From Vicinamibacteria bacterium (GTDB lineage: Bacteria; Acidobacteriota; Vicinamibacteria; Marinacidobacterales; Marinacidobacteraceae), in assembly GCA_964291235.2 (NCBI GenBank), contig OZ219816.1, positions 160,001 to 224,000 on the forward strand: a DNA stretch of 64,000 nucleotides, read 5' to 3'. Made by a program: the position numbers and the translations under genes. The notes under the pieces were generated by a model that was not told the origin of the DNA, searched no databases, and was given only the letters and a program-made list of their open reading frames with translations. Positions 1-64,000 of this stretch are shown one piece after another (positions within the stretch are counted from its first letter, which is position 1; the number at the start of each line of letters is the position of its first letter).

Positions 1-3000
1 TCAGAAACCGAGCAGTTGATCCAGGGTCGCCAACCGACCGTTCGCGAGCACCGCGCGGACCCGGCGCAGGTTCGAGATGTCCTCCAGCGGGTCGCCATCG
101 AGCAGCACCAGATCGGCAAGAGCGCCCGGCGCCACGACACCCAGCTCCCCGGCGAGCCCGAGCGCCTCGGCAGCGGTCAGGGTGGCCGCCCGTAACGCTC
201 CGGCGGGACCCAGTCCGGCCTCCGCCAGTTGTTCGATCTCCAGGACGAACCCCAGTCCATACGGAACGATCGGCGTGTCCGTCCCCGCGATGATCCGTCC
301 CCCGGCCTCCGCTATCGAGCGAACCGTGTCCCACATGGGGCGCATGAGGGCGAGGTTCTTGGCAAGCTGCGCATCCCGGTCCTCGGGCCCATCGCGAGGT
401 GCGATGAGGGAGGAGGCGAGCCAGGCCGGAAGGGCGCGGATGCGGGTGTCCGAGGCGAGCAGTTCCGGCTCCCGGGCAAGCGCCAGATCCCAGCCTCCGT
501 AGATCAGCATCGTCGGGGTAAAGAACACCCCCGACTCGGCAATCAGGGCCCGTACGTCCTGGTAGGAGCGGCCCAGGTCGGTCATCTTCGGCGAAAAGCC
601 GCGGCGCGAAGTGCCCTTCACGTGTTCCAGACCGTTGATTCCGTAACGGACCGCCGGATACAGCTCGTGGGAGGTCACGAAAGCGCCAAAACGTTGCGCC
701 CGCCGGATGGCTTCCCGCTGGGATTCGTCGTCGAGCCGCACGTAGGTCTTGACGACGTCGAACTCCAGATCCCGCGCCAGCCGCAGGAGTGCATCCCTCT
801 CCTGTCCGCCCGAGAGCGCCGGGGCGCCCGCGTAGTAGATGCGGGTGCCGTCGAGCGTGGCGCCAGTGAGGAACATCCGCGGACCCACCCGCAGCCCGGC
901 CAGAATGGACTCCCGCTCCTCGAGCACCCGGTAGGTCGCAGCCGCCGGAACGCGGACCGAGGTCACCCCGTAGGCGAGATGGGCGCGGCCGAAGCGATTG
1001 CCGAACGCGGGACTCATCGGATGGGTGTGCATCTCGATGAGCCCGGGGATCACCGTGGCCCCGTCCCCTTCCACGACCCGCATCTCCTCGGGGAGCGGTT
1101 CCCCGGTCGGCGTGATCGAAACGATGCGCCCGGCTTCGATCAGGATGTCCTGCCCCGCCCGCACCTCTCCCGTCTCCACATCCACCACCCCGACATCATG
1201 GAGAAGCAGGGTGCCGGCCGCCGGAGCGACCTCGAACTCGTGCCGCAGGCGGATGGCTTCGGACCCGCTGCCGTCCGCAGCGATTCGAAGCACCTCCGTG
1301 CCGGACAGGGCGGTGATCGCGGCCCCGTCCGGGGTCCAGGCGGGGAAGTCCACCGGTCCTTCGAACACGGTTTGGGGCGGTCCCGCGGCTTCGCCGGCCG
1401 CATCGAGCCGGAGAATCGCCAGTCCCCCACCCAGGGCGAACGCCAGCCGGCCGCCGTCCGGCGAAAACACCGGCCCGTCGGAATCACGCATCCCGAAACT
1501 GGATGCCGGCTCGTCGAGGACCCTGGTTTCCCCGCTGCTGGCCGAGATCAGCGCGATCCGGTTCCGGCCTTCCCGGTAGCGGGACGAATAGGGAACCAGG
1601 CTCGCCAGCGCGACGGTCTGGCCGTCAGCCGACCAACTCGGCATGCCGGCGCCGCGGCGCGCGGTATAGACGGTGGTCTCCTCCTGCTCGGCATCCGGCC
1701 CGTTGTCGAGGTCCCGGCTGGAGAGCCGCAGATTGCCCCGCTCGTCGAGCCACGCGATCCGGGAGCCGTCTCTCGTGACCGCCGGACTCACCTCGGCGCC
1801 GAGCCGCGCGGTGAGCTGGACGAGTCCCGCTCCCGGTCCCGAGTCCAGCCGCTTTTCCCAGATGTCCATCGTCCCGCCGCGATCGCTTGCGAAAACCACG
1901 CTCTCCCCGTCGGGAAGCCAGACCGGATCGGTGTCGAGCCAAGTGTCGCGGGTCACCGGGATCGGGGCTTCGGATCCGTCGAGCGGTGCGGTCCAGATGT
2001 CGCCGAGCGCGGCGTAGAGCAAGCGGGTTCCGTCCGGGCTGACACTCGGGCGGACGATGCCCCGCACCGCCATGGATTCCTCCGCCTCGGACCGAATGCG
2101 CCCGCGACGCTCGGGAGGCCGCCGCACGGTGAGATCGGCGGACATCGCCACCCGTTCGGCAACGGGATCGGGGGATGGCGCTTCGGGGTCGTCCGCCGGT
2201 GGTCCGACGTCGAGGCGACGGATGCCGCCGTCGGCGGTGTAAACGAGGGTCCGATCGTCCAGCCATTGGGGCCGGAACGGAAAGAGATCCTCACCGGCTC
2301 CGGCAAGCGCTCGCGGCTCGCCTGCCCCATCGTCCTCCCCGGCGCCATCGTCTTCCCCGGCGCCGTCGTCTTCCGCGGCGCCCGGGAAGGGCGCCAGCAC
2401 CCACTCGCTTCCCGTGCCGATGTCGAATCGGCTACCCATCAGGGTGAGTCCTTCGTACTGAAGGCGGCGAAACGCGACCTGCGTCCCGTCCGGGCTCGGC
2501 GCCGGGGCGGCGACGTTGCCGGCGCTTCCCGGAACTGCCACGGGTTCCCCGGGAGATTCCGGGGAGAGCCACCGCAACTCGCCGTCCGCTTCGCCCTCGG
2601 GGGTCGCCACGAAGACGACTCCGTCTCCGCTCGGGGTCCAGGCGGGCTGCGATTCGTTGCCGAGGCTGCTGGTCAAAGGCGTGGCCTCGCCGGTCGCGAC
2701 ATCGAGAATCCAGATGTCGTAGCTGCCCCCCCGGTCCGAAGAAAACGCGACCCGCGTTCCGTCGGGCGACCAGGCCGGTTCGCGGTCGTCGAAGTCGGTG
2801 ACGGTGAGTCGCTCAGGCGTCCCGTCGGGAAGCGCCAGTTGCCAGATGTCCCATGTCCCGCTCCGGAACGACTGGTACGCAACGCGGTCCCCGTCAGGAT
2901 GAAAGTCGGGCAGCCGGTCATCCCCGAGGCCGTCGGTGAGCGCCTGGGCGGAACCACCGGACGCCGGCATCAGCCACAAGGTGCCCTGCAGGTCCATCAC

Positions 3001-3135
3001 CAACCGCTCGCCATCCGGGGAGGCGGCTACGGCGAAGTTCGTGCCCTCGGTGACGGTGACGGTCCGCTCTTCGGTGTCCTGCGCCCCGGCGAGGGCGCCG
3101 CCGAGCAACAGGGAAAGGAGCGAAAGCCGCCTCAT
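1..3135 (-). CDS. Secreted amidohydrolase with N-terminal TolB-like (PD40) beta-propeller repeats
   Basis: Signal peptide MRRLSLLSLLLGGALAGA (ATG at 3135). Repeated P.WSPDG motifs. C-terminal amidohydrolase motifs EMHTH, KTY, SHE, EHV, GTD, GALADLVLLDGDPLEDI. Confidence 0.85.
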   Translation of the reverse strand: MRRLSLLSLLLGGALAGAQDTEERTVTVTEGTNFAVAASPDGERLVMDLQGTLWLMPASGGSAQALTDGLGDDRLPDFHPDGDRVAYQSFRSGTWDIWQLALPDGTPERLTVTDFDDREPAWSPDGTRVAFSSDRGGSYDIWILDVATGEATPLTSSLGNESQPAWTPSGDGVVFVATPEGEADGELRWLSPESPGEPVAVPGSAGNVAAPAPSPDGTQVAFRRLQYEGLTLMGSRFDIGTGSEWVLAPFPGAAEDDGAGEDDGAGEDDGAGEPRALAGAGEDLFPFRPQWLDDRTLVYTADGGIRRLDVGPPADDPEAPSPDPVAERVAMSADLTVRRPPERRGRIRSEAEESMAVRGIVRPSVSPDGTRLLYAALGDIWTAPLDGSEAPIPVTRDTWLDTDPVWLPDGESVVFASDRGGTMDIWEKRLDSGPGAGLVQLTARLGAEVSPAVTRDGSRIAWLDERGNLRLSSRDLDNGPDAEQEETTVYTARRGAGMPSWSADGQTVALASLVPYSSRYREGRNRIALISASSGETRVLDEPASSFGMRDSDGPVFSPDGGRLAFALGGGLAILRLDAAGEAAGPPQTVFEGPVDFPAWTPDGAAITALSGTEVLRIAADGSGSEAIRLRHEFEVAPAAGTLLLHDVGVVDVETGEVRAGQDILIEAGRIVSITPTGEPLPEEMRVVEGDGATVIPGLIEMHTHPMSPAFGNRFGRAHLAYGVTSVRVPAAATYRVLEERESILAGLRVGPRMFLTGATLDGTRIYYAGAPALSGGQERDALLRLARDLEFDVVKTYVRLDDESQREAIRRAQRFGAFVTSHELYPAVRYGINGLEHVKGTSRRGFSPKMTDLGRSYQDVRALIAESGVFFTPTMLIYGGWDLALAREPELLASDTRIRALPAWLASSLIAPRDGPEDRDAQLAKNLALMRPMWDTVRSIAEAGGRIIAGTDTPIVPYGLGFVLEIEQLAEAGLGPAGALRAATLTAAEALGLAGELGVVAPGALADLVLLDGDPLEDISNLRRVRAVLANGRLATLDQLLGF

Positions 3136-3186
3136 CGCCGCCGATCCTAGCAGCGTCCCGGGGGCCGGATATCTTTCGCTCCGTAC

Positions 3187-4392
3187 ATGCGCCTTCTTCC
3201 TTATTTCGCCATCCCCCATCGTCGGCGCCCCTTAGCTGCGGGGCTGGCGCTTGGTCTCGCCACGCTCACCTGCGGTCCGGCCCCGGGGCCCCAGGCGACC
3301 CGTACGGCACCAGAGGCGGCCGCTGCGGCGGCCGGAGAAATCCGCCGGGTCATCGAGGAGGACGGGCGCGGCGGCGGCGCCCTCGGCGTGGTTGTGGGCG
3401 GAAAGATGATGGTTGCGGAGGGATTCGGATTCGCCGATGCCGAAGGCCGGATTCCGGCCCGGGCCGATCACCTGTTCCGGATCGGGTCGATCACGAAGCC
3501 GGTGACCGCGATGGCGATGCTGCGGCTCGTCCACCTCGGGGAGGCCCGGTTCGGGGATCCGGTCACCGCGCTCGTGCCGGAACTCGAGCAGGTCGAGAAC
3601 CCGTATTCCTGGACCCCCGGACCGAGCATCTTCCAGCTTGCCACCATGACCGGGGGCCTCGCCCGGGAACCGCGGGATCTCCCGCGCTACCTGGTGGGGG
3701 TTCCCCAGGACTGGCTCGACACCGCGTTCCGGGCGCTGGAAGCCACCTCGTTCGAATACGAACCGGGAACCCGCTACCAGTACTCGAACATCGGCTACGC
3801 CATGCTCGGCGCCGCGGTGGAGCGGGCCGCCGGAGAGCCCTTCATGGACCACGTCGCGGAGCGGCTCCTCACCCCGCTCGGGATGGACTCGAGCGCCTTC
3901 TTCCCGACGCCGGACCTCGAGAACCGCATCGCCGCGGGAGTCAGCGTGAAGGACGACGGCTCCCTCGATGCCGAGACGCCGGCGCGGGAGCACGAGGGGC
4001 GCGGCTACAAGGTGCCGAACGGCGCCCTGTACTCGACCGTCGAGGATCTTGGGGTGTTCCTGCGCTTCCTGGTCGGAGTCGAGGGAGCTCCCTTCGACGG
4101 GGTGATCCCGGCCGATTTCCGACGGGAGAACCTGACGAAGGCCTTCGCGGCCGGAGATCTGTCGAGCGGCTACGGGTTCGGGTTCATGGCCCGCCGGCGG
4201 GATGACGCGAACGGCCACTCGTTCACCGCCTACGGCCACGGCGGAAGCGTGGCCGGCTACCGGGCGGCGGCCTGGATCGAGCCGGAAACCGACGCCGCGG
4301 TGATCCTGCTCCGCAACGTGGGCGGCGACGGCCTGAACCTCACGGAGTTGTCGCTCTCGGCCCTCGCTGAGGTGGTGGCCGTTCTCCGCTGA
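3187..4392 (+). CDS. Serine hydrolase (beta-lactamase/AmpC-like family), exported
   Basis: FRIGSITK (SxxK), YQYSN (YxN), YGHGG; hydrophobic N-terminus with Cys. Confidence 0.88.
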   Translation: MRLLPYFAIPHRRRPLAAGLALGLATLTCGPAPGPQATRTAPEAAAAAAGEIRRVIEEDGRGGGALGVVVGGKMMVAEGFGFADAEGRIPARADHLFRIGSITKPVTAMAMLRLVHLGEARFGDPVTALVPELEQVENPYSWTPGPSIFQLATMTGGLAREPRDLPRYLVGVPQDWLDTAFRALEATSFEYEPGTRYQYSNIGYAMLGAAVERAAGEPFMDHVAERLLTPLGMDSSAFFPTPDLENRIAAGVSVKDDGSLDAETPAREHEGRGYKVPNGALYSTVEDLGVFLRFLVGVEGAPFDGVIPADFRRENLTKAFAAGDLSSGYGFGFMARRRDDANGHSFTAYGHGGSVAGYRAAAWIEPETDAAVILLRNVGGDGLNLTELSLSALAEVVAVLR

Positions 4393-4409
4393 GCCGAAAC
4401 CTCGTTCCG

Positions 4410-5660
4410 GTGCCCCGCCTCCCCCGAATCTCGCTCGCCTGGTGGATCCTCATCGGGATGGGCGCGGGCTTGGTTCTCGGCCTCGGGGCGCCGCAGTGGG
4501 CCGAGTCCATCGAATTCCTGAGCACGATTTTCCTGCGCCTGATCCGGTCGATCATCGCCCCGGTGCTGGTGGGCGTGCTGATCCGGGCGATCGCCGGCGC
4601 CGGCTCGATGGGCGCGCTGGGGCGGCTGGGCTGGAAATCGGTGGTCTGCTTCGAGTTGGCCACCACCATCGCCCTGCTGCTCGGCTGGTTCGGCGTGATG
4701 GCGACCCGGCCGGGCGACGGCCTGTCGCTGGGTACGGCAGAAGGAGTGGAACTCCCGGCACCGGCCGGCTTCGTCGAAGCCCTCGAGAGCGCCGTTCCGA
4801 CCAGCATCGTGGACGCGCTGGCGCGAGGCGACGTGCTGCAGATCGTGGTCTTCTGCTTCGTGTTCGGGATTGCCTGCCTCTCCGTGGGCGGCCGGGCGCG
4901 GCCGGTCGTGGACTTTGCCGAAGCGCTGGCGGAAGTCGCGTTCCGTTACACCGACTACGTCATGTACCTGGCGCCCCTCGCGGTGTTTGCGGCCGCGGCC
5001 AACGCGGTAGCGGGCGGCGGCTCCGCCGGTCTGGAGGGTCTGGCCGAATTCACCATCCTGGCCTGGCTGCTGCAGGGATCCTTCCTCGTTGTGGTGCTGG
5101 CGGGAGGCCTGTTCTTCTGCGGAATTCCGATCCGGAGGTTCGCGCGCTTCATGCGCGAACCGTTCCTGGTGGGCTTCGCAACCACCTCCAGCGCCGCCGC
5201 CCTGCCCCAGACGCTCGAGAACCTCCAGCGATTCGGGATCCCGCGACGCATCCTCGGCGTGGTCACGCCGCTCAGCCTGAGTCTCAATCTGAACGGCAGC
5301 ACCATCCAGCTGGGGATGGCCACCCTGTTCATCGCGCAGGCAGCCGGGATCGAGCTTTCCTGGGAACAGGCGGCGATCATCCTGCTGACGTTGAAGGTCA
5401 CGAGCAAGGGGGTGGCCGGGGTTCCGCGCGCCAACTTCGTGGTCCTCGCGGCGGTGTTCGAGGGTCACGGCCTGCCGATGGAGGGGCTCGGCATCCTGCT
5501 CGGAATCGACGCGCTGATCGATCCGGTCCGGACGAGCGTGAACGTGGCGAGCCACTGCGCGGCGCCGGCCGTGGTGGCTCGGTGGGAAGGCAATACGTTC
5601 GCGGCTCGCGAGTCGGAGGCATCGCCGTCCGGCTCGAACACGCCGGCGGCAACGGGCTGA
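4410..5660 (+). CDS. Dicarboxylate/amino acid:cation symporter (DAACS, GltP/DctA-like)
   Basis: Polytopic; motifs FATTSSAAALP, LNLNGS, SKGVAGVPRA, DPVRTSVNV. Confidence 0.9.
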   Translation: MPRLPRISLAWWILIGMGAGLVLGLGAPQWAESIEFLSTIFLRLIRSIIAPVLVGVLIRAIAGAGSMGALGRLGWKSVVCFELATTIALLLGWFGVMATRPGDGLSLGTAEGVELPAPAGFVEALESAVPTSIVDALARGDVLQIVVFCFVFGIACLSVGGRARPVVDFAEALAEVAFRYTDYVMYLAPLAVFAAAANAVAGGGSAGLEGLAEFTILAWLLQGSFLVVVLAGGLFFCGIPIRRFARFMREPFLVGFATTSSAAALPQTLENLQRFGIPRRILGVVTPLSLSLNLNGSTIQLGMATLFIAQAAGIELSWEQAAIILLTLKVTSKGVAGVPRANFVVLAAVFEGHGLPMEGLGILLGIDALIDPVRTSVNVASHCAAPAVVARWEGNTFAARESEASPSGSNTPAATG

Positions 5661-5661
5661 G

Positions 5662-6486
5662 CTACCGGGCCAGCAGCCGCTTCGCCTGCCGGAGGTGCAG
5701 CTCCTCGAGGAGTTCGCCGTCGAGTTCGACCACCGCGACGCCCCGGGCGCCGGCGTCTTCCATGGCGCCGACCACTTTTTCCGCCCAGGCGCGCTCCGCG
5801 GGGGTGGGGGCGAAGGCCTCGTGGATGACCGGAATCTGCCCCGGATGGACCGCTGACTTCCCGTCGAAGCCCGCCTCGGCGGCGCGGCGAGCGCTCCGCC
5901 GCAGTCCGTCGAGATCGCGGAAGGTGAACCAGGGCGCGTCCCAGGAGGCGGTTCCGGCGGCCCGCGCGGCGAGGAGGATGCGCTGGCGGACGAAATCGAG
6001 TTCCGACTCGTTCGGCCGCGGGCGGGCGCCCATGCTGAGCCGGTAGTCCGCCGATCCGAAGACCAGCCCTTCGACGCCCGGAACACGCGCGAGTTCGATG
6101 ACGTTCGCGGCGCCGAGCGCGGTTTCGATCATCAACCAGAACGGCGTCGCTTCCCTGAGGGTTTGCCGGGCCTTCGCGACCCCCTGGACGGTTTCCGCCT
6201 TGGGGATGAGTACGGCGTCAAAGCCCTCCCGCGCGGCGGCCGTGAGATCCGCCCTTCCTGCGGCGCCGCCGGGTGGGTTGATCCGTAGAGCCACCACCGC
6301 CCCGCCGGCGGCGGCCGCGGCGCGCGACTCCCGAAGCCGCTCGCGGGCCGCGTCCTTGTGCGAAGGGTGGACGCCGTCTTCGAGGTCCAGCACCAGGATG
6401 TCCGCACCCCGGGTGGCCGCCTTCGCGACCATTCGCTCACTGGAGCCGGGGACGTAGAGGAGCGAGCGCCGGCGGCCAGATTTCAC
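5662..6486 (-). CDS. CitE/HpcH-HpaI family CoA-ester lyase
   Basis: RSLLYVPG, LDLEDGV, IPKAE, MIETA, FGSADY, GFDGKSAVHPGQI. GTG start at 6486; the upstream part of ORF 5662..7287 is antisense to the next gene. Confidence 0.88.
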   Translation of the reverse strand: MKSGRRRSLLYVPGSSERMVAKAATRGADILVLDLEDGVHPSHKDAARERLRESRAAAAAGGAVVALRINPPGGAAGRADLTAAAREGFDAVLIPKAETVQGVAKARQTLREATPFWLMIETALGAANVIELARVPGVEGLVFGSADYRLSMGARPRPNESELDFVRQRILLAARAAGTASWDAPWFTFRDLDGLRRSARRAAEAGFDGKSAVHPGQIPVIHEAFAPTPAERAWAEKVVGAMEDAGARGVAVVELDGELLEELHLRQAKRLLAR

Positions 6487-6538
6487 GCCGCCGAGTATTC
6501 CACGAGGTGCGGCGCCCGGGGGCGGTTCCGCCGTTCGG

Positions 6539-6564
6539 GGAACCGCGGGAGCAACGCGTTCGTT
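6539..6564 (+). promoter_or_regulatory. ECF-sigma-type promoter GGAAC-N17-CGTT
   Basis: GGAAC at 6539-6543, 17-nt spacer, CGTT at 6561-6564, ending 9 nt before ATG 6574. Same motif and geometry at 36231. Confidence 0.55.
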
Positions 6565-6573
6565 GGGGTGAAC

Positions 6574-7122
6574 ATGAAAAGACTTCTGCGTCTCGCAACG
6601 CTCTCGGCCCTCGCGGCCGCCTTTGCCGTCTTCCCGGCGGCCGCCCAGGAAACGCCCTGGCTCCACGTCCAGGTCGAAGGCGACGACGACAACACCAAAG
6701 TCGAGGTGAACCTTCCCCTCGCTGCCGTCGAGGCGCTCGGTGGGTCCCTCGGCGAGCACATCTTCGACGAAATCGGGGAAGAGTGGGAACACGACACCGA
6801 CGTGGACATGGACTCCGAGGACATGCGCGCCTTCTGGCGGTCGCTGCGTGAAAACCCGGGAGCCTGGGTGACGATCGACGAAGAGGACGGAGGCAACCTC
6901 CGCGCCCGGATGGACGGTGACCAGATCCGCATCGAGGGCGGCGACGACGACGGCTCGCTCGATGTCCGCTTCCCGGTGGCCTTCGGGGACGCCCTGTTCG
7001 GCGAGGCCGGTGACGATCTCGATCTCGGCGCGGCGATCCGGAGTCTCGCGAACCACGAGGATGTCCTCATCTCCGTGGACGGCGACGACGGCAGCGTCCG
7101 CGTCTGGATCGGACCGCGGTAG
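6574..7122 (+). CDS. Exported acidic hypothetical protein
   Basis: Signal peptide MKRLLRLATLSALAAAFAVFPAAA; D/E-rich; internal duplicated V-x-(L/F)-P-(L/V) motif. Confidence 0.75.
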   Translation: MKRLLRLATLSALAAAFAVFPAAAQETPWLHVQVEGDDDNTKVEVNLPLAAVEALGGSLGEHIFDEIGEEWEHDTDVDMDSEDMRAFWRSLRENPGAWVTIDEEDGGNLRARMDGDQIRIEGGDDDGSLDVRFPVAFGDALFGEAGDDLDLGAAIRSLANHEDVLISVDGDDGSVRVWIGPR

Positions 7123-7127
7123 CCGGC

Positions 7128-7691
7128 ATGTTCCGCCTCGTGGGGATCCTGCTGGCCACGGCGCTGATCTCGGCGCTGCTCTTCGGCGCCTGTATCTCGG
7201 CGTGCGGCGTGGCGGTCGTTTCCGTCGTAGCCGACGGGGGGCCGAGCTTCGTGGCGCCCGTGCCGTTGATGCTCCCGATCGCCGCACTGCACTTCGTGCC
7301 CGACCGCGTCATGGACGATGCGATGCACGAAGGCATGGATGAACTGGAAGGCCGGGCGCTCATCGCCTTCGGCGAATTCGTGGCGGCGCTCGAGGCGGCG
7401 GACGACGCCGTCCTCGTCCGGGCCACCGAGGGAGACGAGCAGGTACTGGTGGCCAAGGAAGGGAAGAACATCGTCGTTCGGGTCCAGGAGGGGGACGCTT
7501 CCGGAGCCCGGGTGCTGGTTCGGGCGCCGCTCCGGGCGCTCACCGAAGTCAGCGAGGCCTGCGAAGTGGGGGAAAGCAGCCGAGTGCGCTGTCATCCCGG
7601 GCGCATGGCCCGCTCGCTTCTTTCGGCCCTCCGCGGCGCCGAGGTCGAGGTCCGGGACGGCGACACGAGGGTGGACGTCACCGTCTGGTAG
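7128..7691 (+). CDS. Membrane-anchored hypothetical protein, probably a distant paralog of the upstream gene
   Basis: 5 nt downstream of the previous stop; hydrophobic N-terminus; similar V-x-x-P-L motifs and C-terminal DG..V.V.W strand. Confidence 0.7.
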   Translation: MFRLVGILLATALISALLFGACISACGVAVVSVVADGGPSFVAPVPLMLPIAALHFVPDRVMDDAMHEGMDELEGRALIAFGEFVAALEAADDAVLVRATEGDEQVLVAKEGKNIVVRVQEGDASGARVLVRAPLRALTEVSEACEVGESSRVRCHPGRMARSLLSALRGAEVEVRDGDTRVDVTVW

Positions 7692-7808
7692 GGCGGGGCC
7701 CGCGCTGGGTCCACTCGCACGGCCGACGTGGAAAGAAACTGTGAAAATGTGAAAATGTGAATCTGTGAGATAACAGGATGCTTGGCCATCCGACGAACCT
7801 GTAGAGCA

Positions 7809-8626
7809 CCGTTTCGACACCAGGGCTGCTGAGTTCCTCGCCGAGAGGGGAACCATCTCGACGCTGGGGGGCTGTCCCGCCGCCCCGCTTCGCGGGGCTG
7901 TGCCGGCCTGGAGGCCGGCGTTCCCGTGCCGTTTCGAACACCAGGGCCTGCGGGGTCCCCGCCGAGAGGGGAACCGTCCCGACGATGGGGGGTCCGTCCC
8001 GCCGCCCCGCTGCGCGGGGCTGTGCCGGCCTGGAGGCCGGCGTTCCCGTGCCGTTGCGACACCGGGGCCTGCGGGGTCCCCGCCGAGAGGGGAACCGTCC
8101 CGACGCTGGGGGGTCCGTCCCGCCGCCCCGCTTCGCGGGGCTGTGCCGGCCTGGAGGCCGGCGTTTCCGTGCCGTTGCGACACCAAGGCTGGTGGGGTTC
8201 CCGCCGAGAGGGGAACCATCCCGACACTGGGGGTCCGCCCCGCCGCCCGCCTGCGGCGGGCTGTGCCGGCCTGGAGGCCGGCGTTCCCGTGCCGTTGCGA
8301 CACCAAGGCTGCTGAGGTCCTCGCCGAGAGGAGAACCGTCCCGACGATGGGGGGTCCGTCCCGCCGCCCCGCTTCGCGGGGCTGTGCCGGCCTGGAGGCC
8401 GGCGTTCCCTAGCCCGTGCGCCGTCGGGCTATGGCGGGGTCCGTCCCGCCGCCCCGCTGCGCGGGGCTGTGCCGGCCTGGAGGCCGGCGTTCCCGTGCCC
8501 GTGCGCCGTCGGGCTATGGGGGGGCCGTCCCGCCGCCCCGCTGCGCGGGGCTGTGCCGGCCTGGAGGCCGGCGTTCCCGTGGCCCGTGCGCCGTCGGGCT
8601 ATGGCGGGGTCCGTCCCGCCGCCCGC
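7809..8626. repeat. Tandem REP/BIME-like array: five ~121-bp units followed by ~2.5 units of ~81-85 bp
   Basis: Seven copies of GGGCTGTGCCGGCCTGGAGGCCGGCGTT(C/T)CC (hairpin GCCGGCC-TGGA-GGCCGGC), each preceded by a CCCGC..GCGGG hairpin; lies between convergent genes. Confidence 0.9.
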
Positions 8627-8633
8627 GCGTCGG

Positions 8634-10652
8634 TTAGCGTGACTCGGGCTTGCCGGGATCGGATGGCTTTTCCTCCGTGTCGGTCGCGGTCGGCGCCCAC
8701 GGGTCGCCCAGGCCCGCGCTGGGGCAGAAGTCTCCGGTATCCAGGAAGTGCGTGTGGAGACACTCGAGCGTCGCGCCGAGACTCGTCAGCAACTCGACCG
8801 TCTCCGGGAACGGGACGCGGGTAAAGAAGCCGGCCCGGCCTCCGCGCGCCATGTCGGCGGTGGACTGTCCGAGGCGGGTGATCGCGGTGACGTCCCCGCC
8901 CTGCGACACGAGGTACTCGATGAGTTCGTTGTCGCCCCGGGAAGCGGCGTAGTGCATCGGGGTGTAGAGCCAGGAGTCTTGCTGGTTCACATCCGCGCCC
9001 AATTCCTCGATCAGGTACTTCACGGCGGGAATGAACTGATCGGGTCGATTCCGAACGCTGAACGCGCCCAGTCCCAGGTATCCGCCCCCCGCCACGGCAT
9101 GGATCGGCCAGGCGTTCGGCGCCCCCTCCGGGATCCAGGGCAGCGCGGAATCCTCCTGCTGGCGGCCGTCCTGCTGCCGGCGCTCCCGCATCCCGACCTC
9201 GGGCCAGCGAGTGGGAATGTGGGGATCCGCTCCGTGCGCGACGAGCAGTCTCATCGCTTCGAGATCCTGGGCGAAGGCGGCCCGCCAGAAGGGGGTCGCC
9301 CCGGTGAGGTCGATCCCCATCTTGGTGAGGCCGTATTCCCAGTACCAAAGGTGGGTGTTGAGGCGGGGGTTGGGATCGGCCCCGGCCGCGAGCAGCGCGC
9401 GGAGCACCGCCAGGTGTCCGGAGTCCTGCAGGTCCTGCGCGCGCGGCTGCGGATAGTTGGACTTTGGCGCCCACTGGGTCTGGAGGGCGGCGAACAGCGG
9501 CGTGACGCCGTCCGTCGAAGCGGCAAGATCTGGATTCGCTCCGCGCTCGATGAGGACGAGCGCGAGGTCGAACTGGCCGTTGAGGGTGGCCATCAGGAGT
9601 GGGCTGGTGCCGTCCGCGCTCACCTGATCCAGTTGCGCGCCGCCGTCGAGGAGAGCCGTCGCGGCTTCGATATGCCCCTCGCGGGCCGCGTGCGATAGCG
9701 CGGTCAGTCCGCCGGTCCGGCCGACGAGGACCTCGCGGTACGGCGGGCGCACGAGGTCGGGACCGCCGGGGTAGTCGGGCCGCACGCGGCCGAGCGAGTG
9801 GGGGCTCACTTCGCCGACGTCGTGGCCGGAGCGGAGAAAGTCGCGCTGCGCGCGGACGGCCGCCTGAACATCCGCCGGGCTGGGATCGCGCGACCATTCG
9901 GCATTCGGGTCCACCCGGGGCCCGAACGGTCCGGGCATTTGCGGCGGCGCGCCGATCAGGTCGCGGAAACGGCGGTTGGCTTCGCGGTCCAGCGCCAGAG
10001 CCGGCAGGACATCCACCGCGGCGGTCGTGACGGCGGGGTCGGCGCCGGCGGCGAGCAACGCCGTCACCGCGGCGGCCCGGTTCGCGGCCGCCGCGAACAT
10101 CAGGGGCGTCTGTCCCGACGATCCCTCGCGGGCGTTCGGATCCGCGCCGTGGTCGAGCAGTGCGGCCACCGCCGACCCGCCATCGATGGCGGCGGCGGCG
10201 AGGTGCAGCGCGGTCACGCCACTGTTCGTGGTGCGAGCGTTCGGGTCCGACCCGGCCTCGAGCAGGTGCGCGACGACGGCGCCATGCCCGCCCCGCGCGG
10301 CTACGTGGAGAGACGTGTAGCGACCGATGCGCGTGCCGGCGTCCACCGCGGCGCCCGCCGAGAGCAGCGCCTCGGCCACGGTCCGGTGTCCGCCCTCGGC
10401 GGCCAGGTGCAGCGCGGTCAACCCGTCGCCGCCCGCCGCGTTCACGTCGGCTCCGTCCTGCAGGAGGGACCGGACGACTTCGGCCTGCCCGTCGCGGGCG
10501 GCCGCGAGGAGGTGCTCGCCGGCGCCGGGAGACACGTCCTGCGCCATCAGGGCTGCGGGGAGGATCGCCGCAGCCAGAAGCGACACCGCCGCGCCCCTCA
10601 TGCGGAGACACCCCGATCCGAGGTCCCAACGGCCGGCGCGCCGGGGAGTCAT
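8634..10652 (-). CDS. Exported ankyrin-repeat protein
   Basis: Multiple G.T(A/P)LH.AA..G ankyrin repeats; signal-like segment after Met at 10601 (alternative start); ATGA overlap with the upstream gene. Confidence 0.88.
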   Translation of the reverse strand: MTPRRAGRWDLGSGCLRMRGAAVSLLAAAILPAALMAQDVSPGAGEHLLAAARDGQAEVVRSLLQDGADVNAAGGDGLTALHLAAEGGHRTVAEALLSAGAAVDAGTRIGRYTSLHVAARGGHGAVVAHLLEAGSDPNARTTNSGVTALHLAAAAIDGGSAVAALLDHGADPNAREGSSGQTPLMFAAAANRAAAVTALLAAGADPAVTTAAVDVLPALALDREANRRFRDLIGAPPQMPGPFGPRVDPNAEWSRDPSPADVQAAVRAQRDFLRSGHDVGEVSPHSLGRVRPDYPGGPDLVRPPYREVLVGRTGGLTALSHAAREGHIEAATALLDGGAQLDQVSADGTSPLLMATLNGQFDLALVLIERGANPDLAASTDGVTPLFAALQTQWAPKSNYPQPRAQDLQDSGHLAVLRALLAAGADPNPRLNTHLWYWEYGLTKMGIDLTGATPFWRAAFAQDLEAMRLLVAHGADPHIPTRWPEVGMRERRQQDGRQQEDSALPWIPEGAPNAWPIHAVAGGGYLGLGAFSVRNRPDQFIPAVKYLIEELGADVNQQDSWLYTPMHYAASRGDNELIEYLVSQGGDVTAITRLGQSTADMARGGRAGFFTRVPFPETVELLTSLGATLECLHTHFLDTGDFCPSAGLGDPWAPTATDTEEKPSDPGKPESR

Positions 10653-12103
10653 GCGTTTCGCCCGCTGCGCGGGCGATGCCGGCCGGAGGCCAGCGCTCCG
10701 GAGGCCGCTTCGCGCGTGAGGTCGAGCGGGAACACCCCGTCGCTGTCGCCGAAGGTGGTCGTCTCCGGGTGCCCGATCTTCTGCATCAGGCTCACGAAGG
10801 CGTTCGCCATCGGCGTCCCGTCCGGAGCCCGCAGATGGAGGCCGCCCGGGAGCGCCCCGTTCGCCCTGCCCAGAACGAGCAGCGGCGCTCGCCGGTGGTT
10901 GTGGAGGTTCCCGTCCGCCATCGCGGAGCCCCAGATGATCGCCGTCTTGTCGAGGAGCGAGGCGTCGCCCTCCACCGTGTCTCGCATCTTCTCGAGGAAG
11001 TAGGCGAGCTGGCCGAGCCGGTAGGTGTTGATCCGGTTGAAGTCCATGATGTCCTCGGGGACGTTGCCGTGGTGCGAGGCCCCGTGGACGGATTTCGTCG
11101 TTCCGGCATCGGGAAACGTCCGGTTCGACTGATCAAAGCCCGTCTTGAAGGAGATGACGCGCGTGAGATCGGTCTGCAGCGCGAGCAGTTGCAGGTCGAA
11201 CATCAACTGCATGTGCTCCTCGAAGGAATCCGGGACCCCGGAGGGGGCCTCCGGCATCTCCCGTTCCTCCCCGCTCGTATTGCGCGCCTCGACGAGCTGG
11301 ATCCTCCGTTCGATCTCGCGAATGTGCTCGATGTACTCGTCCAGCGCGACCCGGTCCGCCGCGCCCAGAGTCTTCCTGAGCCGGGCGACCTCGGTGGTGA
11401 TCCAGTCGATCATGCTGCGGTCCGTGCGGCGCCGCGCCGCGCGGTCCTCGGCCGTGTCGCCGGCGCCGAACAGTCGCTCGAACACGACGCGCGGCTCGCG
11501 GATCGCCGGCAGCGGCTGGCTGGGCGAGGCCCACGCGAGGGAGGTCGTGTACGCGCAGTGGTAGTTGTAGGCGCAGCCGCCGCCGCGATCGATGCCCTCG
11601 ATGCAGAGTTCGAGCGACGGGAGCACCGTCTCCCGCCCGAAGCGCTGCGCGTGCAGTTGGTCGATCGAAGTGCCGATGAAGATGTCGGACCCCTGCGTCT
11701 GCTTCGGATGCGCCTGGGTCAGGAACACCGCGGTCGTCCGGTCGTGGTCGCCGCCGATCTCCTCCGCCCGGAACGCTTCCGCCGATCGGCAATCCGTGTT
11801 GCTCACGATCGTCATGTGCTCGCGGAACGCCTCCAGCGGCTTGAGCTGGCTGTCGGCGACCAGCTTGAAGCCGCGTCCGGTCGCCTGGGGCGCGAAGAGG
11901 TGGCGGGAGTCGCCCCAGTCGCTCGAGCCGGCCACGCCCATCGATTCCTCGATGCAGACGAGCCGCGTGAATTCCGCCGCCCGCTTCGGGCTGGCCCGGA
12001 GGCCGGCGGGAGCCATCGCGTCGAGCAGGGGCAGCGCCACGCCGACACCGGCCCCCCGCAGGAAGGTGCGGCGCGAGAGGTGTGCGCCGGTGATGATGTT
12101 CAT
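10649..12103 (-). CDS. DUF1552 family protein with Tat signal
   Basis: SRRTFLRGAGVGVALPLLDAM; SLELCIE, CAYTTSLAW, DLTRVISF, HGASHH, typical of DUF1552. Confidence 0.85.
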   Translation of the reverse strand: MNIITGAHLSRRTFLRGAGVGVALPLLDAMAPAGLRASPKRAAEFTRLVCIEESMGVAGSSDWGDSRHLFAPQATGRGFKLVADSQLKPLEAFREHMTIVSNTDCRSAEAFRAEEIGGDHDRTTAVFLTQAHPKQTQGSDIFIGTSIDQLHAQRFGRETVLPSLELCIEGIDRGGGCAYNYHCAYTTSLAWASPSQPLPAIREPRVVFERLFGAGDTAEDRAARRRTDRSMIDWITTEVARLRKTLGAADRVALDEYIEHIREIERRIQLVEARNTSGEEREMPEAPSGVPDSFEEHMQLMFDLQLLALQTDLTRVISFKTGFDQSNRTFPDAGTTKSVHGASHHGNVPEDIMDFNRINTYRLGQLAYFLEKMRDTVEGDASLLDKTAIIWGSAMADGNLHNHRRAPLLVLGRANGALPGGLHLRAPDGTPMANAFVSLMQKIGHPETTTFGDSDGVFPLDLTREAASGALASGRHRPRSGRNA

Positions 12104-14619
12104 GAGCCCTCTCCGCTTCTCATCCGATCTTCGGATTCTGTCTCATCGGTCACGGATGGTGCGGGACGCGCCATCCGGAACGGATCGCTGTTCACCACGC
12201 CGAGGATGAACGAGGACATTCGGTAGTCGCCCGCCTTCGCCTCGCGTGCAATGGCCCGGATCCCGGGTTCGTCGAAGTACTCCGCGCGGCGGCCGATCGC
12301 GTACGCGAGCAGGTGCGCAGTGAAGTTCCGGACCAGCGGGATCGGCCGCTTCATGAGGATTTTGACGAGCTCGGCAGGCGTGCTCACGTCGGTCCCGTCG
12401 TAGAAGACCCCCCGCGTGTCGAGCGCGACGCCGTTCTCGCGAACCCGCACCTGCCCCGTCACGTCGTAGTTGTCGAGCGCGAGTCCGATCGGGTCCATGA
12501 ACCGGTGGCACGAGCGGCATGCCGGATTCGCCCGATGCATCTCGAGCCGTTCGCGCGTGGTGAGCAGCCGGCCGCCCCGGGCCGTTTGGGTGTCGTCGAA
12601 GGCGGGCGTGTTGGGCGGCGGGGGCGGAGGCGGCGTGCCCATCAGCACCTCCATCACCCACTTCCCGCGGAGAACCGGCGACGTGCGCGCGGACATCGAG
12701 GTGAGCAGCAGCACGCTTCCGTGCCCCAGCACGCCGCGCCGGCTGTCGTCCGGGTACTGCACGCGCCGGAACCCGGGCCCCGAGACGCCGGGAACCCCGT
12801 AGTGCGCCGCGAGGCGCTCGTTCAGGAAGGTGTAGTCCGCCGTGAAGAGTTCGAGCAGACTCTTGTCTTCGCGCACGAGGTGGTCGAAGAACAACTGCGT
12901 TTCACGGACGAGGTCCTCGCGGAGCTGGCCGGTGAAATCCGGATAGAGATACGGCTCCGGCTGGTTGTCCTCCGCGTCCTGAAGCCGCAGCCACTGCGAG
13001 GCGAAGCGCGTTGCCAGCGCCTCGGCCCGCGGGTCGGCCAGCATCCGCCGTACCTGCGACTCGAGAACCGGCGGATCCGAGAGCCGTCCTTCCGCGGCCA
13101 GCCTCAGGAGTTCGTCATCCGGGCTGGCCGCCCAGAGGAAGAACGAGAGCCGGGACGCGAGGTCCACGTCCGCGATCCGGTAACTCTCACCGGGCAGGGC
13201 CTCCGGCGGCGCCCGCTCGAGCCGGAAGATGAAGGAGGGGCTGGCCAGAATCGCCTGGAGCGCGGTTCGGACGCCGATCTCGAATCCGTCCTCCGCGGCG
13301 GCGCGATCATAAAAGGCCATCGGCCCGGCGAGATCGTCGCCGGTGACCGGACGCCGGTACGCCTCGCGGGCGAGCCGGCTCACGATCGACTCCGCGCAGG
13401 CCCGGGCTTCCCCGGGAACATCCGCCCCGGTCGCCCCGCCCTTTCCCGGATGGCAGCGGAAGATCCTTCGGCGGCTCGCCGTCTCCGAGAGCCCCGTGCT
13501 CCGGTGCGGGCCGGTGATCATCAGTTCGCTGAGATGCGGTAGCGCCGTGATCCCGTAGTTCGCCCACGCCTGGGAGTCCTCGCCCCCGACGAAGGACCAG
13601 CCCGGCGTCTTCAGGCGGTCGTCGTAAGGCCCCTCGATGGTGCGCACGAAGGCCGCCGCGACCTGGCGCTGGCCCGCCCGCACGAAGATCGGCTCGGTGC
13701 GGATCGGCACCGTCGAGCGGCCGCCGTGCTCGAGGCCGAGGAGGGCGACCCCCTCCCCGTCGATGGAGATGTCAACGTCCTGGAAGCCGGTCCCCTGGCC
13801 GAAAAGCGTCTCGATCGAGATGACGTACTCCCCGTCCACCGGGAAGTCGTGAGTGACCACCATCCCGCCGCGCGTCCCGTACGGCGTGCCCTCGAGGTGA
13901 TCCCAGGCGTGCTGCGAGACGTCGATCGGATTCGTGTAGTTGGCCGTTTTGGAGAGCGCGTCCCGGTTGCCGACGGCGATCCGGCTGACTTCCGTCGCGG
14001 CCCTCAGGTAGGCCTCGAGGAGGGTCGTCGAGAGGCCCTGCGCGTCCGCCATGTTGTCGAAGGCGCCGAGGTAGGTGTCCGCCGGCAGCCACCGGCCGGC
14101 CTCGATTTCGAGATCGAGGAGATCGTGGATCACGCGCTCGTACTCGGCCCGGTTCAGTCGCTGGAAACGCCGTGAGCCGGGGTTCCTGGAGCGGGCGGCG
14201 TCGCGGTCCACCACGGTCTCGATCGTCTCGACCAGGGCGAGCAGCGTTTCGGGCGGCGGGCGGCGCTGCCCCGGCGGCGGCATCATCCCCGCCCGCAGCT
14301 TCCGGATCATCTTCTCGGCGGTTTCCGCCCGCTCGTGCGCCGCGTCCACGTCGAACTCCGAGAGGGTGAGGTTCCCGGTCTGGAGACGCTGGTTGTGGCA
14401 GCGGACGCAATAGCGCTGGACCACGCCGGTGAGTTCCGCCGTGTTTTCGAGGCCGCCGACGCCATGCTCCGGCGAGGGCATCGCCGGCGCCGTCGGGGAC
14501 GCGCCGTCCGCCGGGACCTGGCCCAGGGAGGGCTGTCCCAGCAGGGCGAACCACAACCCCAGGGCCGCGCCCACGCTCACTCCCTTCAAGGGATTGCCCT
14601 CCGGGAACAGGGGATACAC
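12100..14619 (-). CDS. Planctomycete-type cytochrome c protein (PSCyt with DUF1587/1595/1592/1588/1585 domains)
   Basis: Two heme motifs CVRCH and CRSCH; RLNRAEY, LASRLSFFLW, TSPVLRGKWV, PPPPPP; standard partner of DUF1552. Confidence 0.87.
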   Translation of the reverse strand: MYPLFPEGNPLKGVSVGAALGLWFALLGQPSLGQVPADGASPTAPAMPSPEHGVGGLENTAELTGVVQRYCVRCHNQRLQTGNLTLSEFDVDAAHERAETAEKMIRKLRAGMMPPPGQRRPPPETLLALVETIETVVDRDAARSRNPGSRRFQRLNRAEYERVIHDLLDLEIEAGRWLPADTYLGAFDNMADAQGLSTTLLEAYLRAATEVSRIAVGNRDALSKTANYTNPIDVSQHAWDHLEGTPYGTRGGMVVTHDFPVDGEYVISIETLFGQGTGFQDVDISIDGEGVALLGLEHGGRSTVPIRTEPIFVRAGQRQVAAAFVRTIEGPYDDRLKTPGWSFVGGEDSQAWANYGITALPHLSELMITGPHRSTGLSETASRRRIFRCHPGKGGATGADVPGEARACAESIVSRLAREAYRRPVTGDDLAGPMAFYDRAAAEDGFEIGVRTALQAILASPSFIFRLERAPPEALPGESYRIADVDLASRLSFFLWAASPDDELLRLAAEGRLSDPPVLESQVRRMLADPRAEALATRFASQWLRLQDAEDNQPEPYLYPDFTGQLREDLVRETQLFFDHLVREDKSLLELFTADYTFLNERLAAHYGVPGVSGPGFRRVQYPDDSRRGVLGHGSVLLLTSMSARTSPVLRGKWVMEVLMGTPPPPPPPNTPAFDDTQTARGGRLLTTRERLEMHRANPACRSCHRFMDPIGLALDNYDVTGQVRVRENGVALDTRGVFYDGTDVSTPAELVKILMKRPIPLVRNFTAHLLAYAIGRRAEYFDEPGIRAIAREAKAGDYRMSSFILGVVNSDPFRMARPAPSVTDETESEDRMRSGEGS

Positions 14620-14775
14620 ATCACAAACGGCAACAGGACAAAACGCCCGAAGACGGGAAGATACCCGAATGGATCATCGCGGCCCAACCGGGACCGGAGG
14701 CCTGCCCGGTTCTGCCGCCGGGGCTCCGAGCGTCCGCGCGCTTCCCGCCAGCGCCGACGCGCGAGGCGCCCGCCG

Positions 14776-17103
14776 TCAGAACCGGAACAGCCGGGTGAAC
14801 TTGACGATGAACGACTGGGTGTTCAGTTCCGGATACCCGGGGACCAGGGTGTCCCGGAGCGAGTTGTAAACCAGGTAGAGATCGCTTCCCGGTTCGTACT
14901 CCCAGCGGAACCGGACGTTCGTCGACAGGCTGCCCGCGGAGCTGTTGTACTGGAGGAACGCGGCCAGGAAACTGCGCGGCGAGACGGTGTAGTTGATCCG
15001 CGCGGCGAGCAGATTGGTGTCGTAGTCGCCCTCGGGCAGGGCAATCCAGTTGGCCGAGACGATCGGCTCGACGGTGAGGCGGGTCATGAGCTCGACGCGG
15101 CCGCGCCAGGCGAGTTCGCGGCGGGTCCCGGAGAAGAACCCGCCCTGCTGGTAGGCGAAGCCGCCCGACACCGGGCGCTGGGGGCCCGCCTGGTAGCTGA
15201 GCCGCACGTAGTCGAAGTCGTACTCGCCGGGCGTCACCCCCAGGTCGTCGCTCAGCGAAAACGACTCGCTCAGCACCTCACGGTTCCGGGTGGCGTTCAC
15301 GTTGAAGCTGTCCCCGTTCTCGAATTCCATGTCGTAGCGGAAGCCGAAGATGCGGGTCTCGAGTTCGCCCTCGTTATCCGTCGTGTAGTCCACGCTGCCG
15401 ATCCAGCCCAGCTTGCGGAGCCAGGAGATCGAATGCGGCCGCGGACTGAAGCGCGCTTCGGCGTAGTTCCGCTGGAAATCCCGGCGGCGCAGGAATCCGA
15501 TCCCGGGATCGAAGTCGTCCCCGACCACCAGGCGCTCGGCCTGTACCCCGTAACGGTCGCCGTTGTAGTCGAGCTGACCGAGGTAGCTCAGCCCGGTCTG
15601 GTCCTCGAGCTCGTTCTGGGTCCAGGCCGCGTAGCTGCGGATGTCCAGGTTCTCGAAAAAGCCGAACCGGGCGTCCATCCCGTAGGCGAAGTTCCGGCCC
15701 AGGCCGCCTTCGGTGTGCGAGCGATAGGTTCCCATCACGCCGACCGTGCTGCGGTTCAGGATGTCGCGCTTCAGCCGGAGGACGGAGAAATCCGTCTCCG
15801 GGGAGCCGGCGGCAGCACTCTCGCCGCTGCGCATCGCGATCGCGCCCACGTTGTATTCGCCGAGCCTTCCCGTCACCCGGGCTCCCCCAGTGATGGGCAC
15901 CGCCTGGCCGGCCTCGATGCCGATGCGGCGGCTGAAGAACAGCACCGGGGTGCTGCTCGGCGGCCCGAAGCTGCGTGTGGACCCGGGCGGCGCGCCGCGG
16001 CCCGTCGTGCCGAACTCGAAGATCCCCTGGCCTTCCAGGAAGAACTCGCGCTTTTCGGGGAAGAAGAGGCTGAACCGCGTCAGGTTGATCTGCTGGGCGT
16101 CGGCCTCGACCTGGGCGAAGTCGGTGTTGTAGGTGAGATCGGCGGTGAGCCCGCTGGTGATCCCCACCTTCGCGTCCAGCCCGAAGTCCCCGCCGAAGTC
16201 GCGGTCGAGCGACCCGGCCTCGATCCGGGCGCCCGCGGCGTCACCGATGAGATACGGCTTCACCTCGACCGTCCGGGAACTGGCAGGCGCTTCGAGTCCC
16301 ACCAGGGTGCCCGCCGAGCTGATCTTGGTGATCGCCCGCGGGCCGAGCGCGGCCGGCACCTGGGTCAGGTAGGACATCTCGTTCTTCCAGCGCACCACCC
16401 GGCGGAAGTTGATGCCCCAGACCTGCTGTCCCCCGGTTGCGTAGCGCAGGGTCTTGAACGGGATGCGCATCTCCATGGTCCAGCCGTTCTCGAAGCGCGC
16501 CGCCTTGGAGTCCCAGACCGCGGTCCAGTCGCGGTTCACGCCGCGCTCGTCCACGATTAGGCCGTCGAAGAAGCCGCCGATCGGATTCAGGTAGAAGAAG
16601 AAGGCGTTCCGGCGGTCATAGAACGTGTCCAGAATGACGGCGAGGTTCGCGTTGTTGAAGATGCCGAAGTGGTCCCGCCGCATTTCGGTGGCCACGATCC
16701 GGTCCGGTTCGGAGTCCCAGCACCGGCCGGCGATGTACACCGCATCGTCGTCGAAGAACACCCAGACCTCGGTGTCTTCGGTGGCTGGTTCCCCCTCGAG
16801 CGGGAGCGCCTGGATGAAGCCGCTCACTCCCGGAACGCGGTCGTAGATTCCGTCGTCGAGTCGGCCGTCGAGTTCGAAAGGTCCCTCGAGTCGGGTGGCG
16901 CGCATGGTGGCGCCGCCGACATCGTCCCGGCGGACCATCTCGGGGAGATCGGGCGGCGCCGGGCCGCGGACCACGAATTCCGGCTCCGGCGTCGCCCCCT
17001 GGCCGTCCTGGCGCTCCCCGAGTGCTCCCGTCTGCCCCAGGGAAGAGGCAGGCGCGATCAGGGCGGAGGCAACGAGAACGAAGCGGAACGCGTGGCGGGA
17101 CAA
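14776..17103 (-). CDS. DUF5916/CBM9-like probable outer-membrane protein, paralog A1
   Basis: Signal peptide; DGRLDD..Y, LDTFYDRRNAF, GWTMEMRIPFKTLRY, WGINFRR, NTDFAQVEAD, FFPEKREFFLEG; C-terminal VKFTRLFRF; TTG start. Confidence 0.82.
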   Translation of the reverse strand: MSRHAFRFVLVASALIAPASSLGQTGALGERQDGQGATPEPEFVVRGPAPPDLPEMVRRDDVGGATMRATRLEGPFELDGRLDDGIYDRVPGVSGFIQALPLEGEPATEDTEVWVFFDDDAVYIAGRCWDSEPDRIVATEMRRDHFGIFNNANLAVILDTFYDRRNAFFFYLNPIGGFFDGLIVDERGVNRDWTAVWDSKAARFENGWTMEMRIPFKTLRYATGGQQVWGINFRRVVRWKNEMSYLTQVPAALGPRAITKISSAGTLVGLEAPASSRTVEVKPYLIGDAAGARIEAGSLDRDFGGDFGLDAKVGITSGLTADLTYNTDFAQVEADAQQINLTRFSLFFPEKREFFLEGQGIFEFGTTGRGAPPGSTRSFGPPSSTPVLFFSRRIGIEAGQAVPITGGARVTGRLGEYNVGAIAMRSGESAAAGSPETDFSVLRLKRDILNRSTVGVMGTYRSHTEGGLGRNFAYGMDARFGFFENLDIRSYAAWTQNELEDQTGLSYLGQLDYNGDRYGVQAERLVVGDDFDPGIGFLRRRDFQRNYAEARFSPRPHSISWLRKLGWIGSVDYTTDNEGELETRIFGFRYDMEFENGDSFNVNATRNREVLSESFSLSDDLGVTPGEYDFDYVRLSYQAGPQRPVSGGFAYQQGGFFSGTRRELAWRGRVELMTRLTVEPIVSANWIALPEGDYDTNLLAARINYTVSPRSFLAAFLQYNSSAGSLSTNVRFRWEYEPGSDLYLVYNSLRDTLVPGYPELNTQSFIVKFTRLFRF

Positions 17104-17152
17104 GAGCGGGGACTCGGGCGGCGGAACTCTACGCCGGGCTGGCGTCCGGCGG

Positions 17153-19486
17153 TCAGAACCGGAAGAGCCGGGTGAACTTGACGATGAAGGACTGGGTGTT
17201 CAGTTCGGGGTATCCGGGCGCCAGGGTGTCCCGCAGCGAGTTGTAAACCACGTAGAGGTCGCTGCCCGGTTCGTATTCCCAACGGAAGCGGACGTTCGTG
17301 GAGAGGCTGTTCGCGGAGGTGTTGTACTGGAGGAACGCCGCGACAAAACTGCGGGGTGAGAGCGTGTAGTTGACCCGGGACGCGATCAGATTGGTGTCGT
17401 AGTCGCCGGTCGGCAGGTCGATCCAGTTCATCGAGACGGTGGGCTCGAGGGAGAAGCGGGTCGTCACCTCGACCCGTCCGCGCCATGCCGCCTCGCGGCG
17501 CATCCCCGAGAAGAAGCCCCCCTGCTGGAAGGCGAAGTTTCCCGAGATGGGACGCTGCGGCCCCGCCTGGTAGGCGACCCGGACGTGATCGAAGTCGTAC
17601 GGACCCACCCCCACGCCGATCCCGTCGTCCTCGTCCAGAAGGAACTCTTCGCTGAGCACCTCGTGGTTCCGGGCGGCGTCCACGTTGAGCCGGTCGCCGT
17701 TTTCGAGTTCGACCTCCGTCCGCAGTTGGAGAATTCGGGTCTCGAGGACAGCCTCGTTATCGGTGGTGTAGTCGACGCTGCCAGTCCAGCCGATCTGGCG
17801 CAGCCAGGAGATCGAGTGCGGCCGGGGGCTGAAGCGCGCTTCGGCGTAGTTGCGCTGGAAATCCCGGCGGCGCAGGAACCCGATGCCGGGATCGAAGCCG
17901 TCGCCAACCACGAGCCGTTCGGTCTTGAGCCCGTAGCGGTCGCCGTTGTACTCGAGCTGGCCCAGATAGCTCATCCCGGTCTCGTCCTCGAGTTCGTTCT
18001 GGGTCCAGGCGGCGTAGCTACGGATGTCGAGGTTCTCGAAGAGACCGAAGCGGGCGTCCATCCCGTAGGCGAAGTTCCGTCCCAACCCGCTGGCGCCGTG
18101 GGAGCGGTAGGTGCCCATGACGCCCACGGTGCTGCGGTTCAGGATGTCGCGCTTCAGCCGCAGGGCCGAGAAGTCGGTCTCCGGGGCGCCCGCGGCGTTG
18201 TTCCCTCCGGTCCGGATGGCAAGCGCCCCGACCCCGAAGTCGCCGAGCTTGCCGGTCACCCGCCCACCGCCGAGAATCGGCACCATCTGGCCGTCGGCGA
18301 TCCCGATCTGGCGGCTGAAGAAGAGCACCGGGGTGCTGCTCGGCGGGCCGAAGCTGCGCGTCGATCCCGCCGGAGGGGCGCGGCTCGAAGTGCCGAAGCT
18401 GAAGGTCCCCTGCCCTTCGAGGAAGAACTCGCGCTTCTCGGGAAAGAAGAGGCTGAACCGCGTCAGGTTGATCTGCTGGGCGTCCGCCTCCACCTGGGCG
18501 AAGTCGGTGTTCCAGGTGAGGTCGGCGATCAGGCCGCTGGTGATCCCGACCTTGGCATCCACCCCGAAGTCGCCGCCGTAGTCCCGCTCCAGCCCGCCGG
18601 CACCGGCGCGGATCCCGGCGGCGTCCCCGATGAGGTACGGCTTCACCTCGACGGTCCGGGAACTGGCAGGCGCCTCCAGGCCCACGAGCGTCCCCGCCGA
18701 GCTGATCTTGGTGATGGCGCGGGGTCCGAGGGCCGTAGGAACCCCGGTGAGGAAGGACAGCTCGTTCTTCCAGCGCACGATACGGCGGAAGTTGATCCCC
18801 CAGACCTGAGGGCCTCCGCTCGCGTAGCGCAGCGTCTTGAACGGGATCCGCATCTCCATGGTCCAGCCGTTTTCGAACCGAGCCGCCCGGGAGTCCCAGA
18901 CCGCGGTCCAGTCGCGGTTGGGGGGATTCTCATCCGCGATGAGGCCGTCGAAGAACCCGCCGATCGGGTTCATGTAGAAGAAGAAGGCGTTCCGGCGGTC
19001 GTAGAAGGTGTCCAGGATGACCGCGAGGTTCTCGTTGTTGAAGATGCCGAAGTTGTCCCGCCGCATCTCGGTCGCCACCATGCGGTGGGGCTGGCTGTCC
19101 CAGCACCTGCCGGCGATGTACACCGCTTCGTCGTCGTAGAAGATCCAGACGTCGGTCGGCTCGGTAGCCGGTTCGCCTTCGAGCGGCAGCGCCTGGATGA
19201 AACCGCCCACCCCGGGCACCCGTTCGTAGATCGCGTCGTCGAGGCGGCCGTCCAGCTCGAGCGGCTCGGTGAGGCGGGTGGCGCGCATGGTGGCGCCCCC
19301 GGCGTCGTCGCGCCGGACCATCTCGGGGAGATCGGGCGGTGCCGGGCCGCGGACCACGAATGCGGGCTCGGGGGCCTCGCCTTGGCCGTCCTGCCGATCG
19401 CCGGGTTCTCCCGTCTGCGCCCGCGGGGCGACCGGCCAAATCAGGGTGGAGGCGGCGAGAACGAAGCGGAAGGCGCGGCGGGACAA
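17153..19486 (-). CDS. DUF5916/CBM9-like protein, paralog A2
   Basis: Same motifs; colinear with A1 and A3; TTG start. Confidence 0.82.
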   Translation of the reverse strand: MSRRAFRFVLAASTLIWPVAPRAQTGEPGDRQDGQGEAPEPAFVVRGPAPPDLPEMVRRDDAGGATMRATRLTEPLELDGRLDDAIYERVPGVGGFIQALPLEGEPATEPTDVWIFYDDEAVYIAGRCWDSQPHRMVATEMRRDNFGIFNNENLAVILDTFYDRRNAFFFYMNPIGGFFDGLIADENPPNRDWTAVWDSRAARFENGWTMEMRIPFKTLRYASGGPQVWGINFRRIVRWKNELSFLTGVPTALGPRAITKISSAGTLVGLEAPASSRTVEVKPYLIGDAAGIRAGAGGLERDYGGDFGVDAKVGITSGLIADLTWNTDFAQVEADAQQINLTRFSLFFPEKREFFLEGQGTFSFGTSSRAPPAGSTRSFGPPSSTPVLFFSRQIGIADGQMVPILGGGRVTGKLGDFGVGALAIRTGGNNAAGAPETDFSALRLKRDILNRSTVGVMGTYRSHGASGLGRNFAYGMDARFGLFENLDIRSYAAWTQNELEDETGMSYLGQLEYNGDRYGLKTERLVVGDGFDPGIGFLRRRDFQRNYAEARFSPRPHSISWLRQIGWTGSVDYTTDNEAVLETRILQLRTEVELENGDRLNVDAARNHEVLSEEFLLDEDDGIGVGVGPYDFDHVRVAYQAGPQRPISGNFAFQQGGFFSGMRREAAWRGRVEVTTRFSLEPTVSMNWIDLPTGDYDTNLIASRVNYTLSPRSFVAAFLQYNTSANSLSTNVRFRWEYEPGSDLYVVYNSLRDTLAPGYPELNTQSFIVKFTRLFRF

Positions 19487-19589
19487 CAGCGGGAACTCGG
19501 GCGGCGGAACTCTACGCCGGGCTGCGGCGCCGCGATGCCGGGGTGAGGTCGGCCCGGTTTTCGCGGTGGGGGCTCCCGTGAGTGTGGGC

Positions 19590-19791
19590 TACCAAGGCTG
19601 CGAAGGGCCCCGCCGAGAGGGGAACCATCGTGGCGCTGGGGGGACCGTCCCGCCGCCCCGCTTCGCGGGGCTGTGCCGACCTGGAGGTCGGCGTTCCCGT
19701 GCCTGTGGCACCGTGGAGGTGGGGGGCGTTGTGCGTTTCGCGGCCCGGCGGGCCGCGATGCCGGCCAGAGGTCGGCGCTCCTGGCGCTCCT
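19590..19791. repeat. One copy of the ~120-bp REP unit plus a second REP subtype
   Basis: CGCCGAGAGGGGAACCA...GGGCTGTGCCGACCTGGAGGTCGGCGTTCCC matches the 7809 unit. It is followed by GTTTCGCGGCCCGGCGGGCCGCGATGCCGGCCAGAGGTCGGCGCTCC. Confidence 0.8.
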
Positions 19792-19812
19792 CGGGCTCCT
19801 TGCGTTCCCTGC

Positions 19813-22146
19813 CTAGAACCGGAACAGACGGGTGAACTTGACGATGAACGACTGGGTGTTCAGTTCGGGGTATCCGGGCGCCAGGGTGTCCCGCAGGGAG
19901 TTGTAAACCACGTAGAAGTCGCTGCCCGGCTGGTACTCCCAGCGGAAGCGCACATTCGTGGAGAGGCTGTTCGCGGCGGTGTTGTATTGCAAGAACCCCG
20001 CGAGGAAGCTGCGGGGCGAGAGCGTGTAGGTGATCCGGGACGCGATCAGGCTGGTGTCGTAGTCGCCGGTCGGCAGGTCGATCCAGTTCATCGAGACGCC
20101 GGGCTCGAGGGAGAAGCGCGTCGTCACCTCCACCCGGCCGCGCCACGCCGCCTCCCGGCGGGTCCCGGAGAAAAACCCGCCCTGCTGGAAGGCGAAGTTC
20201 CCGGAGATCGGCCGCTGCGGGCCGGCCTGGTAGCTGACCCGGAAGTGATCGAAGTCGTATGGACCCGCCCCCACGCCGATCCCCTCGTCCTCGTCTAGCA
20301 GGAACGCTTCGCTCAGCACCTCGTGGTTCCGGGCGGCGTTCAGGTTGAGCCGGTCCCCGTTCTCGAGTTCGACGTCGGTACGCAGGGAGAAGATCCGGGT
20401 CTCGAGGACGGATTCGTTGTCGGTGGTGTAGTCCACGCTGCCGGTCCAGCCGATCTTGCGCAGCCAGGAGATGGAGTGCGGCCGGGGGCTGAAGCGCGCC
20501 TCGGCGTAGTTCCGCTGGAAGTCCCGGCGGCGCAGGAACCCGATTCCCGGATCGAATCCGTCGCCGACCACGAGCCGTTCCGTCTTGAGCCCGTATCGGT
20601 CGCCGTTGTAGTCGAACTGGCCGAGATAGCTCATTCCGGTCTCGTCTTCGAGTTCGTTCTGCGTCCAGGCGGCGTAGGCCTGGATGTCGAGGTTCTCGAA
20701 GAGACCGAAGCGGGCGTCCATCCCGTAGGCGAAGTTCCGTCCCAGTCCGCTTTGGGTGTGAGAGCGATAGGTGCCCATGACGCCCACCGTGCTGCGGTTC
20801 AGGATGTCGCGCTTCAGCCGCAGGACCGAGAAGTCGGTCTCCGGAGCGCCCGCGGCGCTGTTCGCGCCGCTGCGGATCGCGAGTGCCCCGACGCCAAAGT
20901 CCCCGAGTTTCCCGGTCACCCGACCTCCGCCGAGGATCGGCACTACCTGGCCGCCGGCAATCCCGATCTGGCGGCTGAAGAAGAGCACCGGAGTGCTGCT
21001 CGGCTGGCCGAAGCTGCGCGTGGATCCGGACGGCGGCGCCCGCGAGGCGGTGCCGAAGGTGAAGATCCCCTGCCCTTCGAGGAAGAACTCCCGCTTTTCC
21101 GGGAAGAAGAGGCTGAAGCGGGTGAGGTTGATCTGCTGGGCGTCCGCCTCCACCTGGGCGAAGTCGGTGTTCCAGGTGAGATCGGCGGTGAGTCCGCTGG
21201 TGATCCCCACCTTCGCGTCCACTCCGAAGTCACTGCCGTAGTTCCGTTCCAGCCCGCCGCCGTCGGCTCGGATGCCGGCGCCGTCGCCGATCAGGTAGGG
21301 CTTGACCTCGACGGTGCGCGAGCTGGCCGGCGCCTCGACGCCCACCAGGGTGCCCGCCGAACTCACCTTGGTGATGGCGCGGGGCCCCATGGCGGCGGGA
21401 AGCCGGGTCAGATAGGAGTACTCGTTCTTCCAGCGCACGATGCGGCGAAAGTTGATCCCCCAGACCTGGGGACCGCCGCCGGCATAGCGCAGCGTCTTGA
21501 ACGGGATCGCCATCTCCATGGTCCAGCCGTTTTCGAACCGGGCTGCCCGGGAGTCCCAGACCGCCGTCCAGTCGCGGTTGATGTTCAACTCGTCCACGAT
21601 CAGGCCGTCGAAGAACCCGCCGAGCGGGTTCAGGTAGAAGAAGAAGGCGTTCCGGCGGTCGTAGAAGGTGTCGAGGATGACCGCGAGGTTCTCGTTGTTG
21701 TGGATGCCGAAGTGGTCGCGCCGCATTTCGGTGGCCAGCATCCGGTCGGGCTGGCTGTCCCAGCAGCGGCCGGCGACGTAGAGCGTCTCGTCGTCGTAGA
21801 AGACCCAGACCTCGGTCGCCTCGGTGGCGGGCTCGCCCTCGAGGGGCAGTCCCTGGATGAAACCGCCCACCCCGGGCACCCGGTCGTAGATGGCGTCGTC
21901 AAGACGGCCGTCTAGCTCGAACGGCTCGGTGAGGCGGGTGGCGCGCATGGTGGCGCCGCCGGCGTCGTCGCGCCGGACCATCTCGGGAAGGTCCGGAGGC
22001 GCGGGGCCGCGTACGACGGTCCCAGACGCCGAGGCTGAGCCTTGGCCGTCCTGGGGTTCGTCGCGCTGGGCGGACTGCGCCCACAGGGAGGCTGGAACGA
22101 TCAGGGCCGCGCCGGCGAGGACGAAGCGGGACGCCTGACGGGACAA
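19813..22146 (-). CDS. DUF5916/CBM9-like protein, paralog A3
   Basis: Same motifs; TTG start 7 nt after a TAGAGT -10-like hexamer. Confidence 0.82.
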   Translation of the reverse strand: MSRQASRFVLAGAALIVPASLWAQSAQRDEPQDGQGSASASGTVVRGPAPPDLPEMVRRDDAGGATMRATRLTEPFELDGRLDDAIYDRVPGVGGFIQGLPLEGEPATEATEVWVFYDDETLYVAGRCWDSQPDRMLATEMRRDHFGIHNNENLAVILDTFYDRRNAFFFYLNPLGGFFDGLIVDELNINRDWTAVWDSRAARFENGWTMEMAIPFKTLRYAGGGPQVWGINFRRIVRWKNEYSYLTRLPAAMGPRAITKVSSAGTLVGVEAPASSRTVEVKPYLIGDGAGIRADGGGLERNYGSDFGVDAKVGITSGLTADLTWNTDFAQVEADAQQINLTRFSLFFPEKREFFLEGQGIFTFGTASRAPPSGSTRSFGQPSSTPVLFFSRQIGIAGGQVVPILGGGRVTGKLGDFGVGALAIRSGANSAAGAPETDFSVLRLKRDILNRSTVGVMGTYRSHTQSGLGRNFAYGMDARFGLFENLDIQAYAAWTQNELEDETGMSYLGQFDYNGDRYGLKTERLVVGDGFDPGIGFLRRRDFQRNYAEARFSPRPHSISWLRKIGWTGSVDYTTDNESVLETRIFSLRTDVELENGDRLNLNAARNHEVLSEAFLLDEDEGIGVGAGPYDFDHFRVSYQAGPQRPISGNFAFQQGGFFSGTRREAAWRGRVEVTTRFSLEPGVSMNWIDLPTGDYDTSLIASRITYTLSPRSFLAGFLQYNTAANSLSTNVRFRWEYQPGSDFYVVYNSLRDTLAPGYPELNTQSFIVKFTRLFRF

Positions 22147-22180
22147 GGGAGGAACTCTAAGGACCGGGAGGCGGAGCCTG

Positions 22181-24517
22181 TCAGAACCGGAAAAGGCGGG
22201 TGAACTTGACGATGAAGGCCTGGGTGTTCAGTTCGGGGTACCCGGGCATCAAGGTGTCACGGAGTGAGTTGTACACGAGATAGAAGTCGCTGCCCGGCTG
22301 GTACTCCCAGCGAAACCGGACGTTCGTGGAGAGGCTGTTCGCGGCGCTGTTGTACTGCAGGAACGCGGCGAGAAAGCTGCGGGGAGACAGGTTGTAGTTG
22401 ATCCTCGAAGCGACCAGCCGGGTGTCGTAGTTGCCGTCCGGAAGGGCGATCCAGTTCAGGGAAATGATGGGCTCGACGATGAGGTGGGGAACGACCTCGA
22501 GCCGGCCGCGCCAGGCGAGCTCGCGCCGGGTCCCCGAGAAGAACCCGCCCTGCTGATACGAGAAGGTCCCCGAGATCGGCCGCTGGGGCCCGGCCCGGTA
22601 GCTGAGGCGGGCGTAGTCGAAGTCGTGGGGTCCGGTAGCCACTGCAAGGTCGCCGGCCAGACGGAATTCCTCGTGAAGCACCTCCCGGTTGCGCGCCGCC
22701 TGGAACTGGGCGCTGTCCCCGTTCTCCAACTCGACGTCGGAGCGGAGCGCGAAGATCCGGGTTTCCAGATTCCCGTTGGTGTCCGTGGTGTAGTCGAGAC
22801 TGCCGGTCCCACCGATCTTCCGCAGCCAGGAGATCGAGCGGGGCCGGGGGCTGAAGCGCGCCTCCGCGTAGTTGCGCCGGAAGTCCCGGCGGCGCAGGAA
22901 GCCGAGCCCGGGATCGAAGCCCTCGCCGACCACCAGCCGCTCGAACTGGAGTCCGTAACGGTCGGCCTGGTAGTCGAACTGGCCGCGGTAGCTCATGCCG
23001 GTCCGGTCCTCATATTCGTTCTTCGTCCAGGCCGCGTAGCTGCGAATGTCGAGGTTCTCGTAGAGCCCGAAGCGCGCGTCCATCCCGTAGGCGGTGTTGC
23101 TTCCCAGACCGTCTGCGGCGCCCGAGCGGTAGGTGCCCATCACCCCGACCGTGCTGCGGCCCAGGATGTCCCGCTTCAGCCGGAATACCGAAAAGTCGGT
23201 TTCGGGGGCGCCCGCGGCAAGGCTCTCGCCGCTACGGATCGCGAGCGCGCCGACGCCGAAGTCGCCGATCTTGCCCGTCACCCGGGCGCCGCCGCGGATC
23301 GGCGCCACCTGGTTTCCGGCGATGCCGATCCGGCGGCTGAAGAAGAGGAGCGGGACGCTGCTCGGCGCTCCGAAGCGCCGGCTCGAGGCGCGCGGGGTGC
23401 GCTCCGAGGTTCCGAAGGCGAAGAGCCCCTGCCCTTCGAGAAAGAACTCGCGCTTTTCGGGGAAGAAGAGGCTGAACCGGGTCAGGTTGATCTGCTGGGC
23501 ATCCGCCTCGACCTGGGCGAAGTCGGTGTTCCAGGTCAGGTCGGCGGTGAGCCCGCTGGTGATGCCGACCTTGGCGTCCACCCCGAAATCGCCCCCGAAG
23601 TCCCGGTCGAGGGCGCCGCTCTCGGCCTGGGCCGCGGCGGCGTCCCCCGTGAGGTACGGCTTCACCTCGATGGTCCGCGAACTGGGCGGCGCCTCGAGGC
23701 CGACCAGGGTCGCATAGGAACTCACCTTGGTGATCGACCAGATCCCGAGGGCGGCCGGGAGTTGGGTCAGGTAGGAGATTTCGTTCTTCCAGCGGACGAC
23801 CCGGCGGAAGTTGATGCCCCACACCTGTGGGCCCGCGGCGGGGTAGCGGAGGGTCTTGAACGGAAACCGCAGTTCGGTCGTCCAGCCGTTCTCGAACCAG
23901 GCGGTCCGGGAGTCCCACACCGCGGTCCAGTCGCGGTTGAAGTTCCGCTCGTCGGTGATGAGGCCGTCGAAGAACCCGCCCAGGGGGTTGAGGTAGAAGA
24001 TGAACGCGTTCCGGCGGTCGTAGAAGGTGTCGAAGGTGACGGCCAGGTGCTGGTTGAGCCAGATGCTCCCGTGGTCGCGCCGGAGTTCGGTGGCCACGAT
24101 CCGGTGGGGCTGGGTGTCCCAGGCGCGGCCGGCGATGTAGATCGCCTCGTCGTCGAAGAAGACCCAGACCTCGGTCTTTTCGGTGGCCGGCGCTCCTTCG
24201 AGCGGCTCGGTCTGGATGAAGTCGCTGATTCCGGGAACCCGCTCGTAGATGGCTTCATCGAGGCGGCCGTCGAAGTCGAGCGGCTCCTCCAGGCGGACGG
24301 CCCGAATGGTGGCGCCACCCTGGTCGTCGCGCCGGATCATCGCCGGGGGGTCCGGCGGCGCGGGACCGTGGATCACGGGAGCCGGCCCTTGAGCCCGAGT
24401 TGATGGCTCCTGCTGAGAAGCCCCGGCCTGCGGTGGCTTCCCGGGCGGCGACGGGACTGCGGTAGCCGGGACGACGAGCAGCCCGGCGGCCAGCGCGAGG
24501 GCGCTGGAACCGGCCAC
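22181..24517 (-). CDS. DUF5916/CBM9-like protein, paralog A4
   Basis: Same motifs; GTG start; signal peptide. Confidence 0.82.
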   Translation of the reverse strand: MAGSSALALAAGLLVVPATAVPSPPGKPPQAGASQQEPSTRAQGPAPVIHGPAPPDPPAMIRRDDQGGATIRAVRLEEPLDFDGRLDEAIYERVPGISDFIQTEPLEGAPATEKTEVWVFFDDEAIYIAGRAWDTQPHRIVATELRRDHGSIWLNQHLAVTFDTFYDRRNAFIFYLNPLGGFFDGLITDERNFNRDWTAVWDSRTAWFENGWTTELRFPFKTLRYPAAGPQVWGINFRRVVRWKNEISYLTQLPAALGIWSITKVSSYATLVGLEAPPSSRTIEVKPYLTGDAAAAQAESGALDRDFGGDFGVDAKVGITSGLTADLTWNTDFAQVEADAQQINLTRFSLFFPEKREFFLEGQGLFAFGTSERTPRASSRRFGAPSSVPLLFFSRRIGIAGNQVAPIRGGARVTGKIGDFGVGALAIRSGESLAAGAPETDFSVFRLKRDILGRSTVGVMGTYRSGAADGLGSNTAYGMDARFGLYENLDIRSYAAWTKNEYEDRTGMSYRGQFDYQADRYGLQFERLVVGEGFDPGLGFLRRRDFRRNYAEARFSPRPRSISWLRKIGGTGSLDYTTDTNGNLETRIFALRSDVELENGDSAQFQAARNREVLHEEFRLAGDLAVATGPHDFDYARLSYRAGPQRPISGTFSYQQGGFFSGTRRELAWRGRLEVVPHLIVEPIISLNWIALPDGNYDTRLVASRINYNLSPRSFLAAFLQYNSAANSLSTNVRFRWEYQPGSDFYLVYNSLRDTLMPGYPELNTQAFIVKFTRLFRF

Positions 24518-24546
24518 AGCCCGGGATCCTGGTCCGGACCCCCGGA

Positions 24547-26958
24547 TCAGAAACGGAACAGGCGGGTGAACTTGACGACCAGCGCCCGGTCGGTCAGCCC
24601 CGACAGCGCGTCGTCCCCGTCGCGGTTCGTGCTGAAGACGACGAACACGTCGCTGCCCGGCGAGTATTCCCAGCGGAAGCGCACGTTGGCCGACATCAGT
24701 TGGGCGGCCGAGTTGTACTGAACGAGCGCCCCGACGAAGCTCTGCGGGGAGACGGTGTAGGTGGCGCGGAGACGGGTCACCTGGGCCTGCACTTCGCCGC
24801 CCGGCACCTCGATCCAGTTGAGGCTGATGTTCGGCTCCATGGAAAAGCGCCGGTTCACCTCGGCGCGTCCCCAGTAGCTCACTTCCTGGCGGGTGCCCCC
24901 GAAGAAGTCCCCGAACTCGTAGCGGACATACCCGGAGACAGCGCGGTGTGTTCCCAACCAGAAGCGAATACCGCTACGGGCGAAGCGGTAGTTGCCAGCC
25001 GGAACCGCAACGTCGCTGGAGAGGTCGAAACCGTCGAGGAGATGTTCCTCCGTCATCGAGTGCGTCACCACCAGGCGGTCGCTGCTCTCGAAGATGGCGC
25101 GTCCCTCGAAGGTGTATTCCCGCGTCTCCATCTCCCCGTCCAGCCGGTCGTACTGATTCGCGTCGGCCTTGAACTCGAACTGGCGGATGGCCTCGATGCC
25201 GCGTGGCCGCGGCGCCAGCGTGACGGACCCTCCGTTCTTGGTGAAGTCCCGCCGGCGGACGAAACCCATCCCCGGGTTGAAGTCGTCGCCGAGGTAGAGA
25301 CGCTCGGCCGAGACATCGAACAGGTCGGTGTCGTAGCGAAACTGTCCCATGTAGCTGGCCGCCTGATGTCCGGCCTCGACGCCGGGCTCGCTGGTGGCCA
25401 TGTAGAAGGTGTTGATCCGGATGTTCTCGCTCGGCGCGAAGTTGCCGTCCACCCCATAGAGGGAGTTGGACCCCGTCCCGTCGGAGTTGATGTTGCGGTG
25501 CGTCGCAATGACCCCGATGTTGGACCGCGAGAAGAGGTCCCGCTTCATCCGGAAGGCGCTGAAATTGGTGCTCTCCACGTCGAGGCCCGGCACGCCCTCC
25601 GTCTGGATGTTCATGAGTCCCATCTGGTAGGCGCCGGCCCGGCCGTGGAGCCGGGCGCCGCCCAGGATCGGCACCGCGCTGCCGCCGGAGATCCCGATGG
25701 ACCGGCTGAAGAACGGGATCGGAGCGTCGGACGGGCCCTGGCCGCCGAAGGCGCGGGTCTGCCGGCCACCGAAATCGAACACCCCCTGTCCCTCGAGGAA
25801 GAACTCGCGCTTTTCCGGGAAGAAGAGGCTGAAGCGACTCAGGTTGACCTGGGTCTCGTCGTCTTCCACCTGCGCGAAGTCGGTGTTCCAGGTGACGTCG
25901 GCGGTGAGTCCGTCCGTCACCCCGAACTTGAAATCGGCGCCGACGTCGCCGGACCACTCGTTCAGGGTGTCGTTCAGCGGAGCGTGTTGCTGGGAACCGA
26001 TCGCGTAGGGCTTGAGCTCCATCCGCCGCGATCCCGCGGGAGCTTCGAGCCCCACGAGCGTCGCCGCGTTGGAGAGACGGATCAGCGCTTCGCGGTTGTA
26101 GGCCTGCGGGGTGGCGGTGAAGAACACCTTCTCGTTCCGGTGCTTGATGTTGCGCTGGAAATTGATGCCCCAGAGCTGGGACCCTCCCGCCGCGTAGCGG
26201 AGCGACCGGAAGGGGATCCGGATTTCCGTGGTCCAACCGCCCTCGACGATCTCGCTCTTGGCCCACCAGACGGTGTTCCAGTCGCTGTTGGTGTTCCGTT
26301 CGTCGGTCACCTGGGCGTCGTAGAGGGCGCCGAGCGGGTTGGTGTGGAACAAGAAGCCGTTCCGGCGGTCGTAGAAGGTGTCGAGGACGATCTGGAAGCT
26401 GTCGTTCCAGCCGATGCTCATGTGGTCGCGGCGCATTTCGCCGGCCATCAACTCCTCCGCGTGTTCCTCTTCCATCTCCGCCGCGATGTAGAGGTTCTCC
26501 GCGTCGTAGAGCACCCAGACGCGGGTGGACTCCGACGCCGGAGCGCCCTCGTTCGGCTCCTGCTGGAGGAAGCCGTCCGCGGCCGGCACCTGGTCGTAGA
26601 CCGGATCGTCGAGTACCCCGTCCACGGTGAGTGGCTCGGCGAGCCGGAAGGCGCGGAGCGTTACCCGGCCGTCGGCGTCGCGGCTGACCGCTTCTCCGGC
26701 CTTCGGCGCGGGCGGACCGAGGATGCGGCTCGCCATCGCCGAAGGGACCGGCCCCTGTTGGTCTTCCGCCAGCCGGCCGCCGCCGCGGAGCGGGATCGCC
26801 AGATCATCCGAATCGTCCTGGAGCTGCCGATCCGCGGGCGGGGGAACGGGTCCCTCAGGGCCGGCGGGCACGGGGTTGCCGGCGAACGAAACGCCGGCTA
26901 GCAACACCGAGAGTCCCGCCACGGCAACGCCTCGCGAAAGAAATTGAAATGACGGCAA
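24547..26958 (-). CDS. DUF5916/CBM9-like protein, paralog B1
   Basis: Subfamily B motifs (DGVLDDPVY, AQVTDERNTNSDW, AQVEDDETQVNL). Start placed at TTG 26958 because it shares the GGGTACCGCYTC-TTGCCG context with B2. Confidence 0.8.
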   Translation of the reverse strand: MPSFQFLSRGVAVAGLSVLLAGVSFAGNPVPAGPEGPVPPPADRQLQDDSDDLAIPLRGGGRLAEDQQGPVPSAMASRILGPPAPKAGEAVSRDADGRVTLRAFRLAEPLTVDGVLDDPVYDQVPAADGFLQQEPNEGAPASESTRVWVLYDAENLYIAAEMEEEHAEELMAGEMRRDHMSIGWNDSFQIVLDTFYDRRNGFLFHTNPLGALYDAQVTDERNTNSDWNTVWWAKSEIVEGGWTTEIRIPFRSLRYAAGGSQLWGINFQRNIKHRNEKVFFTATPQAYNREALIRLSNAATLVGLEAPAGSRRMELKPYAIGSQQHAPLNDTLNEWSGDVGADFKFGVTDGLTADVTWNTDFAQVEDDETQVNLSRFSLFFPEKREFFLEGQGVFDFGGRQTRAFGGQGPSDAPIPFFSRSIGISGGSAVPILGGARLHGRAGAYQMGLMNIQTEGVPGLDVESTNFSAFRMKRDLFSRSNIGVIATHRNINSDGTGSNSLYGVDGNFAPSENIRINTFYMATSEPGVEAGHQAASYMGQFRYDTDLFDVSAERLYLGDDFNPGMGFVRRRDFTKNGGSVTLAPRPRGIEAIRQFEFKADANQYDRLDGEMETREYTFEGRAIFESSDRLVVTHSMTEEHLLDGFDLSSDVAVPAGNYRFARSGIRFWLGTHRAVSGYVRYEFGDFFGGTRQEVSYWGRAEVNRRFSMEPNISLNWIEVPGGEVQAQVTRLRATYTVSPQSFVGALVQYNSAAQLMSANVRFRWEYSPGSDVFVVFSTNRDGDDALSGLTDRALVVKFTRLFRF

Positions 26959-27067
26959 GAGGCGGTACCCGGGAACGCTGTTCCCCGTGCAGGAAGCGAA
27001 GACCACCCGCCATTTTAGCAGCCGGACCCGGTGGCCCTCCACCGCGAAACGGCGGCCGGAGGGCGTG

Positions 27068-29467
27068 TCAGAACCGGAAGAGGCGGGTGAATTTGACGAC
27101 CAGCGCGCGGTCGCTGAGACCGGAGAGGCCGTCGTTCCCGTCCCGGTTGGTGCTGAACACCACGAACAGGTCGCTGCCGGGGGAGTACTCCCAGCGGAAG
27201 CGCACGTTCGCCGAATAGAGCTCTGCCGCCGAGTTGTACTGGACGAGCGCCCCCAGGAAGCTCCGTGGTGAGACGGTGTAGGTGACGCGGATGCGGCTCA
27301 CCTGCGCCCGCACCTCGCCGCCGGGAACTTCAATCCAGTTCAGGCTGATGTTGGGCTCGAGGGAGAAGCGCTGGTTCACCTCGGCGCGTCCCATGTAGCT
27401 CACTTCCTGCCGGGTGCCGCCGAAGAAGTTGCCCCACTCGTAACGCAGGAATCCCGAAACCCGCCGGTGGGAGCCCATCCGGATCCGGACCCCCGTTCGC
27501 GAAAACCGGTAGTTGCCGGCGGGCACCGCGACGTCGCTGGAGAGATCGAACCCCTCGAGGAGGCGCTCATCGGTGATGGTGTGGTCGAACATGAGGCGAT
27601 CGCTGCTCTCGAGGATCGCGCGGGCGTCGAAGCGGTATTCACGCGTCTCCAGCTCGCCGTCGGGCCGGTCGTACTGGTTCGCCTCCGCCTTGAACTCGAG
27701 CTGACGGATCGCCTGGATCCCGCGCGGGCGCGGCGCGAGCTGGAACGAACCGCCGTTCTTCGTGAAGTCCCTGCGGCGGACGAAGCCCATTCCCGGGTTG
27801 AAGTCCCCGCCGAGATAGAGCCTTTCGGCGGTGACGTCGATCAGGTCGGTGTCGTAGCGGAACTGGCCCATGTAGCTCGCGGCGTTATGTCCCGTCTCCA
27901 CTTCCGGCTCGCTGGTCGCCATGTAGAAGGTGTTGAAGCGGATGTTGTCCGTCGGGGCGAAGTTCCCGTCCACGCCGTAGAGGGAGTTGGATCCGGAACC
28001 GTCGGCGCTGATGTTCCGGTGGGTGGCGATGACGCCGATGTTGGACCGTGCGAAGAGGTCGCGTTTCATCCGGAAGGCGCTGAAGTTCGTGCTCTCCACG
28101 TCGAGTCCGCCGACATCGCCGGTCTGAATGTTCATCAGGCCCATCTGGTAGGCGCCGGCCCGGCCGTGGAGGCGGGCGCCGCCCAGAATCGGTACCGCGC
28201 TGCCCCCGGAAATGCCGATGGACCGGCTGAAGAACGGGATGGGGACGTCGGTCGGCCCGCCGAAGAAACGGGTTTCGCGGCCGCCGAAGTCGAACACCCC
28301 CTGCCCCTCGAGGAAGAACTCGCGCTTTTCCGGATAGAACAGGCTGAAACGGCTCAGGTTTACCTGGGTTTCGTCGTCTTCGACCTGCGCGAAGTCGGTG
28401 TTCCAGGTGACGTCGGCAGTGAGCCCGTCGGTGACGCCGAACTTGAAGTCGGCACCGACATCCCCGGACCACTCGTTGTTGATGTCGCTCAGGGGAACGT
28501 GGCTCTGGGAGCCGATCGCGTACGGCTTCAGCTCCATCCGCCGCGAGCCGGCCGGCGCCTCGAGGCCCACGAGCGTCGCCGCGTTCGAGAGCCGCAACAG
28601 CGCGAACCGGTCGTACGCCTGGGGCGTCGGGGTGAAGAACACCTGTTCGTTGTTGTGCTTGATGCGGCGGCGGAAGTTGATTCCCCAGAGCTGGGGCCCA
28701 CCGGCGGCGTAGCGCAGCGACCGGAACGGGATCCGGATCTCGACGGTGTAGCGGTTCTCGAGACGGTGGGTGTCCACCCACCAGACGGTGTTCCAGTCGC
28801 TGTTGGTGTTCCGTTCGTCCGTCACCTGCGCGTCGAAGAGCGCGCCCAGCGCGTTCGTATGGAACAAGAAGCCGTTGCGCCGGTCGTAGAAGGTGTCGAT
28901 GACGATCGAGAAGCTGTCGCCCCAGTCGATATTCCGCTGGTCGCGCCGCATCTCGTTGGCCATCAGCAGCTCCGGGTGGTCTTCTTCCAGATCGGCGGCG
29001 ATGTAGATGCTGTCGGCGTCGTAGAACACCCAGACCCGGGTGGACTCCGACGCCGGGTCGCCTTCGATGGGCTCCTGTTGGGTGAATCCCTCCGCCGCCG
29101 GCACCTGGTCGTACACCGGGTCGTCGAGCACCCCGTCCACGGTGAGGGGCTCGGAGAGCCGGAAGGCCCGGAGCGTCACCCCGCCGTCGGCGCCCCGGCT
29201 CACGGCTTCGTCGGCGGCGGGCGCCGGCGGTCCGAGGATGCGGTCGGCCATCGCCGAGTCGAGCCCCTGCTGGCCCTCGGCGAGCCGGCCCGAGCCACGC
29301 GAGGACAGCCCGAGGTCGTCCTGCCCGTCCTGCACGCGGCGGTCCGCGGGCGGAACCGGTCCGTCCTGGGCAAAGGCCGCGTTACCGGCGACCAACGCAG
29401 GACCGGTCAGCAGGAACCCCAGCGCGGCTGCGACGGCGCCTCGCAACGCTTTGGGAGGAATCGGCAA
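27068..29467 (-). CDS. DUF5916/CBM9-like protein, paralog B2
   Basis: Colinear with B1; TTG start; C-terminal VKFTRLFRF. Confidence 0.82.
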   Translation of the reverse strand: MPIPPKALRGAVAAALGFLLTGPALVAGNAAFAQDGPVPPADRRVQDGQDDLGLSSRGSGRLAEGQQGLDSAMADRILGPPAPAADEAVSRGADGGVTLRAFRLSEPLTVDGVLDDPVYDQVPAAEGFTQQEPIEGDPASESTRVWVFYDADSIYIAADLEEDHPELLMANEMRRDQRNIDWGDSFSIVIDTFYDRRNGFLFHTNALGALFDAQVTDERNTNSDWNTVWWVDTHRLENRYTVEIRIPFRSLRYAAGGPQLWGINFRRRIKHNNEQVFFTPTPQAYDRFALLRLSNAATLVGLEAPAGSRRMELKPYAIGSQSHVPLSDINNEWSGDVGADFKFGVTDGLTADVTWNTDFAQVEDDETQVNLSRFSLFYPEKREFFLEGQGVFDFGGRETRFFGGPTDVPIPFFSRSIGISGGSAVPILGGARLHGRAGAYQMGLMNIQTGDVGGLDVESTNFSAFRMKRDLFARSNIGVIATHRNISADGSGSNSLYGVDGNFAPTDNIRFNTFYMATSEPEVETGHNAASYMGQFRYDTDLIDVTAERLYLGGDFNPGMGFVRRRDFTKNGGSFQLAPRPRGIQAIRQLEFKAEANQYDRPDGELETREYRFDARAILESSDRLMFDHTITDERLLEGFDLSSDVAVPAGNYRFSRTGVRIRMGSHRRVSGFLRYEWGNFFGGTRQEVSYMGRAEVNQRFSLEPNISLNWIEVPGGEVRAQVSRIRVTYTVSPRSFLGALVQYNSAAELYSANVRFRWEYSPGSDLFVVFSTNRDGNDGLSGLSDRALVVKFTRLFRF

Positions 29468-29599
29468 GAAGCGGTACCCCGGGGCGCGTCCCCACTCTCG
29501 GAGGCGCAGGGTGACAGTCAGTTTACGGAAAAGCCGGTCCCGGTCCCAACGCGTTCCGCCGGCCTGCCGGAGCGGCCGAAACCGGGGTTCGGAACCCCG

Positions 29600-32022
29600 T
29601 CAGAACCGGAACAGCCGGGTGAACTTGACGACGAGCGCCCGGTCGCTGAGACCGGAGAGACCGTCGTCGCCGTCCCGGTTCGAGCTCAAGACCACGAACA
29701 GGTCGCTGCCGGGGGAGTACTCCCAGCGGTAGCGGACGTTGGCCGAAAACAGTTGGGCGGCCGAGTTGTACTGGACCAGCGCCCCCAGGAAGCTGCGGGG
29801 CGAGACGGTATAGGTGGCGCGGAGGCGGCTCACCTGCGCCCGGACGTCGCCCGCGGGCATCGCGATCCAGTTCAGGCTGACGTTCGGCTCGAAGGAGAAG
29901 CGCTGGTTGATCTCGGCGCGTCCCCAGTAGCCCAGCTCCTGCCGGGTTCCCCCGAAGAAGTCCCCGAACTCGTAGCGGACCATTCCCGAGACCTTGCGGT
30001 GGGAGCCCATCCGGACCCGGACCCCGGCCCGGGCGAATCGGTAGCTCCCGGCGGGCACTGCGACCTCGTCCGAGAGGTCGAAACCCTCGAGGAGGTGCTC
30101 CTCGGTGACGGTGTAGCCGAGCATGAGGCGGTCGCTGCTCTCGAACAGGGTGTTGGCCTCGAACTCGTACTCCCGGGTCTCCAGCTCGCCGCCGGGACGC
30201 TGGTAGTTGTTCACCCGTGCCTGGAACTCCAACTGCCGGACCGCCTCGATGCCGCGAGGGCGCGGCGAGAACTGGAAGGAGCCGCTGTTCTTGGTGAAGT
30301 TCCGCCGGCGCACGAAACCCATCCCCGGGTTGAAGTCCTCGCCGAGATAGAGCCGCCCGGCGGTCACGTCGATCAGGTCGGTGTCGTAGCGGAACTGGCC
30401 CATGTAGCTGGCCGCCTGGTGTCCCGTCTCGACCCCGGGCTCGCTCGTCGCCATGTAGTAGGTGGTGATCCGGAGGTGATCCGTGGGGTTGAAGTTCCCG
30501 TCCATGCCGTAGAGCGAGTTGGACCCCGTGCCGTCGGCGCCCACGTTCCGGTGGGTCGCGATGACGCCGATGTTGGACCGGGAGAAGAGGTCGCGCTTCA
30601 CCCGGAAGGCGCTGAAATTCGTGCCCTCCACGTCCACACCCGGCGCGGTGCCGGTCTGGATGTTCATGAGCCCCATCTGGTAGGCGCCGGCCCGGCCGTG
30701 GAGCCGGGCGCCCCCGAGAATGGGCACCGCGCTGCCCCGGAGATCCCGATGGAGCGGCTGAAGAAGGGGATGGGAGTGTCGGAGGAACCCCCGCCCCCGA
30801 AGGCCCGCGTCTGCCGGCCTCCAAAGTCGAACACCCCCTGCCCTTCAAGGAAGAACTCGCGCTTTTCGGGGTAGAAGAGGCTGAAACGGCTCAGGTTGAC
30901 CTGGGTCTCGTCGTCCTCCACCTGCGCGAAGTCGGTGTTCCAGGTGACGTCGGCGGTGAGCCCGTCGGTGACCCCGAACTTGAAGTCGGCGCCGACGTCG
31001 CCGGACCACTCGTCGTTGATGTCCCTCAGGGGAGCGTCCGTCTGCGACCCGATGGCGTAGGGCTTCAGCTCCATCCGCCGCGAGCCGGCGGGGGCCTCGA
31101 GCCCGACGAGCGTCGCCGCGTTCGAGAGCCGGTTCAGCCCGTTCATGTTGAACGCCTGGGGCGTCGGAGTGAGAAAGGCCCGCTCGTTCGTGTGCTTGAT
31201 GAGGCGGCGAAAGTTGATGCCCCAGAGCTGGGGTCCGCCCGCGGCGTAGCGGAGCGAGCGGAACGGGATCCGCATCTCCATGGTCCAGCCGTCCTCGACG
31301 CGCTCGGTCCGGACCCACCACACGGTGTTCCAGTCGGAGTTCGTGTTCCGCTCGTCGGAGACCTGGGCGTCATAGAGCGCCCCCACCGCGTTGGTGTGGA
31401 ACAAGAATCCGTTCCGCCGGTCGTAGAAGGTGTCGAGGATGACCGAGAAGCTGTCGCCCCAGCCGATGTTCCGCTGGTCGCGGCGCATCTCGTTCGCCCG
31501 CAGGAGTTCCGGGTGGTGCTCTTCCAACTTGGCGGCGATGTAGAGGCTGTCCGCGTCGTAGAGCACCCAGACAAGAGTGGATTCCGAGACGGGAGCACCC
31601 TCGTTGGGTTCCTGTTGTACGAAACCCTCGGCTGCCGGCACCTGGTCGTACGCCGGGTCGTCCAGCACGCCGTCCAGAGTGAGCGGCTCCGCGAGCCGGA
31701 ACGCGCGGATCGTTACCCGGCCGTCGGCGTCACGACTGACCGCCTCGTTCGCGGCCGGCGCGGGCGGACCCAGGATGCGCTCGGCAATCGACGAACTGAG
31801 GTCCTGCTGGCGCTCGGCGACGCGGCCCGAGCCGCGCGCGGGAAATCCGAGGTCGCCCGGTTTGTCCTGGGCGTCCTGAACCCGGCGATCCTCCGGAGGT
31901 GAAATGACCGGCCCATCCTCGGCGGTGGCCGCACCGGCGGCCAACAGCGCTCCCGCCAGGAGGAGCAGGGCCTGGCCGACAGTCCTCCGGGCCCCCTCGC
32001 GAATCAAGGAATGGTCAGGCAA
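29600..32022 (-). pseudogene. DUF5916/CBM9-like protein, paralog B3, split by a single-base deletion (or a sequencing error)
   Basis: The N-half (within ORF 30664..32676) and C-half (29600..30727) join at SIGISG|GSAVPI. The minus strand reads TCC GGGG CAGC (C4 at 30735-30738), while B2 has TCC GGG GGC AGC. Start position is approximate. Confidence 0.8.
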
Positions 32023-32394
32023 TACAACCAGTCTCCAGCATCTCCGAACCAACGGATAAACGGACAGTGTACCGAGAATGTTCCGTTCTTTTTCGGGGGC
32101 GAAGCGGGGCCGGAATTCTGGTCCGCGCGGTGGCGTGACAATCACCAGAACTATTCCGAAAAAGCCAGCGTCGTCACCGGTCGGGCCCGGCTCCGAGTGG
32201 CGGCGGGAAACCAGGCCAGCTCGCGCCCCGAGCCGTCGCGCAACCGTGCGGAGCGTGCGTGAACACCGCGCAGGGAGGCCCCCCTGGCCTGCACCCCGAT
32301 CGGCTGGCAGCGTGCGTGCGGCACGATCCCGCCAGCCTCGTCGCCTACCCATTCTGCCTGGCGAGGAGCCATTCTTTACATACGTTGAGAAACC

Positions 32395-33075
32395 ATGTCG
32401 AAAATGCTCATCTCCGCACTCGATCATTCCTTCCGCTGGGTGAGATCCCAGAGGCTGCTCTTCAGGTTCACTCTGCTCACGCGCATCCTGCTCGCCGCCG
32501 GCTTCATTCCCGCCGGGTTCGTCAAGCTGCTCGGCCAACGTTTCACGCTCCTCCCCGAAGGGACGCCGATCGGGGCGTTCTTCGAAGCGATATACCAAAC
32601 CGGCGTCTTCTGGAACTTCATCGGCGCAGTGCAGGTGGTTGCCGGCGTGCTCCTGCTGATGCCGTCGTTTGCGCATCTGGGCGCTTTGCTATTCCTGCCT
32701 GTCATCGCCTGCATCTTCGCAGTAGTGGTTGGAGTGGGCTTCGGGGCGGGCACAACTCTGGTCACGCTGCAGATGCTGCTGGCGGTTCTGTATCTGCTGC
32801 TGTGGGACTACGACCGTTTCCGCAGCATCCTCACCACTCATCCAACCCAGTCCGGCCACAGCATTCCCGCCTGGGCCCTCGATCGATGGGAGCGCGCCGG
32901 ATTCATCGTGTTCGCCGCATCGCTGATGGCGTACTTCGCCTTCACCCGGAGCTTCGTCCCCGTTCAGGTTGGTCGGGCGGCACTGTGGGTGGGTTTGGCC
33001 GCGGGGGCATTCACACTACTGCGATTCCTCGTTGTCTCCACCCGGCGCGAAGTGCAAACAAACGATCGATGGTGA
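32395..33075 (+). CDS. DoxX-like integral membrane protein
   Basis: RILLAAGFIPAGFVKL, FFEAIYQTG..WNFIG, YLLLWDYDR; multiple TM segments; lower GC than its flanks. Confidence 0.7.
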   Translation: MSKMLISALDHSFRWVRSQRLLFRFTLLTRILLAAGFIPAGFVKLLGQRFTLLPEGTPIGAFFEAIYQTGVFWNFIGAVQVVAGVLLLMPSFAHLGALLFLPVIACIFAVVVGVGFGAGTTLVTLQMLLAVLYLLLWDYDRFRSILTTHPTQSGHSIPAWALDRWERAGFIVFAASLMAYFAFTRSFVPVQVGRAALWVGLAAGAFTLLRFLVVSTRREVQTNDRW

Positions 33076-33310
33076 CCGGCCCGTGACGCGCTAGCTAGGC
33101 GCGCCGGTGCGACCCCCGGCAGGGCAAGGCGTGCCCTGCGGCGTCGTTTGGTCCCAAGACACCGAGACAGGCGACGGTATTGGCGGCCGAAGCGATGGGG
33201 GTCGGAGTACCCGAGGTCACCTCGCTCATCGCCCGGTTCGGCCGGGAGGCGGGCACACCGTGGCGGAAGGACCACAAGCTGGCGGCCGCGGCGGCCCGGT
33301 TCCCTACGAC

Positions 33311-33372
33311 TTTTCCACAAAGCGGCGCGAAAACGCCTCCCCGTGGGAATTCTGCGACGCGATTCTCGTCTA
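33311..33372 (+). promoter_or_regulatory. DnaA-box-like TTTTCCACA plus ECF-type GGGAAT-N16-CGTCTA
   Basis: TTTTCCACA at 33311-33319; GGGAAT at 33345-33350; CGTCTA at 33367-33372. The same pair of motifs precedes 43852 and 44848. Confidence 0.45.
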
Positions 33373-33409
33373 TGTCCTCGAGGGGCCTGGCCCCCGAAAG
33401 GAGATCCGA

Positions 33410-33799
33410 ATGAGCCCGGTGACGAAGACAGGCGCGAAGCCGAAACCCGCTGTGGTTGCCACGAACCGGCCCGGAGCCTATTCTGTCGCCGACCTCCTCC
33501 GCGCAATGCTTGCCGACAACGTTCCGGCCGCCACCGCCAACCTCGTCGGCCTGCTCCAGAATGTGGTGGATCGGCTGAGTGCGCTGGAGCTGCGTGTGGA
33601 CAGCCTCGAAGCCCGCATGGACAGGCTTGAAGCCCGTATGGACGGGCTTGAAACCCGCATGGACAGGCTTGAGGCTCGGGTCACCGCCCTCGAAACGGCG
33701 GTTGCAGCGCTGGCGGCGCGTTTCGACACCACCCAACGGCTTCAATGGGCCACTCTCGGGGCGCTGATCGTCTTCGGGGTCGCCAGCTTCGCGCGCTGA
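33410..33799 (+). CDS. Small coiled-coil protein with C-terminal membrane anchor
   Basis: AGGAG RBS before ATG 33410; heptads VDSLEAR/MDRLEAR/MDGLETR/MDRLEAR/VTALETA (21-bp repeats); C-terminal WATLGALIVFGVASF. Confidence 0.75.
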   Translation: MSPVTKTGAKPKPAVVATNRPGAYSVADLLRAMLADNVPAATANLVGLLQNVVDRLSALELRVDSLEARMDRLEARMDGLETRMDRLEARVTALETAVAALAARFDTTQRLQWATLGALIVFGVASFAR

Positions 33800-33824
33800 G
33801 GCGCGTCCCGCTGCTCGTTCCGGA

Positions 33825-34478
33825 TTACGTTTCGACCCGGGCCGCCAGCGCCCGGATGTGCTCCCGCGCCAGCGGTTCGAGCGGTCCGTTCCGGAGAAGG
33901 AGCGCCGGGTGGTGGAGCGTGAGGAACTCCCGTCCCGGCCATTCCGGTAAGCGGAAGAAATGGCCCACCTGAGCGCTGAACGGTTTCCGATCGGGGGCGA
34001 AGTGTTTTAGCGCTGTGGACCCCATCAGCACGACGAATCTCGCGGGGGAGAGCGCGAGCTGCCGCTCGAGGAATGGATGGCAACGGGCCATTTCCTCCGG
34101 CTGTGGGTCTCGGTTGGCGGGCGGCCGGCACTTCACTACGTTCACGAGGAGCAGGTGCTTGTCGGTGGAGAGGCCTTCCGCCGCGAAGAGTTCGTCCAGT
34201 TTCCGCCCGGCACGGCCGCAAAAGGCGATGCCTTGGGCGTCCTCCTGGAGGCCGGGAGCTTCGCCGATGGCGATGATCGGGGCGTCCGGATTCCCGCGGT
34301 CCACCACGATGTGCCGCCTTCGAGCAGCCAGCGCGCAGCGCTGGCAGTCGCTCTCGCGGAGCCGCCGCCGAAACTCGGGATACGCCTCGGCGTCCCGGGC
34401 GGGAAGCACCGCGCCGGCACCGGCGACCGCACCGACTTTGAAGAAATCGCGGCGGTCGAGGGTTTTCGGGGTGGTCAT
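33825..34478 (-). CDS. Uracil-DNA glycosylase family 4 (4Fe-4S) with an N-terminal twin-arginine-like signal
   Basis: CQRC, IGEAPG..ED..G.AFCGRAG, NVVKCRPP.NR.P..EE...C, HPA; N-terminus MTTPKTLDRRDFFKVGAVAGAGAVLPARDAEA. Confidence 0.85.
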   Translation of the reverse strand: MTTPKTLDRRDFFKVGAVAGAGAVLPARDAEAYPEFRRRLRESDCQRCALAARRRHIVVDRGNPDAPIIAIGEAPGLQEDAQGIAFCGRAGRKLDELFAAEGLSTDKHLLLVNVVKCRPPANRDPQPEEMARCHPFLERQLALSPARFVVLMGSTALKHFAPDRKPFSAQVGHFFRLPEWPGREFLTLHHPALLLRNGPLEPLAREHIRALAARVET

Positions 34479-34518
34479 CGGTCGCTTCTCGAAGTGGATG
34501 GAGCGGGCGCCTCGGTGA

Positions 34519-35007
34519 TCATCCGGGCGGAGCCTTCCCGGTAGTCGACACGAACAGGCGCACTTCTTCTTCTTCCAGAGTCTCAACGTCATCAAGGCGG
34601 CGAATCAACAGACTGCGGAAGTTCGAATCGTCAACACCGTGATACCAGGCAAACGTCTTCAAGTCACGAGGGTCTGTGTCCAGGAAGAGTCCGGCAGCCA
34701 GTCCGTCGAGGACCGGCTTGACGTAGTTGTCCACATCCAACGGAGTCGGACGCGGATGAAAACGGAAGAGAAGCGTGACCGCATAGAGGTGTTTGGAGTC
34801 CCATGTGGATCCCTTTCGTTCGTCTTGGACGGCGGACGCAACCTTTTTCTTCCAAGCACGGAGCTCTGCTCTTCGCTGCTTGGAGCTTGGGGCGAAATTG
34901 ATGATGCGGCCCGGCACCCGTGTTGAGAATGACTTCGCCTCCTTATTGAACCTGACGACACCGGTGTTCACCGAGAAGTTGTTTTCTGAATTCGACATGG
35001 TTTCCAT
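34519..35007 (-). CDS. RusA-like Holliday junction resolvase/endonuclease
   Basis: DVDNYVKPVLDGL (RusA DxDNxxKxxxD) and downstream DDS; AT-richer than its surroundings; start could be 34998 or 35007. Confidence 0.65.
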   Translation of the reverse strand: METMSNSENNFSVNTGVVRFNKEAKSFSTRVPGRIINFAPSSKQRRAELRAWKKKVASAVQDERKGSTWDSKHLYAVTLLFRFHPRPTPLDVDNYVKPVLDGLAAGLFLDTDPRDLKTFAWYHGVDDSNFRSLLIRRLDDVETLEEEEVRLFVSTTGKAPPG

Positions 35008-35099
35008 TGTTCCCGGTTTCGGGAATTGCACAAGGGGGGGGGTAGGTCAGGAACGAGACCGCTCTGATCCGGCCGTTGCCGTTCGCGTCCTCTCTCGGG

Positions 35100-35850
35100 C
35101 GGTGGGGACGAATGCACGGGGGCATTGCGCCGTTCCCCGGTGTTTACGCCGACATAGAGTCGGAGCGCCGGTCTCTGACCGGCATCGCTCCCCGCCGGGG
35201 AGCGAAACCGCACATCGCTGCTCAGCCGCACGGCGCAGAGGCACGGGGGCGTTACGCCGTTCCCGGGTTGGTGGGTGCTGTGCGGCGGATGGAGTTCGTG
35301 CGTTTCGCGGCCTGCGGCCGCGATGCCGGCCGGAGGCCGGCGCTCCTATCTCCGGGCGGCTGTGGGGCGGGAGAGCGATGCGCGGTCCGCCCGCTGCGCG
35401 GGCGGGTGCCGATCTGGAGATCGGCGTTCCCTTACGGTCGCCCGCCGTCCGGGCTAGGCGGGGTCCGGGCCGCCGCCCGCCTCCGGCCGGCTGTGCCGAT
35501 CTGGAGATCGGCGTTCCCTCGCCTGTGCGCCGTGGGGCTGGAGAGCGAGGCGCGGTTCCGCCCGCTGCGCGGGCGGGTGCCGACCTGGAGGTTGGCGGTC
35601 CCTTGCCTGTGCGCCATGAGGCGGGGCAGCGAGGCGCGGTTCCGTCCGCTACGCGGGCGGGTGCCGACCTGGAGGTCGGCGTTCCCTTACGGTCGCCCGC
35701 CGTCCGGGCTAGGCGGGGTCCGGGCCGCCGCCCGCCTCCGGCGGGCTGTGCCGATCTGGAGATCGGCGTTCCCTTGCCCGTGTGCCGTGGGGCTGAGCGG
35801 CGTTCCCTTGCCCGTGCGCCGTGGGGCTGAGCGGCGTTTGCTTGCCTGTG
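35100..35850. repeat. Mosaic cluster of REP-like hairpins
   Basis: GCCGATCTGGAGATCGGCGTTCCC x3, GCCGACCTGGAGGT(C/T)GGC x2, GCCGGCCGGAGGCCGGCGCTCC, GCCGGTCTCTGACCGGC; the ~125-bp block at 35395-35520 recurs at ~35650-35775. Confidence 0.85.
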
Positions 35851-35984
35851 CGGCACCGCCACGCGGGGGGAATGCGTGAAAGGGGGGTGTCCCCCCTTTC
35901 ACAAGACGAAAGCGCAAAATCGGAACTCGCCGAAGCGCGCCCCAGGCGCGCGAGGGAGTTTCGATTTCCGGCACGAAGTGCCGG

Positions 35985-36064
35985 GCGGTCCGGCAGGGGG
36001 GCACAGGCTTGGTTCGCCTTTGCTACGCCGTGCTCCCCAGCCCTGTGCCCCCCTGCCGGACCGC
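35985..36064 (-). terminator. 23-bp inverted repeat just 3' of the tRNA (terminator or processing stem)
   Basis: GCGGTCCGGCAGGGGGGCACAGG (35985-36007) pairs with CCTGTGCCCCCCTGCCGGACCGC (36042-36064); no clear U-tract. Confidence 0.45.
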
Positions 36065-36068
36065 TCAG

Positions 36069-36140
36069 TGCGCGGTGCAGGATTTGAACCTGCGACCACC
36101 TGCGTGTAAGGCAGGCGCTCTTCCGCTGAGCTAACCGCGC
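36069..36140 (-). tRNA. tRNA-Val(TAC)
   Basis: GCGCGGT acceptor stem, TAGCTCAG D-arm, CCTGC-CTTACAC-GCAGG anticodon arm, GGTTCAAATCC T-arm; CCA not encoded. Confidence 0.96.
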
Positions 36141-36230
36141 AGTCTCGGAGACGGCGGGGATTCTCGCAGCAACGCGCGGTTGCCGATGAAGGGTTCGGCG
36201 CCCCGCAGCGTATTTCTCTATATGAACGCT

Positions 36231-36256
36231 GGAACTCCAACGGGGTCCCCACCGTT
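36231..36256 (+). promoter_or_regulatory. ECF-sigma-type promoter GGAAC-N17-CGTT
   Basis: GGAAC at 36231-36235, CGTT at 36253-36256, ending 10 nt before ATG 36267. Confidence 0.55.
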
Positions 36257-36266
36257 AGGAGAGAGC

Positions 36267-37355
36267 ATGAAACGCAAGTCCCTGATCGTGCTGTTTGCCG
36301 CCGCGGTCCTCGGTGTGGCCGCGGTCGGCGCGTTCGTCGTCCCGAACCTGACGAAGGTCAGCGAAGCGAGCGAGATCGACCCGGAGGCCGAAGAGACGGC
36401 GCCGACGCCGGTGAGCGTTGTCGAGGCGCACCTCGGGCCGGTCACCCTCCACCTCACCACCACCTCCGCGGTGGAGGCGGAACGCACCGCCCAGGTGCTC
36501 TCCGAGACCTCCGGCGTGCTGACCGAGATCCGGGTCCGCGAGGGCGACTCGGTGAACGCCGGCCAGGTGCTCGCGCGGGTGGACGCTCGCGAACGGCGGC
36601 TCGCCTTCGAGCAGGCCGAACTCCGCCTCGCCCGCGCCGAAGCGGAACACGCCCGCCAGCAGCGTGCTTTCGAGCAGGACCTGGTGGCCGAGTACGAATA
36701 CGAGAAGGCGCGCTTCGATCGCGACCTCGCGGCCTCCGAGCTGGAGACCGCCCGCCTCGAACTCGAGCGCACCGACATCCGCGCTCCCTTCGCGGGCAAG
36801 GTCACGGAACTCCTGCTGGTCGAGGGCGGCCGGCTCGAACCCGCCCAGCACCTGCTGACGCTCGCCGACTTCAACACCCTGGTGGCCCGGCTCTACGTTC
36901 CCGAGCGGGACGTGGCCGGCCTGGCGCCCGGCCAGCCGGCCGTGGTCCGGCCGGAATCGGACGCGACCGGGACCGGGATCACGGGCCGCATCCGGGAGGT
37001 GAGTCCCGTGGTGGACCGCAACACCGGCACCGTGAAGGTGACGGTGGCGCTCCCGTCCCCGGCCAGAGCGGTCGTCCGTCCCGGATCCTTCGCCCGGGTC
37101 GTCATCGAGACGGGCCGGCGCGAGAACGCGGTGCTCGCTCCGAAACGGGCCCTCGTTCAGGATGAGACCGGTACGCACGTCTTCGTGGTGGAGGAAGGCA
37201 AGGCCGTACGGCGCGACGTGACCGTGGGGGTGGAGATGGAGAGCCCCGAAGGGGCCCTCATCGAGCTCGCGGACGGGCTGGAGGCCGGGGCGCGGATCGT
37301 GGTCGCCGGCCATGGGGCGCTCGATCCCGGGGCCGCGGTCGAAGTCCTTAACTGA
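36267..37355 (+). CDS. RND efflux periplasmic adaptor (MFP)
   Basis: N-terminal TM; lipoyl motifs VREGDSVNAGQVLARVD and IRAPFAG; SPVVDRNTGTVKV; RBS AGGAGAG. Confidence 0.9.
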   Translation: MKRKSLIVLFAAAVLGVAAVGAFVVPNLTKVSEASEIDPEAEETAPTPVSVVEAHLGPVTLHLTTTSAVEAERTAQVLSETSGVLTEIRVREGDSVNAGQVLARVDARERRLAFEQAELRLARAEAEHARQQRAFEQDLVAEYEYEKARFDRDLAASELETARLELERTDIRAPFAGKVTELLLVEGGRLEPAQHLLTLADFNTLVARLYVPERDVAGLAPGQPAVVRPESDATGTGITGRIREVSPVVDRNTGTVKVTVALPSPARAVVRPGSFARVVIETGRRENAVLAPKRALVQDETGTHVFVVEEGKAVRRDVTVGVEMESPEGALIELADGLEAGARIVVAGHGALDPGAAVEVLN

Positions 37356-37386
37356 CCGGCCGACCGCCAGCCCGGAGATTCGCCCC

Positions 37387-40300
37387 GTGAAGTCCCTGAT
37401 TGCCGGCTGCATCCGGCGCCCGGTCAGCGTCGCCATGTTCACCGTGGCCGCGTGCGTCTTCGGCTTCGTCGCCCTCGGCCGGTTGCCGGTCAACCTGTTG
37501 CCGGAGATCTCCTATCCCACCCTGACGGTCGAGACCCGGATGCCGGGCGCGGCGCCCATCGAGGTGGAAACGCTGGTGACCCGGCCCATCGAGGAGGCGG
37601 CCTCCGTCGTTCCCGGGCTGCGCCGGGTCACCTCCCGTTCCCGCGCCGGGACGTCGGAGGTGACCCTGGAGTTCGTCTGGGATACGAACATGGACTTCGC
37701 CGGGCTCGACGTCAGGGAAAAGCTCGACAGCGTCGTCCTTCCGGAAGACGCCGAACGGCCCCGGCTCCTCCGGTTCGACCCCGCGTCCGACGCCATCTTC
37801 CGTATCGGCGTCTCCGGCGAACTCCCGCTCTCCGCGCTCCGTGAGTGGACGGAAGAGGACCTCAAGAAGGATCTCGACGCGGTGGAGGGGGTCGCCGCGG
37901 TCCGGATCGAGGGCGGACTCGTACGCGAGATCCAGGTGGACGTGGACGAGGGCCGGCTCGCCGCCTACGGGATCACGGTCGCCGAGGTGAGCGCGGCGCT
38001 CGCCGACAACAACGTCAATCTCGCCGGCGGGAGCGTGTACGAAGACGAGGCCCGCTACCTGGTCCGCACGCTCAACGAACTGGACACCCTGGACCGCATC
38101 CGCGCCGTCATCGTGAAGGACGCCGAAGGCCGGCTGGTGCGCCTTCAGGACGTGGCCGAGGTCCGCTCCGGGTTCCAGGATCAGGAAGTGATCCTGCGCC
38201 AGGGCGGGTCCGAAGGCGTCGAGGTGCGGGTCTTCAAGGAGGGGGACGCGAACACCGTGCAGGTGGCCGAGGGCATCCGGGCCCGCCTCGAGACGCTCTC
38301 CGAGGCGGTCCCAGGGACCCTCTCGCTCGCCGTCCTCTTCGACCAGTCGCAGTTCATCGAGGGCGCCATCTCGGAGGTGGTGCGGAACGCCTGGGAAGGC
38401 GGCCTGCTCGCCATCCTGGTGATCGCGCTCTTCCTGCGGGACCGCCGGGCGACGGCGGTCGTCGCGATGGCGATCCCGGTGTCGGTGATCGCCACCTTCT
38501 TCGTGATGCAGCAGATGGGGCTCTCGCTGAACATCATGTCGCTCGGCGGTCTGGCGCTCGGGGTGGGCATGCTGCTCGACGACTCCATCGTGGTCCTCGA
38601 GGCCATCCACCGCCGCCGCCACGGAGGTGAGGGAGCGCGCGACGCCGCGGTTGGCGGCACGGTCGAAGTTGCGGGCCCGGTGATCGCCTCGACCCTCACC
38701 ACCGTCGCCGTCTTCCTGCCGATCGTCTTCGTCGAGGGAGTCGCGGGGCAGCTCTTCCGGGACCAGGCGCTGACCGTTTCGATCTCGATCCTGGCATCGC
38801 TCGGCTTCTCGCTGGCGCTGATCCCGGTGCTCGCGAGCCGGGGCGGCGGCGCTCCGGGAGGCGCCCCGGGAAGCGCCTCCACCGGCCGGCCGACCCTCTT
38901 CGTCCGGGCGCTCCGCGGGGTCCGCGCCGGGTTCCGGGCGGGGGGGCGGGCGCTGGCCTGGCCGCTGAAGCCCGTGTTCCGGGCTTTCGGCGCGGCGGAA
39001 ACCGCGATGCAGCGCGCCTATCCGGCGACGCTTCGCGCCGCGCTCCGCCACCCGGTCCTCGTCTTCGGTCTCGCGATCTCGCTCTTCGCCGGTTCCCTCG
39101 CACTCGGGAGGGCCGCAATCGGCGTCGAGCTGATCCCGGCGCTCTCCCAGGGCGAGTTCCACTTCGACGTCCACCTCCCCGAGGGGTCCGCGGTGACCGC
39201 CACCGATACGGTGGTGGGCGCCGTGGGGCAGTCCGCGCTGGAGGATCCGGCGGTGCTCCGAGTGACCACCGAGGCGGGCACCGCCGCCGGCGGCGGTTTC
39301 ACGGGAGGCTCCGGACGCGCCGAGCACCAGGGCCGCATCCAGGTGGCGATGGCCGACCGGGGAGACAAGGCGGCCGAGGCGGCCGTGATCGAGAGGATCC
39401 GCGCCGACCTCGCGGGGCAGCCCGGGATCCGCTACGAGTTCGGCCGGCCGTCCTTCTTCAGCTTCCGCCAGCCGGTCGAGGTCGAGATCTATTCCGAAGA
39501 CCGCTCGCTGCTGGTCCCGAGCGCCCGCCGGGTGCAGGCGGCCGTCGCCGAGGTGCCCGGACTCGCGGACGTGCGTTCCACCGCGGAAGCGGGCAGTCCC
39601 GAGATCCGGGTCCGGTTCGCTGCCGACCGGCTCGCGAGCCTGGGCCTCACCGTGGATCAGGCGTCCGAGGGACTCCGCGCCAAGCTGCGCGGCGAAGTCG
39701 CCACCAGGCTCGACGAGGGCGACCGCCGCATCGACATCGTGGTGCGGGGAAGCGAAAGCCTGCGCTCGCGCACCGCGGCGGTGCCGGAGCTGATCGTCCA
39801 TGCCGAAGAGGCGCGGCCGGTGCCGCTCCGGGCGCTTGGCGACGCGGAGGTCAGCGAGGGCCCCGCCGAACTCCGCCGAGTGGGCCAGCGGCCCGCGGTG
39901 GTGATCTCGGGCAACCTCGACGGAGCGGATCTGGAAGGGGCCACCGAGGCCATCGGAACTTCGATCGCCGGACTCGGCCTGGCCCCCGGCGTCTCCACCC
40001 GGTTCGGGGGGCAGCGCGAGGAAATGGAGCGTTCCTTCGCGAGTCTGGCGCTGGCGATCGGACTCGCCATCTTCCTCGTCTATTTCGTGATGGCGAGCCA
40101 GTTCGAGTCGCTGCTGCACCCCTTCCTGATCCTGTTCACGATCCCCCTCGGCGCGATCGGGGTGGTGTGGGCGCTGCTGCTCTCCGGATCCACGCTGAGC
40201 GTCATCGTGCTCATCGGGATGGTGATGCTGGCAGGCATCGTGGTCAAGAACGCCATCGTGCTGGTGGACTGCATCAACCGGCTGCGGCGGGAGGGGATGG

Positions 40301-40548
40301 CGAAGGCGGAGGCGATCGTCGCGGCCGGACAGATCCGGCTGCGCCCGATCCTGATGACCACCCTGACCACGATCCTCGCGCTGACCCCGATGGCGCTCGG
40401 GCTCGGCGAGGGGGCCGAGATCCGGGGCCCGATGGCGATCACCGTCATCGGCGGCTTGCTGGTTTCGACCCTGCTGACGCTGGTGGTCATCCCGACGGCG
40501 TATTCGGTGTTCGACCGGAAGAGGTTCACGCCGGAGGCGCCATCGTGA
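37387..40548 (+). CDS. RND permease subunit 1 (AcrB/MdtBC-like)
   Basis: RRPVSV, LPEISYP, GMLLDDSIVVLE, GIVVKNAIVLVD, RLRPILMTT; GTG start. Confidence 0.92.
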   Translation: MKSLIAGCIRRPVSVAMFTVAACVFGFVALGRLPVNLLPEISYPTLTVETRMPGAAPIEVETLVTRPIEEAASVVPGLRRVTSRSRAGTSEVTLEFVWDTNMDFAGLDVREKLDSVVLPEDAERPRLLRFDPASDAIFRIGVSGELPLSALREWTEEDLKKDLDAVEGVAAVRIEGGLVREIQVDVDEGRLAAYGITVAEVSAALADNNVNLAGGSVYEDEARYLVRTLNELDTLDRIRAVIVKDAEGRLVRLQDVAEVRSGFQDQEVILRQGGSEGVEVRVFKEGDANTVQVAEGIRARLETLSEAVPGTLSLAVLFDQSQFIEGAISEVVRNAWEGGLLAILVIALFLRDRRATAVVAMAIPVSVIATFFVMQQMGLSLNIMSLGGLALGVGMLLDDSIVVLEAIHRRRHGGEGARDAAVGGTVEVAGPVIASTLTTVAVFLPIVFVEGVAGQLFRDQALTVSISILASLGFSLALIPVLASRGGGAPGGAPGSASTGRPTLFVRALRGVRAGFRAGGRALAWPLKPVFRAFGAAETAMQRAYPATLRAALRHPVLVFGLAISLFAGSLALGRAAIGVELIPALSQGEFHFDVHLPEGSAVTATDTVVGAVGQSALEDPAVLRVTTEAGTAAGGGFTGGSGRAEHQGRIQVAMADRGDKAAEAAVIERIRADLAGQPGIRYEFGRPSFFSFRQPVEVEIYSEDRSLLVPSARRVQAAVAEVPGLADVRSTAEAGSPEIRVRFAADRLASLGLTVDQASEGLRAKLRGEVATRLDEGDRRIDIVVRGSESLRSRTAAVPELIVHAEEARPVPLRALGDAEVSEGPAELRRVGQRPAVVISGNLDGADLEGATEAIGTSIAGLGLAPGVSTRFGGQREEMERSFASLALAIGLAIFLVYFVMASQFESLLHPFLILFTIPLGAIGVVWALLLSGSTLSVIVLIGMVMLAGIVVKNAIVLVDCINRLRREGMAKAEAIVAAGQIRLRPILMTTLTTILALTPMALGLGEGAEIRGPMAITVIGGLLVSTLLTLVVIPTAYSVFDRKRFTPEAPS

Positions 40549-43500
40549 GCCTTCCAAAGCTGGCGGTGAACCGCCCCGTCACCACCGCGATGGTGCTGCT
40601 CAGCCTGCTCGTGCTCGGCGGCATCTCGTTCACCCGGATCCCGCTGGCGTTCCTGCCGGATGTGGATTTCCCGGGCGTCTTCGTGACCGTCCCCTACCCG
40701 AACGCGAGTCCCCGGCAGATCGAGCGCGAGATCGTCCAACCGCTCGAGGAGGCGCTCGCCACCATCCCCGGCGCCCGGCGTATCCACTCGACGGCCACGG
40801 CCGACCGGGCTGACCTCCAGCTCGAGTTCACCTGGGGCGAAACCGTGGACGTGGCGCGGGCGAAGGTGTTCGAGGCGGTGGAAGACGCCCGCCGGGATCT
40901 GCCCGCGGATGTCCGGGAGATCTACGTCAACACCTTCTCGACGACCCAGATCCCGATCGTCGAGGCGCGGATCTCCGCGCCCGGGATGGACCTGTCGGCG
41001 AACTACGACCGCCTCGAACGGCGGATCGCGGACCCGATCCGGCGCGTTCCGGGCGTCGCGCGGGTGGACCTCGACGGCGTGGAGCCGCGCGAGGTGCGGA
41101 TCAACCTGCGCCTCGACCGGCTCGCCGCCCACCGGGTGGACATCGGGGAGATCAGCGAGCGCGTGACCGGCATGAACCGGAATGTCTCGCTCGGACGCAT
41201 CCGGGCGCACGGCGAGGTGACGCCCGTCCGCGGCTTCGGGGCGCTTTCGGCCATCGGCGAGATCGGGAGCCTCCCGCTGAACGATCAGGGACTGCGCGTT
41301 GCGGATGTCGCCGACGTCACCTACCGGGAGCCTCCGATCCCCTACGGACGGCATCTCAACGACGAGGCGGCCATCGGGCTGACGGTCTTCAAGGCGGCGC
41401 AGGCGAACACGGTGGAGGTCGCCACCGCGGTTACCGAGCTGATCGAGACCGAGATTGCCGCCGACCCGGCACTCGCCGGGATCAGCCTCTTCGTCTGGGA
41501 GGACCAGGCGGCCGAGATCACCTCGGGCCTCGCGGGCATCCGCACGGAGGGACTGCTCGGGGCGCTCTTCGCCGTCTTCTTGCTCTTCCTGTTCCTGCGC
41601 CGGGTGGACACGACCTCGATCATCAGCCTGACGATTCCGATGTCCATCATCGCGACCGCGATCGTCCTCTACTTCGCCGGCCGGTCACTCAACGTGCTCT
41701 CCATGATGGGGATGATGCTGGGCATCGGGCTGCTGGTGGACGACGCCATCGTGGTGCTCGAATCCATCGTCCGCGAGCACGGCCGCGGAATTCCGGCGCG
41801 GGCGGCAGCCATCACCGGCGCCCGTGCGGTGTCCGGGGCGGTGATCGCCTCGACGGTCACCACCGCGGTGGTGTTCTTGCCGATGGTGGTGGGGCCCAAG
41901 AACCAGATGTCCATCTGGCTCGGGGAGATCGGCCTCGCCATCTCGCTGACCATCTTCTGTTCACTGTTCATTTCGCTGACCCTGATCCCGCTGGTGAGTT
42001 CGCGGCTGCTCGCGAGGAAACCGTCGGTCGCGCCGCGCTGGACCGAGCGGCTGGGAGACCTGTACCAGGCCGTCCTGCGGTTCACCCTGCGCCGGCGCTG
42101 GGTCACGGCGGGAATCGCGGTCGCCTTCCTCGCTACCGCGATCCTGCCGTTCTTCCTGGGTCTCTCCACCGCGGTGTTCTCCGGGTTCAACCGCAACCGG
42201 GTCTTCCTCGCCTACGAGTTCTCGGATTTCCACTACAAGGAGGATGCGCGCGGTGCGGTGCTGGCCGTCGAGCGCGAGCTCGCCGGACTCCGCGACGAAC
42301 TGGGAATCGAGTCGGTCTACAGCTTCTTCGGCGAGAACGAGGCGCAGACGGTGATCTCGTTCGGGGAGCAGCACATCTCCGACGACGAGGGCAAGGAACT
42401 CCGCGAGCGGATCAAGACGGTTTTGCCGCCCCTTCCCGGGGCGCGGATCGTCTTCGGAGACGAAGATCAGGAAACCGGCGGGGAGAGCATGTTCTTCCGC
42501 GTCCGGTTCTATGGCGAGGATTCGGAGCGCCTCGCCGCCATCGCCCGCGAGGCCGAAGACCGGTTGACGGCGGTCGGGGGCGTCGCGGACATCCGGAGCG
42601 GCGAGGACAACCCGCGGAAGGAAGTGGTGGTCCGGCCGCGGGCCGAGGCGGCCGCGCGGATCGGCGTCACGCCGCGCGACCTCGCCGAGATCTTCGGTTT
42701 CACCCTCGGCGGCCGGCCGCTCCGCCGTTTCCAGACCGAGGACCGGGAGGCCGAGGTGCTCCTCACCGTGTCCCAGCAGGACGTCTCACGGGTGGAGGAT
42801 CTCCGGAACTTCACCCTGACGTCCGATGCCGGAGTCCCGGTCTCCCTCGGCGACCTCGCCGATTTCGAGATCGTCGAACGCAGCCGCGCGATCCGGCGGG
42901 TGGACCGGAAGGCGGTGGCCACGCTGCGCGCCAGCTACGAAGGGGAGACGTGGGAGGACGCCCGTACCGAGATCGAGGAGGAACTCGACGAGATGGCGCT
43001 TCCCGCCGGGTACACCTGGTCCTTCGGGGACCGGATCAACCGGCAGGACACCGACCTCCAGAACATGGCGGTGAACTATCTGCTGGCGCTGCTGCTGATC
43101 TACATCGTGATGGCCGCCCAGTTCGAGTCGCTCATCCATCCGCTCGCGATCCTGATTTCGATCCCCTACGCGCTGTGGGGCGCATCCTGGATGCTGCTCG
43201 TGACGAACAGTCCGTTCAACCTGATGGCCCAAATCGGCATGCTCATCCTGATGGGCATAGTGGTGAAGAACGGGATCGTGCTGATCGACCATGTGAACAA
43301 GCTGCGCCGCGACGGGATGGAGCGCACCCAGGCGCTCCTCGAAGGCGGCCGGGACCGGCTGCGGCCCATCCTGATGACCGCCGGCGCGACGATGCTGGCG
43401 CTGGTGCCGATGGGGATCGGGCGGACCGGGCTCGACGGGCTCTACTACTTCCCGCTCGCCCGGACCGTGATCGGCGGACTCGCCGCTTCGACGGTCCTGA

Positions 43501-43631
43501 CGCTCGTCATCCTGCCGTTCTTCTACACGCTGCTGGACGACCTGGCGATGCGGGCGCGCCGCGTTTGGCGGGCGAGCGGGGAGCCGGCGGTTCCGGCGCC
43601 ACCGGCGACAGAACCAGTCACGGTTCCCTGA
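40545..43631 (+). CDS. RND permease subunit 2 (heteromeric pair)
   Basis: GTGA overlap with the previous stop; NRPVTT, GLLVDDAIVVLE, GIVVKNGIVLID, RLRPILMTA. Confidence 0.92.
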   Translation: MSLPKLAVNRPVTTAMVLLSLLVLGGISFTRIPLAFLPDVDFPGVFVTVPYPNASPRQIEREIVQPLEEALATIPGARRIHSTATADRADLQLEFTWGETVDVARAKVFEAVEDARRDLPADVREIYVNTFSTTQIPIVEARISAPGMDLSANYDRLERRIADPIRRVPGVARVDLDGVEPREVRINLRLDRLAAHRVDIGEISERVTGMNRNVSLGRIRAHGEVTPVRGFGALSAIGEIGSLPLNDQGLRVADVADVTYREPPIPYGRHLNDEAAIGLTVFKAAQANTVEVATAVTELIETEIAADPALAGISLFVWEDQAAEITSGLAGIRTEGLLGALFAVFLLFLFLRRVDTTSIISLTIPMSIIATAIVLYFAGRSLNVLSMMGMMLGIGLLVDDAIVVLESIVREHGRGIPARAAAITGARAVSGAVIASTVTTAVVFLPMVVGPKNQMSIWLGEIGLAISLTIFCSLFISLTLIPLVSSRLLARKPSVAPRWTERLGDLYQAVLRFTLRRRWVTAGIAVAFLATAILPFFLGLSTAVFSGFNRNRVFLAYEFSDFHYKEDARGAVLAVERELAGLRDELGIESVYSFFGENEAQTVISFGEQHISDDEGKELRERIKTVLPPLPGARIVFGDEDQETGGESMFFRVRFYGEDSERLAAIAREAEDRLTAVGGVADIRSGEDNPRKEVVVRPRAEAAARIGVTPRDLAEIFGFTLGGRPLRRFQTEDREAEVLLTVSQQDVSRVEDLRNFTLTSDAGVPVSLGDLADFEIVERSRAIRRVDRKAVATLRASYEGETWEDARTEIEEELDEMALPAGYTWSFGDRINRQDTDLQNMAVNYLLALLLIYIVMAAQFESLIHPLAILISIPYALWGASWMLLVTNSPFNLMAQIGMLILMGIVVKNGIVLIDHVNKLRRDGMERTQALLEGGRDRLRPILMTAGATMLALVPMGIGRTGLDGLYYFPLARTVIGGLAASTVLTLVILPFFYTLLDDLAMRARRVWRASGEPAVPAPPATEPVTVP

Positions 43632-43851
43632 CCGTCAGGCACCGTCAACCAATAGCGCAGCGCACCCCTCCTCCCGAGGAAGAGACCGCCGACCGGGGGA
43701 GGGAACAGGAGCGCCGGCCTCCGATGTTGGCGTCTTCGCACCGAGTTTTCCACATCGACCTCCGCGGGCGGGAAGAAACGGGCCGGAATTTCGTCTATGG
43801 GATGAGTGGGAGACGCCGTGTCTTCCACCGTATCCCCTGGAGGAGTTTCCG

Positions 43852-44346
43852 ATGCCCCAGTCCGCGCCGCAGCCGCCGAAACCCATTCCCGCACGCGCGG
43901 AGAGCGGCGTCCCGAAATCGACCGATAGCGGCGTCCTCTTCCGTGCCCTGGTGGAAGCCGGAGCGGATCCAGGGCTCGCCTATACTGCTGAAGCAGGAAC
44001 GAAGTCCATGGTTTCCGAAGCGGTAGCCACGCAGGTCCAGCCGATTCTGGTGGAAATGCGCCAGCTCTTCGCCGAGCAGGAGCGGCGCTTCGCCGAGCAG
44101 GATCGGAAGCTGGACGCGCTGGCCGCGAAATATGCCGAGCACGACCGCAAGCTGGATGCGCTGGCCGCGCACGTTGGCGAGCACGACCACAAGCTGGATG
44201 CACTGACCACGGAGGTCCGGCGGACGAACGAGGTCGTGGACGTGAAGCTGGACGGCATCCGGCGGGAGTTGCGGCTGATCTGGGGCGCGCTCGGAATCTC
44301 GCTGACGGTGTGGCTGGTGGTCCTCGGGTACCTGCTCTCGAACTGA
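43852..44346 (+). CDS. Membrane-anchored coiled-coil protein (CCDC90/DUF1640-like architecture), copy 1
   Basis: GGAGGAG RBS; head LFRALVEAGADP; three 14-aa E(H/Q)D(R/H)KLDAL units; C-terminal TM IWGALGISLTVWLVVLGYLL. Confidence 0.78.
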   Translation: MPQSAPQPPKPIPARAESGVPKSTDSGVLFRALVEAGADPGLAYTAEAGTKSMVSEAVATQVQPILVEMRQLFAEQERRFAEQDRKLDALAAKYAEHDRKLDALAAHVGEHDHKLDALTTEVRRTNEVVDVKLDGIRRELRLIWGALGISLTVWLVVLGYLLSN

Positions 44347-44375
44347 TTGCTGCCGCGGCGGAGGCCAGGCCGGTG

Positions 44376-44665
44376 CCGCCAGGGCTGGTGGGGGGTTTCG
44401 CCGAGAGGGGAGCCATCCTGACGGATGGAGTCCGTCCCGCCGCCCGCCTTCGGCGGGCTGTGCCGGCCTGGAGGCCGGCGTTCCCTTGCGGTCGCCCGCG
44501 CTTTCGCGCTGGGTGGGGGTTTGTGCCGACGCGGGCCTACGGCCCGCTGTGCCGGCCCCCACCGGGAGGACTGGCCTGGGGATCGGCCCAGTTCTCTCGG
44601 CGGGGGCTCCGGTGCCGGTGTGGCGCCAAGGCTGGTGAGGTTCCCGCCGAGAGGGGAACCATCCT
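44376..44665. repeat. REP-containing intergenic repeat between the duplicated genes
   Basis: CGCCGAGAGGGGA(G/A)CCATCC twice and GGGCTGTGCCGGCCTGGAGGCCGGCGTTCCC; same family as the 7809 array. Confidence 0.8.
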
Positions 44666-44847
44666 GCATCGATCTCTGCGGCGGAAGTATGAGAAATCCC
44701 GGCTGGCATCGCTCGCCCGCGGTCGGCGTCTTCGCACCGAGTTTTCCACATCGACCACCGCGGGCGGGAAGAAACGGGCCGGAATTTCGTCTATGGGATG
44801 AGTGGGAGACGCCGTGTCTTCCACCGCATCCCCCGGAGGAGTGTCCG

Positions 44848-45447
44848 ATGCCCCAGTCCGCGCCGCAGCCGCCGCAGCCGATCCCCCCACGTGCGGAGGG
44901 CGGCGTCCCGAAAACGACCGATAGCGGCGTCCTCTTCCGTGCCCTGGTGGAAGCCGGAGCGGATCCAGGGCTCGCCTATACTGCTGAAGCAGGAACGAAG
45001 TCCATGGTTTCCGAAGCGGTAGCCACGCAGGTGCAGCCGATTCTGGTGGAAATGCGCCAGCTCTTCGCCGAGCAGGATCGGAAGCTGGACGCGCTGGCCG
45101 CGAAAGTTGCCGAGCACGGCCTCAAGCTGGACGCGCTGGCCGCGAAATATGCCGAGCACGACCGCAAGCTGGACGCGCTGGCCGCGAAATATGCCGAGCA
45201 CGACCGCAAGCTGGACGCGCTGGCCGCGAAATATGCCGAGCACGACCGCAAGCTGGATGCGCTGGCCGCGCAGGTTGGCGAGCACGACCATAAGCTGGAC
45301 GCACTGACCACGGAGGTCCGGCGGACGAACGAGGTCGTGGACGTGAAGCTGGACGGCATCCGGCGGGAGTTGCGGCTGATCTGGGGCGCGCTCGGAATCT
45401 CGCTGACGGTGTGGCTGGTGGTCCTCGGGTACCTGCTTTCGAACTGA
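44848..45447 (+). CDS. Membrane-anchored coiled-coil protein, copy 2 (expanded 42-bp repeat)
   Basis: Near-identical to 43852..44346 but with six KLDAL units; ATG 44848 with GGAGGAG RBS. Confidence 0.78.
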   Translation: MPQSAPQPPQPIPPRAEGGVPKTTDSGVLFRALVEAGADPGLAYTAEAGTKSMVSEAVATQVQPILVEMRQLFAEQDRKLDALAAKVAEHGLKLDALAAKYAEHDRKLDALAAKYAEHDRKLDALAAKYAEHDRKLDALAAQVGEHDHKLDALTTEVRRTNEVVDVKLDGIRRELRLIWGALGISLTVWLVVLGYLLSN

Positions 45448-45477
45448 CTGGTGCCGCCGCGGAGGCGGGGGCCGGTG

Positions 45478-45710
45478 CCGCCAGGGCTGGTGGGGGTTTC
45501 GCCGAGAGGGGAGCCATCCTGACGGGTGGGGGTCCGTCCCGCCGCCCGCCTTCGGCGGGCTGTGCCGATCTGGAGGCCGGCGTTCCCTTGCGGTCGCCCG
45601 CGCTTTCGCGCCGGGTGGGGGTCCGTCCCGCCGCCCGCCTCCGGCGGGCTGTGCCGATCTGGAGATCGGCGTTCCGTTGCGGTCGCCCGCGCTTTCGCGC
45701 TGGGTGGGGG
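45478..45710. repeat. REP-containing tail, two hairpin units
   Basis: GCCGATCTGGAGGCCGGCGTTCCC and GCCGATCTGGAGATCGGCGTTCC, each followed by TGCGGTCGCCCGCGCTTTCGCGC. Confidence 0.8.
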
Positions 45711-45779
45711 GATTGTCCGGCGTTTTCCGGAACAGGGTAGGCTGCGCAACGTATTGATCCGTGGAGACAGAACACGGAA

Positions 45780-46520
45780 ATGAACGGGAGCAGCAACGGA
45801 ACCGCCGCAGTGAACGGCGCTGCCGCCGTCTCCATGCGGGACGTGACCAAGGTGTACCAGATGGGGGAGGTCGAGGTGCACGCGCTCCGTGGCGTGAGCC
45901 TCGACTTCGACGAGGGCGGGTTCACCGTCCTCCTCGGGCCGTCCGGGAGCGGCAAGTCCACGCTCCTCAACATCCTCGGGGGACTCGACGTCCCCACGGC
46001 GGGCCAGGTGGTCTATCGGGGCCAGGACCTCACCCGCGCGGACGAGGGCGAACTGACCCGCTACCGGCGGCGCCGGGTGGGATTCGTCTTCCAGTTCTAC
46101 AACCTGATCCCCTCGCTCAGCGCCCGGGAGAACGTGGAACTCGTGACCGAAATCTCCGACGACCCGCTCCCCGCGCTGGAGGCGCTCGACATCGTCGGCC
46201 TCTCGGACCGGACGGACCACTTCCCCTCGCAGATGTCCGGCGGCGAACAGCAGCGCGTGGCCATCGCGCGCGCCATCGCCAAGCGGCCGGACATCCTCCT
46301 CTGCGACGAACCGACCGGAGCGCTCGACATCAGCACCGGCATCCAGGTGCTCGAGGCCATCGAGCGGGTGAACCGCGAGTACGGCGCCACCACCGCCATC
46401 ATCACCCACAACGCCGCGATCTCGACGATCGCCGACCGGGTCATCTCGCTGGCCGACGGCCGCATTTCGCAGGTGCAGCGGAACGAGACGCGCGCCGCCG
46501 CCTCCACGGTCCAATGGTGA
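45780..46520 (+). CDS. ABC transporter ATP-binding protein (MacB/LolD type)
   Basis: [43 protein letters not shown]. Confidence 0.94.
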
Positions 46521-46530
46521 GGCGCCCCGC

Positions 46531-48897
46531 ATGATCGCCGCGCTCGACCGCAAGCTGCTCCGCGACCTCTGGCGGGTCCGCTCCATGGGGTTCACCATCG
46601 CCGTGGTCGTCGCGTCGGGGATCGCCCTGCTCATCGCGTCGCTCATCTGCTTCGACTCGCTGGAGTCGACTCGCGACCGCTACTACGCCAGGAACGAGTT
46701 CGGCGACGTCTTCGCGAACGCCAAGCGGGTCCCGAGGTGGGTCGCCGGGAGTCTCGACGAGCTGCCCGGGGTGGAGAAGGTGGACACGCGAGTCGTGGCC
46801 GGAGTCACGCTCGACGTGCCGGGCAGCACCGAACCGGTCAACGGCCGCCTCATCTCGCTGCCGGACAGCGGCCGCCCGGTCCTCAACGGCGTCACGCTGC
46901 GCAGCGGCCGCTTCCCCGACCCGGGACGTGCGGAGGAGGCGCTCGTCAACGAACGCTTCGCCCAGGGGCACGGGCTCGCACTGGGCGACCAGGTCTTCGC
47001 GGTGATCAACGGCCGGCGCCAGCGGCTCGAGATCGTGGGGACGGTGCTTTCGCCGGAGTACGTCTATGCGATCGCCGGCGGCGACCTGCTGCCGGACCCG
47101 ACGCGGTTCGGGGTCTTCTGGATGGCGCGCCGGCACCTCGCGACCGCCTTCGACATGGAGGGAGGGTTCAACGACATCTCGCTCGCGCTCGCCGACGGCG
47201 CGCCCGCCGAGCCCGCGATCGTCGAGCTGGACCGCCTGCTCGAGCCGTACGGCGGCCTCGGGGCCATTCCCCGCGCCCAGCAGATCTCCCACTGGTACCT
47301 CCAGAACGAGTTGACGGGGCTCCGCGGCATGGCGCTGCTGATGCCGATGATCTTCCTGGGGATCGCGGCCTTCCTCCTGAACGTCGTGCTCCGGCGGATG
47401 GTCGCGGTCCAGCGGGAACAGATCGCGGTTCTCAAGGCGGTCGGCTACTCGAACCTGCGCCTCGGGCTCCACTACACCCAGTGGGCGGGAGCGGTGTCCG
47501 TCCTGGGGGGCGCGCTCGGGATCGCGCTCGGGGCGCTGATGAGCGCCGGGATGCTCAACCTCTACATGGAGTACTTCCGCTTCCCGGACCTGATCACCCG
47601 TTGGAGCTCGACGCACATCCTCGGCGCGCTGTTCGCCTGCGGGGCGGCGTCCGTGCTCGGCGCCGCGGCCGCGGTCAAGAGCGTGGTGCGTTTGCCGCCC
47701 GCGGAAGCGATGCGCCCCGCCCTGCCGGACAGCTTCCGCGTTTCGCTGCTGGAACGGCTGGGGCTCCGGCGGTGGCTGACCCAGCCCCTGCGCATGGTCC
47801 TCCGCAACCTGTCCCGCCGCCCGCTCCGCGCCGCGATGTCCGTGGTCGGCATCGCCTTCTCGGCCGCCCTCATGGTGATGGCGAGCGCCGCCATGGACTC
47901 CTTCGAGGAGCTCATGCAGCTCCAGTTCAACGTGGTCCAGCGCCAGGACGTAACGGTGACCTTCTTCGAACCGGAAGGGCGCGCCGCCTACTACGAGCTG
48001 GCGTCGGTGCCGGGCGTCCTCGAGGTCGAACCGCTGAACGGGGTGTCCGCCCGCCTCCGGAACGGAAACCGGAACCGCCAGGTCGGGATCCAGGCGCTCC
48101 AGCCCGACGCCCGGCTCCAGCGGGTGGTGGGCGCCGACTACCAGCCGGTGCAGCTCGACCGGGCGGGGCTGATCCTCTCGCGGAAGCTGGCTGACGTGCT
48201 TGGCGTCGAGCCGGGGGACGCCCTGCGGGTGGAGGCGCTCCAGGGCACGCGGCCCGAGCAGGACATGGTGGTGAGCGCCACCGTGGACGATCTGATGGGC
48301 GTTTCCGCCTATATGGAGCCGGATGCGCTCCGGCGCTTCCTCAGCGACACGGCGACCCTGAGCGGAGCGGCGCTCGCGATCGACCCGGCGGCGCGCGAGT
48401 CGGTGTACGCCTCGCTCAAGGGGATGCCGGTGGTGGCGGGCGTCGCGCTCCAGCACGCCATGATGGAGAACTTCGAGACCTTCGTGGCCGAGAACGTGAA
48501 CAACCAGTTGGCGATCAACCTGCTCTTCGCGATGGCGATCGCGTTCGGGGTGATCTACAACACGGCGCGCATCTCGCTCTCGGAGCGGAGCCGCGAGCTC
48601 GCCAGCATGCGGGTCATGGGCTTCACCCGTGCGGAGATCGGCGTCGTGCTCTTCGGCGAACTGGCCATCCTGACGGCGGCGGCGATCCCGGTCGGGCTGG
48701 CGCTCGGCTATTCCATGCTGGCGGGTATGGTGGCCGCCTACGAGACCGAGCTGTTCCGGATGCCGCTGGTCGCCGAACCGGGCACCTTCGCGTGGGCCTC
48801 CGCCGCGGTCGCCGTCGCCATGGGGCTCTCGGCGCTCGTGGTCCGCCGTAAATTGAACCGGCTCGATCTCGTGGAAGTACTGAAGACGCGCGAATAA
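46531..48897 (+). CDS. FtsX/MacB-type ABC permease (duplicated architecture)
   Basis: [56 protein letters not shown]. Confidence 0.9.
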
Positions 48898-48910
48898 TCA
48901 GGGGAGCAAC

Positions 48911-50134
48911 ATGAAAAAACGACGGCGTCTCGTCATCTGGGGCATCGCCCTGGTGGGAGTCATCGCGCTCATCACGCTCGCCTCGCGCCCCCGCCCGATC
49001 CCCGTGGACGTAGCCGCGGTGGTGCGCGGCACGCTCTCGGTGACGCTCGACGAAGAAGGCGAGACGCGGGTCCGGGACCGGTTCGAGATCTCCGCGCCGG
49101 TGTCCGGGCGGGTCCTCCGCATCGAACTCGAGCCCGGCGATCCGGTGCTCGCCGCGGAGAGCGTGCTCGCCACGTTCCTGCCCGCGTCGCCGGTGCCGCT
49201 CGACCCGCGCCAGCGGGCGGAAGCCGCCGCCGCGGTCGAGGCCGCGGAAGCCGCGGTGGGGCGGGCCGAGGCGCTCCACGAGCAGGCGGCGCAGGAGCGC
49301 GCGTTCGCCGAGTCCACCCTGAACCGGCTGCGCCGACTTCAGCAGGAGGGCGTCAGTTCCGAAGAACAGCTTGAAATGGCCCAGCTCGAACTCGACACCC
49401 GCCAGGAGGCGCTCGAGGCCGCGGAGTTCGCGGTCCGGGACGCACGCGGCAACCTGGCGGTCGCGCGGGCGCGCTTGCAGCGCTTCCGTTTCCGCCCCGG
49501 CGGCGGTGCAACCGGCAATCCCGAGGCGATCCAGATCTTTTCCCCGGTGGACGGCGTGGTGCTGCGACGGCTCCGGGAGAGCGAAGCGGTGGTGCCCCCC
49601 GGCGAGCCGCTGCTCGAGGTCGGCGACCCGCGGGAACTCGAAGTCGTCACCGACTATTTGTCGAACGACGCCGTGCGGATGCGCGCCGGGCAGTCCGCGC
49701 TCATCGACCGCTGGGGCGGCGACCGGCCCCTCCGCGGCCGGGTGCTCCGGGTCGAGCCGTCGGGATTCACCAAGATCTCGGCCCTCGGAGTCGAAGAACA
49801 GCGGGTCAACGTCGTGATGGAGCTCGAGGAGCCCTACGAGGCGCGGCCCAGCCTGGGAGACGCCTACCGGGTCGAGACCCGGGTGGTCGTCTGGGAGCAG
49901 GAGGAGCAGGTGAAGGTGCCGGTAGGCGCGCTCTTCCGCCGGGGAACCGACTGGGCCGTCTTCGTCGTCGAGGACGGGACAGCCGGCGAGCGGACCGTGG
50001 AGATCGGTGAACGCAACCGGCAGGAGGCGCAGGTCCTCGGCGGCCTGGAAGTCGGCGACCAGGTCGTCGTGTATCCCGGCGACAGCGTGGCCGACGGGGT
50101 CCCGGTCGCGGCGGCGAGCGCGGCGTCCGGATGA
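48911..50134 (+). CDS. Efflux periplasmic adaptor (HlyD/MacA-like)
   Basis: N-terminal TM; ISAPVSGRV...GDPV, SPVDGVVL, FTKISALGVEEQRVNV. Confidence 0.9.
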   Translation: MKKRRRLVIWGIALVGVIALITLASRPRPIPVDVAAVVRGTLSVTLDEEGETRVRDRFEISAPVSGRVLRIELEPGDPVLAAESVLATFLPASPVPLDPRQRAEAAAAVEAAEAAVGRAEALHEQAAQERAFAESTLNRLRRLQQEGVSSEEQLEMAQLELDTRQEALEAAEFAVRDARGNLAVARARLQRFRFRPGGGATGNPEAIQIFSPVDGVVLRRLRESEAVVPPGEPLLEVGDPRELEVVTDYLSNDAVRMRAGQSALIDRWGGDRPLRGRVLRVEPSGFTKISALGVEEQRVNVVMELEEPYEARPSLGDAYRVETRVVVWEQEEQVKVPVGALFRRGTDWAVFVVEDGTAGERTVEIGERNRQEAQVLGGLEVGDQVVVYPGDSVADGVPVAAASAASG

Positions 50135-51414
50135 CGGAGGGTTCGGGGACCGCCGACCTTCGGGACGCGTTCTGGCGGATTCGCCGGCAGACCACGGAGC
50201 TCGCGGCGCCCCTCGCCATCGAGGACTACGTGGCGCAGTCCATGCCGGACGCGCGTCCGGCGAAGTGGCACCTGGGCCACACCTCGTGGTTCTTCGAGAC
50301 GTTCGTGCTGACGGCGCCCGGCGTTTCCGGCCGCGGCGGCAGCTATTCCCCGGCGCGCCCCGAGTACCAGGCGATCTTCGGCGTGTCCGGCGCCGGCGTC
50401 TCCCAGCCGGGACCGGTCAGCCGCGAGCGCGGCGTCCTGTCCCGGCCGACGGTGGCCGAGGTCTTCGACTACCGGCGGCGGGTGGACGAGGGGATCGAGG
50501 AACTCCTCGCGGGAGAGGTGTCCAGCGAGGCGCGGGAGCTGGTGGTGCTCGGGCTGCACCACGAACAGCAGCACCAGGAGCGGCTGCTCGCCGACCTGAA
50601 GCACCTGTTCTCGATGAACCCGCTCCATCCGGCTTACGGGGAGGCGACGCCGCGCGCGCCCGGAACGGCTCCGCCTCCGCTGCGGTTCCTGTCGTTCGCT
50701 GGGGGAACGCTGCCCTTCGGCCACCAGGGGACGGGTTTCGCGTTCGACAATGAAAGACCCCGCCACGAGCGGCTGATCGCGCCGTTCCAGCTCGGTTCGC
50801 GGTTGATCACGAACGGCGAATACCTCGAATTCATCGAGGAGGGCGGCTACCGGGAGTCCTCGCTCTGGCTCTCGGACGGGTGGGACGCCCGGGTGGCGGG
50901 CGGCTGGGAAGCGCCGCTCCACTGGGTCCGGGAGGGCGACGGCTTCAATGAGTTCACACTCGGGGGGCTGGCGGCGCTCGCGTCCGAAAGCCCGGTCCAC
51001 CACTTGAGCTACTTCGAGGCGGACGCCTTCGCACGCTGGCGGGAGGCCCGCCTCCCGACCGAGTTCGAGTGGGAAACGGCGGCGGCGGACCGGCCGCTCA
51101 CCGGGACGTTCCTGGAAGAAGGCGGCCTCCGGCCCCTGCCGGCGCCCAAGGCCGCCCGCGGCGGATCGTCCGGCCCGGCGCAACTCTTCGGGGACGCCTG
51201 GGAGTGGACCGCGAGCCCCTATCTCCCCTACCCGGGGTTCCGCCCGTCCGGCGTCTTTGGCCAATCGAGCGGCAGATCCATGTCGGGCCGGATGGTGCTC
51301 CGCGGGGGATCGTGCTTCACGCCGGCCTCCCACCTCCGGGCCACCTACCGCCACGTCCTGCGACCCGACGCCCGCTGGCAGGCGACCGGGATCCGGATCG
51401 CTCGCGACCGGTAG
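50131..51414 (+). CDS. egtB: EgtB-family (DinB + FGE-like) non-heme iron enzyme with a divergent active site
   Basis: KWHLGHTSWFFETF, GLHHEQQHQE (iron His triad), FAFDNERPRH, RLPTEFEWE, GDAWEWTAS, VLRGGS; ATGA overlap with the MFP gene. Confidence 0.8.
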   Translation: MTEGSGTADLRDAFWRIRRQTTELAAPLAIEDYVAQSMPDARPAKWHLGHTSWFFETFVLTAPGVSGRGGSYSPARPEYQAIFGVSGAGVSQPGPVSRERGVLSRPTVAEVFDYRRRVDEGIEELLAGEVSSEARELVVLGLHHEQQHQERLLADLKHLFSMNPLHPAYGEATPRAPGTAPPPLRFLSFAGGTLPFGHQGTGFAFDNERPRHERLIAPFQLGSRLITNGEYLEFIEEGGYRESSLWLSDGWDARVAGGWEAPLHWVREGDGFNEFTLGGLAALASESPVHHLSYFEADAFARWREARLPTEFEWETAAADRPLTGTFLEEGGLRPLPAPKAARGGSSGPAQLFGDAWEWTASPYLPYPGFRPSGVFGQSSGRSMSGRMVLRGGSCFTPASHLRATYRHVLRPDARWQATGIRIARDR

Positions 51415-51430
51415 CCTCGGCGGCCTTCGC

Positions 51431-52369
51431 GTGCCTGATTTCGCTCTCGCGCGCACCGCCGCCCGCGCTGAGATCCGGGCCGGACTGCTCGGCGATCCAC
51501 CCCGGATTTCGCCCAAGTTCTTCTACGACCGGGCGGGATCGGAACTCTTCGAGCAGATCACCCGGACGCCCGAGTACTACCTGACCTCGACCGAGGTCGG
51601 GATCCTGGAGACGCGGCGGGCGGAGATCGCAGCCGGGATCGGCCCCCGCGCGGTGCTCGCCGAGATCGCGAGCGGGAGCGCCCGGAAGGCGCGCATCGTG
51701 CTCGGCGCCCTCGACGCGCCGGCCGCCTACGTCCCGGTGGACATCTCGGAAGCGACCCTCGCCGGCGAAGCTGCGGCGCTCCGGCGCGACTTCCCGGGCC
51801 TCCGGGTGCTCCCGGTGGCGGTGGATTTCTCGCGGGACTTCGCCTTCCCGGAGTTCCCCTTCGACCACGACCGGATCGCGATCTTCTACGCGGGCTCGTC
51901 GCTCGGGAACTTCGAGCCGGAGGAGGCGGCGGCCTTTCTCGCGCGGCTCGGGCGCGCCGCCGACCCGGGGTCGCGGCTCCTGCTCGGCGCCGACCGCAAG
52001 AAGGACAAGGCGACCCTCGACCGCACCTACAACGATCCGGGGGGCCTGAACGCCGCCTTCAACCGCAACATCCTGAACAACGTGAACCGGTTGGCGGACG
52101 GCGACTTCGACCCGGAGAAGTGGATCCCGCACCAGTTCTACGTCGAGCGGCGCGGTCGGATCGAGCTATGGCTCGAGAGCGCCGAGGACCAGACCGTCCG
52201 GGTGGCCGGCGAGGTGTTTCGGTTTGCCGCCGGCGACCGGATCCACACCGAGAACTCCTACAAGTACGACGTGGACGAGGTTCTCGCGCTCGCGGCCCCG
52301 GCGTGGACCCCGCTCCACGTCTGGAGCGACCCGGCCGAACGCTTCAGCGTCTTCCTGTTCGGCTGCTGA
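51431..52369 (+). CDS. egtD: EgtD-family (Methyltransf_33) amino-acid N-alpha-methyltransferase
   Basis: PKFFYD..GSELFEQIT..PEYY, YVPVDIS, GSSLGNF, AAFNRN, HTENSYKY; GTG start. Confidence 0.82.
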   Translation: MPDFALARTAARAEIRAGLLGDPPRISPKFFYDRAGSELFEQITRTPEYYLTSTEVGILETRRAEIAAGIGPRAVLAEIASGSARKARIVLGALDAPAAYVPVDISEATLAGEAAALRRDFPGLRVLPVAVDFSRDFAFPEFPFDHDRIAIFYAGSSLGNFEPEEAAAFLARLGRAADPGSRLLLGADRKKDKATLDRTYNDPGGLNAAFNRNILNNVNRLADGDFDPEKWIPHQFYVERRGRIELWLESAEDQTVRVAGEVFRFAAGDRIHTENSYKYDVDEVLALAAPAWTPLHVWSDPAERFSVFLFGC

Positions 52370-52590
52370 CCCAGACCGGAAACCGTCGGCCTCTAGTGAC
52401 GTCCGCGCTGGAGGCAATTCAAGATGGCACTATCTTTGCTGCACAAAGCCAATCCATCCGCTTCCACGCCAAAGACGTCACTATCGGCGATGCCGAACCG
52501 CGACCCTGCGCGGGTCATCGCGCCCGGTGGATGGGCCCAACGCACTCGCAAGCCCGACTAGAATCGACGACTGGATCGCGGGCAAGACCG

Positions 52591-53061
52591 GTGCGCAGGG
52601 ACAGCGAACGTCAGCACCTGAAGCTTCTCGTCGCCAAGATAACCGTTCTGGTTTTGTCCTCCGGCTGTGTCTACCAATCGCAGACAGTCCGGCTGCCGAA
52701 CACTGCCGCTCCAACGAAGCCGATCCGATCGATTTCTGTTGCCGCTGGCGGCGTCCTCGCCGAGGCCATCGGCTTCGAGCTGGCTGCCAACTACGAATTC
52801 GAGCTGGTGGCCGATGGTGCCGACGCGGTAATCGAGGCAACGTGGGAAGCTGGATATGACGGCAAGCCGGAGACGGTTTTCGTACAGCTGATCGACGCCC
52901 AATCCGCAGCCGTGGTTGGCGCCGTGAGGTGGCACAACTCCGGCGGTGGCGAGAAAGGCTCCGCGTTGGACCGACGCACCCGGAAGGACGTCACGGCGGC
53001 CGCGGCCGAAATCGCGTACGAATTGATTTACGAGCTACCTCAGTTCTGGCAGAACCGTTGA
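52591..53061 (+). CDS. Hypothetical lipoprotein
   Basis: Hydrophobic stretch ending LSSGC; lower-GC segment; start codon uncertain. Confidence 0.5.
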   Translation: MRRDSERQHLKLLVAKITVLVLSSGCVYQSQTVRLPNTAAPTKPIRSISVAAGGVLAEAIGFELAANYEFELVADGADAVIEATWEAGYDGKPETVFVQLIDAQSAAVVGAVRWHNSGGGEKGSALDRRTRKDVTAAAAEIAYELIYELPQFWQNR

Positions 53062-53252
53062 GGCCGCAGCTCCCGAGGGTTCATCGGGTCGGCGCCGGCG
53101 CGAAGCATTCTTCCGTTACCGACGCAATGCCGACCAGCACTGGGCGTACCCCGCTGGCGCGCGCCTCAAATCGGTTCCGGAGCGTGCATTCACGACCATG
53201 GTGGCCGCGACGCCGGTCTTGAGACCGGCCGTCCTCCCCGATAATCCCACCC

Positions 53253-55184
53253 ATGATCCGACTCGCCGTCCCGATCCTCCTGGCCGCTTTCGCGGCCGCA
53301 GCCTCCGCCCAACCCGCGGAAGAACGCGTCGAGTGGCCCTCCTGGGGCGGCGATCCGGGCTCGATGCACTACTCCCCGTTGACCAAAATCAACCGGGACA
53401 ACGTCTCCGGCCTGAAACTCGCCTGGGAGTGGGACACCGGCGAGGGACCGCTCAGCGGGCCCCGGCTGCCGGTGCCCGACAACCCGGTGCGCCCCGGCAG
53501 CTTCGAGAACACCCCGCTGGTATACGACGGGGTGATGTACGTGAGCACCTCCTACAACAAGGTGGTGACCCTGAACCCCGACACCGGGGAGGTCCTGTGG
53601 ACCTACGACCCCCGGATCACCGAGTGGGGCCAGGTGCCGAACGGGACCGGCTTCGTGCACCGGGGGGTCGCGCTCTGGGAGGACGCCGACGGGAAGCGGC
53701 GCGTCTTCCTGAACAGCCGCTGGCGGCTCATCTCGATCGACACCGTCACCGGCGAGCCCGACCCGTCGTTCGGGGACGGCGGCGAGATCGATCTCACCGC
53801 CCAGCTGGTCTGGCCCATCAACCGCCTCCACTACACCCAGACCTCGCCCCCGGTCGTCTTCGAGGACCTGGTGATCCTGGGGAACGGGGTCTGGGACCGC
53901 TTCGTTTACGAGCGCGACCCGCCGGGAAACGTGCAGGCGTTCAGCACGAAGACCGGCGAACTGGTCTGGTCCTTCAACCTGATCCCCCAGCCCGGGGAGT
54001 TCGGGAACGACACCTGGGAGGACGGCGCCTGGGACCGGGTGGGCCACACGAACGTCTGGGCGCCGATGTCGCTCGACGCCGAGCGGGGGCTCATCTACCT
54101 GCCGGTGGGAACGCCGAGCAACGACTACTACGGCGGCGGCCGCCTCGGGGACAACCTCTTCGCGGAGGCCATCGTCTGCCTTGACGCCCGCACCGGGGAG
54201 CGGGTCTGGCACTTCCAGACCGTGAAGCACGGCCTCTGGGACTACGACCTGCCGGCCGCGCCGACGCTGCTCACCATCAACGTGGACGGCCGGGAGATCG
54301 ACGCGGTGGCGGCCCCCGCGAAGACCGGCTTCGTGTACGTCTTCGACCGGGTCACCGGCGAACCGGTCTGGCCCATCGAGGACCGTGCGGTTCCGGCGAG
54401 CGACGTTCCCGGCGAGCGCGCGGCCGAGACGCAGCCCTTCCCGACGAGACCGGCGCCCTTCGCCAAGCAGAGCTTCACGGAGGACGAGGTCATCGCCTTC
54501 ACCCCCGAGCTGCGCGAGGAGGCGCTCGCCATCGTGCGGAAGTACCGCATGGGAGGCCTCTACACCCCGCCGTCGCTCGAAGGAACGATCGCCAATCCGG
54601 GAATCCTGGGCGGCGCGAACTGGGGCGGCGCGGCGGCCGACCCCGAAACCGGGGTGATCTACATCAAGGCCAACGAGTTCCCCGCCCTGCTCGCCATCAC
54701 CGAGGCCAACCCGGACCAGACCGAGGGCCGCTACTGGCTCGACCGCGAGCGCCGGTCGCTGAACCTGCCGAACGGGCTGCCGATCAACAAGCCGCCCTAC
54801 GGCACCCTCACCGCAATCGACCTGAACACCGGGGACCACCTCTTCCAGGTGCCGGCCGGCAACAACTCGCTGGTCCGGAATCACCGGGCGCTCGAAGGCG
54901 TGGACCTCGGCGACGAGCGCCTCGGCATCGTGGGGGCGCCGGGGCCGATGGTCACCGGCGGCGGGCTCGTCTTCTTCACCGGAGGCGCCGACCATCTCTT
55001 CGCCATCGACAAGGCCACCGGCGCGGAACTGTGGGCGCACCCGCTGGGAGCGAGTTCCTACGCGAACCCGATGACCTACGAATCACCCGAGGGGGTGCAG
55101 TTCGTGGTGGTCGCGGTGGGGCGCGGCACCGGCAACAAACTGGTCGCGTTCTCGCTCGGGGAGCCGGACTCCGCCGGGAACTGA
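53253..55184 (+). CDS. PQQ-dependent dehydrogenase (glucose/quinate/shikimate family, periplasmic)
   Basis: Signal peptide; YSPLTKINRDNV..L..AW, ENTPL, HRGVA, WHFQTVKHGLWDYDLP, GGANWGG, PPYG, ANPMTY; Trp-docking repeats. Confidence 0.9.
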   Translation: MIRLAVPILLAAFAAAASAQPAEERVEWPSWGGDPGSMHYSPLTKINRDNVSGLKLAWEWDTGEGPLSGPRLPVPDNPVRPGSFENTPLVYDGVMYVSTSYNKVVTLNPDTGEVLWTYDPRITEWGQVPNGTGFVHRGVALWEDADGKRRVFLNSRWRLISIDTVTGEPDPSFGDGGEIDLTAQLVWPINRLHYTQTSPPVVFEDLVILGNGVWDRFVYERDPPGNVQAFSTKTGELVWSFNLIPQPGEFGNDTWEDGAWDRVGHTNVWAPMSLDAERGLIYLPVGTPSNDYYGGGRLGDNLFAEAIVCLDARTGERVWHFQTVKHGLWDYDLPAAPTLLTINVDGREIDAVAAPAKTGFVYVFDRVTGEPVWPIEDRAVPASDVPGERAAETQPFPTRPAPFAKQSFTEDEVIAFTPELREEALAIVRKYRMGGLYTPPSLEGTIANPGILGGANWGGAAADPETGVIYIKANEFPALLAITEANPDQTEGRYWLDRERRSLNLPNGLPINKPPYGTLTAIDLNTGDHLFQVPAGNNSLVRNHRALEGVDLGDERLGIVGAPGPMVTGGGLVFFTGGADHLFAIDKATGAELWAHPLGASSYANPMTYESPEGVQFVVVAVGRGTGNKLVAFSLGEPDSAGN

Positions 55185-55228
55185 GCGGACGGTATTCTTC
55201 CGGGTCACCCCACCGAGGAGAGTTCACC

Positions 55229-55753
55229 ATGCCCCTTCCCCCGCTCTACGACCCCGACGCCGTTCGTCCCATGTGGGAGGAACTGGCCGACTGCCGCGTG
55301 ACACCGCTTCATCAGCCGGAAGAGGTGGACCAAATGCTGGAAAGGCCGGGCACCGCCCTCGTGGTGGTCAACTCGGTCTGCGGGTGCGCCGCCGGCTCGG
55401 CGCGTCCGGGAGTCACCATGGCGCTCCAGCACGGCAAGATCCCCGACCACCTGGGGACGGTCTTCGCCGGAGTGGACCGCGACGCCACCGACCGCGCCCG
55501 CGGCTACATGACCGATGTCCCGCCGTCCTCCCCCGCCATCGCGCTGTTCAAGGACGGCCAGTTGATCCACATGCTCGAGCGGCGGCACATCGAACGGATG
55601 GCGCCGGACATGGTCGCGGCGAACCTGGCAGCGGCGTTCGAAACGCACTGCGAGGCCGAGGGTCCCTCGGTCCCGCGCGACGTCTGGGAGCGCTCGGCGC
55701 GTGAACGGATGTGCGGCTCGAACGTCCCGATCTTCAACCCGACCTTCCGGTAG
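55229..55753 (+). CDS. BrxA/BrxB-family bacilliredoxin (YphP/YqiW, CGC motif)
   Basis: VVVNSVCGCAAGSARP, TVFAGVD..AT...R, PPSSPAIALFKDG, ERRHIE; GAGGAG RBS. Confidence 0.88.
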   Translation: MPLPPLYDPDAVRPMWEELADCRVTPLHQPEEVDQMLERPGTALVVVNSVCGCAAGSARPGVTMALQHGKIPDHLGTVFAGVDRDATDRARGYMTDVPPSSPAIALFKDGQLIHMLERRHIERMAPDMVAANLAAAFETHCEAEGPSVPRDVWERSARERMCGSNVPIFNPTFR

Positions 55754-55789
55754 CGCCGCTGGCGGCCTGCCGATCGGACGCGATCCCGC

Positions 55790-56437
55790 TTGTCCGGGGA
55801 TAGAGCGCCCGGGCTCCCGGGTTCGGGGCTGTTCCTGACCGTCGAGGGAGTCGAGGGCGGCGGCAAGTCCACGCTCGCTCAGCGTCTCGGGGCGCGGCTC
55901 CGTCGCGGGAGGCGCGAGGTCACCCTGACCCGCGAACCGGGCGGCACCGCCGCCGGGAGGGTCATCCGGGAACTGCTGCTGCACACCGAAGGACCCCTCA
56001 CGCCCGAAACGGAACTCGCGCTCTTCTTCGCCGCCCGGGCCCAGAACCTCTCCGAGGTGATCCTGCCGGCGCTCCGGCGGGGCGAGGTGGTGATTTCGGA
56101 CCGCTTCACCGATTCGACCGTCGCCTATCAGGGCGGTGGGCGGGGTTTGCCGGTGGAGAAGATCCTGGCCGTGGACCGGGCGGTCACCGGCGGCGTCCGC
56201 CCGCACCTGACGCTGGTGCTGGATCTGCCGGTCGCCGCCGGTTTCGCGCGCCTCAAGGGGACCGACCGCATCGAGCAGGAAGCGGCGCGCTTCCACCGCC
56301 GCGTCCGCGAGGGTTTCCTCCGGATCGCCCGCGCAGAACCCGAACGGGTCGTGGTGGTCCCGGCGGACCGGGCGCCCGACGAAGTCTTCGGGGCGGCGTG
56401 GGCCGCGGTCAGCGCCCGGTTGCCGGGGAAGGGCTGA
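55790..56437 (+). CDS. tmk: Thymidylate kinase
   Basis: EGVEGGGKST, TREPGGT, SDRFTDSTVAYQGGGR, DRIE. Confidence 0.93.
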   Translation: MSGDRAPGLPGSGLFLTVEGVEGGGKSTLAQRLGARLRRGRREVTLTREPGGTAAGRVIRELLLHTEGPLTPETELALFFAARAQNLSEVILPALRRGEVVISDRFTDSTVAYQGGGRGLPVEKILAVDRAVTGGVRPHLTLVLDLPVAAGFARLKGTDRIEQEAARFHRRVREGFLRIARAEPERVVVVPADRAPDEVFGAAWAAVSARLPGKG

Positions 56438-56441
56438 CCCG

Positions 56442-57530
56442 GTGTCCGGCTTCCGGATCGGGGCCCCCTTCCCGCGGCTCGCCGGGCTGGCCGCCGGCGG
56501 CCGGCTCCCGCAGAGCCTCCTGCTGACCGGGCCCTCCGGCGCCCCCACGATGGAAGCCGCCGTCGCGCTTTCGGCCATCGTGAACAGCTCCGATCGGGAC
56601 CCCGGCTCGGAGGCCACCCGGGTGCTGCACGAGCGCATCGTGGCCACCGACGCGGCGCTTTGCGCCGGCAAAGGGGCGGGCGAGTGGATCGGACCGGCGA
56701 CCGGTCCCTATCCGGACGTGCGGATCCTGCGGCCGGAGAGCGGCAAGCCGATCCGGGTGGACGAGATCCGCCAGGCCATCGCCGGAACCCGCACCCATCC
56801 GTTCGAGGGACGCCGCCGGGTGCTGGTGATCGAAGCGGCGGACACCATGAACCCGCCAGCGGCCAACGCGCTCCTCAAGACGCTCGAAGAACCGCACCCG
56901 TGGCTCGGCCTGATCCTTTGCGCGCGCACCGAGGCGGCGCTCCTGCCCACGATCGTCTCCCGCTGCCAGCGCTGGCGGTTCGCCGCGCCGACCGCTCCCG
57001 AGGTCGCCGCCCGGCTGCGGGAAGAGCACGACTACCCGCCCGCCGAGGCGGCGGTCGCCGCGGCGGCCGCGGGCGGGGATCTCGCGCGGGCGCTCGCGCT
57101 GCCGCGGGACCGGCTGCTGCCGCTCGCCGAGGAGGCCGAGGGAATGGCCGCGGTCGTCGGCCGGGGGATCCCGCCGCCGGCCCGGGCGGCGCTGACCGAG
57201 CGGCTGACGAAGGGAGGCCCCCGCTCCCGGAAGGCGGGCCGCATCGACGAGCTGCAGACGATTCTGGTGCTGCTGCGCGCCACCCTCCGGGACCTGGCGG
57301 CGCTGGGCTCGGGAGGCGCGCCGCTCTCCAGTGATCGCGAATCTCTGGACAAGCTCGCGAAGCTCGCCCCCGGGGGCGCCTTCGCGGAGGCCCTGCTGCT
57401 CGTCGAGGAGGCCGACCGCGACATGTACCGCTCCTACGGCAACAAGCGGATGCAGCTCGACGCGCTCCTGCTGGCGTTCAACGAGATCGCGCGGCCCATC
57501 GTGGTCGCCCGCCGCCGCGCCAAACGGTAG
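56442..57530 (+). CDS. holB: DNA polymerase III delta-prime subunit (zinc-free variant)
   Basis: [33 protein letters not shown]; follows tmk as in many bacteria. Confidence 0.82.
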
Positions 57531-57577
57531 GAGCGCCGGCCTCCAGGCCGGCATCGCTCGCCAAACGCGAGCGAAAC
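57529..57577. repeat. REP-like double hairpin
   Basis: AGGAGCGCCGGCCTCCAGGCCGGCATCGCTCGCCAAACGCGAGCGAAAC, the reverse complement of the subtype at ~19735 and ~35300. Confidence 0.75.
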
Positions 57578-57676
57578 TCCCGAACCTTCAGGCGCTTATG
57601 GCGGCAGGCTCGGTGGGGTGATCGCCAACCTGGGCGCCCCGGGGCGCGTATCCTCATCACCCTCAGGAGATCCCCC

Positions 57677-58231
57677 ATGATGACCGTCCTTTCCCTCTGG
57701 CTGCCGATCCTGGTTGCCGCCGTCGCGGTGTTCCTCGCCAGCTCGCTGATCCACATGGTGCTCGGGTTCCACAAGAACGACATGGGGGCGATTCCCGACG
57801 AGCGGAAGGTCGCCGACGCGCTCCGGCCCTTCGCGATCCCGCCCGGCGACTACGCGATTCCCCACGGCCACGCCAAGGACATGGCGACCCCGGAGTTCCT
57901 CCAGAAGACCAAGGAGGGCCCGGTGGCGATCATGACCGTGCTGCCAAACGAGCCGACGAACATGGGCAGGAACCTCGGCCTGTGGTTCGTCTATTCGCTG
58001 GTGGTCGGCGGATTCGCCGCCTACGTGGCGGGATCGGCCGTCGGCATCGGCGCGGAGTACGACGAGGTGTTCCGGGTGGTCGCCGCGGTCAGCTTCGCCG
58101 GGTATTCGCTCGCCGTGTTGCAGGCTTCGATCTGGTGGGGACGGAGCTGGGGCTACACCGTACGCACCATGACGGACGGGCTGATCTACGGCCTGCTCAC
58201 CGGGGGCGTCTTCGGCTGGCTCTGGCCGTAG
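57677..58231 (+). CDS. Conserved-looking membrane protein of unknown function
   Basis: AGGAG RBS; about five TM segments; [23 protein letters not shown] and C-terminal [18 protein letters not shown]. Confidence 0.8.
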
Positions 58232-58256
58232 TCCCGGAGTCCCGACACGACCTCGG

Positions 58257-58631
58257 ATGTCCCCCCGGCGAAGGCGCCTCCGGTCGCTCATGGCGGCCGG
58301 CCTCGCCTGCGCGATGACCACGGCAGGCTGTTCCGTCGCCCTGGTCCACGGTCCCCCGAACCCGGACGAAGCGGACTACGACGCTGCCGGCCGCTACGAG
58401 GGTGGCGTGCCCTGCACCGCCAGCCGGGCCTGGCCCGTCGTTGACGCGCTGGTGCTCCTGGCCACCCTCGTCAAGGTGGCGAACTACGGACCCGATCAGC
58501 GGGACGAGACGCGCAGCGGGCTGATGGGTGCGGCGCTCGGCGTGGATCGGACACCGGCGGACGAGCGCCTGCCGCGACGCGCAGGCTTCGGCCGGCGGGC
58601 CTCCGGCCGCGTCCTCGCCCTGGTGAGATGA
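58257..58631 (+). CDS. Putative lipoprotein, possibly with a replaced or truncated C-terminus
   Basis: Lipobox TAGC; CTASRAWPVVD; Arg-rich, low-quality C-terminal tail; ATGA overlap with the M23 gene. Confidence 0.5.
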   Translation: MSPRRRRLRSLMAAGLACAMTTAGCSVALVHGPPNPDEADYDAAGRYEGGVPCTASRAWPVVDALVLLATLVKVANYGPDQRDETRSGLMGAALGVDRTPADERLPRRAGFGRRASGRVLALVR

Positions 58632-59656
58632 GGAAGCACGCGTACGCGATCGTCACGACCCTGCTGACGCTGGTGGGTCTCGCGGGCCTCTTCGGGCTCC
58701 GCCTCGTGGGCCTCTACAGCCACCAGGCGCTCGGGCTGGCGCTGCTGCTCGGCTGCGGGTGGGCGATCGCGAGCCTCATCCGGTCGGCGTGGAAGGGGCG
58801 GCTCAAGCCGCAGCTTGCCCGGGGATTCCGCGGGCGCGAGAACCGGCCCCGGCTCCTCCAGGCGGTGGGACGCGCGAGCTTCTGGACGCTGAGCGCCGCC
58901 GCGTGCCTCGCGGTCTTCCCCCGCACGGCGGAGCTGACGGCGTTGATCGCCGTGGTGATCGGCGTCTCCGGGCTCCGGATCGCAGCTTCCTTCGTCGTCC
59001 CGGACCGGCTGGGTACCGGGCCCACCATCGTCATGGCAGCGGGCGCCCTGGTCCTGGCGTTCGATCTCGGCCGGGCCTTCCTGGGGGCGCCCGTAGCCGA
59101 GGTGCGGATCGCTCCCCCGTTCGAGGGCGAGTGGGTGGTGCTGCAGGGCGGCGACAGCCCCCTGCAGAATCACCATCTGGTGGCGTACAACCAGCACTTC
59201 GCGCTCGACCTCGTCCAGTTGGAGGACGGCCGGATCTTCGCCGACGGCGACGGCAACGCGGGCGTCCACAGTTGGGAGCAGCTTCTGCAATCGCCCGCGG
59301 ACGGCACGGTGGTCGTCGCGCGCGGCGGGATGGAGGACTCCGAGGGCGCCAACTTCGTGACCGAACTCGAGGACGCGGCGGGGAACGTCATCGTCATCGA
59401 GCTCGACAGCGGTCACTTCGTGGTCCTGGCGCACCTCCGGCAGGGCTCGCTGCGGGTCGGCGAGGGCGACCGGGTGCGGGCGGGCGATCCGCTGGCGCTG
59501 GTCGGGAACTCGGGCAACACGACGATGCCGCACCTGCACCTCCAGGTGCAGACCCATCCCGGCCTCTGGGACGAAGACAACCGCTCGGTGCCGTTCGCGT
59601 TCGGGCCGGACGGCCACGTCCTGGCGCGCAACGACCGGATCGGCGCGCCCAACTGA
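58628..59656 (+). CDS. M23 family metallopeptidase with N-terminal TM helices
   Basis: SPADGTVV, AGNVIVI, LAHLRQGSLRV.EGDRV..G..LALVGNSGNTTMPHLHLQ. Confidence 0.87.
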   Translation: MRKHAYAIVTTLLTLVGLAGLFGLRLVGLYSHQALGLALLLGCGWAIASLIRSAWKGRLKPQLARGFRGRENRPRLLQAVGRASFWTLSAAACLAVFPRTAELTALIAVVIGVSGLRIAASFVVPDRLGTGPTIVMAAGALVLAFDLGRAFLGAPVAEVRIAPPFEGEWVVLQGGDSPLQNHHLVAYNQHFALDLVQLEDGRIFADGDGNAGVHSWEQLLQSPADGTVVVARGGMEDSEGANFVTELEDAAGNVIVIELDSGHFVVLAHLRQGSLRVGEGDRVRAGDPLALVGNSGNTTMPHLHLQVQTHPGLWDEDNRSVPFAFGPDGHVLARNDRIGAPN

Positions 59657-59714
59657 GCAATTGCCGCTCGGCGTCGATGTCCGCTCCGCTAGCCGATGTT
59701 GCGACGCGCTGATG

Positions 59715-59799
59715 AGCTGGGGTTCCACGTTCCGCACGACGGTGGACGGGATGATCTACGGCCTGCTCACCGGCGGCGTCTTCGGCAGGCCCTGGCCGT
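59715..59799 (+). pseudogene. Diverged copy of the 3' end of the 57677..58231 gene
   Basis: Encodes [28 protein letters not shown] versus [28 protein letters not shown]; 22-nt identity TGATCTACGGCCTGCTCACCGG. Confidence 0.75.
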
Positions 59800-59887
59800 C
59801 GCCGGCCGTTCACGGCCCGGCCGATTCCGCGGGCCGTCCGGCCGCGTGGTCAGCGGACCCCGGCGTCCCTTGATTACGATAAGCCTC

Positions 59888-60730
59888 ATGCGACTCACGA
59901 TCCTCCCCGCTGTTCTGGTCACTCCGCTCGTCGCCGGTTGTGGCGGCGACCCGGCCCCCGAATCGGCCGGCTCGGACCGCGACGCCGCGACGGAGGCGGC
60001 TTCATCGACGGAGCAGGCGCTTTGCCTCGACATGGGGCCGCAGACGCCGCGGGACATCGCCGACCCGCACGGGCTGAACGCGGACATGTTCCCGCTGGCG
60101 CCGCCAGCGAGCGAGATGAACCTCTGCAACCTCCACACGCACACGAACGCGGAGCACAAGGGCCCCGGATTCAGCGTCTTCGTCAGCGACGCCGAGGACG
60201 GCGGCTACGCCTGCAACGAGACCGCGGATCTCACGCCCGCCGAGCTTGAGCCCGCCGAAGGGGCCTACGGCGGCGTGAGCCCGGGCGACACCATAGAGGT
60301 CCACTGGGTTCACACCTCATGCGACGCGACTCCCGGTGTCGGGCTCGGCGCGTGCGTCCCCGAGAACTGCGAGAACCCGCTCCTCCGCGTGGAGGCTCAG
60401 GTGTTTGTCGTCGTCAACGACCCGGACGCGCCCGATTTCACCACGATGGCCTACGGCGGCAACCCGAGCGGAGGCCTCCATCAGGCGATGATGATCCCGT
60501 CCGACACCGGCGAACCGGTGCTGTTCCGCGGCTCCACCACCGGCCCCTCCTACGACCAGAGCACCTGTTCCCCCGCGCAGGTCACGTGGAGCGTGCGGCC
60601 GCAATGCGCCCGGCTGGACATCAACTCCCTCCACCGCTGGGCCGTAGCGGGCAATGTGTTCGAGGAGACGAAATCGCACGGAGTGAGGCAGCTCGTGACC
60701 GCGCCGGAACTCCTCTCGCCGATCGAGTAA
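59888..60730 (+). CDS. Delta-class (TWCA1-like) carbonic anhydrase lipoprotein
   Basis: Lipobox VAGC; NLCNLHTHTNAEHK, PGDTIEVHWVHTSC, GLGAC, NPLLRVEAQVF, GSTTGPSY. Confidence 0.75.
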   Translation: MRLTILPAVLVTPLVAGCGGDPAPESAGSDRDAATEAASSTEQALCLDMGPQTPRDIADPHGLNADMFPLAPPASEMNLCNLHTHTNAEHKGPGFSVFVSDAEDGGYACNETADLTPAELEPAEGAYGGVSPGDTIEVHWVHTSCDATPGVGLGACVPENCENPLLRVEAQVFVVVNDPDAPDFTTMAYGGNPSGGLHQAMMIPSDTGEPVLFRGSTTGPSYDQSTCSPAQVTWSVRPQCARLDINSLHRWAVAGNVFEETKSHGVRQLVTAPELLSPIE

Positions 60731-60774
60731 CCGCGCCCGGGCTCCGGCTTCGTCGGCAGCGTTCGGGAACCACG

Positions 60775-60811
60775 GCTCACCGGCGACGTCTTCGGCTGGC
60801 TCTGGCCGTAG
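60775..60811 (+). repeat. Third copy of the 57677-gene 3' end, including its stop codon
   Basis: CGTCTTCGGCTGGCTCTGGCCGTAG (25 nt) is identical to 58207-58231. Confidence 0.8.
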
Positions 60812-60967
60812 CCGCGCCTCGGAGGTCCCGACGACAACGCCGATCGCTCGCTGTCGGAGTTGGCGTGGCGCGGGTTTCGTGCAACCGCGCCCCCGTCCGC
60901 TCGGCGTCGTGGTAAATCGTGTGCTCCGTTCGTCGATGTCGTGATGCGATGATGTTATAATGCGTCG

Positions 60968-61201
60968 ATGCGAACCACGGTGACGATTGATGATGATGTG
61001 CTGTCGGTGGCGCGAGCGCTCGCCGAGCGGAGCGGCGTGAGCGTGGGCCGAGCGCTGTCGGAGTTGGCGCGTCGCGGTTTCCGGACGGGCGCCGCCGTCG
61101 CTCAGCGCAAGCGGGAGCGGGCGACCGTGTTTGCGGTGGATCCCGATGCCGGTCCCATCACGAACGAGGACGTCCATCGTTCCCTGAGCGACTGGCCTTG
61201 A
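60968..61201 (+). CDS. vapB: VapB-type antitoxin (ribbon-helix-helix)
   Basis: MRTTVTIDDDVL..A..LA...G.SVG..LSELARRG; TG-n-TATAAT 6 nt upstream (leaderless). Confidence 0.85.
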   Translation: MRTTVTIDDDVLSVARALAERSGVSVGRALSELARRGFRTGAAVAQRKRERATVFAVDPDAGPITNEDVHRSLSDWP

Positions 61202-61632
61202 TTGCTCTTCCGGACGTGAACGTCCTGGTCGCGCTTGCCTGGCCCAACCACGTGCATCACGACGCCGCCTGGGCTTGGTTCGACGCGGATCGGGACGCGG
61301 GCTGGGCGACGTGCCTGTTGACGGAGGCAGGTTTCGTGCGAGTCTCGTGCAACCGCGCCGCCGTCCGCCACACGGTGACCGCTCTCGACGCCATCGGGGT
61401 TCTGGAAGCCCTCACCCGGCTGGGCTCCCGCCGCTTCTGGCCGCTGGACCGCTCCATCAGTGCGCTGCCGGAATCGGTCAGTGCGCGCCTGCAGGGGTAC
61501 CGGCAGATCACGGACGCCCTGCTGTTGGCCGCCGCGATCCAGCGGGGCGGCCAGTTGACGACGTTTGACGGTGGCCTGAAAGGACTCGTCCCGGCCAGGC
61601 ACCAGTCGTCATTGCGCACCCTGCCGGTCTGA
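61198..61632 (+). CDS. vapC: VapC PIN-domain ribonuclease toxin
   Basis: DVNVLVAL.W..H.HH, WATC.LTEAGFVR, QITDALLL, TFD; TTGA overlap with the antitoxin. Confidence 0.88.
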   Translation: MIALPDVNVLVALAWPNHVHHDAAWAWFDADRDAGWATCLLTEAGFVRVSCNRAAVRHTVTALDAIGVLEALTRLGSRRFWPLDRSISALPESVSARLQGYRQITDALLLAAAIQRGGQLTTFDGGLKGLVPARHQSSLRTLPV

Positions 61633-61734
61633 ATCCGCGGCGCCCCGTCGCTCGCTGCGCCGGAGCGGTCGCCGCGTGGCCGGGGGGCACAGGCTGCGCC
61701 TCCGCCCCCCGGGGGGGAGATTCCCGGGCGCGCC

Positions 61735-63540
61735 TCAGTGACGCCCGGGGCCAGCGCCCGGTCCCGCCGGGATGATCGGCAGGATGGCCTTCGAAGGATG
61801 GTCGGCGTCGTGGTAGATCGTGTTCTCCGCGATGATCACCGGCATGTCCTCGTCCATTTCCCGGCCGGTGTTGCCGTTCGGCAACCACTTCGGGAAGGCA
61901 CTGCTGGATACCGTCATCCGGATGCGGTGACCCGCCTTGAAGAGGTTCGAGATGGGATACATCTCGATCACGAACTTGTAGACCTCGCCGGGATTCATCA
62001 GGACCGGCGCTTCGTCGCCCTCGCGGTAGCGCGCGCGCAGGATGTTCTGGCGGAGGGTCTGCGAGTAGCCGTCCGGATGCACGTCGGTGATGGTCACCGT
62101 CCAGTCGGTGTCCACCGCGCTGGATGAGGCCCACAGTTCCACCGTCGGCATCCCGGTGACCTCGGTGTCCTCCTCGAGCACCGGCGTCGTGAAGGTCAGG
62201 CTGCGGCGGTCGGCCGGCCGGTTGTCGCGCGCGCCCATGGGCTGGATGAACAGGTCGCCGCCGATAGACGGCACCGGATCGCGCGGGTCGTACTCGTAGG
62301 TGGTTGAACCTTCGTCCCCCGGCGCCTCGGTCGAGAGCGTTCCGTCGTTCAGCGAGTCGATGGAATCTGCCTTGTCGGCCCGGAAGTAGTAGTCGGTCCG
62401 CACTTCGCGGGCGAGCGGATACTCGTTCTCCCGGCGCCAGGTGTTCGCACCCATGATGAAGAGGCTCACCTTCGGCTCGTCCATGATGCCGTTGTCGATG
62501 CCCTTCAGGTGGTAGTCGAACCAGCGCAGGCGCAGCCCGTTGTAGTCGATGGCCGCCTCGGGCCCGAAGTCGAGATCGCCGATCACCCGGGCGTTTACGA
62601 GGCCGGACCCGTGAAGCCACGGCCCGACGAACAGACGCTGGCTGTCCCTGGCGTTCGGCATGCCCTGAGCCTGGATGCCGTTGAAGTGGCCCACCTGCGA
62701 GTGCGGGTAGCGGTCGTACCAGCTCGCGTAGTGCATGATCGGAGTGTCGATCTGGTCCCACTGCTCGTCGACCGCGTACTGCCGCCAGTAGTCGTTGTAG
62801 TACGGGTTCTCGATCATGTCGGTCATCATGCGGGTGAGCATGCTCTGGCCCATCGGCATTTCGCTTTCGAGACGCCGTTCGTGCCACCGCCGCCAGGCCT
62901 GGTCGCGCCCGACGTAGCCGGTCCGCCGTCCGGGGTCGTCGAGCGGCACCGGCTGGACCATCTCGTTCTGGGACAGCAGCCAGGTCGGCATGATCATGTG
63001 GAGCGCGCCACCGGCCCAGTAGAGGTCCTTGTAGGCGTTCGACGCCGAGTGCGCACAAAACATGGCGGCCAGGTGCGGCGGCCGGGTCGGCGCGGTCAGG
63101 TACTGGTTGAAGCAGGTGAACGAGAGCCCCTGCGTCCCGACCTTTCCGGTGGACCAGGGCTGGGTCCCCGCCCACTCGATCGTGTCGTAGCCGTCCTGGC
63201 GCTCGTGCCACGCCTGGTCGAGCAGCCAGTGGTAGACGCCCTCCGAGTTGTAGCGGCCGCGCTCGTCCTGGACGATCGCGACGTAGCCGCGCTCGGCGAA
63301 GTAGGGCGCGTAGCGGTGCGCGCAGTCGCCCTTGTTGTACGGCGTCCGCTCGAGGATGACGGGGAAGGGACCGTCACCCTGGTTCTGCGGCATGTACACA
63401 TCGGTGGCCAGGTTGGTGCCGTCGCGCATCGGCACCATCACCTCTTCGCAGGTGTAGGGCTGGGCAAGGGCGCTCCCGGCGGCGAGCAACATGAGTGCCG
63501 CGCCAAACAGGATCCGGGTCGAACGGCTCATCGAAACCAT
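61735..63540 (-). CDS. CocE/NonD family exported hydrolase
   Basis: VPMRDGTNLATDVY, ERTPY, QDERGRYNSEG, DGYDTIEW..TQPWSTGKVG, GLSF, WYD, GPWLH, YDPRDPVPS, GHRIR. Confidence 0.9.
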   Translation of the reverse strand: MVSMSRSTRILFGAALMLLAAGSALAQPYTCEEVMVPMRDGTNLATDVYMPQNQGDGPFPVILERTPYNKGDCAHRYAPYFAERGYVAIVQDERGRYNSEGVYHWLLDQAWHERQDGYDTIEWAGTQPWSTGKVGTQGLSFTCFNQYLTAPTRPPHLAAMFCAHSASNAYKDLYWAGGALHMIMPTWLLSQNEMVQPVPLDDPGRRTGYVGRDQAWRRWHERRLESEMPMGQSMLTRMMTDMIENPYYNDYWRQYAVDEQWDQIDTPIMHYASWYDRYPHSQVGHFNGIQAQGMPNARDSQRLFVGPWLHGSGLVNARVIGDLDFGPEAAIDYNGLRLRWFDYHLKGIDNGIMDEPKVSLFIMGANTWRRENEYPLAREVRTDYYFRADKADSIDSLNDGTLSTEAPGDEGSTTYEYDPRDPVPSIGGDLFIQPMGARDNRPADRRSLTFTTPVLEEDTEVTGMPTVELWASSSAVDTDWTVTITDVHPDGYSQTLRQNILRARYREGDEAPVLMNPGEVYKFVIEMYPISNLFKAGHRIRMTVSSSAFPKWLPNGNTGREMDEDMPVIIAENTIYHDADHPSKAILPIIPAGPGAGPGRH

Positions 63541-63653
63541 GGGTCTCCTCCACTCAGTCGAGTCGGTTACTGATTTCGCAGCCTACGGGCAGCCTTCGAC
63601 CCTGTCAACGGGCGTCACGCCCGCGGACCCCCCGCCACCCCCACGTTGTGCAG

Positions 63654-63686
63654 GCACGGGAACGCCGACCTCCAGGTCGGCACAGC
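63654..63686. repeat. REP-like hairpin (reverse orientation)
   Basis: GGGAACGCCGACCTCCAGGTCGGCACAGC. Confidence 0.8.
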
Positions 63687-63782
63687 GGGCCGCAGGCCCG
63701 CGGGCGGCGCATCGCGGCGCACGCCCACGGCGCGCAAAAGTTGCTGTCTCCCAACTGCGCAAAAGGTTCATGTCTCTCGAAC

Positions 63783-64000
63783 AGCTACTAGTTACGGCCC
63801 AGCCGACTCTCCCTCAGCTACTAGTTGCAGCCCGGCGATCCGCCCCGGCTACTAGTAGCAACCCAGCCGAATCCCCTTCAGCTACTAGTTGCAGCCCGAA
63901 AACCCGCCAAAGCTATTAGTTCAGCCCCCAAAAGCCGGCTCCAGCTACTAGTAGCAACCCAGCCGAATCCCCTTCAGCTACTAGTTGCAGCCCGAAAACC
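63783..64000. repeat. Phased array of palindromic GCTACTAGT(A/T)GC motifs, ~32-bp period, truncated by the window edge
   Basis: Cores begin at 63784, 63817, 63848, 63881, 63912, 63944 and 63977. Segment 63848-63904 is repeated exactly at 63944-64000. Confidence 0.85.

Follow-up and report, generated by a model that had tools for sequence, protein, structure and literature searches.

TonB-dependent transporters, the SusC-like proteins included, combine an N-terminal globular domain with a large outer-membrane barrel of 22 strands, and genomes often hold many specialised paralogs of them. Very large barrels are also formed by LptD (26 strands), in which an N-terminal beta-jellyroll hands LPS to the barrel, and by the chaperone-usher pores PapC and FimD (24 strands); in both, a domain that is separate or inserted closes off the lumen. 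The beta-signal of outer-membrane barrels is a C-terminal aromatic residue with alternating hydrophobics. CBM9 modules, such as CBM9-2 of Thermotoga maritima Xyn10A (PDB 1i82) and a Caldicellulosiruptor CBM9 (7nwn), are beta-sandwiches fused to glycoside hydrolases, and a 2001 structure paper reportedly describes a two-Trp clamp that, with polar residues, holds the reducing-end sugar. The family DUF5916 (PF19313), whose members usually carry CBM9_1 (PF06452) in front, is large and entirely uncharacterised: in the literature library covered, full-text searches returned no paper on it and no functional datum for any member, and none of the papers on CBM9 together with outer-membrane proteins appeared, by title, abstract or CBM9 passages, to deal with the family.

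In the window, the whole 64,000-nucleotide stretch of Vicinamibacteria DNA that was analysed, seven DUF5916 paralogs lie head to tail between 14776 and about 32022, all on the minus strand (Table 1). Identity is 73-88% within one subfamily, A1-A4, and 77-80% within the other, B1-B3; between A and B it falls to 45%. The open reading frames and the identity matrix agree in this with the initial annotation, which had described seven tandem paralogs in two subfamilies sharing the C-terminus VKFTRLFRF; that end is present in 7/7 copies. The segments it quoted were also correct, namely those after RRD (HFGIFNNAN, NFGIFNNEN, HFGIHNNEN, HGSIWLNQH, HMSIGWNDS, QRNIDWGDS and QRNIGWGDS), the triplets after DE (RGV, NPP, LNI, RNF and RNT) and those of a later loop (GPRAIT in A1-A3, GIWSIT, NREALI, DRFALL and NMNGLN).

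Table 1 Features of the array and its upstream flank (window coordinates).
Feature	Position	Strand	Description and evidence
A1	14776-17103	-	775 aa; DUF5916 barrel protein that closes the array; ORF, Pfam, AF2, orthogroup
A2	17153-19486	-	777 aa, DUF5916 paralog; ORF, Pfam
A3	19813-22146	-	777 aa, DUF5916 paralog, separated from A2 by 326 nt; ORF, Pfam
A4	22181-24517	-	778 aa, most diverged A copy (73% to A1-A3); ORF, Pfam
B1	24547-27042	-	<=831 aa; true start probably lies further in, as B2 and B3 have nothing matching the upstream part; ORF, Pfam
B2	27068-29467	-	799 aa; ORF, Pfam, AF2
B3 N part	30664-32022	-	opens the array; carries the signal-peptide-like start, the CBM9-like domain and the first strands
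B3 C part	29600-30727	-	375 aa, ends VKFTRLFRF; frame differs from N part
Intergenic region	32040-32394	.	~350 nt between B3 and the divergent DoxX-like gene; presumed array promoter region
DoxX-like gene	32395-33075	+	divergent from B3; weak DoxX match, 18.3 bits, below cut-off

All seven copies scored above the DUF5916 gathering score of 22.6 bits (49-63 bits; 55 for A1; B3 via its N part), with a profile alignment that covers only positions ~4-86 of 572. CBM9_1 (gathering score 23.4 bits) was above cut-off only in B1 (28.9 bits), B2 (25.7) and B3 (24.6) and below it in A1 (19.2) and A2 (16.9), A3 and A4 being unlisted. The window proteins have the usual domain order of the family, and their length (~730-800 aa) and C-terminal consensus (VKxTxLFxF) are common to thousands of DUF5916 relatives. 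Homologs of A1 fell into 21097 representative clusters (50% identity) at E<=1e-3, and into 4033 when the threshold was tightened to E<=1e-30. PF19313 is present in every one of the 120 relatives listed (the top of 8000 scored), whose alignments span up to 100% of A1; a feature search returned DUF5916 clusters exclusively. Pfam and Foldseek bear out the family named in the initial annotation, DUF5916 with an N-domain resembling CBM9.

From the N-terminus, the proteins consist of a signal-peptide-like start, a short linker that is disordered, a CBM9-like beta-sandwich of ~190 residues and then the predicted barrel. The starts are hydrophobic stretches with AxA-like ends, recognised by eye and modelled as a helix in A1 and B2. 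The AF2 models of A1 (pLDDT 89.9, pTM 0.87) and B2 (pLDDT 88.3, pTM 0.86) display a large, putatively closed beta-barrel, as foreseen in the initial annotation, with an identical order of elements: sandwich, helix, four strands, insert and 21 strands. The 25 long antiparallel DSSP strands have pLDDT >90 in both models; as this number is odd, either at least one strand probably lies outside the barrel wall or the barrel has an unusual topology. Many of the predicted strands show only weak alternation between hydrophobic and polar faces. Acidic and aromatic residues abound in the strongly conserved insert of 78 residues that follows the fourth strand (NTDFAQVE...FFPEKREFFLEGQG) and would sit on the extracellular side. 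The C-terminal VKFTRLFRF has the residue pattern of the annotated beta-signal in 7/7 copies, and a near-identical end was found in 110/112 relatives from the loci; in the A1 model the last long strand stops 5 residues short of the terminal Phe. In longer relatives a TolB_N (P0134) or FlgO (P0127) domain precedes the CBM9-like domain, and since both families are found in periplasm-facing proteins, the N-terminus is probably periplasmic.

The top Foldseek match of the N-terminal sandwich (residues ~57-245) in the PDB was the CBM9 structure 1i82 (1i82_A; E 4.5e-8, target TM 0.73), with further CBM9 matches to 7nwn and 7nwo (target TM 0.69-0.72). A profile alignment to 1i82, marginal as a sequence match (E 0.02), set the RRD...LDTF framework on KD...FID and the post-RRD loop opposite the Trp-bearing loop, which we take to be the sugar-stacking loop of CBM9. 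In this marginal alignment F149 of A1 stands opposite Trp72 of 1i82_A; the residues there in the seven copies are F, F, H and W, then in the B copies G or D followed by W. Family members do not keep an aromatic residue at position 149 (R11 F9 V6 T6 E6 D5 G5 of 74). The polar residues E78, Q97 and R99 of 1i82, presumably its sugar ligands, are not kept either, their places being taken by A/Q/S, F and D. W229 is near-invariant (67/74) and falls outside the alignment to 1i82, as does the second clamp Trp. The fold is shared with CBM9; the fusion partner is a glycoside hydrolase in the known system and a membrane barrel here.

A tree of 119 rows resolved one clean orthogroup per window copy (13 rows for A1, 16 for A2, 13 for A3, 15 for A4, 14 for B1, and 6 and 5 for the remaining two copies), in keeping with the serial duplication proposed at first. 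Orthologs 88-93% identical occur in the same array order in related Vicinamibacteria (L002, L014, L017, L019 and others). Four or more copies were present at 14/53 loci, within <=22 kb per locus; more distant genomes hold an A+B pair (L022, L025, L030-L034, L037) or a single copy, and the seven-copy array exceeds the 1-3 copies at this locus in more distant DUF5916 relatives. On these comparisons the array is real and conserved in related marine Acidobacteriota. The duplications, with dS of 0.41-0.69 within subfamilies, are old and predate speciation in this clade, so the array is not a repertoire in recent diversification. Within subfamilies dN/dS is 0.18-0.30, which shows purifying selection.

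Differences between the copies are spread across the whole mature protein (mean pairwise difference 0.20 in A, 0.18 in B). Among 9-residue windows, the RRD+9 loop falls within the top 4.7% in A and the top 13% in B; no triplet in A varies more than DE+3 (top 0.1%), which is invariant in B, and the GPRAIT loop is ordinary in A (37%) and in the top 1% in B. The predicted extracellular barrel loops differ more (0.32 in A, 0.23 in B) than the CBM9-like domain (0.20 in both), and within orthogroups they are again the more variable (0.105 in A and 0.153 in B versus 0.042 and 0.087). The word "hypervariable" was thus overstated for the N-domain segments. A signal of paralog-specific, ortholog-conserved differences is nonetheless measurable, and the post-RRD loop is among the places where it lies. 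Fixed differences between A orthogroups occupy 50/739 sites, with 30/286 in the CBM9-like domain, connector and insert versus 19/428 in the wall, loops and turns of the barrel (Fisher p=0.002, odds ratio 2.5; the p-value is optimistic because related sequences are treated as independent). In the RRD loop, 4/9 sites are fixed differences against 13/185 in the rest of the CBM9-like domain (p=0.004, optimistic for the same reason and because the loop was picked on the window's own sequences). A stricter test (>=3 different residues, each orthogroup >=85% conserved) was passed by only 5 A sites and 1 B site. The post-DE triplet is RGV/RSV in 13/13 A1 rows, NPP in 15/16 A2 rows, RNF in 15/15 A4 rows and RNT in 25/25 B rows, the A3 orthogroup being heterogeneous there.

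We read the locus, with a probability of about one half, as an old, subfunctionalised, vertically inherited array of seven DUF5916 outer-membrane channels or receptors. Weighing against this reading are the polar CBM9 residues that are not kept, the varied residues at position 149, the CBM9_1 scores of the A copies, the weak face alternation of many strands, the few sites that pass the stricter test and the finding of no conserved partner gene. An ancestral A/B duplication would have been followed by later duplications to four A and three B copies, which then became specialised. The CBM9-like sandwich may form a rigid cap or plug on or in the barrel, as suggested by the whole-chain pTM of 0.86-0.87 in the models, and the proteins would act as TonB-independent channels or receptors. 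The specialisation would reside chiefly in the CBM9-like domain (above all its post-RRD loop), the connector and the insert facing the lumen, so that every copy would have its own ligand, perhaps a glycan. That the surface loops of the barrel vary faster is probably ordinary for exposed outer-membrane loops.

A less probable account is that the copies are redundant or serve dosage for one ligand, giving the cell much of a single abundant outer-membrane protein, their differences being neutral drift under relaxed constraint plus surface-loop variation, e.g. from phage or grazer pressure. The spread of variation over the whole protein, with its maximum in predicted extracellular loops that vary among orthologs too, would fit this, as would the lack of any sign of positive selection at 30-codon resolution (pN/pS at most 0.74, no window at 1 or more), the copy number that differs between related genomes (A3 absent in L008, L010 and L017, A1 in L019) and the broken B3. 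Against it, each copy is kept as a separate orthogroup in many species with dN/dS of 0.18-0.30 within subfamilies, gene-conversion homogenisation was not seen (minimum pS rarely <0.1), and the fixed, ortholog-conserved residues are concentrated away from the exposed barrel loops.

We consider it still less likely that the barrel serves a cell-surface glycan, as a pore for its secretion or assembly or as a tether in the envelope, with the CBM9-like domain holding the polymer in an LptD-like manner. An N-terminal beta-sandwich with a very large barrel recalls LptD in outline, the Foldseek fold is carbohydrate-binding-like, and the TolB_N or FlgO fusions of some relatives would also suit such a role. 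For the barrel part, Foldseek against the PDB returned TonB-dependent receptors, LptD chains and ushers with probability 1.0 but TM of only ~0.3. OstA/LptD profiles were unmatched in the seven proteins, and neither LptE nor chaperone or pilin genes were found among the neighbours. No glycosyltransferase, Wzx/Wzy, ABC exporter or Lpt gene is conserved beside the array, and seven specialised exporters per array would, in our judgement, be unusual. The best barrel matches were the TonB-dependent BauA, FemA and BtuB. The window proteins resemble that class in their N-terminal globular domain, large barrel and many paralogs but have ~24-25 strands rather than 22. As candidates for it they were rejected: none of the seven matched Plug (PF07715) or TonB_dep_Rec at E<=0.01, a TonB box was not identified, and the locus has no SusD-like or TonB/ExbBD neighbour. 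At the position that extensions occupy in SusC, one relative has an N-terminal match to a CarboxypepD_reg-like domain that is weak and falls short of the Pfam cut-off.

That collapsed or mixed strains were written as tandem copies is very improbable: the single-base homopolymer frameshift of B3 could be a sequencing error, but between copies the proteins diverge by 12-55% and dS is 0.4-0.9, far beyond strain variation, and the same array, ortholog by ortholog, is found in independent assemblies including the chromosome-titled L009, L012, L014, L015 and L019. B3 as assembled is split into two reading frames, one base being missing in a G run (TCCGG-GGCAGC, ~30730-30740), as judged against all homologs aligned there (25 locus alignments listed) and the 6 window paralogs.

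With seven diverged members that each have orthologs of their own, the array offers a comparative series in which to look for ligand-determining residues and to select constructs for binding and channel assays. More speculatively, and with rather long odds, DUF5916 proteins may be unrecognised, widespread, TonB-independent outer-membrane gates, with a CBM9-derived ligand-sensing plug in or on a ~24-strand barrel and a conserved acidic/aromatic lumen insert; if so, the array would be a natural specificity series of one gate with seven heads, from which a ligand code of the family could be read. The locus is otherwise ordinary, since outer-membrane paralog arrays are common and nothing suggests an unusual diversification mechanism.

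In the intergenic region upstream of B3 no sigma-70-like site and no Rfam match was found. Among the compared loci, no conserved partner gene accompanies the array; those neighbours that are conserved are unrelated genes of housekeeping type, and the downstream DUF1592, DUF1552 and ankyrin genes occur only in the window.

Seven consecutive long ORFs with a strong third-position G+C bias were located on the minus strand of the window (G+C ~69%), from 14776 to ~32022. The seven encoded proteins all matched Pfam DUF5916 (49-63 bits, cut-off 22.6) and fall into two subfamilies, A1-A4 and B1-B3, with identities of 80-88% within A1-A3, 73% between A1-A3 and A4, 77-80% within B1-B3 and 44-48% across the two subfamilies. 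The C-terminus VKFTRLFRF is found in 7/7 copies. This array is genuine and conserved; its seven members are old paralogs from an abundant uncharacterised outer-membrane family and diverged under purifying selection. For their function, our best guess is a putative channel or receptor with ligand specificity, perhaps for glycans. The genes are transcribed in the order B3, B2, B1, A4, A3, A2, A1 with intergenic gaps of 25-130 nt, except for the A3/A2 gap, which may contain an internal promoter. On the 5' side of B3, a 350-nt intergenic region is followed by a divergent gene with weak DoxX likeness.

Coordinates of the array genes and of other features of the window
Feature	Position	Strand	Remarks
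Ankyrin-repeat protein gene	8634-10652	minus	672 aa; downstream of A1
DUF1552 gene	10649-12103	minus	HXXSHH, TAT signal; downstream of A1
DUF1592/PSCyt gene	12100-14619	minus	DUF1592/1588/1585/1595/1587, weak cytochrome c match; downstream of A1
A1	14776-17103	minus	
A2	17153-19486	minus	
A3/A2 gap	19487-19812		326 nt, sole long gap in the array; short 9-nt repeat at 19772-19808
A3	19813-22146	minus	
A4	22181-24517	minus	
B1	24547-27042	minus	
B2	27068-29467	minus	
B3, C part	29600-30727	minus	
B3, N part	30664-32022	minus	frame different from C part
ORF	33107-33799	plus	
21-nt tandem repeat	33597-33696		7 codons, 3.6 copies; inside the ORF 33107-33799
84-nt tandem repeat	35362-35852		5.1 copies, 72% matches
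tRNA gene	36069-36140	minus	Rfam

B3 is split as assembled. Its G run (TCCGG-GGCAGC, ~30730-30740, within 30664-30848) is one base short in comparison with all homologs aligned at that spot in 25 locus alignments, and also with the remaining six copies of the window. Since both halves still look like conserved coding sequence, the break is either a very recent pseudogenisation or a homopolymer sequencing error.

The CBM9_1 profile was above cut-off solely in B1-B3. NCBIfam contained no family model for the seven proteins, a PDB sequence search with A1 gave nothing at E<=1, and the atlas feature search returned DUF5916 clusters only. The family is very large, with 21097 and 4033 50%-identity clusters matching A1 at E<=1e-3 and E<=1e-30, respectively. 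Our literature searches found no paper on it, and the passages obtained from PMC10992098 and PMC3534657 contain nothing about it.

AlphaFold2 models built with 74-75 diverse relatives showed an identical layout for A1 (pLDDT 89.9, pTM 0.87) and B2 (88.3, 0.86). A signal-peptide-like helix and a disordered linker are followed by a predicted beta-sandwich (A1 57-245, numbering used throughout), a short helix, and a barrel part of four strands, a nearly strand-free segment of 78 residues (the insert, 326-403) and 21 more long strands up to the C-terminus. In Foldseek searches of the PDB, the best matches of the sandwich were CBM9 modules (1i82, E 4.5e-8, target TM 0.73). The remainder matched TonB-dependent receptors, LptD, ushers and Occ porins with a probability of 1.0, yet with a TM of just ~0.3, so that the predicted barrel is generically outer-membrane-barrel-like, without a close solved relative. 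The high whole-chain pTM suggests that the sandwich is packed rigidly.

The C-terminal strand of known barrel proteins terminates in the periplasm. If this holds here, alternation would place on the extracellular side the long variable connections 294-298, 427-436 and 612-625, together with the insert and a conserved loop of 15 residues (528-542). Longer DUF5916 relatives (P0127, P0134, P0088, P0178) carry extra domains N-terminal to the CBM9-like domain, namely FlgO/DUF3280, TolB_N, a right-handed beta-helix and, in one relative, a CarboxypepD_reg-like match below the Pfam cut-off. The TolB_N and FlgO matches were above cut-off, and their position before the sandwich argues that the N-terminus starts in the periplasm. 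A periplasmic N-terminus would be compatible with an insert and loops on the extracellular side if the sandwich entered the lumen from below and met the first strand close to the outer rim. A heme-binding DOMON-like N-domain was also considered and dropped, as the invariant columns include no His, Met or Cys.

One scan of species-representative genomes gave 53 loci, all from Acidobacteriota and most titled Vicinamibacteria or Candidatus Marinacidobacterium. In the stretches fetched, each no longer than 22 kb, 14 of the 53 loci contain at least four copies; several of these loci come from records titled chromosomes. In a FastTree tree of 119 proteins, whose deep branches are uncertain, each window copy has its own clade (13, 16, 13, 15, 14, 6 and 5 members), with an ortholog identity of 88-93% that exceeds that of A1 versus A2. 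Together with a dS of 0.41-0.69 within subfamilies, these per-copy orthologs show that the array grew by serial duplication, as first proposed, long before the split of the present species, and exclude the assembly artefact envisaged in the initial annotation. Copy number decreases in more distant genomes: those at 72-82% identity have an A+B pair or B2-B1-A, and those at ~50% one or two copies, apparently at the same chromosomal site as the array judging from the neighbours c1, c2 and c4 shared in the loci L035-L037.

The content of the array also differs between related loci. A3 is missing in L008, L010 and L017, and A1 in L019. A2 and A3, and likewise B2 and B3, stand in swapped order in different genomes (L003, L007, L009 and L012 versus L002 and L014; L010, L016 and L019 versus the window), and the three residues following a DE motif are heterogeneous within the A3 group (WDV, LNI, LNV, RNV). 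These swaps and the mixed triplet suggest rearrangement, independent duplication or local gene conversion. Foreign genes break into one relative's array (L012 2899-4725, L028 3305-10001), which is split between A4 and A2 by ~6.7 kb including a YhcG-type PDDEXK nuclease gene.

Gene conversion homogenising the conserved core 301-360 was rejected, and the core is under purifying selection, because pS is ~0.3 there while pN is ~0. Neither hypervariation nor positive selection was supported by pairwise Nei-Gojobori comparisons: whole-gene dN/dS within subfamilies was 0.18-0.30, and no 30-codon window reached a ratio of 1 (maxima 0.74 in A, 0.65 in B). The differences are distributed over the full protein length. 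Mean pairwise difference (A/B) was 0.32/0.23 in the inferred extracellular loops, 0.20/0.20 in the CBM9-like domain, 0.18/0.17 in the barrel strands, 0.11/0.16 in the periplasmic turns and 0.17/0.06 in the insert. The loops vary among orthologs as well (A 0.105, B 0.153), so that their variation is ordinary fast evolution. The three segments singled out as hypervariable in the initial annotation are true local maxima, each in one subfamily only, but the term does not suit them. The nine residues after RRD rank in the top 4.7% in A and the top 13% in B, and the GPRAIT segment at 37% in A and in the top 1% in B; the DE triplet is in the top 0.1% in A and invariant in B. Two of them coincide with indel-prone family positions (147 and 254-256, gapped in 42-48 of 74 relatives).

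Sites at which every A orthogroup (the clade holding one window copy) was at least 90% conserved and the groups differed numbered 50 of 739; the fixed-difference sites of B numbered 14. The A sites were enriched, being found at 30/286 positions in the CBM9-like domain, connector and insert versus 19/428 in the wall, loops and turns (odds ratio 2.5, p=0.002; indicative only, as the test ignores relatedness). The RRD loop contains four in nine residues (p=0.004, indicative only, with relatedness ignored and the loop picked on window data). Along the CBM9-like domain no significant clustering was detected (permutation p=0.25), and a strict specificity-site screen, which asked for three or more states and for 85% or higher conservation within each orthogroup, retained only five A sites and one B site. 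The CBM9-like head and the conserved insert carry a moderate signature of paralog-specific specialisation.

The N-domain profile aligned marginally with 1i82 (E 0.02), consistent with the fold match. In this marginal alignment, Trp72 of the 1i82 chain, reportedly the sugar-stacking Trp of the structure, lies opposite F149 of A1 and, in the other copies, F (A2), H (A3), W (A4) and G or D then W (B). The residues opposite the polar ligands of CBM9 are not conserved. Among 74 diverse members of the family, 66 have Asp at position 152 (window ~16648-16650 in A1). B1-B3 retain it; in the A copies it is replaced by A (A1, 10/13 orthologs), E (A2 and A3) or Q (A4).

None of the related loci examined has the DUF1592, DUF1552 and ankyrin genes at the site downstream of A1; what follows there instead is a series of small unknown genes and the genes of an SDF symporter, a beta-lactamase-fold protein and a PD40-amidohydrolase. 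The trio was therefore rejected as an operon partner; lying between A1 and the conserved neighbours (8634-14619), it looks like an insertion specific to the window genome. No gene was consistently linked to the array among the related loci. Promoter and terminator scans gave no more signals than in shuffles, and Rfam at gathering scores revealed no riboswitch or other RNA upstream, the tRNA gene being its sole find. The 21-nt repeat encodes coiled-coil heptads, with weak coiled-coil Pfam matches only (DUF7310, 31.6 bits, below cut-off). The 84-nt repeat lies ~200 nt from the tRNA gene and is overlapped by a 34-nt repeat (2.6 copies, 92%).

Follow-up and report, generated by a model that had tools for sequence, protein, structure and literature searches.

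In the type II ergothioneine sulfoxide synthase (EgtB) of Chloracidobacterium thermophilum (Cth), Tyr93 and Tyr94 are essential (PMC10903977, PMC8943887), and residues 91-111 form the lid of the sulfur-donor subpocket (PMC10696552). When Tyr is replaced by Phe in EgtB, sulfoxide synthase activity is lost and a CDO-like activity remains (PMC10903977, PMC8943887), the thiol being oxidised to the sulfinic acid, though the Y405F variant of OvoA from M. thermotolerans is described as keeping about 30% sulfoxide-synthase partitioning (PMC8943887). The composite active-site motif of EgtB-II has been given as xSHHYYRRHQHxYNFFx, in which Y-N-F selects hercynine; exchanging three positions suffices to change the preference of OvsA between histidine and hercynine, and the histidine-accepting OvoA and OvsA carry Ala in place of a bulky aromatic of the hercynine motif (PMC11030361). 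Both pieces of background on which the original prediction for the present locus had drawn, that the tyrosine pair of the SYY loop is catalytic in Cth EgtB and that the NFF region lines the trimethylhistidine pocket, agree with these sources. Among the characterised NHISS quoted in the cited papers, EgtB-I, EgtB-II, SenA, OvsA, OvoA and AshA all keep the catalytic tyrosine. No account of a natural EgtB without it was found in the literature collection searched.

Within the 64,000-nucleotide stretch of DNA analysed here (the window), the open reading frame at 50131..51414 encodes a 427-residue protein, P0001, that is a Tyr-less derivative of type II EgtB; this and all other features below lie on the plus strand. 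P0001 contains the Pfam DinB_2 and FGE-sulfatase domains, and as a whole protein it scored 456.7 bits against the EgtB equivalog TIGR03440 (cut-off 360), compared with 312.4 bits against the SenA model NF041186 (under its cut-off of 420) and 103.2 bits against the OvoA/EgtB-IV model TIGR04344 (under its cut-off of 400). Its best solved relative is Cth EgtB (8qf6, 6qki, 6o6l; 47% identity, E about 1e-119). The AF2 model, with a mean pLDDT of 84.5, matched 6qkj/6o6l in Foldseek with TM scores of 0.88-0.92, and in phylogenetic analysis P0001 branched inside the type II radiation, beside the canonical same-family orthologues P0039 and P0042 (63-69% identity). It represents a variant, so far uncharacterised, within a known class of enzymes. 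A further, canonical EgtB was also sought in the genome and not found: P0001 is the sole TIGR03440 match over the cut-off, the runner-up (316 bits) is identified as SenA by the SenA model, and three more hits are weak and FGE-like.

The features shared with type II EgtB (6O6L/6QKI/8QF6) are the DinB-like and FGE-like fold, the histidine triad, H47, Q147, R100 and an egtD gene downstream. Aligned to Cth EgtB, both scaffold and histidine motifs that the original prediction had called intact were indeed so. The first, WHLGH (W46-H50, 50266..50280), contains H47 and the first iron ligand, H50, which aligns with Cth His62 (8qf6 chain index); the second, HEQQH (H144-H148, 50560..50574), supplies the second and third ligands and Q147. 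The facial triad H50/H144/H148 aligns with the Fe(II) ligands of Cth EgtB and shows no variation in alignment A1, so P0001 keeps the predicted 3-His iron site. Across 39 representatives of the clade that shares its variant motifs, H144, Q147 and H148 are conserved in 39/39, as in all canonical sequences, and H50 in 38/39, the exception being one N-terminally broken cluster representative. H47, Q147 and R100 show little or no variation in the same set.

Around this site, the motifs that define type II EgtB are replaced. The former NSYY catalytic-tyrosine motif and lid loop (residues 84-105, 50380..50445) now read GVSG followed by a loop of variable length, with S86 and G87 standing at the positions of Tyr93 and Tyr94. 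In the 39 variant representatives, position 86 is Ser throughout and position 87 varies, whereas YY is found in 78/78 canonical sequences. No compensating tyrosine has been gained clade-wide in the variant-clade alignment; a tyrosine at position 205 is common in the clade (85%), but P0001 itself has Phe there. Of the thiol-binding R-x-x-R pair of the lid, R100 is invariant, and the other arginine (99% in canonical sequences) aligns with S97 in a loop with indels, where R98 of P0001 sits one residue out of register with it. Unlike the Cth lid (91-111), the P0001 loop is degenerate, and model residues 87-101 have pLDDT below 50. Lid-block pLDDT values were 58 and 44 in P0001 against 75 and 70 in a canonical control, P0042, modelled by AF2 with the same 44 sequences, a difference that, in an alignment of mostly canonical sequences, lends mild support to an altered lid.

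The substrate side is changed as extensively. Residues 378-387 (51262..51291) are QSSGRSMSGR in place of EYNGKFMxxQ (E>Q, Y>S, N>S, F>S and Q>R, each 87-100% fixed in the variant clade), and the hercynine Y-N-F motif loses its opening Y here. Residues 408-411 (51352..51363) are HVLR in place of NFFP (N>H 97%, F>V 95%, F>L 100%, P>R 100%), and WQF has become WQA at A418 (51382..51384; Ala in 92% of variant representatives, Phe in 95% of canonical sequences). By alignment, the hercynine Y...N-F-F positions (13-16 of the composite motif) would correspond to S379, H408, V409 and L410, so that Y-N-F-F reads S-H-V-L, with F383 and F418 lost as well. New basic residues set P0001 further apart from type II EgtB: R151 (HQEL>HQER, 50581..50583) is Arg in 39/39 variant representatives and Leu in 78/78 canonical sequences, and R42 (DASP>DARP, 50254..50256) is Arg in 82% of the former and Ser in all 78 of the latter, in addition to R387, R411 and H408. 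From their places in the motifs, R151, R387, R411 and H408 are predicted to face the iron site. The replacements FNSYY>FGVSG (F83 at nucleotide 50377), HQEL>HQER, EYNGKFM>QSSGRSM, YRNFF>YRHVL and WQF>WQA had all been proposed beforehand, and each was seen against Cth EgtB. The proposed DASP>DARP change held in part: the arginine is present in P0001, but Cth itself reads DVSP, DASP being the majority form of the 78 canonical relatives, and as a clade-wide change it is weakened by a frequency of only 82%, with one subclade keeping GASP.

To quantify this pattern, the 162 positions with 90% or higher conservation among the 78 canonical type II sequences were taken; at 27 of them the variant clade has another majority residue. 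With the published composite motif string mapped onto residues by alignment-based inference, 8/14 active-site positions had changed, compared with 19/148 other conserved positions (Fisher odds ratio 9, p 3e-4); as mapped, change is concentrated at active-site positions beyond chance. Likewise, at 17 positions the two groups are each fixed, to 85% or more, for different residues, most of these positions lying within known active-site motifs. At 14 of the 27 changed positions a new residue has become fixed (entropy below 0.5); in former substrate motifs these new residues include four arginines and a histidine. The two sides of the pocket differ in this respect, and the predicted remodelling of the pocket within a conserved fold gave a mixed picture: the former hercynine side is re-fixed with small, polar or cationic residues (S379, S380, S383, H408, V409, L410, A418, R151, R387, R411 and usually R42), while the former Tyr94 position, the equivalent of Arg103 and the lid loop have been released, with high entropy and indels.

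The substituted motifs were found in 16/16 genomes of the genus, and among the 121 nearest protein clusters 40 carry FGVS, 78 carry F/LNSY and 3 carry other motifs. A strain-specific degenerate allele is thereby ruled out, close relatives within the genus having retained neither FNSYY nor RNFF, and the clade with shared variant motifs that the original prediction had suggested looking for exists. The P0001 gene is under purifying selection (dN/dS 0.28 over 120 pairs). Over 78 pairs its dN/dS was 0.287, compared with 0.224 for the adjacent egtD and 0.119 for the adjacent HlyD gene; at 0.29, more than twice the values of the HlyD and RND neighbours, constraint is relaxed. With motifs shared genus-wide, a dN/dS close to that of egtD and near-invariant iron histidines, the view that the changes are not random decay is borne out.

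The gene stands in a co-directional block that begins with an ABC-transporter ATPase (45780..46520; best matches to LolD/DevA/MacB-type families, all under the equivalog cut-offs). Ten nucleotides on is a 788-residue FtsX/LolE-like permease (46531..48897; weak LolC/E and FtsX matches), which is syntenic in the genus of the source genome (g1) and in the sister genus g5 (73-93% identity). It is followed by a periplasmic adaptor of the HlyD/membrane-fusion type (48911..50134; TIGR01730, 103.6 bits, cut-off 94.9), which adjoins the P0001 gene in 16/16 g1 loci and also in g5, and whose stop overlaps the P0001 start codon as ATGA. Downstream, after 16 nt, lies egtD, encoding histidine N-alpha-methyltransferase (51431..52369, GTG start inferred; TIGR03438, 329.1 bits, cut-off 290.9; E 2e-57 to the solved mycobacterial EgtD). 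It is present in 15/16 genomes of the genus and neighbours the P0001 gene in 14/16 loci. The block contains no ATP-grasp, lyase or further methyltransferase gene, egtD being the sole methyltransferase, and a bacilliredoxin gene belongs to the same syntenic block. A scan of 44500-53400 was uninformative: it gave no promoter-like site and 5 terminator-like ones (3.8 expected).

The locus is syntenic across the bacterial family, which also includes a genus with canonical EgtB (g7, the source of P0042). Among 11 genomes of the sister genera g2-g6, 8 have an EgtB-like gene, EgtD was found in none, and SenA gave no match over its cut-off. Because the orthologues persist in genera without egtD and senA, the EgtB-like gene appears independent of hercynine. 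Their pockets each differ (FGAGAAN, FAAGSG, FDPG), the iron triad is kept in g2, g4 and g5, and in a g4 pair the EgtB-like gene had a dN/dS of 0.285 compared with 0.121 for the neighbouring RND gene. The g6 orthologue lacks H47, H50 and H148 (WRLGR, HEADQ) and the whole loop, still in an open frame; having lost two of the three iron ligands, it implies that the protein can survive without catalysis in this family. Equally, since ligands have drifted where catalysis is evidently gone, their retention in g1 argues for selection on the metal site. Within the family, egtD was found only alongside SenA or canonical EgtB, and the source genome encodes SenA (475.2 bits), SenB (399 bits) and a SelD-like protein (249.5 bits). 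Most likely, therefore, egtD in this genus feeds SenA. P0001 shares superfamily and fold with this coexisting SenA, to which it is ~29-32% identical, but it has no catalytic Tyr, shows R-H-H where the SenA motif (xNEH--HRHxHYYN(F/Y)(F/Y)R) has N-E-H, and lacks Y-Y-N-F.

The nearest functional parallels are engineered. Like the thiol dioxygenases MthEgtB Y377F and CthEgtB Y93F/Y94F (PMC8943887), P0001 has kept the iron site and is missing the catalytic tyrosine; those are single or double point mutants with hercynine pocket and lid intact, whereas P0001 is natural, genus-wide and rebuilt in the rest of its pocket. By our own mapping its composite motif, xRHHSG(S)RHQHFSHVL, fits none of the six NHISS classes named in PMC11030361 and would fall among the 'other' NHISS, 4,580/39,678 sequences, of which OvsA is the only characterised member given there (Kayrouz et al. 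2024, PMC11030361).

We tentatively favour the reading that P0001 is a vertically inherited orthologue of type II EgtB repurposed away from hercynyl-cysteine sulfoxide, and hence from ergothioneine synthesis, into another iron/O2 enzyme that probably oxidises a thiol, while giving this somewhat less than an even chance. Such an enzyme would no longer make hercynyl-cysteine sulfoxide and would be kept for a different iron-dependent job. It would still bind Fe(II) and O2 together with one iron-ligating substrate, most simply a thiol, and, given the open lid and the several new arginines, that substrate may be larger and more anionic than cysteine. With the proton-donating tyrosine gone, the thiol would be converted to a sulfinate, as Tyr-to-Phe EgtB mutants do with cysteine, with no coupling to hercynine; egtD would have been kept in the genus for the hercynine that SenA needs for selenoneine, and not for P0001. 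Several observations pull against this reading: the released lid, Tyr94 and Arg103 positions could mean that thiol binding is impaired too, the egtD neighbour, kept in the genus at a 16-nt gap, would equally fit a working ergothioneine operon, and the relaxed dN/dS, the ligand loss in g6, the score over the EgtB equivalog cut-off and the residual activity of the OvoA Tyr-to-Phe variant (PMC8943887) have to be set beside it. The same relaxed constraint (0.29 versus 0.12 in the neighbours), the released tyrosine and lid loop with their indels, the divergent pockets of the sister genera and the g6 orthologue would all suit a protein that has lost catalysis altogether and serves a structural, regulatory or ligand-binding role, its histidines needed only for metal-dependent folding or binding, and a family of non-enzymatic FGE-fold immunity proteins has been reported (bioRxiv 10.1101/2021.05.21.445229). 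We consider such a pseudoenzyme unlikely, though deserving of attention, given that the iron histidines, H47, Q147 and R100 are near-invariant in the 39 g1-type representatives, that the triad also survives in g2, g4 and g5, that ligands drifted in g6 but not in g1, and that 14 of the 27 changed positions were re-fixed, four arginines and a histidine among them.

Two further possibilities would retain bond formation. P0001 might be a new NHISS forming a C-S or C-Se bond between another acceptor, for example unmethylated histidine or another imidazole, and a different, larger donor such as bacillithiol or a selenosugar; the resulting novel thio- or seleno-imidazole might leave the cell through the co-transcribed ABC pump. 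The Val where OvoA and OvsA put Ala for the aromatic of the hercynine motif (PMC11030361), the open lid and new arginines, and AshA, in which a new NHISS active-site architecture gave new products, all fit this idea; the genome encodes BshA (474 bits) and BshC (352.5 bits), each scoring above its cut-off, in addition to the bacilliredoxin of the syntenic block, and ABC-transporter ATPases, including the LolD type, rank with the more frequent neighbours of NHISS genes (13.6%; Table 1, PMC13674229). It is nonetheless improbable in our estimate: every characterised NHISS in the cited papers keeps a catalytic tyrosine and P0001 has none available, the block offers no ATP-grasp or lyase gene and no methyltransferase gene beyond egtD, and the ABC pump is absent from the syntenic locus in g2 and g4. 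That P0001 is still an ergothioneine sulfoxide synthase, coupling hercynine and thiol through an unconventional site (for instance His408 or a water network as the acid and other contacts to the betaine), seems to us slightly more doubtful again. In its favour are the 456.7 bits against a cut-off of 360 as the only EgtB-family match over cut-off in the genome, egtD directly downstream and nearly genus-wide, the retained Q147, H47 and R100, and the partial activity of M. thermotolerans OvoA Y405F (PMC8943887). Yet Tyr-to-Phe exchange abolishes this activity in Cth EgtB (PMC8943887) and P0001 has Ser and Gly (or a variable residue) at both positions, small or polar residues have taken over the four Y-N-F-F positions as well as F383 and F418, where three positions suffice to switch OvsA (PMC11030361), orthologues are under equal selection in genomes lacking egtD, and the retention of egtD is explained by SenA.

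A more far-reaching reading can be sketched as a long shot. P0001 would be a former sulfoxide synthase that now works as another kind of iron oxygenase, with an opened lid and an arginine-lined pocket, acting on the organism's own large anionic thiol by dioxygenation or by coupling to a non-betaine acceptor, the product possibly passing to the co-transcribed tripartite ABC exporter. Bacillithiol is the candidate thiol because BshA, BshC and a bacilliredoxin are encoded. If so, the family would preserve a stepwise series from canonical EgtB (g7) through a repurposed iron enzyme (g1, g2, g4, g5) to an iron-free remnant (g6).

P0001 passes the equivalog cut-off and members of its cluster are annotated as 'ergothioneine biosynthesis protein EgtB' despite missing residues that experiments have found to be required. 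If the favoured reading is right, the genus would make selenoneine and not, by this route, ergothioneine. For enzymologists, P0001 would offer a natural Tyr-less NHISS maintained by selection with a rebuilt pocket, and the comparative series within one family, with canonical and iron-free orthologues at the same locus, could show how the scaffold changes its reaction. More widely, among representatives at 50% identity, 118 of the 149 nearest cover the landmark columns, and 22 of these 118 are without the YY pair, 15 of the 22 keeping all three histidines; on the favoured reading, ergothioneine capacity read from egtB/egtD matches would be overcounted here and in about one fifth of related representatives. 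The tyrosine pair may have been lost once or several times in the family: a free quick tree built without active-site columns splits the Tyr-less lineages, a tree uniting them is 15 lnL units better and is not rejected (AU p 0.81, active-site columns dropped), and with those columns included their grouping has an SH-aLRT of 81.

The remodelled EgtB homologue proved to be a real finding: the protein represents a selected, so far uncharacterised form of a familiar type of enzyme, and equivalog annotation mis-calls it. Its open reading frame (window 50131-51414, + strand) is intact and encodes 427 aa, with an ATG start that shares ATGA with the TGA stop of the upstream gene. The protein contains DinB_2 and FGE-sulfatase domains and scores 456.7 bits against the NCBIfam EgtB equivalog model (cut-off 360), falling under the cut-offs of the SenA (312.4 bits, cut-off 420) and OvoA (103.2 bits, cut-off 400) models; a profile search of its own genome gave one TIGR03440 match above cut-off. 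The closest solved structures are three entries for type II EgtB (EgtB-II) of Chloracidobacterium thermophilum (Cth; E ~1e-119). Superposition on Cth EgtB, as suggested with the original prediction, placed the AlphaFold2 model (mean pLDDT 84.5, 44-sequence alignment) on 6QKJ/6O6L with TM 0.88-0.92 and 45-47% identity.

Alignment to Cth EgtB reproduced the predicted motif changes exactly: FNSYY is replaced by FGVSG, HQEL by HQER, EYNGKFM by QSSGRSM, YRNFF by YRHVL and WQF by WQA, with WHLGH and HEQQH unaltered. DASP, which had been taken as the canonical form, is the majority among canonical (FNSYY-type) relatives, but Cth EgtB itself has DVSP. By 8QF6 chain count, H50 is equivalent to His62 and S86/G87 to Tyr93/Tyr94, described as an essential acid-base pair in CthEgtB (PMC10903977), in agreement with the catalytic role that the original prediction cited for the SYY-loop tyrosines. 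In EgtB_Mthr and EgtB_Cth, Tyr-to-Phe substitution is reported to abolish sulfoxide synthesis and leave almost exclusively cysteine-dioxygenase-like activity; one OvoA, by contrast, retains a 3:7 ratio (PMC8943887). The catalytic Tyr is still used by AshA, a new architecture of the NHISS superfamily (PMC13674229). In SenA, the Asn of the hercynine motif Y-N-F hydrogen-bonds the trimethylammonium group (PMC11237966); the lid over the sulfur-donor subpocket corresponds to Cth residues 91-111 (PMC10696552). As judged from the alignment, the residues tied by experiment to sulfoxide synthesis and hercynine selection are lost and the metal site is retained. No description of a natural Tyr-less EgtB turned up in the literature searched, although the motif may be among those given by Kayrouz et al. 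in Supplementary Table 4.

When 39 representatives of the variant, FGVS-type clade were set against 78 canonical ones, each group proved ≥85% fixed, for a different residue, at 17 positions (49, 84-86, 151, 226, 305, 378-380, 383, 387, 408-410, 418 and 423). Kayrouz et al. describe the NHISS active site as 17 positions, with the EgtB-II composite motif xSHHYYRRHQHxYNFFx (PMC11030361); by our own mapping of this motif onto the protein, 8 of 14 defined composite positions are changed, against 19 of the remaining 148 canonical-conserved ones (p 3e-4, odds ratio 9). The variant clade keeps H47, R100, Q147 and the three iron histidines. The changed positions form two classes: re-fixed, with entropy ~0 (49, 84-86, 151, 378, 383, 387, 410) or nearly so (380, 408, 409, 418, 423), and released (87, formerly Tyr94 and now D/A/G/E/T; 91; 97, formerly Arg; and the intervening loop). 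Within the 87-97 region, loop length differs between clade members, and residues 87-101 have pLDDT <50, compared to 70-75 over the matching region in a control model of P0042, a canonical family orthologue, built from the same sequences. Residues gained in the clade are R151, R387 and R411 (100%), H408 (97%) and R42 (82%).

A clade with these motifs, which the original prediction proposed to look for, exists. Among the best 120 clusters of a 5.8-billion-protein search plus the query, FGVS occurs in 40/121, together with HQER, FGQSSG.SM, YRHVL and RWQA/HA (70-96% identity to the query), F/LNSY in 78 with HQEL, EYNGKFM and YRNFF, and other variants (FHSC, FGAG, FEAG) in 3. The nearest canonical clusters, P0039 and P0042, are 63-69% identical to the protein. 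All 16 genomes of the window's genus, g1, carry the variant (own genome counted; 76-81% identity), and their sole other whole-protein-length matches are SenA (~31-35% identity). These two counts rule out a private defect of one strain. The only taxon label met for the clade was 'Acidobacteria bacterium' (P0016). At the 50%-identity level, 118 of the 149 nearest cluster representatives span the landmark columns; YY is present in 96 and absent in 22, of which 15 keep all three histidines and several have H-x-L for N-F-F. Tyr-less EgtB-II-like proteins are therefore a recurrent, uncharacterised phenomenon. By our motif mapping, the protein belongs to the 'Other' NHISS class of Kayrouz et al., 4,580 of 39,678 members with functions 'yet to be uncovered' (PMC11030361).

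Five co-directional genes, separated by at most 16 nt or overlapping, include this gene in fourth place; their order is ABC ATPase, ABC permease, HlyD-type adaptor, EgtB homologue and egtD (TIGR03438, 329.1 bits vs 290.9). This EgtD aligns over its full length to the solved mycobacterial EgtD (E 2e-57) and retains motifs that we take to be histidine-binding. The HlyD-type gene adjoins the variant in 16/16 g1 loci and egtD in 14/16, the contig of G015 stopping before egtD. In another g1 genome (G008, L031 7866-9971), egtD lies ~2.1 kb away, compared to 16 nt in the window, with something inserted. G013 (g1, 10% contamination) has two near-identical variant-egtD pairs (G013:C1:12973-16372 and G013:C4:407241-411544), each followed by a short stop-containing EgtB N-terminal fragment and a partial egtD; in another genome, a similar stop-containing fragment (G001:C17:218159-218413) lies ~2 kb downstream of the locus. 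The own genome also encodes SenA (G000:C2:1077117-1078364, L002 1489-2787, minus strand; 475.2 bits vs 420), its divergent neighbour SenB (L002 2808-3761, +; 399.1 vs 300) and, on another contig, a SelD-like selenophosphate synthetase (G000:C1:1307759-1308700, L113; 249.5 vs 125), and thus appears equipped for selenoneine synthesis.

The EgtB-like genes of the bacterial family are orthologues, since the locus is syntenic: RND pump genes, ABC pump, EgtB-like gene, egtD, PQQ dehydrogenase, bacilliredoxin, tmk and holB, where the ABC pump is confined to g1 and g5 and egtD to g1. The EgtBs of the family group together in a single clade (18 rows, support 100), and the data would fit a one-time loss of the tyrosine pair. 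Among the sister genera, g7 has a canonical FNSYY protein and egtD, and the orthologues of g5 (FGAGAAN/CRNFL), g2 (FAAGSG/SRRFL) and g4 (FDPG/TRHHL) keep the iron histidines. The g6 orthologue (G027, L030 8824-10017) has an open frame with the whole tyrosine/lid loop gone and, with WRLGR and HEADQ, two of three iron ligands lost; the other g6 genomes, G024 and G026, gave only N-terminally shortened matches. EgtD was detected in 15/16 g1 and 1/1 g7 genomes and in 0/11 g2-g6 genomes (completeness 87-95%), and SenA above cut-off in 15/16 g1 and 0/12 other family genomes: egtD follows SenA or canonical EgtB, not the remodelled protein. Since 8/11 g2-g6 genomes nevertheless have the EgtB-like gene, and the g4 pair has a dN/dS of 0.285 (0.121 for the adjoining RND gene), the remodelled orthologues are independent of egtD and stay under selection in genomes that lack a hercynine source. 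The overall tallies also cover G036, which is flagged as unpublished; none of the statements made here depends on it.

Across g1, the proposed dN/dS analysis gave 0.28 (Nei-Gojobori, 16 genomes, 120 pairs), indicating genus-wide purifying selection. For the 13 genomes that yielded the full set of three genes (78 pairs), values were 0.287 for the variant, 0.224 for egtD and 0.119 for the HlyD-type neighbour; selective constraint on the variant is therefore similar to that on egtD and weaker than that on the transporter gene. Relaxed dN/dS, the released tyrosine/lid loop and the iron-free g6 orthologue would fit the main rival reading, that the protein is a pseudoenzyme, which we consider unlikely given the iron histidines kept in g1, g2, g4 and g5. 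A new C-S/C-Se coupling reaction and continued ergothioneine synthesis via an unconventional site are both improbable; no clade-wide gained tyrosine was found in the 39 variant representatives compared with canonical ones.

We favor a selected variant that would still be an Fe(II)/O2 enzyme, whose default chemistry without the tyrosine may be to oxidise a thiol bound to the iron. A larger, anionic substrate is suggested by the gain of arginines and the opening of the lid. The sole reason to name bacillithiol as a candidate is that the genome carries the pathway for it: BshA (G000:C2:735106-736221, L118; 474.1 bits vs 273.7) and BshC (G000:C2:1205102-1206598, L117; 352.5 vs 265.8). With a BrxA/BrxB-family bacilliredoxin in the syntenic block (window 55031-55753, +; 178.3 bits), bacillithiol is probably the organism's low-molecular-weight thiol.

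Directly upstream of the ABC pump, two big RND-type transporter ORFs (window 37312-43631, +; 1078 and 1154 aa) overlap at their ends and lie inside the conserved synteny, with ~78-89% identity across the family. Two neighbouring paralogous ORFs of 164 and 340 aa (window 43852-45447) end in a common hydrophobic tail and share a 42-bp (14-residue) tandem repeat, at 44092-44205 (2.7 copies) and 45067-45306 (5.7 copies), whose unit, AEHDRKLDALAAKY, is coiled-coil-like. They are followed by an 89-bp direct repeat of 2.1 copies at window 45523-45710.
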